Shown: in pieces, positions 1-64,000 of the stretch
How the letters are laid out: the number at the start of each line of letters is the position of its first letter
How positions within the stretch are numbered: the stretch's first letter is position 1
Assembly (NCBI GenBank): GCA_004764695.1
Contig: SMSO01000004.1
Location: 1,240,001-1,304,000, forward strand
Direction: 5' to 3'
Source of the DNA: Schizochytrium sp. TIO01
Lineage: Eukaryota > Protista > Bigyra: Labyrinthulomycetes
Length of the DNA: 64,000 nt
Program-made: the position numbers and the translations under genes
The notes under the pieces: generated by a model
Told to the model about the DNA's origin: nothing
The model's input: only the letters and a program-made list of their open reading frames with translations
Database searches by the model: none

Positions 1-878
1 CCATCGGCACAAGGCGCAAGGCATTCGTCGAGGCCCAAGCTAGCCTGATTTTGCAGAGTCAAAGTTTGAAAATTGTACGAGTCCCTGTAAGTCTCGAGCA
101 TGCTGACAAAGCTTGAGATATCAGCTCCCGCAACCAAGTTATTCTCGGAGTTGAAATTAAATGAAGTAATTTCATTATTGCCATTGCACGTGACGAGACC
201 TTTTTGAACAGGGCACTTGGCGCTGCCACAAGGGTTTATAGACCGTGAATTAACAGCGTTAATGCCGCATTCGGTCCAGCTGGCACCGCCAAAGTTGTCT
301 TGGAGCGCACTCCAAAGTTCGCAAGCTTTTGGGTAAGCGGTTCCTGAGCAGTCAGCCTTGCGAGTAGGAGCAGACGTAGGGGCAGGCGTAGGTGCGTCAG
401 TGACACAGATTCCATCGGTAGTACAGCTACCAGTGCACTCAGAACCAGTGAAATCGCATGTGAGACCATCGGCACAAGGCTCAAGGCATTCGTCAAGGCC
501 CAAGCTAGCCTGATTTTGCAGAGTCAAAGTTTGAAAATTGTACGAATCCCTGTAAGTCTCAAGCATGCTGACGAAGCTGGAGATATCAGCTTCCGCAACC
601 AAGTTATTATCGGAGCCGAAATTAAATGAAGTAATTTGACTATTGCCATTGCACGTGACGAGACCGTTTTGAAAAGGGCACTTTTGAGGGCCACAAGGGT
701 TTATATAACGTGAATTAGTAGCGGAAGTGCCGCATGCGGTCCAGCTGGCACCGCCAAAGTTGTCTTGGAGCGCACTCCAAAGTTCGCAAGCTAGTGGGTA
801 AACGGTTCCTGAGCAGTCAGCCTTGCCTTCGTGAACGAAAAGTGCTAAAGTTGTTACTAAAAAAAGTAAGCGTGACAT
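1..878 (-). CDS. Secreted Cys-rich protein with tandem ~155-aa LRR-N-cap-like domains and short PT linker (partial, 3' end runs off window; absent from ORF track)
   Basis: Manual translation from ATG at 878: MSRLLFLVTTLALFVHEGKA (signal-peptide-like) then DCSGTVYPLACELWSALQDNFGGASWTACGTSATNSRYINPCGPQKCPFQNGLVTCNGNSQITSFNF..., linker DAPTPAPTSAPTRK, then a second copy of the domain (465-bp period, e.g. 811 vs 346). Frame stays open to position 1. Paralogous to 60866..61979 and 53096..53910. Confidence 0.85.
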   Translation of the reverse strand, partial: MSRLLFLVTTLALFVHEGKADCSGTVYPLACELWSALQDNFGGASWTACGTSATNSRYINPCGPQKCPFQNGLVTCNGNSQITSFNFGSDNNLVAEADISSFVSMLETYRDSYNFQTLTLQNQASLGLDECLEPCADGLTCDFTGSECTGSCTTDGICVTDAPTPAPTSAPTRKADCSGTAYPKACELWSALQDNFGGASWTECGINAVNSRSINPCGSAKCPVQKGLVTCNGNNEITSFNFNSENNLVAGADISSFVSMLETYRDSYNFQTLTLQNQASLGLDECLAPCAD

Positions 879-954
879 AACTTCGACGAAACTTCGACCT
901 GCTTATTAATTCGATATGGGAAGCTCAACTTTCTCCTTCACCACTTGGTTGCAG

Positions 955-960
955 CTTATA
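955..960 (-). promoter_or_regulatory. Candidate TATA-like element (TATAAG) ~80 bp upstream of the 878 ATG, conserved in the inverted copy at ~60789
   Basis: ctcTATAAGctgcaacc is identical in both duplicated upstream regions at a similar distance from the ATG. Confidence 0.4.
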
Positions 961-1200
961 GAGCACAGCTTGTCTCAGTTAAGCGGACTTCGAGATGACC
1001 TGGTTATAGTTTGAGTTTTGCTTGTGTGCTGGGTGTTGCGTTTTGATTTTGGATTCTAGTTTAAAATGACTTTGCACCGTTGCTATATTTTCATGTTACA
1101 TTTTTTTTTTAAATATGGAAAATAAATCGTTCCTCACACTTTTAGTACGTTTGATTAATTACCAATAGATTTTATTTATAACTGTTGTTGTAATATGCAT

Positions 1201-1266
1201 CAGTAATGATTGATGTTTAGGTCAGTAGTGATTGATGTTTAGGTCAGTAATGATTGATGTTTAGGT
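1201..1266. repeat. 22-bp tandem repeat x3 (cagtaatgattgatgtttaggt)
   Basis: Directly visible. Only one related copy is present in the inverted partner (~60518-60542). Confidence 0.85.
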
Positions 1267-1849
1267 TAGAAGGCAAATAGCTCAAAATCTATTACCATCT
1301 TGTGAGCTGCGCTGATTGCCTTACTTCTGCTTTTGCGTCCCTGTGTTAGTAGAAAGGGCTAAACATTAGTAAAATCTAGGGTCATTTTCACCGGATTAAT
1401 GAGACTACTGTGGTACTGCATAGCTTCGTACTAGGAAATATACTTTGAATATGAGTGTTGAGGACTTGCTTGAGGCACATCCAGAAGTTCTGTTAGCCTG
1501 GTTGCAGCGAATAGAACTCGTTAGTTGTTTAGGTTCAATAGGCCTGATGAGACTAAGCTAAGGGTGGTCCGTCAAAACCGAACACTCAGGAAAGAGGAAA
1601 CAACGAGGAAAGCAACAAAGAGCACCCTTTAAGATATAATCGAAAGGTTTACAATTTTCAAATGACGCAAAGTTCCACCCCCCTGGCATATGAAGGAAGA
1701 AAAAAAAATTTAAAAAAAAATATATATATATAAAATCGTGTATTTGAAAAGAGATATTAAAATCAGTCAAGAAGCGGCAGTGTAGTTGTTTATAAGAGCA
1801 TGCATAGCTCTTTGTGTATTACAGAGACGAGACAAGAGTTGACGGCAGA

Positions 1850-3325
1850 TTAAGCCTTAGACTTCTTGTTACGGTTTCTGCGCCGCCGACGAGATGAAGA
1901 ACTGCTAGAAGACGCAGCGGTAGGGTGTGCAGCCTCCTGCTTAGATGCCGAAGCAGATGTCGGAGAAGATGAAGCAGATGCAGGAGAGGCCTCCTCTGGG
2001 GTAGAGCGCTCCTCTATTTCTGGCTCTTGAGGGTTCTCTGTTGACAAATCTTCAGTTTCAATAGGACTCTGATCCGTTGGGTCCATAGAAGATACACTCT
2101 TGATTACCTCAGCCATTTGGCGTAATTTATCGCGGGCTACATCAACAAAGGCGACGCCGTCTGGATGGACCTCATCAGCATCAACCAAATACATGAAGAT
2201 GGACTGCGTTGATGGTTCGAGGTCACTTTTGTTTGCTGCAAGAAATTCAATCACTGGCTCAAACTCTTCCACACACGCGTGCATACCTTGGTGGTACTTA
2301 ATGCGGGTATCCAAGTTGGCAACTTTGCGATCAATAATTTTATCGAGGTCAGCTGCGTCTTTCACCTTAATTAGGGATCCAAAGTTTTGCAAATCCTTGA
2401 GCAGAGATTCTTTGGCAGCGGCATCAACCTCTTGCGGTGAGGCCTTACGTGCCTCCTTAGCTTTTTTGAGCTCCACAAACTTTGGCAAAAGCTTCTTTGC
2501 TAATTGATCTTGAATCTTTTGTGGTGTCAAACCGTCAGCAGATTCTTTTGCCGACTCTTCTTTAGTGGTATCCTCATTGTCCGCCTGGGCGTTCTTCTCT
2601 GTAGCAGGAACAAGGTCTTTGTTTTGCCCAGTTGCAGGGGGCTCCGGTGAAGCCTTGTTTTCAGTCAGATTGTTCTCTTTTGCAGTGCTTTCTTTATTGG
2701 CAATTGATTCTTCATCCTTCTCCTTGATCTTTACGTCATCTTCTGCAAAGTTGACCTCGCCAGAAGTTGGCACCTCCTGGTCTGAGCCCTCATCAGATTC
2801 GGTAGATTGCGGCAGAGCATCGTCCTTGTCCTTGATCTCAGCACCCTTTGTCTCATCACTCTCATCTTCGATTTGGTCCTCGACGGCAGAGTCATTTTCC
2901 TCCTGAGTCCTCTCTTGTTCCTCAGAAGCGGACTGAGCCGGCGAGATTTGCTCCGTCTTCGCCTCGCTCCTCTCTGCTTGGTCAGCGTCAACGCTTGTAT
3001 CCACTTGAGATTCTGTATCATCCTTGATGACTTCCTCGCTTAAAGTGTCTTGTTTGGCTTCAGTCTTATCCTCAGTTTTGGCCTTTCCAGCCTCAACCTC
3101 GATCTGGGAATCCTCAGCTTTCCTGGCCTTCGACGACGCATTCCTCCCCAGGGTTGAACGCGGGGAGGTTGCTGCAGCTGCCTTGCGACGCTGTGTCTTC
3201 GTGAACTCCTTCTCAACTTCTTTGGGCGGGGATCCTCCAAGATAAATCGACGCTGTAGCCACCAAGGCGCACGCAAAGCCAACCGTGGCTAGGAACCTGC
3301 CCATATGCTTGGCCTCCCGCGCCAT
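1850..3325 (-). CDS. Hypothetical N-terminally membrane-anchored acidic protein (491 aa) with a helical C-terminal domain, weakly BAG-like
   Basis: Hydrophobic FLATVGFACALVATASIYLGG near the N-terminus, a long E/D/K/S-rich low-complexity region, a helical block (KLLPKFVEL...MAEVIKSV) and a basic tail RRRRRNRNKKSKA. Confidence 0.8.
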   Translation of the reverse strand: MAREAKHMGRFLATVGFACALVATASIYLGGSPPKEVEKEFTKTQRRKAAAATSPRSTLGRNASSKARKAEDSQIEVEAGKAKTEDKTEAKQDTLSEEVIKDDTESQVDTSVDADQAERSEAKTEQISPAQSASEEQERTQEENDSAVEDQIEDESDETKGAEIKDKDDALPQSTESDEGSDQEVPTSGEVNFAEDDVKIKEKDEESIANKESTAKENNLTENKASPEPPATGQNKDLVPATEKNAQADNEDTTKEESAKESADGLTPQKIQDQLAKKLLPKFVELKKAKEARKASPQEVDAAAKESLLKDLQNFGSLIKVKDAADLDKIIDRKVANLDTRIKYHQGMHACVEEFEPVIEFLAANKSDLEPSTQSIFMYLVDADEVHPDGVAFVDVARDKLRQMAEVIKSVSSMDPTDQSPIETEDLSTENPQEPEIEERSTPEEASPASASSSPTSASASKQEAAHPTAASSSSSSSRRRRRNRNKKSKA

Positions 3326-4210
3326 CTTTCAGTCAAGATTTAAAGAAAAAACGCTACGACACGAGGCCCTCCTGAGTCGATCTCAAGCGACGACACTGCG
3401 CCAAGCGACGCCTTCGCAATAGCAAGGTGTTTTACAATTGCTCGTTTGCGAGAAGAAGAAGATGAAGTACTGCTACTTCGAGGTATGACTTTATGGGTTT
3501 ACTTTGATTTCACCTTTGTAAATTATATCTATATCTCCATCGATCCATCCCTTCGCTGACGACATCTGACGCAAGTCAACTTAAACGCTGCTGAAAGTCA
3601 CTTATACCGCTGCATAAATGAGTTATTCATTCGCGTACAATAGGCTATTCATCGTTAAAGCCTGGCTTTCAACTAAAAGAACTAAAAGAATAAGCGTCCG
3701 CAAGCCTCAGAGTGACTTATAGTTCCCCCACAAGTGAGCTATTTGCAGTCTCAAAATGAATTATACCAAAGATACAATGGAGAATCGGCCTCTCATGGAG
3801 CTTTTCACAAGTAGACAATGTTGCTTTGCAAAGTAGAACTTAACGGCGCATAAAGTGGAGTATTTGCCCCATAAATTAGGGTGTTCTAACAGGAATGATC
3901 TGAAGGCCATCTTGGACTATCTTGACAGCACCGATAGCATTAGAACGGGAATTCTGCGGCACGAAGAAGCGTTGTCGGCAGAACCTAACGAACGGCGGTG
4001 TAGCGTCAAGCAAGGCATTGGCAACCGAATAAGTGGCAGAGAGTTAACCGTCGTGTCTGCATATACTTTGTAGATACAGGCGCCTTGCTACAAGCCACGC
4101 TGGAAAACGATTTCGCCAAAAACGTCTCGAAGGAAAACAAACCTGGCACGTATATACTCTTCTAGAGAAAGCAGAGACAGTTGAATCGCTCTGATACTCT
4201 AGAGATCAAG

Positions 4211-5092
4211 ATGTTTGTAGGCAAGATGTGGGCTCTGCGTGCAAAATCACTCATGGTGGTGCTGCTCTTGGCAGCAGCGGTAGTGCCGAGCTTTGCATCC
4301 TTTGGAGGTCCCGGAGCCGGCGAGGATACGGAAGGTGGATTTGCACCGCCTGGAGATCTCACAGATGAGCAACTTCAAGAGCTTTTAAGTCAGCAGGGGC
4401 TTGGCGATGGCGGAGAAGGCGGTGGTATGGACTTTGGTGATATGGATTTTGCTGAAATGATGAAAAATATGGGCGGCGACATGATGGGCATGGAATCGCT
4501 CGGTGGCATGGGAGACATTGCCATGATGCGAGACACAGAACCAACCACTGGAGATATCAAATTCATTCTTTGTGATACATGCGAGAACCTCGTTGAGAAT
4601 GCATGGAACCAAATTGCTGCGCTGCGCGCCAAGTTCCCCAATACTAAGATCAGCGAGGACCGCATTGACGATGCATTGGAGAAAATTTGCAACAGTAAAG
4701 AAGAACCCGGCTTGTGGATTGGCAGAATGGATATGGTGGAGGATGGTGACCGTATTCATCTTGAGGACAAGGGCGTTGTTGGTCGTTGCATGGTTGAATG
4801 CAAGACTATAGAGGCTGCTTGCTCTAAAGTTAATGAAGAGATCAACACCGATCTTGTTGAGGCTTTGTACATGGGCAAGTCTGACCTTCAGACTTTGAAG
4901 AACCGCTTCTGTAGCAAGCAAATCCGCAGGATGAAGGGTGCATGTGGAAAGCCCTACCCGCCTGTACCAGCATCTCGCGAAGCTGGAGGCGAAAACTTCT
5001 ACCCAAAGACTGAAGAGGAGCTTGGAATGGACGAAATTAACCGTAAAATTCGTGCCTCCCCACAAGGAAATTTTGGAGTCCGTGAGCTGTAG
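4211..5092 (+). CDS. ER-lumenal saposin-like / DUF3456 (Canopy / plant SES1-like) protein
   Basis: Signal peptide (LMVVLLLAAAVVPSFAS); saposin-type Cys spacing DIKFILCDTCE...ICN...CMVECKTIEAACSK...FCSK...GACGKPYPPVP; C-terminal VREL resembles a KDEL-type retention signal. First ATG is at 4211 (track start 4181 is TTG). Confidence 0.8.
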   Translation: MFVGKMWALRAKSLMVVLLLAAAVVPSFASFGGPGAGEDTEGGFAPPGDLTDEQLQELLSQQGLGDGGEGGGMDFGDMDFAEMMKNMGGDMMGMESLGGMGDIAMMRDTEPTTGDIKFILCDTCENLVENAWNQIAALRAKFPNTKISEDRIDDALEKICNSKEEPGLWIGRMDMVEDGDRIHLEDKGVVGRCMVECKTIEAACSKVNEEINTDLVEALYMGKSDLQTLKNRFCSKQIRRMKGACGKPYPPVPASREAGGENFYPKTEEELGMDEINRKIRASPQGNFGVREL

Positions 5093-5609
5093 AAAGCTCT
5101 ACAACGATGAATCAACACCGAAAATGTGGTCATGATAATTGTAGTTCCCGTTGTTGCATAGAAACCACAATTATCGAAAGCATCACTACATTATAGTGGT
5201 ACTAAAACACTATTTTACCAATAGCCTATTACATTAGAAACAACCAAAAAACATGAAATTGGAATTTAATAGAAATTTCTCTGCCATTTATTAGAGAAAA
5301 TATAATTTTAAAACAAAAAACTAACGTGCATATACAGCGCATCATATAGCCTGCTAAACTAGCAAAATGATGCTTTAGATCACAATCTCTTGCTCCTCTT
5401 CTTCTTTTTCTATTTTGAAAAAACTTCGGAGCTAAAAAGAAATATGGTACTGTTAAACCTTTTCAAACAGGGACTCGTCTGGACGAAAGTGAAAAAGTCC
5501 ATGCAACAATGAAAGTTATAGGTATTATGTGTGAATCATAAGTGCAGGCACCACTGCTTCCTCACCAAGAAAGTTGCAACTTGCGCAACTGCTTCTAAAC
5601 TTAGATGAT

Positions 5610-7886
5610 TCAGTCGAAGATAAGCTTGATTATATTGTTGGTTGAAGTCGTTGAAGGTTTACAAATACCAAGAAATCGAAGCTCAGTGCTTGCTTGCATG
5701 AAACGAGCACGCTGTTCAATATCGTCGTCAGCTTCGTTTGCAGCACAAAATTCCTCATACCATTCAAGCATACTCAACTGCTTTCTACGACCATGGCCTC
5801 GAAGAATCTGGTAGACAGTGCAGGTGTCATGGCTCTTGCGCTTCGTATTTACACTTATGTTCGTGAGCGCTGACAAGATACCATCTCTATGAGAAGGCAT
5901 CATCAGTTTATTCAGTGCTTTTGCACTGTGCAAGGCAAAAATCTCGTCTAATGGACGTTGAGTGCTGCAAACTATTTTTTCAACAAGCTCCTCCCAGCGT
6001 TTCAAGACAAACTTTCGTGCTGCTTTGGATTGAACAATTCTGTCCTCTGAATTCATACCCGCTTGCAGAAGCTCCATGCGCTTGTTCTTTTTCATGCTTG
6101 CATTACGCAAAGCATCACCTTGTAGAGTTCGCACAGATGGGGATGGCACCGAAGTACTTGTATCCTGGTCAGCAGAGCGTAGCTCCTGGAATTTCTGCAC
6201 ATCTTTAGGGTTCTTCCACGCAACAAGGAGCTGCTGAAGAGTATCGAGCGAGCATTTGTCAAGACGAGCACGCAGGTCTTTACATGTCCCTTTGGGGTCG
6301 CTCAGGAGTTCCACGTAGGCAGCACGCAAACTTCGTCGGAACCCACTATGTAAGTGAGGCTGGAGAATTCGATTCGTCTCAAAGAGGCGCATAAATGCCT
6401 CCGGGCGATGCTTGCGCGAGGATTCTTGGTAAGAAATGAGGTTTCCTACCATTGTAAGTTTGGCAGATTCGCTCATAGAGTCTAACTTTGGTGCAATCTC
6501 TTTGACTACACTCGGTAATGAAAGCAGATAATTGAGGTCTTCCTCCATCAGAAGTGGTACACCTTCTCCTTCACGACGGCAACAGAGATAGGCGCACCGT
6601 ACTTTGGAGAAGTGCACCATCGTTAAAAGCTTTAGTGATCGCATAAATGAGTGAAATGAGTATTCCTCTTGAAGAAATACTTGCGATAAGCGGTCAAGCA
6701 CACGAGGACCAAGGCGCAACGGCATACGGTCACTCATTAGTATGTCATCGGTGATCTTGTCTAAGAGTGCTCTACCCTGCTCAATTTTGAATCGTTGAAT
6801 TTGCAAGCGAGCTGTTTCTGCCCGTGTGAGAAGACCATGCACGCCTTGATAACTTGAGCTACGCAGGCCAAGAACAACACCAAAACGGAACACGCGGCGT
6901 TCAGGATCATTATGATATGACAAAAGAATCCTCATAATACCACGAAGTACTGCTACATCGATATTCTCAGCGTCATCAAAGACAACGAAGATGGTTCGTT
7001 GTTTCATAGACTCTGCTTCCAGCATAGCTTCCAGTTCAAGCAATGTCTTCGGTTGTTTTCTCACTCCTACGGCGTTTTTACGCCGCCTTTTAGCAGTGAC
7101 ATTCTTTTCCATGCGTTGTAGGAGCGTTGAGCTGCGAACACGCTTGCCTGCGCCTGTTCGAGAAACCGTGCTCAATTCCTCTTCGTCGCTATCCTCGTCT
7201 TGGGCTTCCTCATCATGTGTGTCGTCGATAGCTGATACAAGCTCGCGCACAATAGCTTCTACTCCAGTTTGAACAGATCCGCAAACGTCTGGCCCTATGA
7301 GTGCCAGATGAGGGGAAAGTGACTCTCGAATCATGGCACACAATTTGGCACAAGTAATTTCATGATCTCCAACATTAACACCAGTTGATAACGCAGCAAG
7401 ATGCATAAATTCTGCTTCTGCTGCGTGTTCAAGAAACTTGTGAATTCCTTGGAAGCTTTCTTCCATTGTTGACTCAATTACCTCATTGATGGCTTTTTCT
7501 GTACGCTTCCAGCATCTTGCAAAAGCTTCGTAATTCTCCTCTGTGATTTTCTCCTTGAACCAATCGCCAGTGACGACTGCTGCTCGTTGACCAGCTTTAA
7601 TTGCAGCATCAAGGGTCTCCTGGTTGGCGTTAATTGCGTCAGATTTGGATGATTTGCGGATCTTATTCACGGTTCGTCGTCGTGAGTTTCTGCGTTGTCG
7701 GAAATTGTTGCCTTCTTCGCCGTCCTCTTCGTCTTCACTGTCGTGCTTTACGTTTTCGTCCTCGCGGTCATCTTCGTCGTGGCCTTGCGCTGCACGATCT
7801 GCGTCAAGGTCGAAGGCCGCTTGCGCTGAGGAGTCAAAGCCATTCCGCATGAACAAACTGCCATCACTCGAAATAGTGCTCGTCAT
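5610..7886 (-). CDS. ORC3: Origin recognition complex subunit 3
   Basis: ORC3-type motifs ALSTGVNVGDH, VVFDDAENID...FGVVLGL, PLRLGPRVLDRL...SFHSFMRSLK, and winged-helix end RFMQASTELRFLGICKP. First ATG at 7886. Confidence 0.88.
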   Translation of the reverse strand: MTSTISSDGSLFMRNGFDSSAQAAFDLDADRAAQGHDEDDREDENVKHDSEDEEDGEEGNNFRQRRNSRRRTVNKIRKSSKSDAINANQETLDAAIKAGQRAAVVTGDWFKEKITEENYEAFARCWKRTEKAINEVIESTMEESFQGIHKFLEHAAEAEFMHLAALSTGVNVGDHEITCAKLCAMIRESLSPHLALIGPDVCGSVQTGVEAIVRELVSAIDDTHDEEAQDEDSDEEELSTVSRTGAGKRVRSSTLLQRMEKNVTAKRRRKNAVGVRKQPKTLLELEAMLEAESMKQRTIFVVFDDAENIDVAVLRGIMRILLSYHNDPERRVFRFGVVLGLRSSSYQGVHGLLTRAETARLQIQRFKIEQGRALLDKITDDILMSDRMPLRLGPRVLDRLSQVFLQEEYSFHSFMRSLKLLTMVHFSKVRCAYLCCRREGEGVPLLMEEDLNYLLSLPSVVKEIAPKLDSMSESAKLTMVGNLISYQESSRKHRPEAFMRLFETNRILQPHLHSGFRRSLRAAYVELLSDPKGTCKDLRARLDKCSLDTLQQLLVAWKNPKDVQKFQELRSADQDTSTSVPSPSVRTLQGDALRNASMKKNKRMELLQAGMNSEDRIVQSKAARKFVLKRWEELVEKIVCSTQRPLDEIFALHSAKALNKLMMPSHRDGILSALTNISVNTKRKSHDTCTVYQILRGHGRRKQLSMLEWYEEFCAANEADDDIEQRARFMQASTELRFLGICKPSTTSTNNIIKLIFD

Positions 7887-8914
7887 TGTGTATGCGCAGC
7901 AGTCAAGGCCGCCGGAAGGCACAGCAGACTCGTCTTGATTGGGTTTTGATTGCTGAGCGACCTAACGACCAAGGAGAATATTTAGCTATGTATTTCTTCT
8001 AATTAGCACTAATCACAAAGTAATACTAGATAAAGGAAGTTCTTAAGAAGCAACCATCGGCGCTCTTAAAATGGGTTAGAGAAAAGTTGCTTTCATGAGC
8101 ACCATGTATCTTGAGCTTTGATAGTAAAATAGACCTTTTGGCAAGTGGAGTAATGCTCAATTCAAACCCAGTGATTAGAATTGATAAAGGCCTATGTATA
8201 TTTTTAAAAATGATTTTTGTTAAAAAGATAAATACCTGTAGAATTTTTTGAAAACGAAAATCTAAATGTTTAGTCCAAGAGCATGTACACAGCAAGAAAA
8301 GACCAAAATAATACAAGATGTATAAAAGGCTTCAAAATTGAGGAGTGAACACACTAAAGGTTCATTTACATTACAATGAGTGAATCAAATTACCTAGATT
8401 TCCGAGTAGAACATGCAGCACGCATGAGTGCCTGGAATTTTGTAAATGGAATGTAGGATGAAGTAAAGCATAAAGATGTGAACAACTTCGAGACTAGCAA
8501 CTATACTATTTGGCGAAGAGAGATCATCAATCCACGAATTCGAATGGAGGTTGCTGACCAAAGTGTTTGCTCTACCGAGGCACAAGCTTAATTTTAAGTT
8601 TGAAGTTTGTAGTTTCCTGGTAAAGCGAATAATAATAAAGCGATAAGATATGAGCAAAACCAAAAAGCAATTTTCACCTTCCCGTTTCCCATCTGAGACC
8701 TAACCCATGAGCAACCAACAAGCTTTGTGTATAAGTTGGATTCTTTGCTTTCATAAAAAAGAAATGTTAAAGAAGGAGGCAAAAGCAAATCAGACCAGGC
8801 AGTGTGTATCACACTTTGTCCTCAACCTGCTTTGTTCATTATCGACATGAGATAATGGGGGTTGCCCCTATGATACTTTAGCAATCTAAGCGATCTGAAC
8901 TATTTGTCCAGTAC

Positions 8915-11212
8915 TTACGGGGATGAAGAGCAGACTAAGTCTGCGAGCTCAGGGAGGGATTTTTCAGACGGGCCTCCAATAAAGTTAGAGTGGACTCTAA
9001 CGCGGAAATGGTCAGGAACATTGTCGATCATGTTGAAGTTGAAGATTGGTGCTGGCTTTGTGGCGGCTGCAATGAAAGCGAGATTGGTGATCTGTACAGC
9101 AAAAGAGGTTCCGACAAAAACGAAGGCATCAGCCTGGCGAAACCATTTCTTCGCCTTTTTGAACTGGTAAGAATCATGATCAGTGTAATCCTCGTCAAAA
9201 AGAAGGCAGTTTGGGGCAAGGATTTGCGAGCACTCTGGACATTTAGGCAAGTCCTCTGTCGCACGAATTTCGGGCCTAGCGCCCTCCGGTCGGTGAATAC
9301 GATCACCAAGTTTTGCATAGTGCACTTGTTCTTTCTGGTAGATGCAATCATCTGTGTAACACTTATAGCCACCGGAGTATCCGTGAATCTCGATCAACTG
9401 ATCATCGTCAATCTTGCCTACAGTGTGTCGGTGCAAACGGTCAATGTTTTGGGTGATTAAATGAGCACTTTCCGGATAGTTTGCGCAGATGCGGGCAAGA
9501 GCAGCGTGTCCGGGGTTAGGAAAGTAGTTCACCGCCTTGCCTTCGTCAAAGTGACGTAGCCAGAAGGTATTGTACCAGGCAAGAGGGTTTTCTTCGAACT
9601 TCTCACGCGTGCCCCAGGTGTATACACTTTCCTCCCACACGGCATCATCCTGACCACGAAAGGGTGGGATACCACTTGCAACGGAAAGACCTGCACCAGT
9701 GATAAAGACAACGTGTTTGCCTTCAAGGATGAGACGTGCAAGCTTTGCCATCGGTGGCTCGCTTTCAGCTTCAAGGGTTTGGCTTTGGCCACGTTTAGGA
9801 CGACTGCGGCTGAATTCTGACATACGTTTGGGTTGCTTCCACTTCGCACGCAGACGGCGAGTTGCCTCGCGCTTCTTTGCGCGCATACGAGCTACAACTT
9901 TTTCCTCGTCGGTCATTTCTTCAAAGTTATCTTCATCATCATCGTACTGGCGATCCTCGCTACCAGTACCATTGGCACTGCCGGCATCTTGATCCCCAGA
10001 GTCATCTTCATCGTCATTAGCCTTGGCATCATCATTCCTGACCTGTGTTTTGTCCTCTTTTTCGGCTTTGACTCCTTCATTTTGCGACTTGTTTTCGGAC
10101 CCTGTCGCACGTGGTTGTGCACTCTCAATAGATGCTGTTTTATCATTCATTGATGTGGGTGCGGGTGCTGGTGCTGGTGCTGATTCAGGCGCAGAATCAG
10201 GTGCAGGCATGACGGGAATTGCAGTTGCGGTGGTGGAAGCAATTGCTAGCGCGGGGACAGGCTCTAGCGTTGGAGTAGGGCCATTCGAAGAGGAAGGGAT
10301 GGGTTCCTCATTCTTGACGATCTCCATTTTCTCTTCTACCTTCGGGGCATTATCTGAGGCAGATGCTGTCGTCGGAACGGCAATCGTTGTAGATGACTGC
10401 TCCTCAGCGGCTTGTTTGGCCTTTAGGGTCTCCAAGAGAGCTTTAGTGGCGTTAATTCCCTCAAGTTGTTGTTGCTGCATGCGCTCGAAGGCTGCAAAAA
10501 CAGATTCTTCCTCAGGATTGGAGTTGAGGTTAGACTGCTGTCCAAAGTTGCTGGAGAGCGATGGTTGCATGGTAAATGAGGGTTCCTGCTTCAGGATTGC
10601 ACTCGCAGCTTGCCCAATATGTGGTTGTTCCGCCAAACTTTGAATTGTCTCAGGTTTCAGAAGGCCGGCTAGTGGAAAACCTTGAGGTTGTTGGTGCAGT
10701 TGCTGTTGCTGTAAGTGCTGCAAATGCTGCAATGAAAAGGATCCATTGCCAAACAGAGCGTCTGCAAGTGATGCTTGGAGCTGTTGTTGTTGGAGTTGTT
10801 GCTCCTGCTGTTGGCTAATACCGTTCTGAAATAAGAGCTGGCGCTGCAACACTTCTTGTTCTGAAGTGGTACCTGAGCCTGACATGTTAACGAGGCCGTT
10901 GAGAAAAGAAAGATTACTCTCTCGCTGCAAAGACATGTTTTTCTGCTGTTGCTCTTGTTGCTCCTGTTCTCTTTGATGATGCTGTTGGACCGCCTGTCTC
11001 TGGGCTTGCTGGAGCAAGCTTGTCAGAGGCTGTTGTTGTTGTTGTTGTTGTTGCTGTTGTTGCTGTTGTTGCTGCTGCTGCTGCTGCGGCTGACTATCCT
11101 GACCATCTACACCATGCTGCTGCTGCTGATATTTCTGCAGAAGGTACAAATGGGCTGCCTTCGTAGCCGCTTCAATCGCAGCAGGGTCCAAGTTCAAATT
11201 ACTTGCGTCCAT
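8915..11212 (-). CDS. Sir2/sirtuin-family NAD-dependent deacylase with a ~490-aa polyQ/acidic/basic N-terminal extension
   Basis: Canonical sirtuin motifs: ITGAGLSVASGIPPFRG, ITQNIDRLH, IEIHG, Zn-binding CYTDDC...CPEC, PNCLLFDE, VGTSFAV. Confidence 0.93.
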   Translation of the reverse strand: MDASNLNLDPAAIEAATKAAHLYLLQKYQQQQHGVDGQDSQPQQQQQQQQQQQQQQQQQQQPLTSLLQQAQRQAVQQHHQREQEQQEQQQKNMSLQRESNLSFLNGLVNMSGSGTTSEQEVLQRQLLFQNGISQQQEQQLQQQQLQASLADALFGNGSFSLQHLQHLQQQQLHQQPQGFPLAGLLKPETIQSLAEQPHIGQAASAILKQEPSFTMQPSLSSNFGQQSNLNSNPEEESVFAAFERMQQQQLEGINATKALLETLKAKQAAEEQSSTTIAVPTTASASDNAPKVEEKMEIVKNEEPIPSSSNGPTPTLEPVPALAIASTTATAIPVMPAPDSAPESAPAPAPAPTSMNDKTASIESAQPRATGSENKSQNEGVKAEKEDKTQVRNDDAKANDDEDDSGDQDAGSANGTGSEDRQYDDDEDNFEEMTDEEKVVARMRAKKREATRRLRAKWKQPKRMSEFSRSRPKRGQSQTLEAESEPPMAKLARLILEGKHVVFITGAGLSVASGIPPFRGQDDAVWEESVYTWGTREKFEENPLAWYNTFWLRHFDEGKAVNYFPNPGHAALARICANYPESAHLITQNIDRLHRHTVGKIDDDQLIEIHGYSGGYKCYTDDCIYQKEQVHYAKLGDRIHRPEGARPEIRATEDLPKCPECSQILAPNCLLFDEDYTDHDSYQFKKAKKWFRQADAFVFVGTSFAVQITNLAFIAAATKPAPIFNFNMIDNVPDHFRVRVHSNFIGGPSEKSLPELADLVCSSSP
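11030..11087 (-). repeat. CAG/CAA trinucleotide tract encoding polyQ in the sirtuin
   Basis: (tgt/tgc)n on the + strand; about 19 consecutive Gln in the translation. Confidence 0.9.
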
Positions 11213-12159
11213 TTTATTCAGTCCAAATCAAGAGTTCTTTACTCCTCTCGTCGTCTACTTGAATTGAAAGTAGAGAGTCTGTTCCTGTCGAATTGCTCCC
11301 TCAAATTCGTGTATTCGCTTTTGAACTCCAGCAACCGGCGGAGCGCGTACAGAATTACTTACTCCTAACTCCCAGGCTAATTCAATTACTGATCAAGAAA
11401 TCAATCAGTTTCTTGCTCACAAAACACGTTAGCTTTGCAGAACCTGTCTCTGCACGCGGCTACCGACCCTTCTGAATAAGCAGAAGCCTCGTTTGCCTCT
11501 GATCGCGCTACTAGCAAGAGTTTGATGGCCTTGAGATCGCTGATGATTGCGATGGTCTCACAAAAATGCCTGTTTTTCTTTTTTCTTTTTCACACAACTA
11601 ACTAACTGGTAAGCCGTGAGAACCCTCCTTTCTCCTAAAATAAGCAAGATTCCTCCGATGTCGCTGCGAACAAGCACTTGCACTTTCGGCGCTACAGCTC
11701 GATGCTATTCTTTTGCAGAGTGCTCAATCAGGAAGCTACGCCTGCAACAGTTGCAGCAGTCGCGGCAGCAGTCTCGCGCGCCTGCCTTATCTTTCCCTCT
11801 CGGTCAACGTGCCGGGAACGAGAAAGCGCACAGTGAACCGAGCTAAATCAAACCACAACAAATCTAATGAAATCGAATCAGTCAACCAGCTCAGACCCTG
11901 AGACGGCACACCACCAGCCACGCGTTGTCTCCAGCCGCTCCTGCGATACTTCGAGTGGCCGCTTCAGTCGTTCCGACGGTTGGCTGCCTTGCAGTCGTCG
12001 TTGGCGCCCGGCAAGCTTGCTCCTCTGCTGTTTTGGTTTTGCTTATGGTTTTGATTGCTCTGCTCTTCTTCTCCTCTCTTAATCGTCGCTCGATTCTCTG
12101 TTATTTTTTCTCATATTCTCTCCTTCTTTCTTTTCTTGTTACCATTACTTATTTTTCTT

Positions 12160-15100
12160 CTTGTTTGTTTGTTTGTTTGTTTGTTTGTTTGTTTTAGTTT
12201 AGTTGACAAACCAAAAAACTTTATCAAAAAATAACCATCTTCTTCTCCTCAGCCCTATACAGGGATAGCCGACTCCTACGAATTAGCATTTTTTAGTCCA
12301 TCCTTTTCATTTCATCGCCTTCTTTCTCTTCTTCTGCTCTTCCTGCCATATATATATATATATATATACTTATATGATGGATGAGCTATTCTTTTCTCCT
12401 TTTCCCTTTTTCCTTTTTCTTTTTCTTTTGTTATATCATAACACAATATCATAATATCTACTTAGTTATTTAGCTCTGAGAATCAAAGTACAGAGTACAC
12501 TACGATTTACATCAAAAGGCGTCGTGCTAGAGGGGTCCTAGCTTTTAAGCTACGAGGCCTGGGTATCATGGCGACGAATGAGGGAAAGAAAGAAAGTAAA
12601 AGAGAGAGAGAGAGAGAGAGAAAGAAAGCTTTTTATTCTCCTCAATCAACTGTAAAAAGGTCGTTTTGGGTTAGTTTGTTTCTTTTCTTTTCTTTTGGGT
12701 TTCTCTAAATGAAAGAGAGAGCGAATGGATCGACAGGGACCGCACAGACCGCTGCCGCCCGCGATTCTGCTGCTGCCGTGCTGCCAAACTCGCGTGCGGC
12801 TCGTCCTAGCGGGAGCCTGGCCCTCCTGCCTCGAGCCGCTGCATCATCCAGGCGTCTCGGGGCTGCCTTGCCTCAGAGAAGAGGTCTGTCTCCGGGGCTG
12901 CGAGTTTGCTTCGATGGCCAGATTCTTTGCTGCTTGCTGTTCCTTTTCCCCTTGTTCCTGTTCTGTTCCAAGTCCTCCGTTAGTTCCATCATCATTATCC
13001 AAAACGTTCTTTTTCCCATCGCGGCATTACATAAATTCCTATAAATCCCACATTTCTTTAATTTTGAATTTACTTCGTTCTTTTTACTTTAAGTCAAATA
13101 CATATATACAAAACCTCTAGAACCTACCTATCGTATGAAAGGCCATCCGTCCCCCACTGCAGGCTTCGGCTACCGTTTCCGCTATACCTTCCTATGGACC
13201 CTCGCCCTCAGCTTTACCCACCGCCAGAGGGGACACCTTCGATCGGGCGCGGCCGAGGGTTTGCCTTTCTGCCCTTGGCCGATACGGCGATGGTCCTCAG
13301 AAGTCAGTCAGTCTTCCTGGCTCCAGGGCTCTCGAAGCTGCGCAGTAAGCGTGCGAGGGCCTTCTGCCTTGGTCTGTGGCGGCGGCGGCGCTGTTTCGAG
13401 CGTCCCTTCGCGCCGCAATGTGATGGGGTTCGCAGCGCTCATGGTTTCTTAGACCTCGTCAACAAACAAACAGACAGACACATAAACAAACAGAGAGGCA
13501 CTTCGTTCCCTGTTCTATTTCTGCCCACGGAGTCCTAAGATCACCTACCGCATGCTTAATGCGTTCCGTTTTTTTTGAGAGACTACAACAGAACATCACT
13601 CTTTGCTTTTCGTACATGACGACGAGAGATGTTTTTTAAAAAGTTCAATTAAAAAAGTAATAACAATAAATAGAAACTTTTAAGTTGTAAATTGAAAAGG
13701 ACTACTACTCGTACCCGTAGGCGGCCACTAGGGGTGGTGTAGGTGTATGAATGTATGTATGAATGCATTTCTTTCATTTTATTTTATTTTATTTTATCTC
13801 ATTTTATTTTATTTTATTTTATTTTATAAAGGTCGCTCGTGATGTAGTACGTATATCCTCCGTAGTTCTACTGAATGCGTTAGTTCTGTTGCAGAGCGAA
13901 TGTTTTATTTTTAATCAATGAAATAAACAAACAAACAAACAAACAAATAAATAAATAAATAAATAAATGAATGAATGAATGAATGAATGAATAAATAAAT
14001 AATATGATACATGATTTAATCATATACAAACACTATGGGTACTGAGATGCTATGTAAAATAGGGAGGAACCGGCACGTAAGGTCGTGACTATGGTAAACG
14101 GTAGCACTTGCAGGCAGGTGGTTTTATAGGTTAGAGGGAAAGGGTGAGACGAATGAACTTCGAGCAATCGATTATCGTGAGCTCGTTTGTCTTAGGCGTG
14201 GAAGAGGCGCTGGGAGTGGAGCTGATGGGCGCCTGAAGACAGACATGGCGCAGACGAGCAAGCGAGAGCCCTTCGCATGCAGCTTGCATGTAGATTCGAA
14301 GATGGTTGCCACCAGTATTCTTACTTTTCCTTTCTCCGTCTGTTTTCCAAAAGAAAGAGACAAAGAAAGAAAGAAAGAAAGAAAGAAGAGCATCGCGTGA
14401 GCCATGAATCGACAAGCTGCCAGACTGACAACGGCGCCAAGCCCGGCCAGGCGCGCAAACTCGCAGGATAGCCTGCAGCCGGGATGCCGCGGATCCTCTC
14501 GGGCCGGCCGCGTCTGAGTTCCTCACTCTGCCTACGCGATCGCGGGCTTGCTTGCTTGCTTCTTGCCTGCTTGCCGAGTTCGTGATCTTGGTTGGTTGAC
14601 TCTCTCACTCATCATTATTAATCCCTCTCTTTTCTCTTTTCTCTTTTCTCTTTTCTCTTTTCTTTCTTTCTCTCTTTCTTTCTTTTTTGATGACAGAACA
14701 GTAATACTAAACTGAGCGAGTTTGACGAGGGCGATAACGATGGGTCTCAACAACGGCACGAACGGCCACAAAGGCGGCGCTCTCTTTAACTACAGGCGAT
14801 CGGTGCCGTTGCGGTGGTGCCTGATAGGCCGCCGACCACTTTCACGGTGCTTTACAGCGCAAGGAGCGCTTTCTGTTCGGCTTTGGGCGTTGTGAATGTG
14901 TTCAATTCTTCGTTTTTCGCTCTTAGCAGAGCCTCCTTATATACTCATATATGTGCGTATTTACAAACATTTGTTAATGAATCGTCGATTCTCTCGAGGC
15001 TTCGTTGGATTACTCTGCTGCAGGCCGAGCCTGAAGGGGTTCTCTGCCTCCCATTGTAGGCGCTTCCTCCGGCCTGCCTGAGGTCCGTGGGCCAAGCGTT

Positions 15101-18100
15101 GCTGTTGATTGCTTTGGTCGAGATGCGTATTTGCATTTGTTTGTTTGCGAATGATGGATGGACATTCATTCATTCATTCATTCATTCATTCATTTTATTA
15201 TTTATTTATTTAAGGTGGTTGACAGTTGACGGAGGTCGCACACAACTGCTAACGTTACGCTTAGTTGGGTGCTAGCGATGCCTTGCGAGGGAACAAAATC
15301 GAGGCAAAGAGAACTTTAGCCTCAATCTCCAAAGACCGGGCACATCTCGAGCCCCGCACGCCCTCCTCTCGGCCAGCGAGGCAGCGACCTTGGGGCGTCG
15401 CAGCGGCGCTTGGGGTCCACTGCTCCGCGAGGACCTGCCGCTGCGAGAGGCCGCAGACCTGCCTGGTCTTGGGCGAGTTTGATGGATTGTAGACCTGATG
15501 AGAGAAGGTCAACGCGTGAGAAGAACTGGACGAGTGCTACCGTTTCGCATAGCGCACCCCTCTAGCGCTCCGCTCTGCTGCTGCACGTGAACGAAGCTGC
15601 TGTCTCCTCGAGGTCCATACATAAGCTTGAAGAGACATCGTTTCGATCTTAAGCATGCAAGCAGCACCCTCTACGAAATGTTCGCACCTTGTGTAACACA
15701 TGCATGTATGTGCATCCGATGCTGCTCGCGACGGCCTTCGTGGCTCCACGGCGATAGGGATTCCCAGGGGGGAACTCGAGCGAGCAAATGCCGCGCAGCG
15801 AGAAGGCCATAAAACTCGTTGTTTCGTTTGATTTGGAACGGTTGTTCTCTCTCTTTCTTTCTTTCTTTCTTTCTTCTTCGGATTCCTGAACAATAAAAGA
15901 AGGAGAAGAAGAAAGAAAAAAGAATGGAAAAGGAAGTGGCTTTCGTTTTCTTTGTAAGCTGCCTGCGTTGAGTTTATGTGGTTGTTTATTGGTGTAGCTG
16001 GTCCTGGGTGGCCCAGAAAGATAGGATAGCAGAAGCAGGTGACTGGGCATTTGTGTAATTTTCTATTCTAGACACGCAAACGAACGAAAGAAACGTTCGT
16101 ACCTTTTGCAACGTCGCATCAAATATTAATCTCTCAGAATTTATTCACTTTTAACCAAAACTAAAACATACTATACACATATATGTGAAGTGATAAACTT
16201 TTTTCCAGATTTAAAAACAAATAAAAATAAATAAATAAATAAATAGATCAAAAGAATAATTCAATTCCTCTCTCTTTCTTTGTGTATAGAGAAAAGAAGA
16301 ACAGCCATAGAAACGAATCATCGTCATTGCGCGATCACAGGAGCGACTGACTTCACGGCAGCGCCCTCGCTGCCAAGGCCGCGCCGCAGCCGCCGTCGCG
16401 AGGATGCCCGGGTGATAGCTTTCGCGCGCCCACTAGTGCCCCTCCACGCTCCGTCGCGGGTGCCGACGGCAGCGCGACGCTGACAAAGTTCTGGCGCATG
16501 AAGGATCCGCGAAGAACTAACTAAGTATGCATACTTTACATACCTTCTTCAGACCAGAAAGAAGTTGACCAAAAGTGGACAGAAGCCAGGCAAGGCCACG
16601 GGAGGAGGCAGCGACAGCCAGCAGGCACGGAGCGGCCCGCTGCAAGGGTGGAGGTGCCGCCTTCGCCTTGAGCCTGGCCTCGGGCTTGTCTGGAGCGTGG
16701 TATCGGGTTTTCAAGATGCGCGGCATTTTGAAGTACCTCGTTACCGTCGCTGCTTAGGCAGTAAGTAAACGAGCCGGCGCTCGTACGGAGAGCGGGGAGG
16801 GCCCGTGGACCATCCCAGCGAGCTGTGGCGGCCCCGAAACGGCGACTCTGCTCGAAGTCGGCCTCGAATTCGCAGCTGGTCTCGCTCCTCCCTCAGCGAC
16901 TTTGCAAATTCTGGTGCATTGCGAGTGAGTGAATGATTTTGATTACCTTTGATATCCTCGCAAATTTACATTTGCCAGTTATTCTTATTTGTTCTATACT
17001 TTTAGTTATTTACGTTTATTTTGGTACCACCCCATTAACCCTCAGTAGGAACTGCGCGGATAGAGAAGTAGATAGAATGATAAATAGACTCATCTATAAA
17101 TAAATAGAGAAATGATAAATAGAGAAATAGATAGAATGATAAATAGATTCATCTATAAATAAATAGAGACACAAACAGAGAAATAAACAGATAAATAGAT
17201 AAATCCATACATAAGCAGAGAAATAAGAAATCAATAGAGAAATCAATAGATAAACCCTCTGTTCCTCAGTATGCGTTCTGTTCTCGTTCTAATTAAAATG
17301 TCCACGTAAGCACGAGAAGTGTTCTTCGAGTGCGCTTTGGTTTCCCGTACCGCACATCATCATCTCAGGCCCTCATATTTCATTCGCAAGGCGCCGGGCC
17401 CAGGGCCGCGGAGGCTCTGGGCCGTGCCGGAGGGAGGAGGCCGCCGCCTCTGCCGCCTCCGCCTCGCAGAGTGTCTTGGCAGCCGCGGCTGCGAGGGAGC
17501 GAGCCCTCCAGTCTGGCCCAAGGTGAGTGAATCCGCATTCGCCTTTGTTGCTTTGTTAGTTCTTCTTGGGTCTGCCATTTTAAGACAGCGAATTTTGGAC
17601 GGGGCTTGCGCGTATTTTATTGTGGGTAGGGGCGCATATGGGGGAAACGGTAGCAGTGGCAGGAACGGCACCCGTGGTTCTTGAGGGAGGAATTGGTCTG
17701 TGGGATCTGCTCGAAGGCCGCCATTGCAGATTGGCGTGCGGAGTGGAGCAGGGCACAGAGCCTGGGGGCGCGAGGCCGCTGGCGAGAGGTGACGCGGCAG
17801 GACGCCGAGGAAGGGTATCTGCGCTGCACGAGCTCACGTTTGAGGAGACCTGGGAACGAGAGGGCCGGATGATGATGTGACATCATGGGGCTTAGACAAA
17901 AGAAGGCGACAGACAGCGAAGCCCGAGTGAACAGGAGAAGGGAAGGCAACACGCAGACGTAGCGAGGAGGCGGGAAGGCAGGGGAAACGGACAATGCAGC
18001 AGACCCGGCCGACACGCTGCAGCGGAAGCGGCCTGGCGAAGAGGCAGAGTAAGCTTCGGCTCCTCGCAAATGAAGATGATAGACAGCCTCTGTTGAACAT

Positions 18101-18280
18101 TCTCACATCGTGAACAACTGAGCCTTTGATCCGCCAAAAAGAAAAAAGAAAGAGAGGAAGAGAGGAAGAGAGAAAGAGAGAAAGAGGCAGAGGCGTACAG
18201 GAAGAGAAGTGGAGATAGAAACGGAGACAGAAACGGAGACAGAAACAAAGACAGAAACGGAGACAGAAACAGAAGCAGAG
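12160..18280. repeat. Cluster of simple repeats separating GC-rich non-coding islands
   Basis: (TTTG)n ~12160, (TA)n ~12349, (AG)n ~12600, (TTTTA)n ~13776, compound (AAAC)(AAAT)(GAAT) 13921-14000, (ATTC)n ~15165, degenerate ATAGAGAAAT 17057-17255, (GAGACAGAAACG)n ~18210-18270. Confidence 0.85.
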
Positions 18281-19925
18281 AAGGAAAAAGGAAAGGGAAC
18301 GATAACTCCGTTTTCAATTTTCAATTTTTATTTTTTTTAAGTTCTTTTTTCCAAGTCTATTTTGAAAAATACAAAACTTTTTTTTTTAAATAAAATAAAA
18401 AGTGAATCTTACTACTATTAATAAGTGTTATTATAACTTATAAATAAATAACTCTATCATCAATATGAATTAGATATAATAATCAAAAGTGACCATATTT
18501 CTCAACAACCCATTGCTACTAGCAGACAGTATATTGCTCTTATAGCAATTAGAGGGTTGGAAGAAGGGCCAGTTCCAAAGGTTCCTCTTAGCGCTCTCGG
18601 AATCGAAGAGTCCCAAACGAAGAAAACCAAGTCCACCTGAATATTAGTAAAACGAAACTGCACAAGTCTGGAGATTCGGCGCGCGATGAGACAGAGCTGC
18701 CTGGCGTCAGATCGATGTGTAGAAATCGCCGATCTGTCAGGAGCCCGCGTACGAAACTTGGCTTTATGATAAGGACGACCTCGCGATAGAAGGCTGGCTT
18801 CCTGGGCCTTTCTTGAGAACTCGCGTGAGAGAGCGGACATCATGCTTTGTTGGGAAAGACAAGTTGCCAATACAGAGTCGGATGATGGCTTGGCGATGGA
18901 CCGGAGCTAGGTGGGTGAGTACGGAATCCTCCGCTGCGTAGAGTTTGAAGCTGGAAGGTTAGGACAAAAACATCATGCGAAGGTATACCAAAATGCTTAT
19001 CTGTCAAAGAGCTTGAATCAGGCAGGAATTTTAATACGCTTTCAAGGTGCTCTACACTGCGGCAAGGGAAAGCAATGGTAGCATCTGTCAAGACCGCTTG
19101 GCTTGATTCCGCAGCTTGGGACAAAAGTCAGCTTCTAGTCGAGTAATGAACATGACAGGCCAAAGCATTCTTAGAGGCTATAGGACAAATGGTCGCTGAA
19201 ACAGTGCAAATAGTGTGGCCAGAGCCATGTAAAATACGCTACCCTCTATTTCAATGAATCGCCACTGGTTCTGTCAACAGGAGCTTCTTCGCGAGGCAAT
19301 CAAGGGTACAGTACACAGTCACCAAGTTTCCTAAGAGGAGGCACAGTAGTTTTTTTTTTGTTTTTTTTTTTGTATGTTTGAAGCGTGTGATCAAGAATTC
19401 TTTGGCCCCTCCTCGATGATTTATTTTCTCTTCCCTGCAGAATTTTAAACATTGAATATATTATTTTAAAAAAGCAATATGCTATAGTTTCCCAAAACGC
19501 GGTCATCAATTTAACTTTTAAGATATAATATAAAATAGATATTTTCACATTAGGCCGTTCATGAATGTTCAGTCTAAATAGCATAGAGAAAGCAAAGGGG
19601 ATAGAGACTTTGGGTAGATAGACACTATTGTTCTTCATGCCTTCAAGACTCTGGCAAATTCCAGGAGGCGAGGGGGGGGGGTAAATTGTGAATCCCCGGA
19701 CAGACCGCTATGCCTTGATACTTCTGGTCATAATGCCGGCATGCATCTAGCCTCTTTTATGGCGTTCCTCATTCTCATGTTTGCTTTCCCTTGTCCCTGC
19801 GCTACTAATACCAAAAAGTAGTATATAGTGAACAAAATTATCGGATTAAATTATCAAATTTTTGTAGAAGCAAATAAGGAGCACACTGTTTTCACTCAGT
19901 TTTATTACCTAAAGACCATCGTGGT

Positions 19926-22900
19926 CTATTCCGTGCCCTTTCCTGTTTGATGCTGCAAGCTGTATGAGTTTACAAAGTCCTGAAAACGAACTGTTCCAGA
20001 ACCACTCTTATCGTGCTTACGAATCCATTGGTAAAGTTCAGTGTCTGCGACATGTGATCGGCCCATCTCGTTGAAGGCAGCACGCAAGCTTAAAAATCGG
20101 ATAGCTCCATCTCGACCCCCGCCATACCGACAGAATGCGCGCCATAGTGCACGAAGCTTTTCGGTTTGCATAGACTGACGCAAATTCTTGGGTAAGAAAT
20201 TTCTGATAGCCTCATCAAACGATATTTGAGGACCGCTGCGTTGCGGGTTTAAGAGTTTGGGTGGCTGACGTGATGCAGCATGGAGCATCTTCTTTACCCC
20301 CGCTTCATCCTTCCCTTTCTGTGGTTGAGATGGAGATGCAATAAAAGATTCGTGTATCAGGGGTTGTGAACTTTTCACGAGTTGAACCAAATGCTGTGCT
20401 TGGATCCAATCAATTGATCCAGTAGACTCTCCAGTTTGAAGGGTTACCCAACCCTCTACTTCTGTTCGTGTGCATAACTTTTCGCTGTCTCCGCTCAGTG
20501 CTAAGCACTCCACTAAAAATGCATACACGCGGTTAGATCCGCTCAGCAAATTAGTTGTATCACTATAGGAAGAAAAGATGCTACGATATGCTTCTGCAAG
20601 ATTTACTACCTGATGCAAATCTTCGTAACTCTCCATATTAAGCCTTTCGTGACCTTGATCATATTGACTTCTCTGATGACCACCCTTTGTCTCCTGTAAA
20701 GCCTCTACAAGAAGTCGAAAGTCTTGCTTGGAGAATAAAGTTGTCACCGCCAAGCCTAGCGAACGGGCAAGTGTCTCCACTTCTCCATTCAATACTGCCC
20801 TCATTCCTGGGAGTGAACTTAGCGCGGCCTGAGCCTGACTTGCTGTGAGCTCACCGTGCCCACCAGCATCAAATCTATCAAATGTACCATCAGCAAAATC
20901 ATGCAACCTTCCCATAGCTTGCCTTGAGATGCTTGCAGAACTGCCAGTACTGGTTCCTCTCCTCAACTTATCCTTCACAGATGTAATTTCTCCTTCGGTT
21001 CCTACCTTACTACTTGAGAGAATTTGAATATTTCGTTTGAAAAATTCTAGATGCTTGGAATAGAATAGACAAAACTCCTCGAAATTAAGCTGTCCTATCC
21101 GATGGGATTGTCTCAATGCTTCTGCAGCTGCACGACGGATGCTAGCATCACCATGCAAAGAATTGATCAAGTTTTGCATCTCTACTTTGCCAAGGTTGTC
21201 ACCCCCTTGGCGTTGCTTGAACTTTCTTTTACCTTCTAATTGTGCCTGAAAAAGGGTTCTTGCATCTACGATATCATCCCCGAGTTGGTCCATCCAAGCT
21301 GACCCAGATGAAACATGAGCTGCCGACAACAGGCGCTCTTGTGGACTTCGCAAAGGAGCGTGCCCATGCGTTGCTGCTGCTGCGACATTGGTATAATGTA
21401 ATTCTTGATCTAAAGCAGAAACGCTGTTATCACAGACTTTCAGTTCATTTGAATAAACCCCATTTGACTTTGACTCATTTTCCTCATTGTAACTCCATAC
21501 TGTTTTTCCTCTAACAGAAGAAGATTGTCCAGTCAGCTCAGAAAATAGTGTTGATGATACAGAGCTGTCATTTTTGATAATTTCAAGAAGTTGACAATCT
21601 TGCGTAGAAAGCAAAGCAGTTAACACAAGGCGAGCTTGCCTCTCTTCACGAGTCATTGCTAAGGTATCCTTTCCGATAGGACATCTGTTTGTAAGCTTCG
21701 TAGCTTCACGTGCGACAACTCCATGACTTTTCACATGCGCTACAAATTCAGCCTTGAGAGCCGACAAGATGTCAAGTCTCTTACATAAAACTTGAATTAA
21801 ATACACAGCATCTGTGCGCAAAGCCATAGACCCATTCCAAGTTGCACCGAGAGTTTGTTGAAGACGAAGCTGATGTGATTTGGCACATAACACAGTTGTA
21901 TCGTTCAGACACTCTACCAAAATATATTCAATAACCCCAGAGCGCACAAGGTCATCTTGCAGCATTGAGGATCGTGAGCATGCCCCGATGAGGCTGTACC
22001 ATGCTTGGCGCAAGCTAGTACTTCGTTGGGGCCAAGTACTTAAGATGTCTTGGTACCGATCTGCGTCCCCATTGTTTCTGGCTTCGTGCAAAATAATAGC
22101 ATTAGTTCGCAAATATGTCAGGAAAAGCTCAGCCAAATTGGATGATAGCCGTAGTCCACCGAGGGCAGCTTGCAAAAGCTCGTCATTTCCAGTGAAACCA
22201 CAAAATAAAAAGTCTACAGCCTGGGTTTGAAAATCTAATACTTCGAAACTAGCATTAGCAAGATCGACGAAATCCTCTGAAATGATTTTTGCCATCACAG
22301 AAAAGCAACCAGATTCCTCAAGCAACTTCGAAGCTTTGCCTGGCCTGAGGGCTGGATTTTCAGAAAATATCATTTGATAGGCAAGTGAGAGGGCTATGCA
22401 CAGAACTGGAATCCTTTCTTGGGCTAGTGCAGGACTATCAAGAGAAGCTTCCCAAAAATTGACAGTCCAAACCTCAAACACAACCTTGAGTAGTTCAATA
22501 TATAGATCATCAAGATGGCGTGCTCCAACATAATCAGTGCTCACAGCAACACGCACCCTTACCAAGAGCTGAGTGACCTCTTTCACTAGACTTGCATCCC
22601 TTGCTTCTACTAATAGCCGCCCCAACTGCGTATCTGCGCCCGAGGGGTCCACAATTGCAATATTTGGCACTTCAATGCTAAATTCATCGTGTACTAGCGA
22701 GACAAGGGTAGGGTAAGAATGAAATAGACACATCAATGTTCGAGTTCCGTATGATGCGATAGAAGCACACATCGAAGCTGCTAAGGCGCAACGTGACTTT
22801 CGTAAAACATGCAGTAAAGCTGGGAAAACATCACAACTTTGCCAAGCAGCCGTCATGGTATCGCCAGCCTTTACATGAGTTTCTAAAATTTGAAGGGCCA

Positions 22901-25900
22901 GGTTGCGCGCTTTCTCATTCTCACCTAAGACATGTTGGACCAACATCGCAACACATGATACTGATGCAAAGGCACATGCCATTTCGCGCTGACCATTCCA
23001 GAGTATAGAATTACCTTGACTATTCGCATGATGCGCGCGCAGTCCTAAATGATGAAAGGAATTCAGCTTTGTTGTGCTTTCAAGAAGCGCTTTTGCGCAT
23101 TCCATTGCTAATTGACTCAGATCGTCGTCTTCGTCTCCAATCATGCTTGCTACTTGCTCTGCTACACACATATCTATGCACAGTAAGATGTGTCCAGTAT
23201 CTGTGGAACGAAGAAGTGAAAGGATTTGGCGTCCGGCAACAAACCTAGAACGAGACTTACGCTGGGTTGAGATCATTTGAGATAAACAGTGTCCAAGATT
23301 AAGCACCTCGCTATAGTATGTATGCGAACGGCAGAACACTGCAGTTGACGATTGGTTATCTACACGATTTTGATCTTCTTCATCTTCCCATGTTCCATGC
23401 TTACTGATGTATTCGCGGATCCCATGGTAGCGTGGATTTCCCCCGCCTTCTTCTGTAACAATTTGACGAATGAGAGGAGATACTAGACGCTCCAACTCAG
23501 GTGTCCAATGATTTGCACAGTCATTTCGGACGTTTGAAGAATTAAACGGAAATAGAGAGTTCTCTTCACCGCAATAAAGACACATCATAGAATGTAAAAG
23601 CGCACCAATATGGTTTGCCATAGGTAGAGATCCAGCATTTGTTAAAGTGGTTTTGCCGAATTCTGACGCGATCGTTTGAAAAGCAAACACTACACGCTGC
23701 ATGATCCTCACTCGTATTGGATCATCAGAATTGCCTTCAACAAAACCGAGATTTGTCAGACCACGGCCAGTCGTATCTGCCACGCCTCCACTGGAGAAGA
23801 AACGCAAAGAAAGTTTAACAATCGTCTGTAGAGCACCCATTCCAACTACCTCGTCACAAAGTGTTGGAAGTTTGGAGCCTACTTCCTCATCAGCCGTGGT
23901 ATTTGCAGGAGCACAGCAGCACTCCACAACAGCGTCAATTGCGTCTAAAAGCAACCGAGGATCAACTGCACCATTTCCCCATGGTTCTGCATCTCGTGAA
24001 TACGACTGTACAAGTAAAATATCCAAAGGCACTCTCACGCCCTCAGTAATATTCTTCGATATGCAAATTTGACCCACCCATTGCTTTGCAGCTTCTGAGG
24101 CTTGATGAAATGAATGTTCATCCATGTTTGCACAAACTATATCAAATGCACTTTCTGGTGTAATTCGTTTTGCAGGATCTGCTGAGAGAAATTGCATGGC
24201 AAGATCTATTACTGAGAATTTTCCTGTTTTGGAACCGGTTGCGTTGCATCCAAAGTAGCTTCCAAACTTAGCTGCGTTGGAAATAGCTATCAGTTCTGCC
24301 AGACTTCGGGTCTCATCAGCATTTGATTGTTCCTTTCGCTCCAAGTTCCTTGTCGCATCTGGAAATCCTTCAGCTGGACACAGCTGCAACTCGCCACGAG
24401 GACCAAGTACAAATGGTCCTTGCAAGGCGCTCTGACGTTTTGTCGTTGTAAGGCTCAGCTCAAAACAACCGTACGGGAAAGTCTTGCCACTTGCAGATGG
24501 CGGCCGCCCAGAGAGTAACTCCATAAGTAAACAACCGAGGCAATAAACATCATAGGACGCTGTTGGCCTTTGCCCTTCTTTGGTATCCTCGACTGGGTTA
24601 TAATCATATTCTTCTGGAGACAAAACCTCGCCAAGATCAGGGCCAGAAAGCATGGAGCCACGCAACTCGTCCTCCATAGAAAGTACTCCTGCAGTGGCAA
24701 AAGAAGCCAGGCGTAAGAACCTTCCACATGGCGACACAAGAATTTGTCGAGGCCGTGGACCACGTAAAATAACCCCTTTAGAATGCACTTTTTGCAAAAT
24801 GATTAAGAGTTGACAGACCCACAATTGCAAAAGGTGTACTGCAAACTCACCACCTAAATAACCATGTGCATCCAGACACTCGCGTAAGGTTCTCCAGCCA
24901 GGTAAGGCTCCTAATACAACATGTCGCGAGTTGGCCTTCTTTAGTTCTTCCGTGACGTCATTTGATTCTGTGGGTCGTACATTATCTATGACAATAGGGG
25001 CAATGTTGTCTTCTCCAAATAGTCGATACATTGCAACCTCGCGCTCCAGATGAGCTTCATAAGGTTGACCATCATAATTCTGAATTCGATCAAGTTTTTC
25101 GGCACTTACAACATTTACAAGAAGGTCTACATAACTCTCAGCAGATTGCATGTTGCGGAACCATCCCCGTGATCTATGAACTAGGCGTTGGGGCATGTTT
25201 AAAAAGGATAGTGAACTCTGTTCATTACTATCAATTCGATACGATACTGTAGCCTTTGATTGAAGTGCGGATAAAATTTTGGACTCATAAAATGCAGAGA
25301 CCTTTGATATTTCTTTCATGAGCGACCAGTCAGATACATTTGAAACAGTAACCTCTCGATCCTCTTCACTTTGGTGAACAATATCATCTGAGGCAGAAAG
25401 CTTGTCATTGATCAATCGAATTGCGTGGTTTTTGAGGCCATTTGAAAGGCTGATGAGACTGTTTTTACAGTTATTCACCTCCTTTTCGCATGTGTGTGCA
25501 GCAACCAAACTTGCTAATTCGTGTAATTTAGAGGAAGCACATGGATGGCCTGCTGAATATTTCTGACCCATCTCCCTTGCCTGGGCCATGGCATCCCGCA
25601 CTGACCAAAATGGGTCAACTCGGCTCGTAAGCATTGAAAATGTAGCTTCAGTAAAGCCAAATATCGTTTCGTCGGATTGGTAGCTTATATGTAACTTCTT
25701 GCACATATTGTGAATCCAATCTGGAGGATAGGCGTCACGTTCTAAAAAGTTGACCTTGGCAAGGACATCAAAGGCTTCTGCTGAGGTCAAAACTTTGCTA
25801 CGCGCCTCGTCAACGCAATATAGCAGCGTTTGTAGCGTCACAGTGGTTCGTTTTCCTCCACGAGTTAATTTCGCTGTAAAATCACTGAGAGTACTTCCGA

Positions 25901-28900
25901 GCCCATAGCGAAGCCCCAGCGTTGTAACTTCATCTCCACTTGCGAGATCGCATTGAATTGCCTCAACCAAATCTTCAGTAGAGCAAGTTGGCCCGCGAGC
26001 AACGCGAGCGAATAGTTCTTGAAAGCTGGTCAACATCAATGAGCGACACTCTCCCCATCTGGTTGGTAGGCAACAAGCTAAACGAAATGCTTTAGCAACG
26101 AGCCCCTGGGCATCTAGTTTCTCCGCTGCACTCAGCGAGCTCTCACGAAGATAAGCACCAATTTGAATAAGTAAACTAGTCTCTATTTCCTGCAGCGAGG
26201 TTTGTTGCAAACTGTTAAGTGTTGATTGTGCTCGGATACTTTGATGAGCCATTGCTCTCCAGCGCGACCTTGCCTTCAAAGCTTCGAGTCGGTGTTCACT
26301 CGAAACATATTGCGCAATGTCTCGAGCAGGGGTCATTATATTGATACGGTCAACCGACCATACTGCAACACCCATGCCGCCATCTGGCTTAATAAATAGC
26401 GCAGAGAGTAGCTCAATCACCTTGGAAGGTGATGAGCTCATTCCAGCACTAATATGTTGCAGAGAGTGAGAGCCCAGGTGTTGCTTGCTCACATCGTCAT
26501 TATCACCAATTTGATGAAGACGTACTTGTTCTCCGCTTCGCAAGTCTCGAGATTGAGCAGAATCTGAGAGTGGCTCTAGCATATGCCTAGGCAGTTTTAA
26601 AAGTCCACGCTGAGCATCATAGGCAACCTCGTACACAGATTTATTGATCCGCCTGGTTATAACACCTACTTGGTCCGCTACACAATCAAGGGACGTAGAA
26701 CGAGGATTCACTACAACATTATCGACACCGTCCCCTACCTGGTAGAATGGATAGATATAAACATGTGGACTTTCTAGAGCTCTTGACATTGACTCGAGAT
26801 CAAGCAATGCAAGACCTCCGCGCTCTAGCGAAGCTCTTACCTCGAGCACATTCCGAGCCTCAATAGAGACAAAATAAATGACCCGCAAAACCTCTCCACG
26901 TCGGCGATAGATCTCTCTCAAATTATCTGTTCCAGACTGCCAGCCTCCAACATGCGTCATAGCGCCAGCCATACCAAACAAGGCACGATCTTGAAGCTGA
27001 ACCATACGTTCATCAAAGCCTTCAGAAGGAACTACAATGACCTGGCCAGTAGTGAGAACATAGGCAAATCCTTGGAGAAGGTGATCATCACGAGCAAGAC
27101 CTTCTTTAAGTCGAATATCCGTGCGCCTAGCTGCCTCTGCTTGACCTAAATTCACAATGAAAGGTACATTCATATTCCTTGTTACAGAAGCAAAGTAGAC
27201 AGGAGCTAGCTGAGAGACCACAGCCGCATGAGGTACTTGAATTGAATGGACACATGCGTAAGCTTCGCTGGTTTGTGCGAATTCAGCCCCATACTCAGGA
27301 CTAAGCTCTGCGTACGCAGGGTGAGTCAATCGAAATCGACGTGCAAGAGGGTCCACTAGGTACAGGATACCATCAGCAGCAGCAGCACACACTAAACCAG
27401 CTTCGCGAAGGTACACTATTGAAGTGACTGTGGGATTTGCATTCGTCTTGACAGGTAATGATGTTGTGTAACGAGCACTAAGAACTCTTACAGTTCCCTT
27501 GCTGGATTGCATAATTGAAGGAGTCTTGAATTTATGGGTAGCAATCGCGCCAGAGAGCTCACGGAGAGAAACTTGCCCATCCTTATTTACATCAAGATAG
27601 TCATGAACTCGTGCAACATCTTCAGCATGCAGCCTCAGTTGGAGTTTGTGCAGCATGATGTTTCGAAGTTCATCAAGGGAAACTACACCATCTCCATTTT
27701 CATCAAGCTGATCAAAAAGAGTGCTTATGTCTACATATTTTGCGGGTAATGGAATCTCAACATGATCTCCCACTGCAACCTTTTCCAATGTGGGTGGTAA
27801 CTGTATTTCTGACCACGCCTCGCCAGTTGATTTTACTAGAACATCAGCATAACCCACTTGAGAAGGATATAGACGTGAAATAATAACCTCGATGGTACGA
27901 TGCCCAAGTACAATTACTTCACTCCCTATTTGAAAGTGATTCTCCAAATTTTTGCTCGCTGGAGAAATAACCCTCAATCTCTCAAAAAGAACATCAAGTT
28001 CTGAGCCACCTAGCGTATCCATATAGCGCACATTTACTGCGGTCGAAGAAACTGCAATAATTTTTGCACGGCGGCCAAGTTCTTCATTATCATCAATAGT
28101 AGCTTTAAATGCTAGCGCTGTGCGAAATTTAGAAAGCAATTTCTGTAAACTTCGTGAGCTGGAGTCGTTGTAAACTTGCCTCCACCGCATTTGCTCTGCT
28201 AAATCCCAAAAGTGAATTTGACCGTGACTATCTCCTGCAACAAGGAATTCTGCTTCAGAAACATACAATAGTCGTGGTGGCGTCAAAGGCATTTCTCCAG
28301 CTGACACGATTGCAATTGCATGCCCATATCTTGCACATAACACTTGGACGCTTGTGGATCCATTTGAAACAGAACAGAAAACCGTATCCCATCGAGAAGA
28401 ATACAAAGCCACCTCAATTGTGGCTTCAGTGAGAGCCTCGTCGCGGTTGAGGGGCAAAAGCTGCACATCACGAAGCACTCGAAGGCTTAGAGAGTCAAGC
28501 AAACGGAACCGGCCATCGATTGCGGCAGTACACACGCAGACAAGCGAGGAGAGTTTGTCGAATTGTAGAATACTCATTGTTCTTGCTCCAGAAGCTATGG
28601 CATGTCGCACCTTAGAGTCTTGTGGAAGCACAGCTGTGCATGCAAGTTGCCGGGTAGCGTTCATTGTCCAGGATTCCAAGTTGCCGTTGACAAAGAGAAT
28701 AAAAAGATGCTGAAGCTCTTCATCACATACAACTTCATACGCTCTTGCTTGATCAACATGTCCAATGGTATGTTCTTGTTCAGTAACTCCCCAGAACAAA
28801 TTAGAGCGTCCTGTGCTTGACTGGTCAGCAGTCAAAGGAATTTGCACGCACGCTGCAACATCAGCCCACACTATGCTTGATGTTCCTAGTCGCTGTGCAC

Positions 28901-31640
28901 TAAATCTATGAAGTCGAGTCTCTAGAGTTTCCATCGGTCCGTTCACATTTGATTCGCATAATGGAAAGTGCATGAGTTCCGCGAGTGCTGGATCGTCAAA
29001 ACAAGCCTGAATAAAAGTTGATTTAGTCACCAAATTAGAAGCTTGTTCTCCTAGTAATCCTTGATGGACTCGTCGGAGATTGCTTCTTACGCAGTTAATA
29101 ATGCCAAGCCCGCCATGTGCTGAAGCAATAAGTGGGTTGTGCACTGTACTAACAGTTCGACGAGCCAAGATTGCTCGGAGACGACAAAATTCTGCAAAGC
29201 TTATCAACCTCTGATCTGACCAAGCAGAGCTTCCATAGAAATCCCCCCTTTCGGTACTAAAATCTGTCGCTCTTACCGGAGCATCAGGCCAACCTTTGCA
29301 AGAGGGTCTAATTCCATCCATACTTTGACATGCTGCGAGCCATTCTTGAAAATTAAGCCGGCCATCTGCATCAGCGTCAAAGAGCGAAAATGATATGTGA
29401 ATCTCACGCATATCTTCGTCGCTCATACTCGCTGCCCATGCTTCCTCTCTGCAACGAGACACCATAGACCACCATGTAGATGTAGCCCGAAGTTGCGCTG
29501 CTCGGCGCGCCCCTGCGTTGTAGTAGCTGGCAAATTCCTCCCATGACAATTCAGGTTTGTAGGCCTGAAATATGGTCATAAATGCCTGTGAAGAGTCGTG
29601 TTGACTACTTTCCACATTACGAAAACAATCTGCAGACATAAGGGCTGCGACACGTGGGTTTGCCCCAGCAGCAGCTACAACTTCTTCACGGCTGATTTTC
29701 CCATCGCCATCTGCATCAATCAATTCGAATAGCTCACGAAGTTCTAACGGAGACATACTCTCGCTCCAAAAATGAACTCTATTTGAGCGACCTAAGACGA
29801 ACAAGCTAGCATTTTTTGTGGAATGCCAGAGACGGCTTGCAATGCTTACTTCCGGTAGCTCTCCACATTTACTCAAAATATTTTTTCCATGAAGACCGCT
29901 GGCAGCTATAAGTTGAGCATCCTCTCCGAGATCATAAGAGTGCTCTAATTGACTTGTAAAAATAGGCCGTGGAACAGGCCTCTCCTCAAATCTTCTCTGC
30001 ATTTCTCGCGCACGAACTAAGGTTTCACCTTGATTGCTGCATTCTTCAATCAGAGGCGTAAGGATATCGTCAACAATAAATTGTGTTATTTCTCGATGCT
30101 TGAAACCTTTCTTGTCTGCGCTATTTGCTTTCGCACGTACCACAGGATATCCCTCAGCCTGGTCATGACCCAGCGGTTGATCAAGAATCAGGCTACCATC
30201 AGAAAATCCAACGACAAATCGTGTGTCAAGACCTTCTCGGTTTCGTCCAATCGTAACCATATCCCCTCGCTTGAAACCTTGATCAGAATGTACTAGCAGC
30301 TTGGAGTGCCCGCGCAGTGCTGGCCGAGTAAGCCTCGTGCGAACGACAGGGGGGCCCACACGTGAGATGGGGCCTGGTAGCATTTGAGAATTTCCTAGTA
30401 GGCCCCCACCACCTCTTCCACTTCCCTTTTTAAGAGTGGATCCGTTCCGAGATTTATTGTAACTTGTAGCGAAGGAGGCCTGCAAAAGTTCTTCATCAAG
30501 AGCGCTTGATTCAGGTGGCACATACGCATTTTGCGCAGTATTTAGGAGCCGTTTGGGTGCCGATAGTTTCGATATATTCTGAGTTGTGTTCAATTTTTCT
30601 CGAAGGACATGAACTTGTGCTTCTAGTTCTTTAATACGCAAAGATTCAATGCGCCGTCCTGCAAACCCACCCACATTATCTCCATCTACGTGTTCCTGAC
30701 TTTCTTGAGTCATCTTAGAGCCTTGTGTCATGTTTCGAGCAGTTGGGTCTTGCTCTTTATTATGGCCTTTATCGTTACCAGTGGTGAGGGAATCGCTCAT
30801 CTTCGACTGGATGCCAAGATTCTGTCCTATTCTAGTATCTTGGCGTTCTAACTTACTCTGTGCACGAAGGGTTTCCATTCCAGCTTTGACTTCAACTAGC
30901 CGTGCCCGGATTTCATACATATCAACATTGTTCGGAAGTATGAGTATGCACTCCTCCGTTTCTTGAAATCCGATAGATAGGAATAATTCAATGCCACCAT
31001 GAATGCGTCCAAGTCTGCGACGGAAGGTGTCATTTTGGATATTGATACGTCGAAACCGAGCTGCTTTAGGATCATCTACAATGTTTGCGAGGTACCTCGC
31101 AAACGTTTCCATCGCGGCAAGCCAGGATGATGGTTTGTTGTTAAGGGTAGACGGGGTTAAACCAAGTACCGAGACTGCAGCTCCGACAGCCTTAGCATTT
31201 GCAACTTCAACAAACTCCATGCTTTTCCGATGAAGTTCTAGCTCACGTAAGTGATTGCGTGCTTCTTTCACTTTATCTTGGTTAAGGCGAATTTTGTACG
31301 TTTGTCTACGTTTGTCATACACCCACCCAAGTGCACTTAGAAGTTCAGTTGAACCTTTTGCTTGGCCGAACATTCGCCTATGATCTTCAACAGAAATTAC
31401 AAACGGTTTTTCTGGCTGCCTACCAGGGGGGGCAGTTCGTGTGCAGTAGTCTAAACCACGTTCAGTAATTGCATACGCATTTGTAAAATACGAAATACAG
31501 CGCTGGCGGGTATTAAAAAGTCGCATCAGCCCAAATGCAATTGCAACAGGTGTAACATCAGATAGTTTCTCATCAGATGTCTCACCAGATCCATTTTTCA
31601 ATACATATTGGGTATGCCTGGCAGTCTCTGTTGCAAGATT
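19926..31640 (-). CDS. C-terminal part (~3,900 aa) of giant multidomain protein: 2 PUB-like, beta domain, EF-hands, WD40-like blades, pseudokinase, ARM/HEAT-like, EF-hands
   Basis: PUB: YLANIVDDPKAARFRRINIQNDTFRRRLGRIHGGIELFLSIGF. EF loops DADGDGKISREE, DADADGRLNFQE, DENGDGVVSLDE, DVNKDGQVSLRE, DKSGSGTVRFQD. WD-like FLVAGDSHGQIHFWDL. Kinase-like QLLIILQKVHSKGVILRGPRPRQILV...YDVYCLGCLLMELLSG...DPAKRIT. Overlaps the upstream ORF in the +1 frame; the track start at 31739 is a GTG inside the upstream ORF. Confidence 0.85.
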   Translation of the reverse strand, partial: NLATETARHTQYVLKNGSGETSDEKLSDVTPVAIAFGLMRLFNTRQRCISYFTNAYAITERGLDYCTRTAPPGRQPEKPFVISVEDHRRMFGQAKGSTELLSALGWVYDKRRQTYKIRLNQDKVKEARNHLRELELHRKSMEFVEVANAKAVGAAVSVLGLTPSTLNNKPSSWLAAMETFARYLANIVDDPKAARFRRINIQNDTFRRRLGRIHGGIELFLSIGFQETEECILILPNNVDMYEIRARLVEVKAGMETLRAQSKLERQDTRIGQNLGIQSKMSDSLTTGNDKGHNKEQDPTARNMTQGSKMTQESQEHVDGDNVGGFAGRRIESLRIKELEAQVHVLREKLNTTQNISKLSAPKRLLNTAQNAYVPPESSALDEELLQASFATSYNKSRNGSTLKKGSGRGGGGLLGNSQMLPGPISRVGPPVVRTRLTRPALRGHSKLLVHSDQGFKRGDMVTIGRNREGLDTRFVVGFSDGSLILDQPLGHDQAEGYPVVRAKANSADKKGFKHREITQFIVDDILTPLIEECSNQGETLVRAREMQRRFEERPVPRPIFTSQLEHSYDLGEDAQLIAASGLHGKNILSKCGELPEVSIASRLWHSTKNASLFVLGRSNRVHFWSESMSPLELRELFELIDADGDGKISREEVVAAAGANPRVAALMSADCFRNVESSQHDSSQAFMTIFQAYKPELSWEEFASYYNAGARRAAQLRATSTWWSMVSRCREEAWAASMSDEDMREIHISFSLFDADADGRLNFQEWLAACQSMDGIRPSCKGWPDAPVRATDFSTERGDFYGSSAWSDQRLISFAEFCRLRAILARRTVSTVHNPLIASAHGGLGIINCVRSNLRRVHQGLLGEQASNLVTKSTFIQACFDDPALAELMHFPLCESNVNGPMETLETRLHRFSAQRLGTSSIVWADVAACVQIPLTADQSSTGRSNLFWGVTEQEHTIGHVDQARAYEVVCDEELQHLFILFVNGNLESWTMNATRQLACTAVLPQDSKVRHAIASGARTMSILQFDKLSSLVCVCTAAIDGRFRLLDSLSLRVLRDVQLLPLNRDEALTEATIEVALYSSRWDTVFCSVSNGSTSVQVLCARYGHAIAIVSAGEMPLTPPRLLYVSEAEFLVAGDSHGQIHFWDLAEQMRWRQVYNDSSSRSLQKLLSKFRTALAFKATIDDNEELGRRAKIIAVSSTAVNVRYMDTLGGSELDVLFERLRVISPASKNLENHFQIGSEVIVLGHRTIEVIISRLYPSQVGYADVLVKSTGEAWSEIQLPPTLEKVAVGDHVEIPLPAKYVDISTLFDQLDENGDGVVSLDELRNIMLHKLQLRLHAEDVARVHDYLDVNKDGQVSLRELSGAIATHKFKTPSIMQSSKGTVRVLSARYTTSLPVKTNANPTVTSIVYLREAGLVCAAAADGILYLVDPLARRFRLTHPAYAELSPEYGAEFAQTSEAYACVHSIQVPHAAVVSQLAPVYFASVTRNMNVPFIVNLGQAEAARRTDIRLKEGLARDDHLLQGFAYVLTTGQVIVVPSEGFDERMVQLQDRALFGMAGAMTHVGGWQSGTDNLREIYRRRGEVLRVIYFVSIEARNVLEVRASLERGGLALLDLESMSRALESPHVYIYPFYQVGDGVDNVVVNPRSTSLDCVADQVGVITRRINKSVYEVAYDAQRGLLKLPRHMLEPLSDSAQSRDLRSGEQVRLHQIGDNDDVSKQHLGSHSLQHISAGMSSSPSKVIELLSALFIKPDGGMGVAVWSVDRINIMTPARDIAQYVSSEHRLEALKARSRWRAMAHQSIRAQSTLNSLQQTSLQEIETSLLIQIGAYLRESSLSAAEKLDAQGLVAKAFRLACCLPTRWGECRSLMLTSFQELFARVARGPTCSTEDLVEAIQCDLASGDEVTTLGLRYGLGSTLSDFTAKLTRGGKRTTVTLQTLLYCVDEARSKVLTSAEAFDVLAKVNFLERDAYPPDWIHNMCKKLHISYQSDETIFGFTEATFSMLTSRVDPFWSVRDAMAQAREMGQKYSAGHPCASSKLHELASLVAAHTCEKEVNNCKNSLISLSNGLKNHAIRLINDKLSASDDIVHQSEEDREVTVSNVSDWSLMKEISKVSAFYESKILSALQSKATVSYRIDSNEQSSLSFLNMPQRLVHRSRGWFRNMQSAESYVDLLVNVVSAEKLDRIQNYDGQPYEAHLEREVAMYRLFGEDNIAPIVIDNVRPTESNDVTEELKKANSRHVVLGALPGWRTLRECLDAHGYLGGEFAVHLLQLWVCQLLIILQKVHSKGVILRGPRPRQILVSPCGRFLRLASFATAGVLSMEDELRGSMLSGPDLGEVLSPEEYDYNPVEDTKEGQRPTASYDVYCLGCLLMELLSGRPPSASGKTFPYGCFELSLTTTKRQSALQGPFVLGPRGELQLCPAEGFPDATRNLERKEQSNADETRSLAELIAISNAAKFGSYFGCNATGSKTGKFSVIDLAMQFLSADPAKRITPESAFDIVCANMDEHSFHQASEAAKQWVGQICISKNITEGVRVPLDILLVQSYSRDAEPWGNGAVDPRLLLDAIDAVVECCCAPANTTADEEVGSKLPTLCDEVVGMGALQTIVKLSLRFFSSGGVADTTGRGLTNLGFVEGNSDDPIRVRIMQRVVFAFQTIASEFGKTTLTNAGSLPMANHIGALLHSMMCLYCGEENSLFPFNSSNVRNDCANHWTPELERLVSPLIRQIVTEEGGGNPRYHGIREYISKHGTWEDEEDQNRVDNQSSTAVFCRSHTYYSEVLNLGHCLSQMISTQRKSRSRFVAGRQILSLLRSTDTGHILLCIDMCVAEQVASMIGDEDDDLSQLAMECAKALLESTTKLNSFHHLGLRAHHANSQGNSILWNGQREMACAFASVSCVAMLVQHVLGENEKARNLALQILETHVKAGDTMTAAWQSCDVFPALLHVLRKSRCALAASMCASIASYGTRTLMCLFHSYPTLVSLVHDEFSIEVPNIAIVDPSGADTQLGRLLVEARDASLVKEVTQLLVRVRVAVSTDYVGARHLDDLYIELLKVVFEVWTVNFWEASLDSPALAQERIPVLCIALSLAYQMIFSENPALRPGKASKLLEESGCFSVMAKIISEDFVDLANASFEVLDFQTQAVDFLFCGFTGNDELLQAALGGLRLSSNLAELFLTYLRTNAIILHEARNNGDADRYQDILSTWPQRSTSLRQAWYSLIGACSRSSMLQDDLVRSGVIEYILVECLNDTTVLCAKSHQLRLQQTLGATWNGSMALRTDAVYLIQVLCKRLDILSALKAEFVAHVKSHGVVAREATKLTNRCPIGKDTLAMTREERQARLVLTALLSTQDCQLLEIIKNDSSVSSTLFSELTGQSSSVRGKTVWSYNEENESKSNGVYSNELKVCDNSVSALDQELHYTNVAAAATHGHAPLRSPQERLLSAAHVSSGSAWMDQLGDDIVDARTLFQAQLEGKRKFKQRQGGDNLGKVEMQNLINSLHGDASIRRAAAEALRQSHRIGQLNFEEFCLFYSKHLEFFKRNIQILSSSKVGTEGEITSVKDKLRRGTSTGSSASISRQAMGRLHDFADGTFDRFDAGGHGELTASQAQAALSSLPGMRAVLNGEVETLARSLGLAVTTLFSKQDFRLLVEALQETKGGHQRSQYDQGHERLNMESYEDLHQVVNLAEAYRSIFSSYSDTTNLLSGSNRVYAFLVECLALSGDSEKLCTRTEVEGWVTLQTGESTGSIDWIQAQHLVQLVKSSQPLIHESFIASPSQPQKGKDEAGVKKMLHAASRQPPKLLNPQRSGPQISFDEAIRNFLPKNLRQSMQTEKLRALWRAFCRYGGGRDGAIRFLSLRAAFNEMGRSHVADTELYQWIRKHDKSGSGTVRFQDFVNSYSLQHQTGKGTE

Positions 31641-34600
31641 TCGAGTTAGATGCTTCCAAACGTGCTGGTACAACATGTGCAAACGAGGCAATAAACTCGG
31701 CAACAGAAACTGAACCGTCATTATCAATATCACGAGCACGAATCCAATCCGCTACAGCTGCATCGCTGTTATCATGACCACGTTGCCGGAGGGCCTCTTT
31801 CAAGTCACGTGCAGTGATATATCCATCACCATCGATGTCCATGCTTTCGAAAACCTTTCGAATCATTTTAAGTTGAAGTTCCTCTGTGGCTGAACGTGCA
31901 TGCATTGTGCTTTGAAATTTGTCCATGTCAAAGCTTTCGAGTTGCTCAATGGGAGCTCCAGCTTTGATTTGCTTGCGCAACTCTCTTTGTTGGGAATGCT
32001 CGCCACCTTTAACGGAGGGGGCGCCTTCAATAATGGTTGCTCTCCCTGTAACGATGGTTACTTCAAGGGCTTTTAAAGCGCCCTCTAAGTCCACTTTGCG
32101 TCGCCAGAGCATATTTTCCACTTCTTTGGTCAACTCAGGGAAGTGAAAGCTCTTGGTGGATGAGGCTGTACCAACTAAACCTGTCTCTGTGCCACGAAGT
32201 ACGAAAACATCCGCCCTCTGATCTTGAATAAATCCAATAGCACTCATGAGCTCATAGCCATGCGCCCACTGCCCGATCTTGCGCATAAAACTAGGGTTAG
32301 CACACCGAATTCTCCACTTGCGTGAGTCTTTTGGATTTTGAAGTACATCCATAACGATTGATAGAGCCGTCTCTAATACCTTTCGAAGTTCTGCAAGAGT
32401 GCACTCATCCTGGAGGTGACGTACGACTTCGCCCACTGTCAGTGCTCCACCATCAATAACACGAAGCTCTTGCTCGATTTCTTCTCTCCGGACCGTCAGC
32501 ATTACACGTAGGTCTTGAGGCAAACCCTCCACCATAGCTCGCCCGTGTTTATCAGCGATCCCACGCAAAGCCAGCATCTGAATTTTTCCTTCTTCAGAAA
32601 TTACCCCTGATGCCTTACGTTGCGGAGCAAATCCAATCGCATCCATGAGCTCAATTCCTCCACGAAGCCGACCAACTTTAGCATAAAAGGACTTATCATG
32701 CACTCGAATTTGCCAAAGGTTCGCGTCATCAGGACGAGCAAGTATGTCATTAATAAGCTGCAGCACAGTTTCTGCAGCAATACGTAAATCACGAGGAGTC
32801 TCATGCAACCGCAGCATCGCAAATGCAGCTGGTACTGTTGGTGAACCCGTAATATTCTCAAAAACGAATCCAAATGCAGCTAGGAATTCGGGTAGAGAAG
32901 TCTGAGTTCTAGTTTTAGAAAATGCTTCGATGGTTGCACGTAGAGGCACTGGATCCCTTGCTGCACTTCGTAGCAGGGATTCAGTATTCGAGGTATTAAT
33001 TTCACCAGATTCCTCAGAATCAATATTTTCGAAAGCGCGAATGAGTTTCTTCAATGCATCAATATCTTCTGTAGAACGCCCAATACTAAGTTTCCGCAAA
33101 AACGCCTCATGTTGGACCCTTGTGCCTTTCCATTCGCCGGATCGAAAGATTTGTGCAGCTAATGCAGCTATAGTTTCGGTGTCCCCCATCGTGCTACGTT
33201 GTCCCAAAGTTGCACCACCAGTCTTCCCAGACCCCCAAAGTTTCTCATAATAACTCCCGACTCGTCCAAACTCATCCTTCTCAGGGTCACAGAACATGTA
33301 TACATAAGCATGTGCAAATTCCGGTAATGACAAGGCATCATGTTTACGTAAACCCATAATACGCATGTACTCTCCAACCTGTGATATGGATGCCTCCTTT
33401 CCAGTACTCACGAGCGCCACGCGAAAATATTTAGCCGGGAGAATACGCCTTCCACGCCTGGTTTTTGAACAATACTCCTCAAAAGCATCTTCTATTGCAC
33501 CAGTTGTATCGTGATCCAATTGTTTGGCCCAAGCTTCTTTTTTCCAGAGCTTGCGTTCTGTAACTTCTGCGCCACTCGAAAATGAAGACTCAGAAGAATA
33601 AGAAAAGGACCGCGAACGATGTTTAGAACGCATTGATCGGCTACGACTGTGGCTGCGACCACGCCTTCTTGTCGTGTGCTTGTGATGGTCCGCCGATGAA
33701 GATGAGTCGCTGCTGTCTTCAGACTCATCACCGAACATAATTCCAGTGTAAGCCTGAATGAATTCGACTAAAGTTACGCTTCCGGACCCATCAGCGTCTA
33801 CCTCTTGCATCCACTTACGGATATCAGAGCGAGAAAAACTTTTCCCCATGTCTCGAAAGGTTCGAGCTACTTCATCCTCGGTAAGCTCCCCATTTCCGTC
33901 GTGATCATACTTATTGAAGGCTCTCTGCAATTCACGAAAACGTCTAGTGCCTAATATTTTCTTACAACGAGCCAAATAATCAGCCTCCTCTTCAATATCT
34001 TGCAAAGATGGAGGCCGATGACCATGGCCGGCTTCGCGAGCGGCGAGACGCCGCATTTTTGACCAGATAGATTTGCGTCCTGATTTTCTGGGGGAAGCAG
34101 ACTTACGATTTCGATCAGCTGTGCGAGGACTAGATAGACGGACACTGTCAGGTGTTTTGCGCTGCTCTTTATCGCCATCATCGTAATCAATGTCCACAGT
34201 GCCATCTCGGTGAACAGTTACGATCCTGCCTGGATACCAAGCATCTCCACCTCCGAATTGAGCCTTTACTCGATCTCCAACTTGAAACTTCTTCTTGGAA
34301 CTTTCACGAGGACTTCTACTCCTACTCCTACTTCTGCTACGGGCTCTGGAGCGCCTCCGCTCGCTCTCAGAGCTCTCCTCACTACCAGATACATCTGTAT
34401 CTTCTAAAACCCCTAATGCGATACATATGCTTTTGTACTCCTCGAATGTCAAAGCTTTTGAGGTTTGCATACCTTTTTGTTTACAAAACATATATGCATC
34501 CTTTCTTTGGTCTGAGCTAAGTGGTGTCCCAATGGTCTTTCGAATAACCTCAGCTGCAGTTCCTGGCGTGACGCGGCTCTCACGATCAAAGACGTACTTA

Positions 34601-37600
34601 AACCTCTTCACTTGCTCATTGTCCCGGCCACTTGTGGATAAAGAACGCCCTCTATTGGTTTTGACTGCATCAAATGGCTCAATATTTGATGCTGCAACTT
34701 GGTCATCAAAATCACCATCGTCAAAAGCAACAGCATACGTTCCGTCCCGATTAACATTTGAGATCTTGCCAATGAAGTACTCTTCACTGCCTTTAAAGCG
34801 AGCTTTGACTTTGTCACCCCTTGATAGGGAGCCTTTGACGCGTGAGCTGGCATCTCGTCGTGGAGAAGATATTTTCCGGATTAGTTCAGACGAAATGTGA
34901 CGCTCCTTGTCTCCATCATCATAATCAATAGAATATGTCCCGTCACGATGCTCAGCAGTAATTCGACCTTTGTACCATTTGGAACCGCCTCCAAATTTAG
35001 CTTCGACATGCTGATTAATACGGAAAATTTTCTCGTCCCGAGGCGACCTAGACTGCGCACTGTTATCACGGCGTGGTGATCGAGACCGAAGTCGTTCGTT
35101 TCTCCGAGGTGACCGTGAACGTAATCGCGAACGTGGACTTGTTCTGCGAGGCGACGACCTATCTGCGCTTTTAATCAAAGACGGCTTAACGCGAGTCTCG
35201 CGGTCCCCATCGTCGTAGTTAATATCACACGTTCCATCAGAGTGCACCTTGCAAATGACTCCTGAGTATAGTTGTTGGCCGCCTTGGAAATAGGCTTTAA
35301 CTCGTTGACCATCAACAAATGTAGCTTCCCCGGAAGAGCTCTCCTCACGTTCAGACCGCCTAAGAAGAGAAGCACTAACATTGCTTTCACTGTCGCCGTC
35401 GTCATAACTGACATCATAAGTGCCATCGCGATGAACACGTCTGATAGTTCCTGGAAACCAGTTTCCTCCACCTCCAAATCGACCTTCTATACGTTCACCA
35501 GTACGAAAGTCAGAGGTGAGAGATGAGTTAGTTTTCCCACCACGCGGGGATCCTGCCCGACGGACAAGCTTGGGTGGGACCCGTTTCTCGCTGTCACCAT
35601 CATCGTAATCAATATTGTACGTCCCGTCCCGGTTCACGTGAGTAATTTTACCTTTGTAAAATTTTGATCCACCCTGAAATTTGGCTTCTACCCGATCTTC
35701 AACTTTAAATGCTGATTCTCGATCCTGATCTGTGTCATTGTCTGTTGAAGGTGATATGACCTCTCTATTTCCAGACAAAAGTCCCAATTCATCACATATG
35801 CCAAGCAATTGGTCAAACGAAAGTTCATCTCGCGCACCAGCGCCCTGATTTCTTGCAGCTGCCATCATCCCTCGTCTCTCAGATGAAGTGAGTGCTCGCC
35901 CAAGAAGCTTGCGAAGCAGTTCTACAGCTGAGCCTAGTGTTACGCCTTTGGTTTCCCGGTCAAAGAGATATCGAAGACGATCTTCTTCGCCTGATTTTGG
36001 TCTAGCCTTTGCACGATGTGACGTCTGCTTCAAGCGAATAAGTCTGACTGGTACTCGCTTCTCAACATCACCGTCATCGTATGCTATGTCGTATGTTCCA
36101 TTGGTATAAGTTCGAGTAATAACTCCATTGTACCACTTATTTTGCCCACCAAAACGTGCTTCTACTTTATCGCCACGTTGGAAAGTATTTTGTATGTCGG
36201 TTTCAGAGTCAGATCCTACTTCGGTACGGGTGCGTGGTGATCGCGACCGCGATCGCGATCGCGATCGTACACGAGGGCGGGTATCTAATGGTTTAATATC
36301 TCCAATGTGAACTCCTTGCTCTGCATCTCCATCGTCGTATGTTACGTCATATGTTCCGTTGGTGCGAACTTGAGTGATAGTTCCAAGATAGTATTTGGAT
36401 CCTCCGCCAAATCTCGCCTCGACTCTATCACCTCGCTTGAAAGCTTGCTGTGAAGCCTCGCCGACGGATAGTTCGTCCCGCCGTGGGGACCGTGAACGAC
36501 GCCGCACCTGTGAGCGGGAACTTTGATTTGTTGACTGAATCATTGAAGCACGAACGCCTCTTTCAATGTCTCCATCATCATAAGCAATATCATACGTTCC
36601 ATTGGCATGCACACGTGCAATAGTTCCTGGATAGTATTTATGACTGCCACCAAATCGTGCTTGAACTTTTTCTCCACGTCGAAATCCTTTGACATCAGCT
36701 TCACTTTCTGCTTCGGATTCGCCAACCGAGCGTTGCTTATCTCTAGGAGAGCTTGAACGGCGCCGCCCCCCCCTAGCGCGAATCATTAAAGAGCGCACGC
36801 CCTGCTCGGCATCTCCATCATCATACTTTATGTCATATGTACCATTACTATGCACCCTTGAAATTGTTCCACTGTACCATTTCAATTTCCCGCCAAATCG
36901 GGCCTCAACCTTATCTCCACGTCGAACAGTCTGTTCTACCTCGCTATCAAACTCCGAATCCATACCGCCTCGATCACGAGGCGATCGAGATCGTGCAACA
37001 CGTCCTTTAGCCCGAATCATAGATGCGCGAACGCCTCGCTCAGCATCGCCGTCATCGTATGCTATGTCGTACGTCCCATTCATGTGCACCCGTGTAATAG
37101 TACCACTGTACCATTTTGATTTACCCCCAAATCGAGCTTCAACTTTGTCACCTTTTTGGTACGACTGTGCTTGATCTAGTTCGCTCTCGGCGTCCGTATC
37201 GATTGTCGATCGATGACGAGGAGATTGCGAGCGAGGGTTTCGGTCCAGGGTACGGATAAGCGCAGATCGGACGCCACGTTCGGAGTCTCCATCATCATAT
37301 GCAATGTCATATGTTCCGTTGAAATTGACTCGTGAGATAGTGCCAGTAAACCATTTAGATTTTCCACCAAATCTAGCTTCGACTTTTTCTCCACGTCGAA
37401 ATCCCTTGGCATCCGTATCACTTTCCGCTTCCGAGTCTACTGGTGGTGCTCGATGGCGCGGTACATTAGCACGAATACCATTGTTACTTGGGCGAATCAT
37501 TCCCGAAGATACACCTTGCTCGGCATCTCCATCATCATACTTTATGTCATATGTACCATTACTATGCACCCTTGAAATTGTTCCACTGTACCATTTCAAT

Positions 37601-40600
37601 TTCCCGCCAAATCGGGCCTCAACCTTATCTCCACGTCGAAAAGTCTGTTCTACCTCGCTATCAAACTCCGAATCCATACCGCCTCGATCACGAGGCGAAC
37701 GAGATCGTGCAACACGTCCTTTAGCCCGAATCATAGATACGCGAACGCCTCGCTCAGCATCGCCGTCATCGTATGCTATGTCGTACGTCCCATTCATGTG
37801 CACCCGTGTAATAGTACCACTGTACCATTTTGATTTACCCCCAAATCGAGCTTCAACTTTGTCACCTTTTTGGTACGACTGTGCTTGATCTAGTTCGCTC
37901 TCGGCGTCCGTATCGATTGTCGATCGATGACGAGGAGATTGCGAGCGAGGGTTTCGGTCCAGGGTACGGATAAGCGCAGATCGAACGCCACGTTCGGAGT
38001 CTCCATCATCATATGCAATGTCATATGTTCCGTTGAAATTGACTCGTGAGATAGTGCCAGTAAACCATTTAGATTTTCCACCAAATCTAGCTTCGACTTT
38101 TTCTCCACGTCGAAATCCCTTGGCATCCATATCACTTTCACTGTCTGATTCAGCATGGCTTAATGTACGACGCGGAGAACGTGATATTGGTCGTATGTCT
38201 GGAGAATCTAGGCTTCGAATCATAGATGCACGAACCCCTTGTTCTGCGTCACCATCGTCATAGTCAATATCAAAAGTATCATCCATATTAGCTCTCGTGA
38301 TAGTACCCTTGAACCATTTACTACCACCTCGAAAACGAGCTTCTACTTTTTGCCCTCTTCTAAATTCCTCACGTTCTTGAAGACTACCCTGAGGACAGGC
38401 CTCTTCCCGAATTGCATCAGACGAACAAGATAGAATACCAAGAGTCTCACAGAGTTCCAGAAAAGTCGTTTCTGTAAAAGAATCCCTAGGTCCAATTTGT
38501 CTATCTTTCACAAAATCACTGATTTGTTTCCTCTGAGATGCAAGAACAGGTCTACCCGTTAACTTCCGAAGTAAAAGCGACACATTACTCGCTGTGACTC
38601 GAGAGCTCGTTTGGAATATGTCCAGAGCCCTTTCTTCGTCCATGGAATTGGGATTCTTGCTTACTCCACGAGAATTTTGCGATGATGATGATTGTAAAGA
38701 CGAATTCTCATAGTTCATTCTAGCGCTACGAGATGGGGGCGATCGTCCCGTATTCCGCAATTGTCTTGGTGAAGACACTTCTCTTCCAATTGAACGAACC
38801 AAATATGGCTCAACACCTCGTTCTTGATCACCATCCGCGTAATTTATATCCACAGAACCATTTGAATGAACCCGAGCAATTGTGCCCTTGTACCAGCGCG
38901 ATTTCCCCCCAAACCTGGCTTCTACTTCCTGGCCTCTCTGGAATGACTGTTCTTCAGCATCAGATATTACATTATCTTGATAGCGACTTGACCGAAGAGA
39001 TTCGCGTTTAGATGTCCCTGCGCTAGATTTACTACCTGAAAACTCTGTAGAGGTTTCCGGTGATGCATTTGATGTGTCCTGTACTCCTAAGGCTCCACAG
39101 AGGTCCTCAAACTGCTCTAGTTCAAAGATGTCTCTGGGGCCGATACCATTAGATCTTGCAAATGATTGAATCTTTGCTCGCTGGGATCCAAGTACAGGTC
39201 TTCCAGTAATTTTTCGTATAACGTTTGAGACATTGCTAATAGTGACACGCCTTTCTTGAAGAAACGTTTCTTGAATTAGAGATCCACTCTGGGGCCCTCC
39301 GCGAGCATTGGTCTTACCAACCATGTGTTCCTCTTCTGTAGATGTCACTGATGCTACTCCAGGGGATGCAGGTCCAGTCCTCAATCTTGAAGAAGATACG
39401 TTTGCTGGTCGAATCAAGGACGCCGAGACGTTATGCTCTGCATCGCCATCATCATATTTGATATCAAATGTGCCGTTATGGTTCAAACGGCGAATAACGC
39501 CAGGAAACCAATGTGATCCACCGCCAAACTTTGCTTCAACTTTATCGCCAACTAGAAAGTTATCCACTCCAGTATCACTGTCGAGACCGCTGTCAAATCC
39601 CATGCTTGATCGCCCATGGGTATTATCGAGACTTTGAATCAGGCTTACATCAACTCCTCTTTCTGCATCCCCATCATCATAATCAATGTCATATGTTCCA
39701 TCACTATTGACTCGTCGAATTTTACCATTAAACCAGCGCGAGCGTCCTCCGAAACGAGCTTTGACGGCCTCTCCACGAGCAAAACTAGGGCTGGCAGGCG
39801 TAGGAGAGCGAGGATTGTGCGGTGCATCATGATTCTGGTGACGAACCTCATCACCTGACGTATCTTCTACTAGTCCCAATTCTTGGCATATCATTTCTAT
39901 TTCTTCGAAAGAAAGTAAATCTCTTACACCAAGTCCTAAGCGTTTTCCAAATTCTTGAATTTGGCTTCGTTGACGAGAGAGTACTGGTCGACCTGTTACT
40001 TTCCTGAGAAATGACGATACTGATGCTAGAGTGACTCTGCGCTCTTGATCAAAGAGATCGCGAAGACGTTCATTACTTTTATGTCTAACATCTGATACCA
40101 TTGAGGTCTCACTATTTGATCTGTGTATTCCGCGGGTGCGGGTAAAAGACGGCGAAGACGTCCTTTGTCTAGAGGTAGCGCTTGCTCGCCTTGAAGTTGT
40201 TGTCATGCCTTCTTCTTCTTCTATCTTAATCCCTAACCGTTCACAAAGGTCAAAGAATTGTTGCATTGTCACTTCTGTACGAGGAGTAGCGCCAACTTCT
40301 CTTTGAAATGCCATCAGTTGCTGTCTTTGAGAAGATAAAACCGGTTTGCCAGAGACCTTTCGTAAGATCATGCCAAGTTTGTTAAAAGTAACAGGTGCTT
40401 CTGCTTCAAATATCATTGCGACTTTGCTTGAGTTGCGGTTTGACCCAGTATCAGTTGCACCGCTAGGTGGGGAACGTTGGGCATCTGAGAATTTTGTCTC
40501 TGGTAACTTATCTTCACTCACAGCATGCCTAGTTTGTGGGGATAGTCCTCTGTTCTGACTTGATGAGGAGGGTCGAATGCTGATGCGAAGCTGGCCCGTA

Positions 40601-41190
40601 GAGTCTGACAGTGCACACAGTGAGCGTTCTATGCCTTGGTCAAGCAACTTTGCTATTTTGAACTCGCGACTTCCAAGTTTTGTGGGGCCTTTTAGTTCAT
40701 CAGCCCAGAGTTCAACCATCAGACTTGCCTCAGGATCATCTAAAATATCTGCATTTAGATCCATCGTGGTTTCTTCTTCCCAGCGGGGCTGCTCACCTTG
40801 TTTTACGCTCGTTTGCCACTCTAAGGGCCTTCGAGTGTACTCCGCCTGCAAGACGACCTTGACAAAAGGGTACAGCTCATCTTGAACCTCCACAATACGT
40901 CGCAGCCTTCTACCTTCATGAATAGAGATGTGCAAGCTCCACTGGCCAGGCTCCCCTGTGGCAGACTCTCGAGGCCGTCTCAAGGGTCTTGCTGGAGATG
41001 TTCTAGTCACTTCTGCTCCTCGATTTGCTGCCACCATTCTTGATCTTCTCGGTTCTGCAAATGAGGTTGCGGAGTTTGACGGTGATAGTCTGCCTGAAGG
41101 TGATCTCGAATGACGCGGTGCATCCCAGTCATCGCGAGCCCTACGTCGTGGGCTCTCCAGTTCGCCGTCAGACCCCACCTCCGGACCCAT
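31582..41190 (-). CDS. N-terminal part (~3,200 aa) of giant multidomain protein: C2, 19 Tudor-like repeats, RS-rich linkers, 6 degenerate EF-lobe repeats, EF-hands, 2 PUB domains
   Basis: C2: LHISIHEGRRL...YPFVKV...QTSVKQGEQPRWEE...LMVELW. Tudor-like consensus F-RGDKVEARFGG-SKWY-G-I-RV--NGTYDI-YDDGD-E-GV counted 19 times. EF loops DHDGNGELTEDE, DADGSGSVTLVE, DIDGDGYITARD, DIDNDGSVSVAE. PUB: LINDILARPDD...GGIELMDAIGF and IVMDVLQNPKDSRKWRIR...GYELMSAIGF. First ATG at 41190 (track start 41244 is GTG). Confidence 0.88.
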   Translation of the reverse strand: MGPEVGSDGELESPRRRARDDWDAPRHSRSPSGRLSPSNSATSFAEPRRSRMVAANRGAEVTRTSPARPLRRPRESATGEPGQWSLHISIHEGRRLRRIVEVQDELYPFVKVVLQAEYTRRPLEWQTSVKQGEQPRWEEETTMDLNADILDDPEASLMVELWADELKGPTKLGSREFKIAKLLDQGIERSLCALSDSTGQLRISIRPSSSSQNRGLSPQTRHAVSEDKLPETKFSDAQRSPPSGATDTGSNRNSSKVAMIFEAEAPVTFNKLGMILRKVSGKPVLSSQRQQLMAFQREVGATPRTEVTMQQFFDLCERLGIKIEEEEGMTTTSRRASATSRQRTSSPSFTRTRGIHRSNSETSMVSDVRHKSNERLRDLFDQERRVTLASVSSFLRKVTGRPVLSRQRSQIQEFGKRLGLGVRDLLSFEEIEMICQELGLVEDTSGDEVRHQNHDAPHNPRSPTPASPSFARGEAVKARFGGRSRWFNGKIRRVNSDGTYDIDYDDGDAERGVDVSLIQSLDNTHGRSSMGFDSGLDSDTGVDNFLVGDKVEAKFGGGSHWFPGVIRRLNHNGTFDIKYDDGDAEHNVSASLIRPANVSSSRLRTGPASPGVASVTSTEEEHMVGKTNARGGPQSGSLIQETFLQERRVTISNVSNVIRKITGRPVLGSQRAKIQSFARSNGIGPRDIFELEQFEDLCGALGVQDTSNASPETSTEFSGSKSSAGTSKRESLRSSRYQDNVISDAEEQSFQRGQEVEARFGGKSRWYKGTIARVHSNGSVDINYADGDQERGVEPYLVRSIGREVSSPRQLRNTGRSPPSRSARMNYENSSLQSSSSQNSRGVSKNPNSMDEERALDIFQTSSRVTASNVSLLLRKLTGRPVLASQRKQISDFVKDRQIGPRDSFTETTFLELCETLGILSCSSDAIREEACPQGSLQEREEFRRGQKVEARFRGGSKWFKGTITRANMDDTFDIDYDDGDAEQGVRASMIRSLDSPDIRPISRSPRRTLSHAESDSESDMDAKGFRRGEKVEARFGGKSKWFTGTISRVNFNGTYDIAYDDGDSERGVRSALIRTLDRNPRSQSPRHRSTIDTDAESELDQAQSYQKGDKVEARFGGKSKWYSGTITRVHMNGTYDIAYDDGDAERGVRVSMIRAKGRVARSRSPRDRGGMDSEFDSEVEQTFRRGDKVEARFGGKLKWYSGTISRVHSNGTYDIKYDDGDAEQGVSSGMIRPSNNGIRANVPRHRAPPVDSEAESDTDAKGFRRGEKVEARFGGKSKWFTGTISRVNFNGTYDIAYDDGDSERGVRSALIRTLDRNPRSQSPRHRSTIDTDAESELDQAQSYQKGDKVEARFGGKSKWYSGTITRVHMNGTYDIAYDDGDAERGVRASMIRAKGRVARSRSPRDRGGMDSEFDSEVEQTVRRGDKVEARFGGKLKWYSGTISRVHSNGTYDIKYDDGDAEQGVRSLMIRARGGRRRSSSPRDKQRSVGESEAESEADVKGFRRGEKVQARFGGSHKYYPGTIARVHANGTYDIAYDDGDIERGVRASMIQSTNQSSRSQVRRRSRSPRRDELSVGEASQQAFKRGDRVEARFGGGSKYYLGTITQVRTNGTYDVTYDDGDAEQGVHIGDIKPLDTRPRVRSRSRSRSRSPRTRTEVGSDSETDIQNTFQRGDKVEARFGGQNKWYNGVITRTYTNGTYDIAYDDGDVEKRVPVRLIRLKQTSHRAKARPKSGEEDRLRYLFDRETKGVTLGSAVELLRKLLGRALTSSERRGMMAAARNQGAGARDELSFDQLLGICDELGLLSGNREVISPSTDNDTDQDRESAFKVEDRVEAKFQGGSKFYKGKITHVNRDGTYNIDYDDGDSEKRVPPKLVRRAGSPRGGKTNSSLTSDFRTGERIEGRFGGGGNWFPGTIRRVHRDGTYDVSYDDGDSESNVSASLLRRSEREESSSGEATFVDGQRVKAYFQGGQQLYSGVICKVHSDGTCDINYDDGDRETRVKPSLIKSADRSSPRRTSPRSRLRSRSPRRNERLRSRSPRRDNSAQSRSPRDEKIFRINQHVEAKFGGGSKWYKGRITAEHRDGTYSIDYDDGDKERHISSELIRKISSPRRDASSRVKGSLSRGDKVKARFKGSEEYFIGKISNVNRDGTYAVAFDDGDFDDQVAASNIEPFDAVKTNRGRSLSTSGRDNEQVKRFKYVFDRESRVTPGTAAEVIRKTIGTPLSSDQRKDAYMFCKQKGMQTSKALTFEEYKSICIALGVLEDTDVSGSEESSESERRRSRARSRSRSRSRSPRESSKKKFQVGDRVKAQFGGGDAWYPGRIVTVHRDGTVDIDYDDGDKEQRKTPDSVRLSSPRTADRNRKSASPRKSGRKSIWSKMRRLAAREAGHGHRPPSLQDIEEEADYLARCKKILGTRRFRELQRAFNKYDHDGNGELTEDEVARTFRDMGKSFSRSDIRKWMQEVDADGSGSVTLVEFIQAYTGIMFGDESEDSSDSSSSADHHKHTTRRRGRSHSRSRSMRSKHRSRSFSYSSESSFSSGAEVTERKLWKKEAWAKQLDHDTTGAIEDAFEEYCSKTRRGRRILPAKYFRVALVSTGKEASISQVGEYMRIMGLRKHDALSLPEFAHAYVYMFCDPEKDEFGRVGSYYEKLWGSGKTGGATLGQRSTMGDTETIAALAAQIFRSGEWKGTRVQHEAFLRKLSIGRSTEDIDALKKLIRAFENIDSEESGEINTSNTESLLRSAARDPVPLRATIEAFSKTRTQTSLPEFLAAFGFVFENITGSPTVPAAFAMLRLHETPRDLRIAAETVLQLINDILARPDDANLWQIRVHDKSFYAKVGRLRGGIELMDAIGFAPQRKASGVISEEGKIQMLALRGIADKHGRAMVEGLPQDLRVMLTVRREEIEQELRVIDGGALTVGEVVRHLQDECTLAELRKVLETALSIVMDVLQNPKDSRKWRIRCANPSFMRKIGQWAHGYELMSAIGFIQDQRADVFVLRGTETGLVGTASSTKSFHFPELTKEVENMLWRRKVDLEGALKALEVTIVTGRATIIEGAPSVKGGEHSQQRELRKQIKAGAPIEQLESFDMDKFQSTMHARSATEELQLKMIRKVFESMDIDGDGYITARDLKEALRQRGHDNSDAAVADWIRARDIDNDGSVSVAEFIASFAHVVPARLEASNSKSCNRDCQAYPICIEKWIW
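36803..38128. repeat. Near-identical intragenic direct repeat: 612 bp x2 (36803..37414 and 37517..38128, offset 714 bp), each encoding three Tudor-like units
   Basis: Identical anchors tgctcggcatctcc at 36803/37517 and ggcatcc ending at 37414/38128; only a handful of mismatches seen. Confidence 0.9.
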
Positions 41191-41757
41191 ACGAGCCCCG
41201 CGCGCCGCTCCGCACAGGCATCCTCCGCAAGGTTCCCGTAGCACTGAAGAAGCTCTCGCCGTCCTGATCTAGCGTGGTCTGAATTCCAATCCCTCTATTC
41301 TTCAATTCCAAAGTTAAGCTCCGCTCGTTCCTGTGTTTCACATTTACGGAGCACTCCACATTTCTCCATTCTCCGTTGAGAAAGCAAAAAGCGGTCTAAC
41401 GGGCGGTAAAATAGGTCTTTAATTTCCTTCCTACGGTTGCCTATGCGACTCTTACTATCGTGCTTTCTGGGCCTTTTGGGGCTTCTTGGCCTTTCCTCTT
41501 TTATCTCTTTTACCTCCTTTATCTCTTTTATCTCTTTTATCTCTTTTATTCTGTCCTGTTTTTTGTTTTGATGGTTCAGGTTTCCTTCCATTCATGGGAA
41601 ACCTACAGGCAGAAGCAGATTCATGAGGTTATGGGATGGCTCAAGGCTTTGTCAAGTTCGGGGAGAAGACAGCTGTTTGCAGAGTGTTTTCCCAATCTTC
41701 TGTACACGTCAAGGGTGGGTAAGTGTGCAAGGATGGACGGGGTCGTACCTTCGCGTC

Positions 41758-41866
41758 CTTGTTGAGAGCGGCGAGGCTTTGTATTTGCGCCAATTTGTTG
41801 GACTGGCCAGCCAAGGCTATCTATATATAAAAGCTTGTTGAGAGCGGCGAGGCTTTGTATTTGCGC
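41758..41866. repeat. 33-bp direct repeat (cttgttgagagcggcgaggctttgtatttgcgc) x2, 76 bp apart, in a divergent intergenic region
   Basis: Copies start at 41758 and 41834 and flank ctatatataaaa. Confidence 0.85.
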
Positions 41867-42853
41867 TATAGCCTATAGTAGGCACATGTTTAAGACTACT
41901 TATGGGCAGGAAACGATAAATGTTTTTTATTCTGCCTCAGCTAACTCGTACTAAAACCAATTAAGTACTAGCAGCAGATAGGAGAGAGTACTACTGTAGG
42001 GGCTGTTTTACTTGTTTTGGAGATGAGACGAAAGAATAGCGCCAAAACCGCAACTGAGGTCCGCTTGGTTTGCGCCCCTGCAGGGCAGGCCATTGGTGCT
42101 TGCCAGGCATACACGCAAGGCCTGTGCTTGTGGCGGCTACTTGAGGACTAGTTGACTGGGCTTCTTTGCGTCGCAAGACCTGTGCGATTGCTAATCGTGT
42201 ACCGGTCTGGAGAGAACTGAGAAGGACAGAAGACGCCACTCCAAAGAAAAATAACTACCGCAAGACCATGGAAAGTCGTATGCCTGGTGGCGTGGCCCGC
42301 TTTCACGCGCGTGCCAAACCGCAGGCGATGAACAATTCTGCACGCCTTAAATCTGGCGTCTGCTTTTCGGCAAATACAGAAGGTAAGTTCACATGAAAGG
42401 CCTTGTTGTTGTTCAGAATTCATCATCATGGAGTCACTCAAATTTATAACTCTTAGTGTTTAGAATAGATAAAACAATAGCTAAAAATGTATAACGGTGC
42501 AGCACTAGGGGCGAGCAAGTTGCAGCAAACGAAGGATGCAGAGCTAACAAGGTGAGAACGTGGGCTCTTTTAATCTATTTGCTTGTGTGCGTGTCTCGTG
42601 TGGGTTAATTTGATAGGTGTTTCGAATATCTTAAAACTGACTCGTAATGTATGCACTCGGCAATGAACGAAATTTGATTCCTTCTTGCTATGATGTCCGG
42701 CGGCGGACGAAATCGCTCATGATAAATTCTGGCCATGTCTTTGAATTTCGGCACTAATTTCTGTGTTCATTATCTATGGTTGTTTTCTGGTGAGAAGTAC
42801 ATGAATATGATGCGGACAGCCCCTCCACAAGACGCCTAGAAATCCGTCGAACT

Positions 42854-44143
42854 GTGTCCAAACCAGCAAGTATTAAATTCGAGCTCTTCAAAATTGAGAG
42901 CGAGGCACGCGGCATTAATCCAAAAAGTAAGGCAAGCAAAGAGAGGCTAATGCTTTGCTGGAACGATGAATTACGCAACGACCTGAAGAAGCTCGGAATC
43001 GAAGCAGAAGGTTCTAACAAAGAACTCAGTGATATGCTTGGGCTCACCAAGTACTTACGCCGCCGAGCTAATTTACGGTGTAGCGGGGTAGCTTGCGATG
43101 GCGACGACGGGGTTCCCAAGATGCCTGTTGATATGTCATTACGATGCCTCGAAAAAGAGCTTGAGGATCGTAAAATCGTACTTGCTGAACCAGGTCGTAA
43201 GGCTCGGATTGTGGCTTTGGAAGAGGCTCTTTTGAAAGAGGTAGAAGGCTTGGTAGGTGACGGCTTTGATTTTGGACGACGCTTCCTGAGTGTAGAGGAT
43301 CTGCTACCTTCAGATGAGCTCAACGATTGTGAATTACGTGAAGAGCTTAAAGCTCGCGGTCTTAAGGCACCTCGGAAAAAGCAGGAGAAACTAGATTTGC
43401 TCTACAAAGTTTGGGAGGAGGATATGGAATCTCGTGTGCAAGAATGTTTTCGGGAAGAGCTCCTAGACGAAATGGTTCGCCTCGGCGTTGGCCCCTTGAA
43501 GCATGAAGCCAATGATAAAATTATAGAATCGGATTTGGTGAAAGGTTCTTCGAATCTAGTCACGCTCCCTGAAGAGGAAAAATTGTCGCACCGTTTACTA
43601 CAACAATCTCACGAAAACTCACATCCATCCTCGTGCCTTCCACCTGCTTCTTCTTCATCTCGCAAACGAAAATCACCTTCTTCTAACGTGTCATCACGAA
43701 CTCGCTCGAAGGTTAAAGCAAACGTAGTAGAGTCGCCTGAACGTTCTCTACAGAAGGGTGTCGCATCTACAAACTTCGAAGAGAAATTATCTGAGCAAGA
43801 AGAAACCTTGTTGGACGAAGAAGATATGGTAAGCGTCAGGTCACCAAAGATAAAAGCAAACCCAGCTGGCTCGGATTCAGGGTATGAAACCCCGGCAAAA
43901 CGGGTGCGCAAATTTGCTGAGGAGTCTTTTCAGCGAACCGGCCTTGCCGAATTCTTTGGGGCCGCACCTCTGACGCCTTCAGATGTGGCAGCAGCAACTC
44001 AGCTTGCTCGTGCTGCTCGCCAACTTCTTGAACCTTTAGGCACCAATGAATTATTCATTACACTATTTCAGAGCGACAAATGGCGCGATGAGTACCGTGA
44101 ACCTCCATGTGAGGTAAGGCGAGGAAACTGCAGGATTCAATAG
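42854..44143 (+). CDS. SAP/HeH-like repeat protein with NLS-like motifs, CDK-type sites and C-terminal CaaX (CRIQ); 5' end unresolved
   Basis: Three helix-extension-helix motifs (ELRNDLKKLGIEAEGSNKELSDML; CLEKELEDRKIVLAEPGRKARIVALEEAL; ELREELKARGLKAPRKKQEKLDLL); RKRKSP, SPK, TPAKRVRK; ends CRIQ*. Frame is open from 42794. Candidate first exon 42268..42382 (accATGG, GAAG|GTAAGT) is phase-compatible with AG acceptors at 42797 or 42839. Confidence 0.75.
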   Translation: MSKPASIKFELFKIESEARGINPKSKASKERLMLCWNDELRNDLKKLGIEAEGSNKELSDMLGLTKYLRRRANLRCSGVACDGDDGVPKMPVDMSLRCLEKELEDRKIVLAEPGRKARIVALEEALLKEVEGLVGDGFDFGRRFLSVEDLLPSDELNDCELREELKARGLKAPRKKQEKLDLLYKVWEEDMESRVQECFREELLDEMVRLGVGPLKHEANDKIIESDLVKGSSNLVTLPEEEKLSHRLLQQSHENSHPSSCLPPASSSSRKRKSPSSNVSSRTRSKVKANVVESPERSLQKGVASTNFEEKLSEQEETLLDEEDMVSVRSPKIKANPAGSDSGYETPAKRVRKFAEESFQRTGLAEFFGAAPLTPSDVAAATQLARAARQLLEPLGTNELFITLFQSDKWRDEYREPPCEVRRGNCRIQ

Positions 44144-44543
44144 AGCAGTCAGAAATTTTAAACTCACCCCTTACTAAAGCTCTGCTCAACTATCTTACTT
44201 TTCGTATTGTTTTTGATTTGTTATTTTTGTATTGCTGTTTCTGTATTGCTACAAAATATAAACGTCATCCATAATTTAACATGGGTTGGGCAACACTCAA
44301 CCGCAGATTGAACACTAGACATGTTATGAAAGAGGAAACATATATTCGGACGACTAGGTGCATCCTTTAGGTCTTGATCGAGAAAAACATTGAGACTGAC
44401 TGACAAGCAATACCGTTCCATTATCTATGGAAGGCGTGCGAGAGAATTGATTGACCAGAGCCACCACCATTCTTATCCATATATTATATAATTTGTACTG
44501 TTTAATTGGTCCTTTGCGTTTTCCATCAAGATATTATCTGAAG

Positions 44544-46187
44544 TCAATATACAATCGATTGACACCAGTGCCTTAGATGGATAATCGTGGCAGCAAAGCT
44601 GGTTTTGGGCCATTGATATTTCTCGTGGTGAACTTCTACAACAGCTAGGGTGCAATCAAGTGCTTCAATAACATCTTTAAGGCACAGCCAACTAAGTACA
44701 GTCGTTTTGTGTGTCGGTGAAGGTGCTGTGGTGAGCTGAAATATTGGAACAGGACGAACGGTTGAGTAAGTGAGCAGCACTGAGCGCCATGAGATTGTAA
44801 GTAGTTCCCATACTTCTGCTACCAAAGTTGAATGATATGCATTGAGCATATCAAGATGCTCTACGAAGCCAAGAGTAGTAGCAAGTAGTAAGCAAGCAGG
44901 TCTTAGTGCGGCCACGTCCGAACGTACACGACCCCTTATAACTCTTAAAGTGTTTAAGAGTCCTGAGCGAATTGCGCTAAGAGCTCCCTTATACTTGTCA
45001 ACGCCTTCGGAACTGCAATTATTCTCCACAAAAAGCCGGCAGAGACGCCGTACTTCATCATAAAATTCCCACTCCCTATCAGAAATTTCTGGATTAAAGC
45101 GTTGTTTTGTATATGTTTGTTTATCTTGCGGGATGTCGAGCCCATGGTTAAGCAGTCGAGTTGTCGGGACCAGCTCCAGCAAATTATCTGGAGAATATTT
45201 GACGCGCTGAATTGACCAATTTTCGTATACAGCTGTCATATCTCTCCAGAATATGTCCACTTTTTCTTTTAAGCTTCTCTCCAGAGCAACCCGAAGTTCT
45301 AAACGATGCTGGTGCGTTAAAAGGAAATATTCAAATTCGGATTCTTCCAAGACATGTTTGGCCAGAGTTGACGTCAATGCATTATCATTTTCAAACTCAC
45401 AGTCGCCTGAAAGCCACGCTTTGAGTGTTACTGAATCTATACCTACTTCTTTTGCAAGAGTTTCTGCAGAAATTTGTTTTCGGGCCATGTAAGTCGAAAC
45501 TATGGAGACTGTCTGAAAGGCGTACTGTATGTTTTTTTCATAAGGCCCCATCGGTTTTTGAGACCCTACAAGGCATGAAGTTGGCATGCTGTGATAACAT
45601 TTAGACTGCTGTGCACCACGACTTCTGAGTCGTGATGCCTCCTGACCATCGGTAACTGTTGGCAATTGAGTACCCGCATCACAACGCACACTTTCTGCAC
45701 TTATATCAGGGATTTTGTTCTTGAGATGTGTCAGTGAGACTGAAGTCACGACTGACCTCTCTGCTGGAGCTGGATTCGTTTTAAGGCCACACTGAAACAG
45801 ATCAGAGTTCTCAAGCTCGCTATCTGGAAAGGGTGGCGTGATCTGGTCTTGAGTATCAGGAAGCTCTCCCCTTGTACAGTGGATTTCTTTACAGCAATTC
45901 TTAATTACATGAGGCTGGCGTTGTCTTTTAGCTCCATTATCTTCGTGGCACACATCTTTAAGGCCGCCTAGAGCTGGTGATAAGGCATTCTTTTGAAGTT
46001 TTGCTGAGTCCCTTTGTCGATTTAGGGTGAGTTCTTCCACAATTATTTCTCTGCTGCAGCGTGTTTCTTGAGTCCTCTTTCTGTTCTTTGCAATTTGATC
46101 CCTACAATATAGATTCTGTCTGTCATTGGGAGTTTCTTGATAATATTGATTAATTTCGTTCTGGTGTACGAATTGTGAGGGCAACAT
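44544..46187 (-). CDS. Hypothetical protein (~547 aa from first ATG) with a Cro/C1-like helix-turn-helix
   Basis: Long ORF containing YMARKQISAETLAKEVGIDSVTLKAWLSG (45402-45490), which fits the XRE/lambda-repressor HTH pattern. The rest is unrecognised. Confidence 0.6.
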   Translation of the reverse strand: MLPSQFVHQNEINQYYQETPNDRQNLYCRDQIAKNRKRTQETRCSREIIVEELTLNRQRDSAKLQKNALSPALGGLKDVCHEDNGAKRQRQPHVIKNCCKEIHCTRGELPDTQDQITPPFPDSELENSDLFQCGLKTNPAPAERSVVTSVSLTHLKNKIPDISAESVRCDAGTQLPTVTDGQEASRLRSRGAQQSKCYHSMPTSCLVGSQKPMGPYEKNIQYAFQTVSIVSTYMARKQISAETLAKEVGIDSVTLKAWLSGDCEFENDNALTSTLAKHVLEESEFEYFLLTHQHRLELRVALERSLKEKVDIFWRDMTAVYENWSIQRVKYSPDNLLELVPTTRLLNHGLDIPQDKQTYTKQRFNPEISDREWEFYDEVRRLCRLFVENNCSSEGVDKYKGALSAIRSGLLNTLRVIRGRVRSDVAALRPACLLLATTLGFVEHLDMLNAYHSTLVAEVWELLTISWRSVLLTYSTVRPVPIFQLTTAPSPTHKTTVLSWLCLKDVIEALDCTLAVVEVHHEKYQWPKTSFAATIIHLRHWCQSIVY

Positions 46188-46725
46188 TGAGAGAAACAAT
46201 GATGATACAGAATTCCTTGCGACTCCTTGTATGGAGTTTTGTTTTGGTTTGTGTTGGCAGAGGAAATTGCAAAAAACAGTATATCTTGAGCAAGAGGTTA
46301 TATGAAAGCAAGGAACTTGAATCAAAACAGAGTATTGACCTAATTGCACGCTGTATTTCGCAAGAAAGTGCCTGGTCCCTTCTGGATTCTTCCTTGGGTA
46401 GAGTCCTTAGCTCAACGACGACTATATGTTTCCTACCTGTGCACGATTGCAACAGAGCTAGAAGTGGCCAGCTGGATTAGTATGAGCGGCTTTGCCTGTT
46501 GCGATTCCGTTGGTCTCACAGAGTAACTGAATCAGCTTATCTCTGATAAATACCTCAGCGTATCTATTCTCTACGAGACGTGGATGTGCGACACCGTTAT
46601 AGCCTTGGATATAGTTTGGAACCGCGTTGAATGAAGGACTTGATGGGGCGTTTTTCAAGAGTTCGCGAATATTATAAAAGCTAGGTCCAATGAATATGTC
46701 TGATTGTTCAGCACGTGAATGTCGT

Positions 46726-46952
46726 ATTATTATAGTTATAGTTATAGTTATAGTTATAGTTATAGTTATAGTTATAGTTATAGTTATAGTTATAGTTATA
46801 GTTATAGTTATAGTTATAGTTATTGTTATTGTTATAGTTATTGTTATTGTTATTGTTATTGTTATTGTTATTGTTATTGTTATTGTTATTGTTATTGTTA
46901 TTGCTATTGTTATTGTTATTGTTATTGTTATTGTTATTGTTATTGTTATTGT
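46726..46952. repeat. Compound hexamer microsatellite (ATAGTT)n switching to (ATTGTT)n
   Basis: Directly visible; source of the spurious ITITIT / IVIVIV / YSYCYC ORFs. Confidence 0.95.
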
Positions 46953-47294
46953 AATGACGATAATTTTAAAACATGAAAACAAGAAAAGGAATAATTAAGC
47001 AGCAAATCTTAATCAGAAGGACTCAGCGTGTTCGTGGTACTGGGTAGAAATGACACAGTCTTGAGTAGAAAAACTTGTGTGGATTAGTCACGTTGTTTAC
47101 ACCCATAAATCATTATTTTACAGCATTTCACTCATTCATTGCATCAAATCCAAAACAGTGAGATAATTCAGGCACAAGCGCACTTACTGTAGGTTGTTTG
47201 ACTATTTCGCGCCAGCTTCATACTTGTAAAGAAAGAGTAATATATGCACTTTGGCCCTCCTCCTCTGTTTTATACGCCACGGAGATTTGGAGTC

Positions 47295-47758
47295 TGGTTG
47301 GTTTGCAAATGCAGGAATGCAAATTGTTCCATTTCTTTACTAGTATCATTTGAGCGACTGTGTCATGAGAGTCTTTACCATAGCATAAAAGGAGGTAGAG
47401 AGGAGTGTTATGCTGGTATAGACACAGAGCTTATATGTGGTGGAAAAGATACATGAGATTTTGAAGTACGATTTTGAAATGACGTCGCATTTTCAAAACT
47501 GCGATGTTTCTTTGTCATTCGTCGTTGGTTGGTTTGCAAATGCAGGAATGCAAATTGTTCCATTTCTTTACTAGTATCATTTGAGCGACTGTGTCATGAG
47601 AGTCTTTACCATAGCATAAAAGGAGGTAGGGAGGAGTGTTATGCTGGTATAGACACAGAGCTTATATGTGGTGGAAAAAGATACATGAGATTTTGAAGTA
47701 CGATTTTGAAATAACGTCGCATTTTCAAAACTGCGGTGTTTCTTTGTCATTCGTCGTT
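47295..47758. repeat. Tandem duplication, 2 x ~231 bp, non-coding
   Basis: tggttggtttgcaaatgcaggaatgc starts at 47295 and 47526; both units end tttctttgtcattcgtcg. Confidence 0.9.
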
Positions 47759-48082
47759 TCTTATCTAATCTTTACTATTACAAAGCGCACAGAAAACTCA
47801 GAAATAGTGGTGCGATGAAATGATATTGCCATCCTCTAGATAAGTTTAAGAGGGAGATCCAATTTCGATTTTATTTTCGAGCATTGCATGTACATCTTCC
47901 ATGCACTCATTTGCGCAAGGACTTAAAATCATTGTCGTTTATATATGGTGAAGCATTTCAGGAAGACACGGAAGTGGTACTGTATCGTGAGATTTTTTAA
48001 TTGTAATGAGGTATGAAAAGCTACCTTACGCTATCAAGAAACATCTTTAACAAGAACAATGAGAAGTTCCGGGTCATGCAAA

Positions 48083-48895
48083 TCAAGGAGGAGGCACAAC
48101 GTCATAATGTTGAAGTGTATAAACTGTGCCACCTTGAGAGGGTGGATCTCCTAAAAGCCAGAGATTCAAAACGATGACGACATAAACAAAATGCAATACC
48201 AATGTGAGGAGGAATGAGTAGAACCATTGTAAATTACCCTTACCAATGCAGTGGCCAGTCCAAGGGCAGTGGTGATCATACTCTTCGATACATGCGTCAC
48301 AATCATAGCAATGGACGGCCGTGTAAGGACGATAGATATTGCAGCGATTACAAAATAAACCTTTGCGTGTAACTCTAGTGGGATTTTCCTCGAAATCGCG
48401 ATCAAGCGCCTCGATGGCTTGCTTTTTAAGAATTCCTGGATCTGAGAATGCTGTCACCATGAAAGAGCCGAGGCATGCTACAAAGCTGACGAGCCCTGTT
48501 AGCTCTGCTAATAGTCCTAGAAATGGTGCAGCAAAACAAAGCGCAAAGAAGCTAGGAATCAGAATGAGCGTAATAGTAACAAAAGAGCAACACCAGTCTG
48601 GACCAAGAAGGCAATGAAATGGAAATTTTCTCCCTCGAGGCTTGCCATAAACAAGGCGATGGTTTCCATCAATCCGTTTACAGACAAATAGTCGAGTGCC
48701 TTTTTCTATTGCTTCGTCTTCTGCCGGTATTGTCGAGGAGTCAAAGACCTCCTCGTCGCTTCCCGTCCTAAATGTGTGTGATTTAATAGCACTTGTCGTA
48801 ACATGATCTAGTGCCTTGCCTTCCTCTAAAGTATCTGCTACGCGAGACCTGAGGTCGTGGTGTAGCTTTTGAGCATCTTCACTTGCAAAGATCAT
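48083..48895 (-). CDS. DHHC-type (zf-DHHC) protein S-palmitoyltransferase
   Basis: Two TM helices, SDPGIL, then FCNRCNIYRPYTAVHCYDCDACIEEYDHHCPWTGHCIGKGNLQWFYSFL and a third TM. First ATG at 48895 (track start is TTG). Confidence 0.93.
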   Translation of the reverse strand: MIFASEDAQKLHHDLRSRVADTLEEGKALDHVTTSAIKSHTFRTGSDEEVFDSSTIPAEDEAIEKGTRLFVCKRIDGNHRLVYGKPRGRKFPFHCLLGPDWCCSFVTITLILIPSFFALCFAAPFLGLLAELTGLVSFVACLGSFMVTAFSDPGILKKQAIEALDRDFEENPTRVTRKGLFCNRCNIYRPYTAVHCYDCDACIEEYDHHCPWTGHCIGKGNLQWFYSFLLTLVLHFVYVVIVLNLWLLGDPPSQGGTVYTLQHYDVVPPP

Positions 48896-51800
48896 CGGGA
48901 GGCCGGTTCGAGATATGCTGGGCTTACCACCATGCAATCCACAGCAGATACCGTCTTCTCTTTCTATATTTAGCTGCTACTTGAACTCCAGACAAACCCT
49001 TTTAGATTGCTTGCGCAGTCCGTACGCAGCGCAACGCAGCGCTGCTTGGATGATACGAGAGATGACGCCAGACCGGGTTTCATTATCTTTATTACACTCT
49101 CTCGCTACCTAGGAAGGTATAGGAAGGTTCACTTATCTAGTACCTACTTCCTGACGGTACCTCGCCATTTTGTGTAAATTGACGAGGTATCAATAAGCGA
49201 TTTGGCCGAGTTTTCTGTCCAGTTTTAAAAGATTTTAACTCGGCACCTTTTGACTTGTGAGGGCAAACTGGCCTTAGTTCAAATTTCGCTGCTGATAGCA
49301 GGTAAGCAGGAACCAATTTGATCATTGATCATTGCGAGAACGCAGGGAATGGTTGTTCACAGATTAGTATGCGAACACAGTGATGATCAAATGATCAGAG
49401 CGGGAGCATGTAATAAATACCACAGCTCTAACTAGGTACCATGGATAATTTGATGTGCTTGTAGCAGGACTTCTCTGCATCCAAGGTCCGCTGCTTTTTT
49501 CTTCAGAGAAGGCAGGGAGAAGAAACTTATGATCACGTTACAGTCCAACCCTGAATAATCCACGGCTGATGTCCCTTTAGTACCTGGACGAATGAATTGC
49601 TAGACTCGATACAAAAGAACTCAATGTTTTTCAGAGAGGAATTTATCACTTGGCTCCGGGTCGCATATTCAATGTGGTGTTTTTTTGCAATTGAGGATCG
49701 CGAGACCGTTATGTGCAGTCCAATTGTCGGATGCTCCAAAGGAAGGAAATGGCCATGTACACCAAAGGACCCTTGCAAGGCTGCAAAGTAAAACTAGATG
49801 TTTATTATGATGACCATAAACTGACTATGCGCCAAAGCGCACTTATCTGCAACTTGATTGGAAAAAGGCTTCACAAAATTTATACAATCTACAAGAAAAA
49901 CATAGCATTGAGTGTGTAACGCATTGTAAATAGTACCAGCTACTGACCAAACGGACGCATACTTAAAACGTTGTAAATCAATTATATTCTGTTCTAAAAT
50001 TATTGAAGCTGTTAAGCGAAAACCCTATTTCACCTTTTAAACTTTTAGTATGCAGTTATAGTTCGATTCCTAAATTCTTGTGAAATGTGATCAAATATTT
50101 AATAGTTTCTGCAACAGCGTGAACCAGAAATGACGCCTGTTCAAGGAATGATTGGCAAATGAGTCATCGAAAGGCATCACAATCTACTTGACAATAAAAA
50201 TTCTTTCATCTCACTGTTTATAATTTCCAAGAAATCCTTATACATGTGAGGAAGTTGTATCTTATTTGACGAACTGATGTAGTAACTTCTGAACCAAGAA
50301 ATAGAGCACATGGACATTCGTGCAAACCTCGACTCATACGACCGTTCTGGATATCAATTTGGTCATCTAACGATGCACGTGAGCAATGTTATCATTGTTG
50401 ACAATGGCCATGCTTAAGTACAGATTCGAATCTAAAGGGAGCAAAGAATCGACCTGAACAAGATCGCAGCATTGATGACAAAAAGAAAAGTGAAGAGCAA
50501 AAAGGTCGTCTCTTTTCCGAAGTGGCTAGCGTCAAATAGCAAAGTCTTGGCTCAGGTATTCCTTCCTTCTGTATACACATGTTAATAGCGTTTTAAAAAT
50601 GCATTGTCATTATATTGTTGGTTATGTAAAACGAAACTAAGCGACGCCATTATTTCTCACAGACCTGCTGTACTCTTCTTCCTAGAAAATCTTCACTTCG
50701 ATATCTTTATTCGATAATGGCGATTGCTCAAATGCAGTCATTTAGCTTTCAAAATATTGTCAAATTCCTTAATTAGTCTGGTTTTACTAACATGTAGGTA
50801 ATTGTATAAACTATTTTGTTCTATCAACTCATTATCAATACTATACATACATTGTAAGTAGGAGGCACAGTGGAAGTACGGTTGAACAGCTTAATCGTGT
50901 GAGTAGAATCAGGAATATTCATCACTGAATATTTTTAGGGGTAAAGCTAAGAGCTTACTCAATTATTTTCGATTGTTACAAAAAATCTAAGCGGTGGATT
51001 CTTAAAAGTAAAGTTAGAGGAAGAGAAAACATCGAACACGTCTCAACTGAACAGATTCTCTACTAGGCGTCATTAAACAATCCTGCTTTTCATGGCCAGT
51101 CTTTCTGCGAAGCAATATGCGTTAGCTGAAAAATAAACTACACAGAAAATGCTAAATAACGCACAAGCTACGTCCTCATATAGTACTACGTTAAAGTAGG
51201 ATAAGAAACTAATGGATCGAGAGGAGATACAACATTACATTAAATAAGAATCGACATGACATTTGAATGCCAACAGTATACACACTCACTTGCGAACTTG
51301 GATGACCATCTAGTTTCCAGGTATTTCTACAAAGGAAATATATTAGACACTTAAATCTCGAGTATGCGGTTGACTAACTACTCTTTGCAAATGGCAAAGA
51401 AATGGCTCTTTGACTTACTACTTATATGTATTATCAATCTCTTCACTCCAGCGTCAAGGCAATCTACCTATAAATTGGATTACCGTGGTCGACAGCCCTC
51501 TCTCCTAAATACTGGAGATTGGCTCCGCAAAGATGAATTGAACCTAGACTTTCAATTTGATTCATTCGCCTTCAAGGTGGGGCAATCCATAACCATTTGC
51601 GCTTCTGACTTGGAGATAGTTATCACAAGTGGAGCAAATGCGTATCTTTTCGTTGCTATCTGCAGTTTCACATTTGGCTCTTCTTTGATTGGCACATCAA
51701 AGTCGGATGATTGAACCAGCGGCCAAGCATGGACCTTCAAGTTGGTTTAATTCATTTGAATGAAGAAAATCATAGCATAACTGCCTGCTACAAAACTTGG

Positions 51801-53095
51801 TATGTTGTTCAGTTTTCCCCTAGTTACTGGAACCAAGCTACTACCATGTGGGTCGCATGCATACCAGAGTTCAACTAGTCTCAGCTTTGTAGACTGAACA
51901 AGACGACAAGCTGGACTTGCGCCTTCCATTTTTGCCCACACTTTTGTGGTGACGAGGGTCAGATCATGGGATATTCTTCGTATTTTACTTGGGCTGGCTG
52001 ATTCTGAGGTCCCCCTTCACGGGCCAGCAACGTATTAGTAGGTATACCTTACTACTAGATGTTGGAAGTAGACTAGTCCTGTTGCTTAGTACTTGTGCTT
52101 CAAACGGCGATTAAAAGAATGTTGCTATCTTTCCATTCTCACTAGTCAGAGGTCGTTCCTTTCAATCTTTTGACTTAGGTTAAGGTTAAAGCTCACGCCA
52201 AGACATATCGGTAATACCAGCAGCGCCAATGTGTTAGGTGGATGGATACGCTATTATCGAGTGCTTAGACTTTTGTTTTAAAACTTTTTTTTAATTGAGG
52301 TAATTAGTGCGTACCTTATGTGACATTTATTCGAAGCAAAGCAGCAAAGTTGAATAAATTAAGAGTCTTTCCACTTGCGGGTGGCTCTAAGCAACTTGAA
52401 GGACCACCCTCCAAGCAAAGATAACTAACTGTCAAGCTATTCGTACTATGTGTAGATGTGCAAAAACTGGGTCTGCTCGCAAGACTGATGATAAAAAGCA
52501 AACTGGACGCATGCGGACTTTGGAGTCCGCTGTGGTCGGGCAGATCACACGCGTTGCCACGTTTATGATTGAAACACTTTCCTGTATAGCTGGCCTTACC
52601 TGGTTGGACATGGAAGTTATAAGGACATTAAAAGATATATGTACATCAGATTTTATGCCTCTAAAAAGAAAGGAGCACTGAGTCGGACTAATTTATTATT
52701 ATCATTACCATTATCTGTAAGGGTTTCTATTCATATATTTTTTGCTTTTATAAAATAATAATATAGGGAAGAAGAAGATAATTTGTCAGATTTCACGTTG
52801 CTAAAGCTCCCATGACTTGGAACTTTTCATAGCCAATTTAGAATTTATATGCATGAGCATCTTTCAGCATAATCAGCGTCCAAATGGTCCAGCCGTAGAG
52901 ATAAATAGTTCACCAGGTAATCAAGGCAATGTTTACAATGGTTAAAGCTCGCTCCGCGATCCGTAGCTTCAGCAGACCCGAAACATCAGATCTTCAGAAA
53001 CACAAACAAGAAAACCTACACGCAAAACACAAGCAGTTCTTAATTCGTTGAAGCAATTCGAGAATCTTTGAGCCCAACCGCAAATAAAAAGAAGA

Positions 53096-53910
53096 ATGAC
53101 AGCCTCGTTTGCAGCCCTTGCCATTGTTGCCAGCATGTTCATCGCCAAATCTGATGCATGCAGTTTTTCGGAAATTACAAGAACGTACAGTGCGAGGCGT
53201 GGAATGCTTTAGCTGATACTTTTCAGTCCGAGAACTGGTCTGTATGTCAGACCGCACGTGATGAAAATCCTTGCTCATCCAGCTCCTGTGCAAAGACGAA
53301 TGGCTTTGTGAACTGCAAGGATGGCAGACTCCGCCGTCTCGAATTCTTCGAGGACATCGGAATGGTATACAACACATCGTATGGAATTGAAGCTCTTTCA
53401 GATGCTTTTCTTGCAGCTTCGGACATCAAGTTTGAAACGTTAACCATTAATAACCAGTCTGGCCTTGAGCTTACAGCATGCATCCCTGAGCTGTGCAGCG
53501 CTATAACATGTGACTTCACTTACTCGGGCTGCTCTGGCCTTTGCACGGACTCTGGTCTCTGCCCTCTTACGGATGCCCCGACAACGTCTAGTCCCACAAC
53601 CGCCCCGACAGAATTTCCGACAGAGAGTCCTACGATTAGCACCGCCAGTCCTACATCTGCCCCGACTGAGATGATTGTGACAGATAGCCCCACTGCTGCT
53701 CCCACGGAAGAACCTGGAAGCGAAATCACCTTTGCTCCTTCCGCTGCACGTCCTGCCGATTGCCCCAACGCAACTAATCCGGATTGTGACACTGATTCTC
53801 CGACAGCTTCCCCTACTTTCTCGCCCACTGATGCACCTTCCAGCGCTGGCAGTATTCAAGCTAGTAGCCTTGTGATTGTCAGCACTTTGATTGCACGCAT
53901 GCTCTGGTAA
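53096..53910 (+). CDS. Secreted, probably GPI-anchored Cys-rich/PT-stalk surface protein; 1-nt frameshift at T5 run 53164-53168
   Basis: ATG 53096 gives signal peptide MTASFAALAIVASMFIAKSDA. Adding one T joins it to CSFFGNYKNVQCEAWNALADTF...ENPCSSSSCAKTNGFVNCKDG, a PT-repeat stalk and a hydrophobic tail SSAGSIQASSLVIVSTLIARMLW (~271 aa). Confidence 0.8.
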
Positions 53911-55980
53911 GATAACGAGACTTTGCCATTATGAGATTTCGTACTAATAACAAGAGTGTCTGAATTCAGATTGGAGTATGTTGTCAATATAGGCTAGCTG
54001 TTGTCAGTATAAGCTAGTTCTACACACGTAAAACTCAGAATAACATTTCAAATTTTTTCCAACTTGAAAAGAGTTCATCCAGATCCTTCATTACACAAGA
54101 CTTGAGTCAGTCCAGCCTCATTACATCTAGGCTTCGTACTGAAAGCTAATCCATGATCAGTGAGAGGTTGATTGGGAATAGAAAGGCAATGATCTTGGAA
54201 TGTATGTTAAGTCTTAAGAAGATATTTTATGCTGAGACCTATGAACATAGCGATCTGCTTGCCTTGAAGATGAATACGAATGTGTGCTGATTCATATTCT
54301 AATAAGGAGGTTAAAGTCAATTTTATTTGTATAACACATAACTCAAGAATTTAGATTTCTGAACTTTGAATTCAATCTTCATGTTCGCTTGACGATATAG
54401 TGTACTTTCACTCTTGAAATTGCATAGCCTCACACCTTTAGAATGTGACAGTCAATGTACAATCCCTGATGGCTTAGGGCTGCTAATTATACGCCAAGGA
54501 CTCTGGAAGTATCCTGTCCATATGTAATTGGTAATCTCAGAATCTAGATTTGCAAGGCAAATTACATTGATCTATTTAAAGTCCATTCAAGTGTTTATCG
54601 AAACAACTGTATCATGGAGATCTCATTAACTTGGTCAAATGGATGAAAAAAATACCATATCAAAAACGATTAAATAAAATTTTATGTTGTTCGACATCGC
54701 AGGTAAATTCATATACTTTTCATACATTGTTTTGTGTATCAGTCATGCCTAAACAGACAATGGCAATCCTAAATTAACTATTGCAAAGGAGTTTTGTTTA
54801 GCACAGCCCATAACTTAAGAGTGCGAACCAGCCGAGTTGCGTTTGTATCGGAAGCTCTGTTCATTTGAATTTCAGGTTGTACTAAACCGATGGGAATATA
54901 ATCATAAGGAAGAAATATGCTTTCCCGTAAAACCCTGTCAAATCGCATGCTTAGAGACATGTTTTGTGTCTCTCCACTCATTAACCAAGCCATCCCTTTG
55001 AGTAAATTTCTTGCATGAAATACTTTGATCAAGAGGAGATGAATTTGCTTATATATATAGATTGCAAAGAAGAAAGTTAGCATTCTATGCGGACTTAAAA
55101 TAGAACACGCTGAAACATCAAGAAAACGTACTCGACTGTTCCCAGATAGACTGCAAAGGTCGGAGACTGAGTTTAAGACCTTTTTATCACTCTTTTCTTG
55201 GGTCGGGATATGCTATGAGGAGAGCCGAATGCGATATAAACTTAGGACTCTAATTTGCAAAAGGAATTCATGTTACCATCTGTGCAAACATTTAAACAAC
55301 GCGAGCACCGGAGACCGAGGACGGTTTGGAAAGAGAAAATTAAACAAACAAGCATTTTTTTTATTTTTAAATAAGGGTCTTTTGCAATGCCTACAACTCA
55401 CCTTGATTAAGAAATTAGTCGAATGGCAAAAGATAAGTATAATTTCCTCGTGAAAGCTATAGTTACTACTGAGAAGAAAAGCAGATACAGATACAACATT
55501 TCAGTATGACTTTCCAAGGCTTAAAGAAATACCTTTGTGACCGACGGCTGATGTGTGACACCACATGAGATACTCTGGTAACAGGGAACGAAGGGAACAA
55601 AGCAAGAGTCGAGAGTAATTTGCAAAACAAATCCGACAGCTGACCCGAAACGACCTGAATCAATCCGAACCGATTTGATAAGACTACGAGCTACCAAAGA
55701 CAGCTATCAACCCTTGCTTGATAATAACTGAGCACAACAATCTCCAACATTTTCTCAATCACCTTTAAGCAATCACAATTACGTTACATTAGTTACAAGT
55801 TGTGCGTGTTTAGTAAAAGCCTCCCAAACTATCTTGAGATTCAAATTAAAGTCTCCCTCAAATTAAATTTGTATAAAAGGCTGGCATAAAAAGAAACAAT
55901 GTAATTTATTTTTATGCGACAACACGCTCACCAGCTTTGTGGCAAGCATCTCTCTTTAATCGATCATATAAGACAAAAGA

Positions 55981-57515
55981 TGTAGCACCCTTTTCTTATT
56001 TGGGGCCCGCGTGTATGTAGGGGCATGATTCATTGCGAAACTCAAGAGTTTGTTCAAGCAAAATGTCTTCTGAGAAAATAGTTATTTTCCGCTTGAAAAT
56101 ATAGAAGAAGATTTGATTTGGAAAACTAAACTCAAGTCAATCTCTATTTCGTCAATCCTGACAGATATGACATGCAGCACCCTTTCCTTATTTGGGGCCC
56201 GCGTGTATGTAGGGACATGATTCATTGCGAAACTCAAGAGCGTGCTCAAGCAAAATGTCTTCTGAGAAAATAGTTATTTTCCGTTTGAAAATATAGAAGA
56301 AGATTTGATTTGGAAAACTAAACTTAAGTCAATCTCTACTTCGTCAATCCTGACAGATATGACATGCAGCACCCTTTTCTTATTTGGGGCCCGCGTGTAT
56401 GTAGGGGCGCGATTCATTGCGAAACTCAAGAGTTTGTTCAAGCAAAATGTCTTCTGAGAAAATAGTCATTTTCCGTTTGAAAATATAGAAGAAGTTTTGA
56501 TTTGGAAAACTAAACTTAAGTCAATCTCTACTTCGTCAATCCTGACAGATATGACATGCAGCACCCTTTTCTTATTTGGGGCCCGCGTGTATGTAGGGGC
56601 GCGATTCATAGCGAAACTCAAGAGTTTGTTCAAGCAAAATGTCTTCTGAGAAAATAGTTATTTTCCGTTTGAAAATATAGAAGAAGATTTGATTTGGAAA
56701 ACTAAACTTAAGTCAATCTCTACTTCGTCAATCCTGACAGATATGACATGCAGCACCCTTTTCTTATTTGGGGCCCGCGTGTATGTAGGGACATGATTCA
56801 TTGCGAAACTCAAGAGTTTGTTCAAGCAAAATGTCTTCTGAGAAAATAGTTATTTTCCGTTTGAAAATATAGAAGAAGATTTGATTTGGAAAACTAAACT
56901 TAAGTCAATCTCTACTTCGTCAATCCTGACAGATATGACATGCAGCACCCTTTTCTTATTTGGGGCCCGCGTGTATGTAGGGGCGTGATTCATTGCGAAA
57001 CTCAAGAGTTTATTTAAGCAAAATGTCTTCTGAGAAAATAGTTATTTTCCGTTTGAAAATATAGAAGAAGATTTGATTTGGAAAACTAAACTTAAGTCAA
57101 TCTCTACTTCGTCAATCCTGACAGATATGACATGCAGCACCCTTTCTTATTTAGGGCCCGCGTGTATGTAGGGGCGTGATTCATTGCGAAACTCAAGAGT
57201 TTATTCAAGCAAAATGTCTTCTGAGAAAATAGTTATTTTCCGTTTGAAAATATAGAAGAAGATTTGATTTGGAAAACTAACTTAAGTCAATCTCTACTTC
57301 GTCAATCCTGACAGATATGACATGCAGCACCCTTTCCTAATGCGGAATCCGCGCGTATGTAGGGACATAATTTATTGCGAAACTCAAGAGCTTGTCCAAG
57401 CAAAATGTCTTCTGAGAAAATAGTTATTTTCCGTTTGAAAATATAGAAGAAGATTTGATTTGGAAAACTAAACTCAAGTCAATCTCTACTTGGTCAATCC
57501 TGACAGACATAACAT
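55981..57515. repeat. Tandem satellite-like array, 8 units of 192 bp (one 190 bp)
   Basis: agcaccc anchor at 55984, 56176, 56368, 56560, 56752, 56944, 57136, 57326. Stops occur in all six frames of the unit. Confidence 0.95.
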
Positions 57516-60290
57516 TTAGTACCTCTCACTTCTGCGTGAAACCCGCGCAAACTTAAAGACATATGTTATTGCACATCTCAAGAGATTATTCAAAACAACT
57601 GTTCTGATGTATACCTCTAAATCGCCTTCTCTAAGAAAGATAAACGTAACACATGTAGAATTAAGCAAGTTATAATCACTCAGGCAAGACTTTTTGAATG
57701 ATCCTACCTTTTTGGTTTCCGTCCCTAAGTGAGCTCTCTTGGATGATGTCTCGTGGAGTATTGGCCGGAACCAAGCCAAAAAAGGATAATATAGCCGTTA
57801 GAAATGCTTTGTTCTTCACAACTTATAATATATTTAATTTTAAAAAATCAAAAAAATCAAGGGACTCATTCCTAAAGCAAACACACGCGATTTAGTCGAT
57901 TTTTCGCGGAACGGATCAGTCCAATTATGATGTATATGCTTGAGCTGCGGGGGGAGGGGAGGGTGTGTTAATGAGCATCAACTAACTCCGCTCTCGATTA
58001 AGGGGTTGTTTACTGTTTGATCCTTATTTTTACTCAAAGAAAAATCTGATTTTATGTAAATCCACCAAAGCAATGCTTACGACCTTGATTGACTCGTTCA
58101 TGCGACCTATAAGAATATGTTCTGACTAGTCAGAATGGTTTCGCATTGTACTTTGAAAGTTTTCCAAATTTAAGATTTTCGATTTTTAATAACAATGTTT
58201 TAGAGTACCTCAGAATTGTGGTAATGAGTCTCTCATTATTTCTAAAATTTTGAAAATGTCTATGAAAAATAGAAAAAGTAGAAAACTGACGAGACATGAA
58301 ACCTTACAATCATTACTTTCTAACGGGTGCTCATTTGAGCCTCCACAGTCGTTCTTGTTCAGTTCATATATATAATATGTAAAGAGCATTCTAAGGGAAG
58401 GTTCCTTTGAATTCGTTGGGGACTACAGAAGTGCATCGAGGGAGAAAAATATACAAGCTTGCGAATTGGTAAGCACAAGACGATGACGTACTGATTAAAG
58501 AAATAATTTTTTTTATTACTTTGTGCATGCGGATTCTCCTACTGCAGCATCATTGGTTACATCTTCTCTTTGCATCTATTTAGTCGAAGCGACGTAAACT
58601 GTTTTCTGATTTAAAATACACAGACTGCTTCTTCATGTAAGATGTGCATAGATCCCGTATGGACAACCATGTTAGAGTAGAGCATATTGCTCAAATGTTG
58701 CCAGCTGAGCTAGGAAGAGCCGAACTCAGCACGATTTAAATACATCACATTAGTATAGATTGATTGTGTGTTTTGTAGGTTCTTTTTCAGCATGACATAT
58801 GAATGCTGAAAGGCAGCTACTCAATAGTGTGAGCTAACTTTCACAGAGTGCCATGAAACTACGCTTCACTCTATCTCTTTTTTGTACCCCAACTTATAAA
58901 AACGAATTTGCTACTACGGAAGAGTTTTATGCATACCTTTGTTGAAAGAAACCGAGGGATTATTCGTGTGACGCTGAGAGCCCTATTCAGGTAAATAGAG
59001 ATTTTTGTACTGCAGAAGAGGATAAGAGGGTACGGACATTCGACGACCAAGGAAAGATTCAGACTGATCCATGTTGCTTTAAATTTTATCATAGCACTTG
59101 CCAACATGCTCGCGCCAAGAGGAGGCGCGGGCTTTCTGAAAGCCTCCCTAGTACTTTCAATACAAAAAAAGTAAAGATAAGGCTTTAGAATCCTCTTATC
59201 TTTTAAGCACATGGTATGGTTTAAGATTGATTTATGATCTCTATTTGGGATTACAAAATCCCAGTCATATTCTGAAGGAGATAGTAAAGTTGGAAATTTG
59301 TGTTTACCGCTTTCTTTTGGAATTTTGTCTCAAGCTCCGTATTGCCGAGCTTGTTTTAGAAGCCACGTGCTGTTTCTTCCTTACCAACAATTTTGTAAAA
59401 TAAAAGAAGTCAATTTAAACATCAGCGTTCAAGACTTTTTAAAGCTGTAAATATCTAATATCTTGATAATGTCAAATGCGTCAGTTGCTTGACATGTAAA
59501 AGGCAACTTACCAAGCTGTATGTTTTCCGTTCCTGAATGAAATTTGAAGAGTAAGCTAAGTTACTAGAGCAGAAGTAGTAAAGGTTTTGCAAATTGGGGA
59601 TTTAAAAAGTAATGTAGAGAATTTGAGACTTACCCATCACTGATTTGGGTCTTGGTCTACTAAGAATTGTTACTGTCTGCATTTCATATGTAGTAAAAAA
59701 TGAATAATAGAAACTGTGCAGCGACTTGGATAGATAAAAGATGCTTTTTACAATTATGCATTTACATTCAATCAAAAATCAAGATTTCTGAGCAATCGTG
59801 CTATATCCACGATCTTCACATATTAACTGAATCGAAAGTATATACATTTGACTTTTTTTTTTTTTTTTTTTTAAAATTAAATAAATTAAATCCTACACCC
59901 TCAACATTCTGGAGAACTTTAGAAGAAACCAGCCAAATGCTTTGCAACCTGGCAGCGCTACCAACTTCTGGATAGAACCTCTCTCTAGTCATTCAAGCCT
60001 GAGCTGTTTTTAAGCTTCCACTATACTTTGTTTGTCTTGCAGTAATCAGTGTCTTCCACATATTCTCAATCAAGGACGTAGCTCTGACATCGATGAATTG
60101 AACAATGCATAGGCTAGTGGATATTTAGTAGAAATGCACTTTTGCCTGAAGTAATCCCTTGTAGAGCATTATAGGAGGTGTAGTTGTTAGGTAATAAAAA
60201 TTTAATTATCAAAAAAGGAATAACGAATTATCCATAAGTGATGACGGTGTAGCAACGAGCTCTAGCTACCATGCTAATATGACCCCTGCC

Positions 60291-61361
60291 TGTGCCTCAA
60301 GCAAGTCCTTAACAGTCGTATTCAAAGCATATTTCCTAGTAGGAAGCTATGCACTGCCACAATAGTCTCATTTTGATCCGGTGAAAATGAGTACGTGTGT
60401 ACTATAGATTCGATTAATGTTTCGCCCATTCTACTAACTCAGGAACGCAAAGGCAGAGCTTAAGGCAATCAACGCACCTCACAAGATGGTAATAGATTTT
60501 GAGCTATTTTCTTTCTGACCTAAACATCAATGCTCACTAATGCATATTGTAACAGTAATTAAAAAATCTTTTGATAATTACTCAAACGTACTAGAATTGT
60601 GAGGAAGATTTATTATCCCTATTCAATAGAAAAGTTCGCTGGCATCTAACATGGAAATATAGCAACGGTGCAAAGTAATTTTAAACTATAATTCAAAATC
60701 AAAACGCAAAACCAACCCAGCACACAAGCAAAACCCAAACTATAACCGAGTCTTCTCGAAGTCCGCTTGACTGAGACAAGCTGTGCTCTATAAGCTGCAA
60801 CCTAGAAGAAAGCTGAGCTTCCTATAATATTGAAGTAGTTAGCAGGTTCACGTTTCGTCGAAGCAATGTCGCGCATACTATTTTTAGTAACAACTGTAGC
60901 ACTTCTTGTTCACGAAGGCAAGGCTGACTGCTCAGTAACCGCTTCCCCACTAGCTTGCGAACTTTGGAGTGCGCTCCAAGACAACTTTGGCGGTGCCAGC
61001 TGGTCCGCAATGCGGCACTTCTGCTACTAATTCACGTTATATAAACCCTTGTGGCAACGCGAAATGCCCTGTTCAAAGCGGTCTCGTCACGTGCAATGGC
61101 AATAGTCAAATTACTTCATTTAATTTCGGCTCCGATAATAACTTGGTTGCGGAAGCTGATATCTCCAGCTTCGTCAGCATGCTTGAGACTTACAGGGATT
61201 CGTACAATTTTAAAACTTTGACTCTGCAAAATCAGGTTAGCTTGGCCCTTAACGAATGCCTTGCACCTTGTGCCGATGGTATCACATGCGATTTCACTGG
61301 TTCTGAGTGCACTGGTAGCTGTACTACCGATGGAATCTGCGTCACTGATGCACCTACGCCT
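60291..61361. repeat. Right arm of inverted segmental duplication (partner 384..1479)
   Basis: Reverse-complement similarity over upstream region, signal peptide and first Cys-rich domain. Confidence 0.9.
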
Positions 61362-61979
61362 AGTCCTACGGTTGCTCCGACTGCGCCCACCACCCCTGCC
61401 CCGACCCAAGCCCCAACCCCTGTCCCAACCACAGCAGCACCAACCACACCTATTCCAACCTCTGCGCCGACTACTCCAGCACCAACCCCTTCGCCGACCG
61501 CTCAACCAACAAAGAAACCTACATCTCAACCAACACAGAAACCTACGAAAGGTGTAGGATGCGATCGTCTCAATAAGCTCCATGCCAGGCGAAACTGCAA
61601 CCTTTGGAATTCTTTAATGGATGCTTTCACATCAGATGATTGGAAAGTTTGCAAGCGTTCCCGCAATGAGAACCCGTGCAGTCCAGATGCATGTGCTCGG
61701 CGTCAAGGCCTTGTAGATTGCAGATTTGGACGCGTCATGAGAGTCAGATTTGAGCGTAACGTTGGTTTGACATGGAATCCTCTTACTAACGTTACTGCTT
61801 TCGAAGAAACTTTGCTCGAAGCGAACCAAAACTTGTTCAAGAGGTTGAAAGTTAACAGACAGACTTCGCTCAATCTCGACACATGCTTTCCTAACTTGTG
61901 TTCAACCATTAGTTGTGCCTTTCAGGCTGGATCTGTATGTACTGGTGCATGCACAGAAAATGGACAATGTGCACCTTAA
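60866..61979 (+). CDS. Secreted two-domain Cys-rich protein with PT-repeat linker; +1 frameshift at ~61008-61010 (error or pseudogene)
   Basis: ATG 60866 gives MSRILFLVTTVALLVHEGKADCS...ASWSA, then TCC GCAA TGC has one base more than the paralogs (ACC GCA TGC / ACC GAA TGC). Removing it gives ~370 aa: domain A, PT linker, Arg-rich domain B. Confidence 0.8.
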
Positions 61980-63633
61980 CTTGATCAATGTCATAAGGAG
62001 TCTTTTAACCAGAAATAAGAAAACTTAAAAGTGGCGATATAGCTGATATTTTGTCTGAGTGAAACCATTGCACAAACCAACTTATGTTATAGGCCTGCAT
62101 CACGCTGCTGTACTGAGTTACTTGCTTTACGCGCTAAAAAGAAACGCGATGTCAACTTGCTTGAATAATTTCACTTTGAAGAGTAAATTCTAGTCTGCTG
62201 AAAGATGAATCTGATCAGCTGAATGTTGCCTAAGAAGATCACAACAAAAGGATCAATGGAGGCATAGGACAACTTGATTAGCTTTGGCGTTGAGAGTTAG
62301 CGATCTGCTGTTTTTGGAAGCAGGCTAATGCATTTCCTAGTTAGGAGTCTATACTTGATCTGTGCTAGACACAATTGACGTGGTTAAGTTAACTCATCTC
62401 TTCAATGCTCAACTCCGATTTCACCTTATTTGATTTTAGCAATTACGTCTATAAATGTTTTGCACTTGACTTCGCAGTCTTGACTCCACAAGCACCCAAA
62501 CCTGATTGTCGCGTTCTGTTCCATTGGAAATCTGAATCCTTGAGGTCTTACAATGGAACGCCAGGAACTCAAACGATGTCTTGTCGAGGAGCTCCTTCAA
62601 AATTGGAATTTCAACACAATCAAGCACAGTTGTAATCCGCACCATGGTCGACCCATTCATGCTAAATAGAGTACACCAGTCAAGCTAGAAATTTTGTAAG
62701 TTTCTTCCTGGGGTTTCCAAACAAGAAAATACTTAAACAAGATCTCCATCTCCCGCACATATGCATTCAACACTGCCTATCAGAAATGCTTTCAGTAACT
62801 TTGAGTTGGAAATATTTTGCAATTTTGAGTTGGACATGCAACAAGAAGCACTTTTGATCTAAAGGGGTTTGTAAGACCAAATAATGTCAGCTTATCAAAC
62901 TCTGCGTATAGACTTGGATAAGGCGCAATCATTTTCACAAACCAAATTTATTTTAATTAAAAAAACCGAAACCACATTCCCATTCTAGTATGGACAGATT
63001 CGCAGAGTTGAAGTACATTTTTATTTTTTTTAAATCTTGCGCTTATCGAAATGTTGACGGTATTATACAGATTGAAAGTCATATTTTTATGGATTGCCTG
63101 GCATTAGAGAGGCATATAAGAAAAACATTTTTCATAGGCATCTGTGAGGATTTCTCTGAACTTGAAGGCAGGAAGGCGGAGCATTTCACGAGGTTACTAT
63201 CTCCATAACTTAATCGTGAAAAATCCGGGGACAGCCTTTCGTACGATAGATTTTAATGCTAAGATTTTCGGACTTGTGTAAATACCGTGCATATATTCTC
63301 TCAATATGTAGACTCGGATGCAAATCACGCAAATGTCTTCCCATCATGCATTTACTAAGGAGAGTTCTAGATGATTAGACTTGATGTGACAATTTTTGGA
63401 TGAGGCCCATGTTTGCTTTGAGCCATCTGCAAGGATAAAATGGTAGATCAAGTCATTTTCATGGGGAGACTGATCACAACGTAGGCGGGAATTCGGAAAG
63501 CTGTTTGCTAAGAGCCAACTAAAAAAAAAACTTCTGTTGCTATACTCACGAAGAGAAACATGCAGAATAAAATTTAACAGGTAAACAAGAGGCTATGCGA
63601 ATATCTACGATACAGTTCACTTTAGTTGTTCAT

Positions 63634-63724
63634 CGTATTGCTAGATATTGCGAGGTCTAAATTATATACACAACGTATTGCTAGATATTGCGAGGTCTAA
63701 ATTATTTACACAACGTATTGCTAG
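63634..63724. repeat. 40-bp tandem repeat x~2.3 (cgtattgctagatattgcgaggtctaaattatatacacaa)
   Basis: Copies start at about 63634, 63674 and 63714. Confidence 0.8.
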
Positions 63725-64000
63725 GTAGGAGTCTTAAATTGGCCAAAAGTACGAAGTGGTAAGGAAAATAGATGCATGTAGTACTTATAAAACTACTACG
63801 TCTTAAATTGGAAAGTGTACTAAAATCCTATCTATCTTCCTTACCAATTCGTATGGGTTAAACCTTCTTCATTGAAACTAGATGAGCATGGTAGTATTCA
63901 TTAACTTCAGACTAATCAAAGACTCGCCCGCTTACTCTAGGTACTAAGTACGTACTCAGGAACAAGCTTGCTTGTAGGTAGCGTAGGTAGTACATACCTG

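Follow-up and report, generated by a model that had tools for sequence, protein, structure and literature searches.

A probable 7,090-residue, intron-free Tudor/PUB scaffold gene in a thraustochytrid, split in the assembly by one extra base

Two overlapping minus-strand open reading frames of Schizochytrium sp. TIO01 probably represent one single-copy, intron-free thraustochytrid gene encoding a ~7,090-aa multidomain scaffold. The gene would belong to an uncharacterized family of Labyrinthulomycetes and oomycetes, the split between the ORFs would be due to one extra base in a linker, and the function we infer for the product is that of a Ca2+-responsive Tudor/PUB platform. The analysis covered a 64,000-nucleotide stretch of contig SMSO01000004.1 (the window). 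A first-pass annotation, made from the sequence, had described ORFs of 3,220 and 3,937 aa overlapping in adjacent frames; the overlap measures 158 nt and the offset is +1, i.e., one base too many. The stretch that begins with ATG 41190 and ends with the stop at 19926 measures 21,265 nt, which equals 7,087 codons, the stop and one extra base and agrees with the joined length of 7,087 aa proposed earlier. A search across the genome found a copy number of 1, protein alignment showed the orthologues to be colinear with both ORF1 and ORF2, and Rfam returned no match inside the 64-kb window. Domain and fold searches were run separately on ORF1, ORF2 and segments rather than on the joined 7,087-aa translation; readings with a single base deleted were used solely for codon-usage scoring.

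Table 1. Features of the giant gene, in window coordinates and in order from its 5' to its 3' end after the first three rows
Feature	Position	Strand	Remarks
Whole gene	19926..41190	-	ATG 41190 to stop 19926; intron-free; one extra base; ~7,087 aa
ORF1	31582..41244	-	3,220 aa (table 11); first ATG 41190; upstream open frame
ORF2	19926..31739	-	3,937 aa; downstream open frame, +1 relative to ORF1
C2 domain	40636..40938	-	ORF1 aa 103-203; Pfam PF00168 30.1 bits vs cut-off 22
Helical module, ~70 aa, copy 1 of 6	40213..40431	-	10 invariant columns among copies
Helical module, copies 2-6	39856-40074, 39067-39285, 38419-38637, 35767-35985, 34393-34611	-	
Tudor-like array, 19 repeats of ~50 aa	34138..39783	-	RS/RSP and acidic Ser/Asp/Glu linkers
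Tandem duplication of a three-Tudor block	36551..38151	-	714-nt period; copies 95-99% identical in DNA
EF-hand pair, canonical	33745..33936	-	ORF1 aa 2437-2500
PUB domain 1	32614..32781	-	ORF1 aa 2822-2877; N-terminal helix VPAAFAMLRL just upstream
PUB domain 2	32191..32388	-	35.9 bits; two stretches in Pfam
EF-hand pair opening the second EF/PUB/PUB module	31684..31863	-	ORF1 aa 3128-3187
Extra base, most likely position	31634..31657	-	From codon usage; variable linker between last ORF1 EF-hand and PUB N-terminal helix
PUB-like domain 3, divergent	31290..31571	-	ORF2 aa ~57-150; begins VAIAFGLMRLF; below Pfam cut-off
PUB domain 4, most canonical motif	30933..31118	-	ORF2 aa 208-269; 62.2 bits
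Two canonical EF-hand loops	29340..29756	-	ORF2 aa 675 and 788
β-propeller-like region, predicted	26340..28742	-	ORF2 aa ~1000-1800; EF-hand pair inserted at 27552-27728
Pseudokinase domain	24120..25097	-	ORF2 aa ~2215-2540
ARM/HEAT-like α-solenoid, predicted	21540..24047	-	ORF2 aa ~2565-3400
Second, weaker EF-like pair	20685-20924	-	
C-terminal EF-hand pair	19962..20141	-	ORF2 aa 3867-3926; also spanned by MMETSP transcript P0002

The ORF split is not a gene boundary. In eight homologues (Hondaea fermentalgiana P0001, the JGI predicted protein P0003 and at least six more), the EF-hand, the linker and the PUB helix all lie in one frame, and at the point corresponding to the junction an EF-hand is followed by a short variable linker, 10-45 aa long, and this by the opening helix of a PUB domain. 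Residues 1304-2023 of P0001 match ORF1 aa 2441-3196 and the adjacent residues 2058-5676 match ORF2 aa 62-3742; P0003 likewise aligns across the junction in a single frame, residues 1103-1708 being followed by 1711-2544. FAH and VAIAF are 42 codons plus 1 nt apart here and 45 aa apart in Hondaea. Scanning metagenome contigs with exact 24-mers from beside the junction gave 0 matches. Whether orthologues are one ORF at this point had been put forward earlier as a check on the one-protein reading; the homologues read through in one frame, and that reading is thereby strongly supported. The unit consisting of an EF pair, the motif V.xAFxxxRL and two PUB domains is present twice, as had been noticed in the first pass, and its second copy spans the junction. 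Two adjacent genes, one for a Tudor/PUB protein and the other for a PUB/pseudokinase/ARM protein, or a chimeric misassembly, might be proposed instead, given that there are formally two ORFs, that ORF2 has an ATG at 31721 and that the MMETSP homologue P0002 spans the C-terminal part only (this transcript is labelled "complete", yet starts at the equivalent of ORF2 aa 359). We consider this extremely unlikely: the break cuts the repeated module between its EF pair and its first PUB helix, the homologues, at least eight in number, are continuous there, and the overlap of ORF1 and ORF2 leaves no intergenic space.

Having one base too many near 31.6 kb, as first proposed, the gene most likely carries it at ~31,634-31,657 and not at the frame-1 stop. 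The codon-usage likelihood of the shift peaked in the linker at 22.8, the values at an A5 run and at the frame-1 stop being 18.1 and 15.7, respectively, and both of these sites are accordingly disfavoured; the linker is ~7 nats better than the upstream UGA stop. An in-frame GAA-G at 31655-31652 falls within the favoured interval, 1.65 nats below the likelihood maximum. An apparent ORF chain at 44.5-47.0 kb was found to be a microsatellite and not a frameshifted gene.

The extra base is most likely an assembly consensus error or a very recent, possibly heterozygous mutation. Were the base real in the strain, the gene would be a very recent pseudogene or null allele, possibly heterozygous, whose truncated product of ~3,200 aa would carry the C2 domain, the Tudor array and the first EF/PUB module while the C-terminal 3,900 aa went unmade. 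Such a reading gains from the fact that the assembly does not appear riddled with indels (0 strongly coding adjacent-frame ORF pairs in a 200-kb control on another contig) and that the shift lies outside long homopolymers, the usual place for consensus errors. We nonetheless judge it rather unlikely, because 21 kb of frame is otherwise intact, so that any inactivation must be extremely recent, and because three more +1 breaks in a GAA-G context occur within ~40 kb on the same contig; with four +1 breaks clustered in this way, a local consensus problem seems likelier than four independent mutations.

The neighbouring breaks also bear on the idea that the ribosome itself joins the two frames, through programmed +1 frameshifting or another form of recoding, with the frame-1 stop (UGG-UGA-G) and the in-frame GAA-G as the alternative sites. 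Three neighbouring genes, at contig positions 1,309,000-1,323,000, require a +1 correction at an in-frame GAA-GG, and the GAA-G of the giant gene is close to the likelihood maximum. However, a programmed frameshift is marked by a shift conserved in orthologues and by a slippery codon or stop, whereas the homologues here are all single-frame at the junction and the UGA site is worse than the linker by the margin given above; any recoding would thus be new in this lineage. Moreover, the frame-1 tail CNRDCQAYPICIEKWIW resembles out-of-frame sequence, and the 200-kb control, with no strong ORF pair, speaks against recoding as well. GAA-G makes up 1.7% of codons, and its chance occurrence is ~60% per 55-codon overlap and ~13% within the likelihood plateau. 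We know of no slippery re-pairing from GAA to AAG. Recoding at this gene is therefore very unlikely. A reading in which GAA-G acts as a decoded +1 site both in the giant gene and in three or more unrelated genes, which lie on the same chromosome at a distance of 30-40 kb, is a very long shot; if true, it would reveal a new type of programmed frameshifting in a stramenopile.

The frame would also be restored by removal of a tiny spliceosomal intron whose length equals 1 modulo 3, and several GT...AG candidates could do so, among them one of 34 nt at 31661-31628. Those within the likelihood plateau are just 22-49 nt long, however, and lack a strong splice consensus; the unspliced linker, at 42 aa, is already shorter than that of Hondaea, and the remainder of the 21-kb gene is intron-free. 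An intron is on these grounds hardly credible. One placed directly after FAH at 31674 is rejected, as frame 1 stays Hondaea-like through VVPAR.

Taken as a single chain with the extra base discounted, the protein would begin with the C2 domain, pass through two helical modules into the 19 Tudor repeats, among which four further helical modules are interspersed, and reach the first EF pair. The C2 domain called in the first pass scored above its Pfam cut-off, and a C2-bearing N-terminus is also found in P0001 and P0003. An HMM built from the Tudor repeats themselves detected exactly 19 (E 1e-25 to 1e-32), the number counted earlier, and Pfam assigned the array to Tudor_5 with 308 bits (cut-off 31), PTM_DIR17_Tudor with 213 and Agenet with 198. 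The closest solved relatives of the repeat profile are PHF20 Tudor 2, PHF20L1, KDM4A and 53BP1. As judged from alignment only, positions F14, Y38, D39 and D40, which show little or no variation among the 19 repeats, take the places of W, F, Y and D in the PHF20 cage segment "ACW...KFYDG". The 714-nt tandem duplication within the array is recent; the repeat peptides at aa 1044 and 1282 are identical. The RS region noted earlier takes the form of RS- and RSP-rich linkers between the Tudor repeats. SR splicing proteins join an RS domain to an RRM, and here the RS-rich linkers are accompanied by no RRM detectable by Pfam; a role for RS phosphorylation is pure speculation, with no RRM or SR-kinase link found. 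For the helical module, Pfam gave no match and a PDB profile search nothing significant, while a protein atlas search yielded sub-threshold leads only, weakly pointing to a "Ca2+-insensitive EF hand".

The middle of the protein would consist of an EF pair, two copies of the EF pair-PUB-PUB module and further EF-hands. Consistent with the several EF pairs expected, we found eight canonical 12-residue Ca2+-binding loops (PROSITE PS00018), and EF-hand_7 and EF-hand_1 exceeded their Pfam cut-offs. The expectation of four PUB domains was borne out for three, which scored 62.2, 39.9 and 35.9 bits against the PF09409 cut-off of 34.3; the fourth (ORF2 aa ~57-150) is divergent, with a weak internal match to the other copies (E 7e-4), and its VAIAFGLMRLF motif is conserved in all homologues. 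In alignment, the V.xAFxxxRL motif falls on the first PUB helix of UBXD1, and PUB 1 aligns to the PUB domains of UBXD1 and PNGase with substitutions at canonical motif positions. The CDC48 orthologue of the genome (835 bits versus a cut-off of 803) ends in ...EDDDEDLYS. Complex prediction of PUB1-PUB2 (ORF1 aa 2795-3060) with the last 40 residues of Cdc48 scored 0.30, the mark being 0.34, a result that weighs neither for nor against binding. A protein atlas search with ORF2 aa 400-1000 yielded nothing usable.

In the C-terminal half, a β-propeller-like region, interrupted by an EF pair, would lead to a pseudokinase, an ARM/HEAT solenoid and the final EF pairs. The propeller is weakly supported: the region was modelled with four-strand blades at a pLDDT of 54, the top Foldseek matches of this model are all β-propellers with TM scores of 0.1-0.3, and Pfam gave faint WD-type matches (E 0.03-0.2). 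The WD40 assignment of the first-pass annotation thus survives as a low-confidence β-propeller prediction, and not as a Pfam WD40 domain, none being above cut-off. The kinase-like domain matched PDK1 and PknB over the C-lobe only (E 3e-6) and scored 25.9 bits with Pfam Pkinase, below the cut-off of 31.7. In the PDK1 alignment, HRDLKPEN is replaced by LRGPRPRQ (HRD by LRG, the catalytic Asn by Gln) and DFG by SFA, and the catalytic residues are likewise missing in all seven family members aligned. Since the HRD Asp, the catalytic-loop Asn and the DFG Asp required of an active kinase are all lost, the kinase-like domain would be a pseudokinase, as had been proposed. The solenoid, for which Pfam found no repeat match, was modelled as all-helical with continuous helix pairs at a pLDDT of 70-90 over model residues 250-840 (~590 residues); its top fold matches comprise designed armadillo proteins, importin-α/β, CAND1 and β-catenin, and the ARM/HEAT assignment holds as a predicted fold.

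The gene is a member of an uncharacterized family in Labyrinthulomycetes and oomycetes. Its homologues in public databases, also uncharacterized, are the Hondaea "NAD-dependent deacetylase sir2E", Achlya hypogyna ACHHYP_04747, the MMETSP transcript and metagenome ORFs. Hondaea P0001 (6,315 aa, the protein named sir2E) and P0003 (4,821 aa), both gene predictions, are orthologues with identities of 47-66% and 26-49%, respectively. They share the order seen here (C2, Tudor array, EF, PUB modules, EF, propeller-like region, pseudokinase, solenoid), but have fewer Tudor repeats, the N-terminal region being ~1,300 and 1,100 aa long, respectively, compared with 2,440 aa here. In the oomycete protein ACHHYP_04747 (P0170; 4,203 aa, N-terminally partial), a Tudor array is accompanied by EF-hands, three PUB domains and a long C-terminal region, and there is a terminal EF pair as well; identity over the EF/PUB core is only 28%. 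The Hondaea model differs in carrying a C-terminal SIR2 domain and lacking the final EF pair, which suggests a merged gene model; in the window, SIR2 is a separate gene 8.7 kb downstream of the giant gene. The adjoining sirtuin gene, fused in the Hondaea model, hints at a reader/eraser pairing. The six-copy helical module, the 714-nt duplication and the kept downstream SIR2 gene are new here.

In PNGase and UBXD1, the PUB domain recognizes the D-L-Y-G/S motif at the C-terminus of p97, and Tudor domains of PHF20 and 53BP1 bind methyl-lysine. The PUB domains of UBXD1/UBXN6 and PNGase (NGLY1) can be aligned with those described here, including the N-terminal helix, but these are small proteins with a single PUB beside catalytic or UBX/VIM modules, whereas the present scaffold of 7,000 aa has four PUB copies; Pfam detected no UBX, VIM or PNGase core in ORF1 or ORF2. 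Among Tudor domains, PHF20 Tudor 2 is the best match to the repeat profile (E 1.6e-5), with conservation of the aromatic and acidic positions aligned to its cage. TDRD proteins and Drosophila Tudor likewise carry many Tudor domains per chain; theirs are extended, SN-like and methyl-arginine-binding, while the 19 copies here are minimal at ~50 aa. A full-text literature search found no described counterpart in which Tudor domains are combined with RS/acidic linkers, C2, EF, PUB and pseudokinase domains and, consistent with the earlier statement, no characterized protein with this architecture.

A Ca2+-regulated scaffold that couples methyl-mark reading to Cdc48/p97 recruitment is a plausible role, because the Tudor positions aligned to the cage are conserved, canonical loops occur in the EF-hands and the Cdc48 of the genome has a DLYS tail. 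Within such a Ca2+-responsive platform, the Tudor array would bind methylated ligands multivalently, the PUB domains may dock the C-terminal DLYS tail of Cdc48/p97, and the pseudokinase and solenoid could offer additional protein-binding surfaces. For annotation of this assembly, our findings mean that the giant gene will appear as two genes, and the name "sir2E" given in Hondaea is wrong for it too. Thraustochytrids are industrial producers of DHA, and oomycetes include major pathogens of plants and animals. If made as one chain, the protein ranks among the largest encoded without introns, and it would combine a multivalent reader of 19 Tudor domains, four putative docks for Cdc48/p97, many Ca2+ sensors, a conserved pseudokinase and a solenoid.

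Two overlapping open frames on the minus strand, ORF1 and ORF2, make up the giant Tudor-PUB-pseudokinase gene. Frames this long cannot have arisen by chance at a G+C content of 45%, and the 64-Mb host genome (37 contigs) carries one copy of the gene. The frames share 158 nt, and the phase of ORF2 lies one base downstream of that of ORF1, so a single continuous frame would contain one surplus base. Consistent with the two ORFs and the joined length of 7,087 aa described in the first-pass annotation, the 21,265 nt from the ATG at 41190 to the stop at 19926 comprise 7,087 codons, the stop, and one nucleotide. All searches and fold predictions were run on ORF1 and ORF2 separately rather than on the joined translation.

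Features of the giant gene, its neighbor and the Cdc48/p97 orthologue
Feature	Position	Strand	Details
SIR2-family gene	8915..11212	-	765 aa; poly-Q N-terminus; next gene downstream of the giant gene, 8.7 kb off
ORF2	31739..19926	-	3,937 aa
ORF1	41244..31582	-	3,220 aa; first ATG 41190
C2 domain	ORF1 aa 103-203		30.1 bits (cut-off 22)
Helical module	34393-40431	-	~70 aa; six copies among the Tudor repeats
Three-Tudor block	36551-38151	-	714 nt; tandem duplication; 95-99% DNA identity
Cdc48/p97 orthologue	L001 (host genome stretch G000:C34:470757-475958), ORF 1375-3771	-	798 aa

The best match of the giant gene is a 6,315-aa predicted protein of the thraustochytrid Hondaea fermentalgiana. Positions 1304-2023 of this protein align to ORF1 aa 2441-3196 with 66% identity, and positions 2058-5676 align to ORF2 aa 62-3742 with 47% identity. 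Because the two segments adjoin, the Hondaea protein spans the junction in one frame. An exhaustive, profile-free search using the 1,200 residues immediately downstream of the junction as the query recovered a family of very large proteins. P0003, a JGI predicted protein of 4,821 aa encoded on a 425-kb contig, matches ORF1 aa 2565-3192 with its residues 1103-1708 and ORF2 aa 57-1032 with residues 1711-2544, and six further homologues (P0005, P0006, P0013, P0018, P0020, and P0021) match both halves in the same manner. The one-protein model of the first-pass annotation is thus mirrored in Hondaea, P0003 and six other homologues, all of which cross the junction in a single frame. There, the homologues encode an EF-hand loop (D.D.DG.VS..EF..SF), a variable linker of 10-45 aa, and the motif ..A.AFG.LRL, which corresponds in alignments to the opening helix in the PUB domain of UBXD1; this continuity indicates that the junction cuts through a domain module and is no gene boundary. 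The module of EF pair, helix, and two PUB domains occurs once within ORF1 and again across the junction, as had been argued from the sequence of the gene itself. Our sequence comparisons strongly support the assignment of ORF1 and ORF2 to one gene.

We then located the surplus base. Frame 1 resembles Hondaea up to FAHVVPAR (FAHTVPPR in Hondaea), and similarity in frame 2 resumes by LKNGSGE. FAH and VAIAF lie 127 nt apart, a spacing of 42 codons and one further base, where Hondaea has 45 residues. A single surplus base therefore accounts for the split without recourse to an intron. When every possible single-base deletion was scored with the codon usage of the giant gene, the likelihood reached a maximum of 22.8 at 31,652-31,634; the A5 run (31,598-31,594) and the frame-1 UGA scored 18.1 and 15.7, respectively. 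Given this low value at the UGA, and a Cys/Trp-rich frame-1 tail (CNRDCQAYPICIEKWIW) that looks as if translated out of frame, frameshifting at a "shifty stop" is disfavored. An exact-match scan of metagenomes at the junction found no match.

Similar breaks lie nearby on the same contig. Approximately 5-19 kb past the end of the window (G000:C3:1309000-1323000), we detected three adjacent-frame ORF pairs, all +1, strongly coding on both sides, and with an in-frame GAA-GG in every overlap; in one pair, a repetitive peptide (HEEDHVEDHEEDHEEVHE|EDHEENHEEE) places the surplus base at the G following GAA. An in-frame GAA-G also occurs in the giant gene (31,655-31,652), at a likelihood 1.65 nats under the maximum. 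Given that in-frame GAA-G accounts for 1.7% of codons, with a chance of ~13% that one falls in the likelihood plateau, this site is compatible with the process behind the neighboring breaks without proving it. In a 200-kb control from another contig (C13), no adjacent-frame pair had a comparably strong coding signal. Four +1 breaks within ~85 kb of one contig versus none in 200 kb elsewhere, albeit in a post hoc comparison, suggest a local, systematic consensus error. A recoding signal or genome-wide decoding mechanism is less likely, as are four independent mutations. The extra base in the giant gene most likely stems from the assembly, with a real, recent mutation as the alternative.

The C2 domain at the N-terminus of ORF1 is likewise found at the N-termini of the Hondaea protein and P0003. 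Downstream of it lie exactly 19 Tudor-like repeats of ~50 aa each, with Pfam matches to Tudor_5, PTM/DIR17, Agenet, SGF29, and 53BP1. Among solved structures, the repeat profile comes closest to PHF20 Tudor 2, PHF20L1, KDM4A, and 53BP1, whose Tudor domains are methyl-lysine readers, and the positions aligned to their cage residues are invariant or nearly so. The linkers mix RS/RSPR runs with acidic Ser/Asp/Glu runs. Among the repeats we found a helical module overlooked by the first-pass annotation (consensus F..E.RVT..VS..LRK.TGRPVL.SQR..I..F....G.GPRD..TFE.F..LC..LG), which has ten invariant columns, including RK, G, C, and LG, and received no assignment from Pfam, PDB, or Atlas. The near-identity of the 714-nt copies points to recent expansion of the Tudor array, which is shorter in Hondaea and P0003. 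Such a tandem repeat could also be collapsed or expanded during assembly.

The Tudor array is followed by a canonical EF pair and two EF/PUB/PUB modules; three PUB copies exceed the Pfam cut-off, while the fourth is divergent. Additional EF loops come after these modules. A β-rich region with an inserted EF pair was modeled by AlphaFold2 from a seven-sequence alignment as four-stranded blades with a pLDDT of 54. All Foldseek matches of this poorly modeled region were β-propellers, lending weak support to the "WD40" previously proposed. The C-lobe of the kinase-like domain matches PDK1 and PknB (E 3e-6). Its HRD motif is replaced by LRG, the catalytic Asn by Gln, and DFG by SFA, and the catalytic positions are non-catalytic in seven of seven aligned family members, identifying it by sequence as a conserved pseudokinase. 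A predicted helical α-solenoid of ~800 aa (pLDDT 70-90 across ~590 residues) matches armadillo, importin, and CAND1 structures, and EF pairs lie at the C-terminus. The whole protein has eight canonical EF loops. The domain architecture proposed in the first-pass annotation is confirmed, with the fourth PUB domain and the propeller as its softer calls.

The Hondaea giant model ends in a stretch with 75% identity to the last 340 aa of the downstream SIR2-family protein, indicating conserved synteny. The Hondaea model, named "NAD-dependent deacetylase sir2E", lacks the last EF pair of the giant protein and is probably two genes merged. Alternatively, it is a true fusion, reflecting a real functional link of a methyl/acyl-mark reader with a deacylase. 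The intervening ~8.7 kb (11213-19925) has no ORF >150 aa, several low-complexity or microsatellite tracts (TTTAT, AAAT, and GGAGACAGAAAC repeats), and a G+C content of up to 0.50. Elsewhere in the window, spurious minus-strand open frames of 100-180 aa arise from a long microsatellite, (ACAATA)n/(ACTATA)n, at ~46700-46960.

The architecture recurs in Hondaea, in P0003 (C2-like start, Tudors, EF, three PUB domains, EF), in ACHHYP_04747 of the oomycete Achlya hypogyna (Tudors, EF, three PUB domains, terminal EF pair), in an MMETSP transcript spanning ORF2 aa 359-3927, and in several metagenomic ORFs of up to 7,637 aa (27.7-kb contig). None of the family members has an informative name, and a full-text literature search for the domain combination found nothing, in agreement with the earlier statement that no characterized protein is known to have this architecture. 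The family is thus conserved among stramenopiles and present in databases, yet uncharacterized, and the giant protein is a new architectural variant within it, assembled from known modules.

As for function, studies of PNGase and UBXD1 have established that PUB domains bind Cdc48-type tails, and the host Cdc48/p97 orthologue, encoded by an intron-free ORF, ends in such a tail (...EDDDEDLYS). A complex prediction for the first two PUB domains with the Cdc48 tail scored 0.30 against a mark of 0.34, favoring neither binding nor its absence. The previously suggested role of RS phosphorylation found no specific support, and an RRM is absent. We reason that the giant protein may be a Ca2+-responsive scaffold whose Tudor array would bind methylated ligands multivalently and whose PUB domains would recruit Cdc48/p97, with the pseudokinase and solenoid possibly serving as interaction surfaces.
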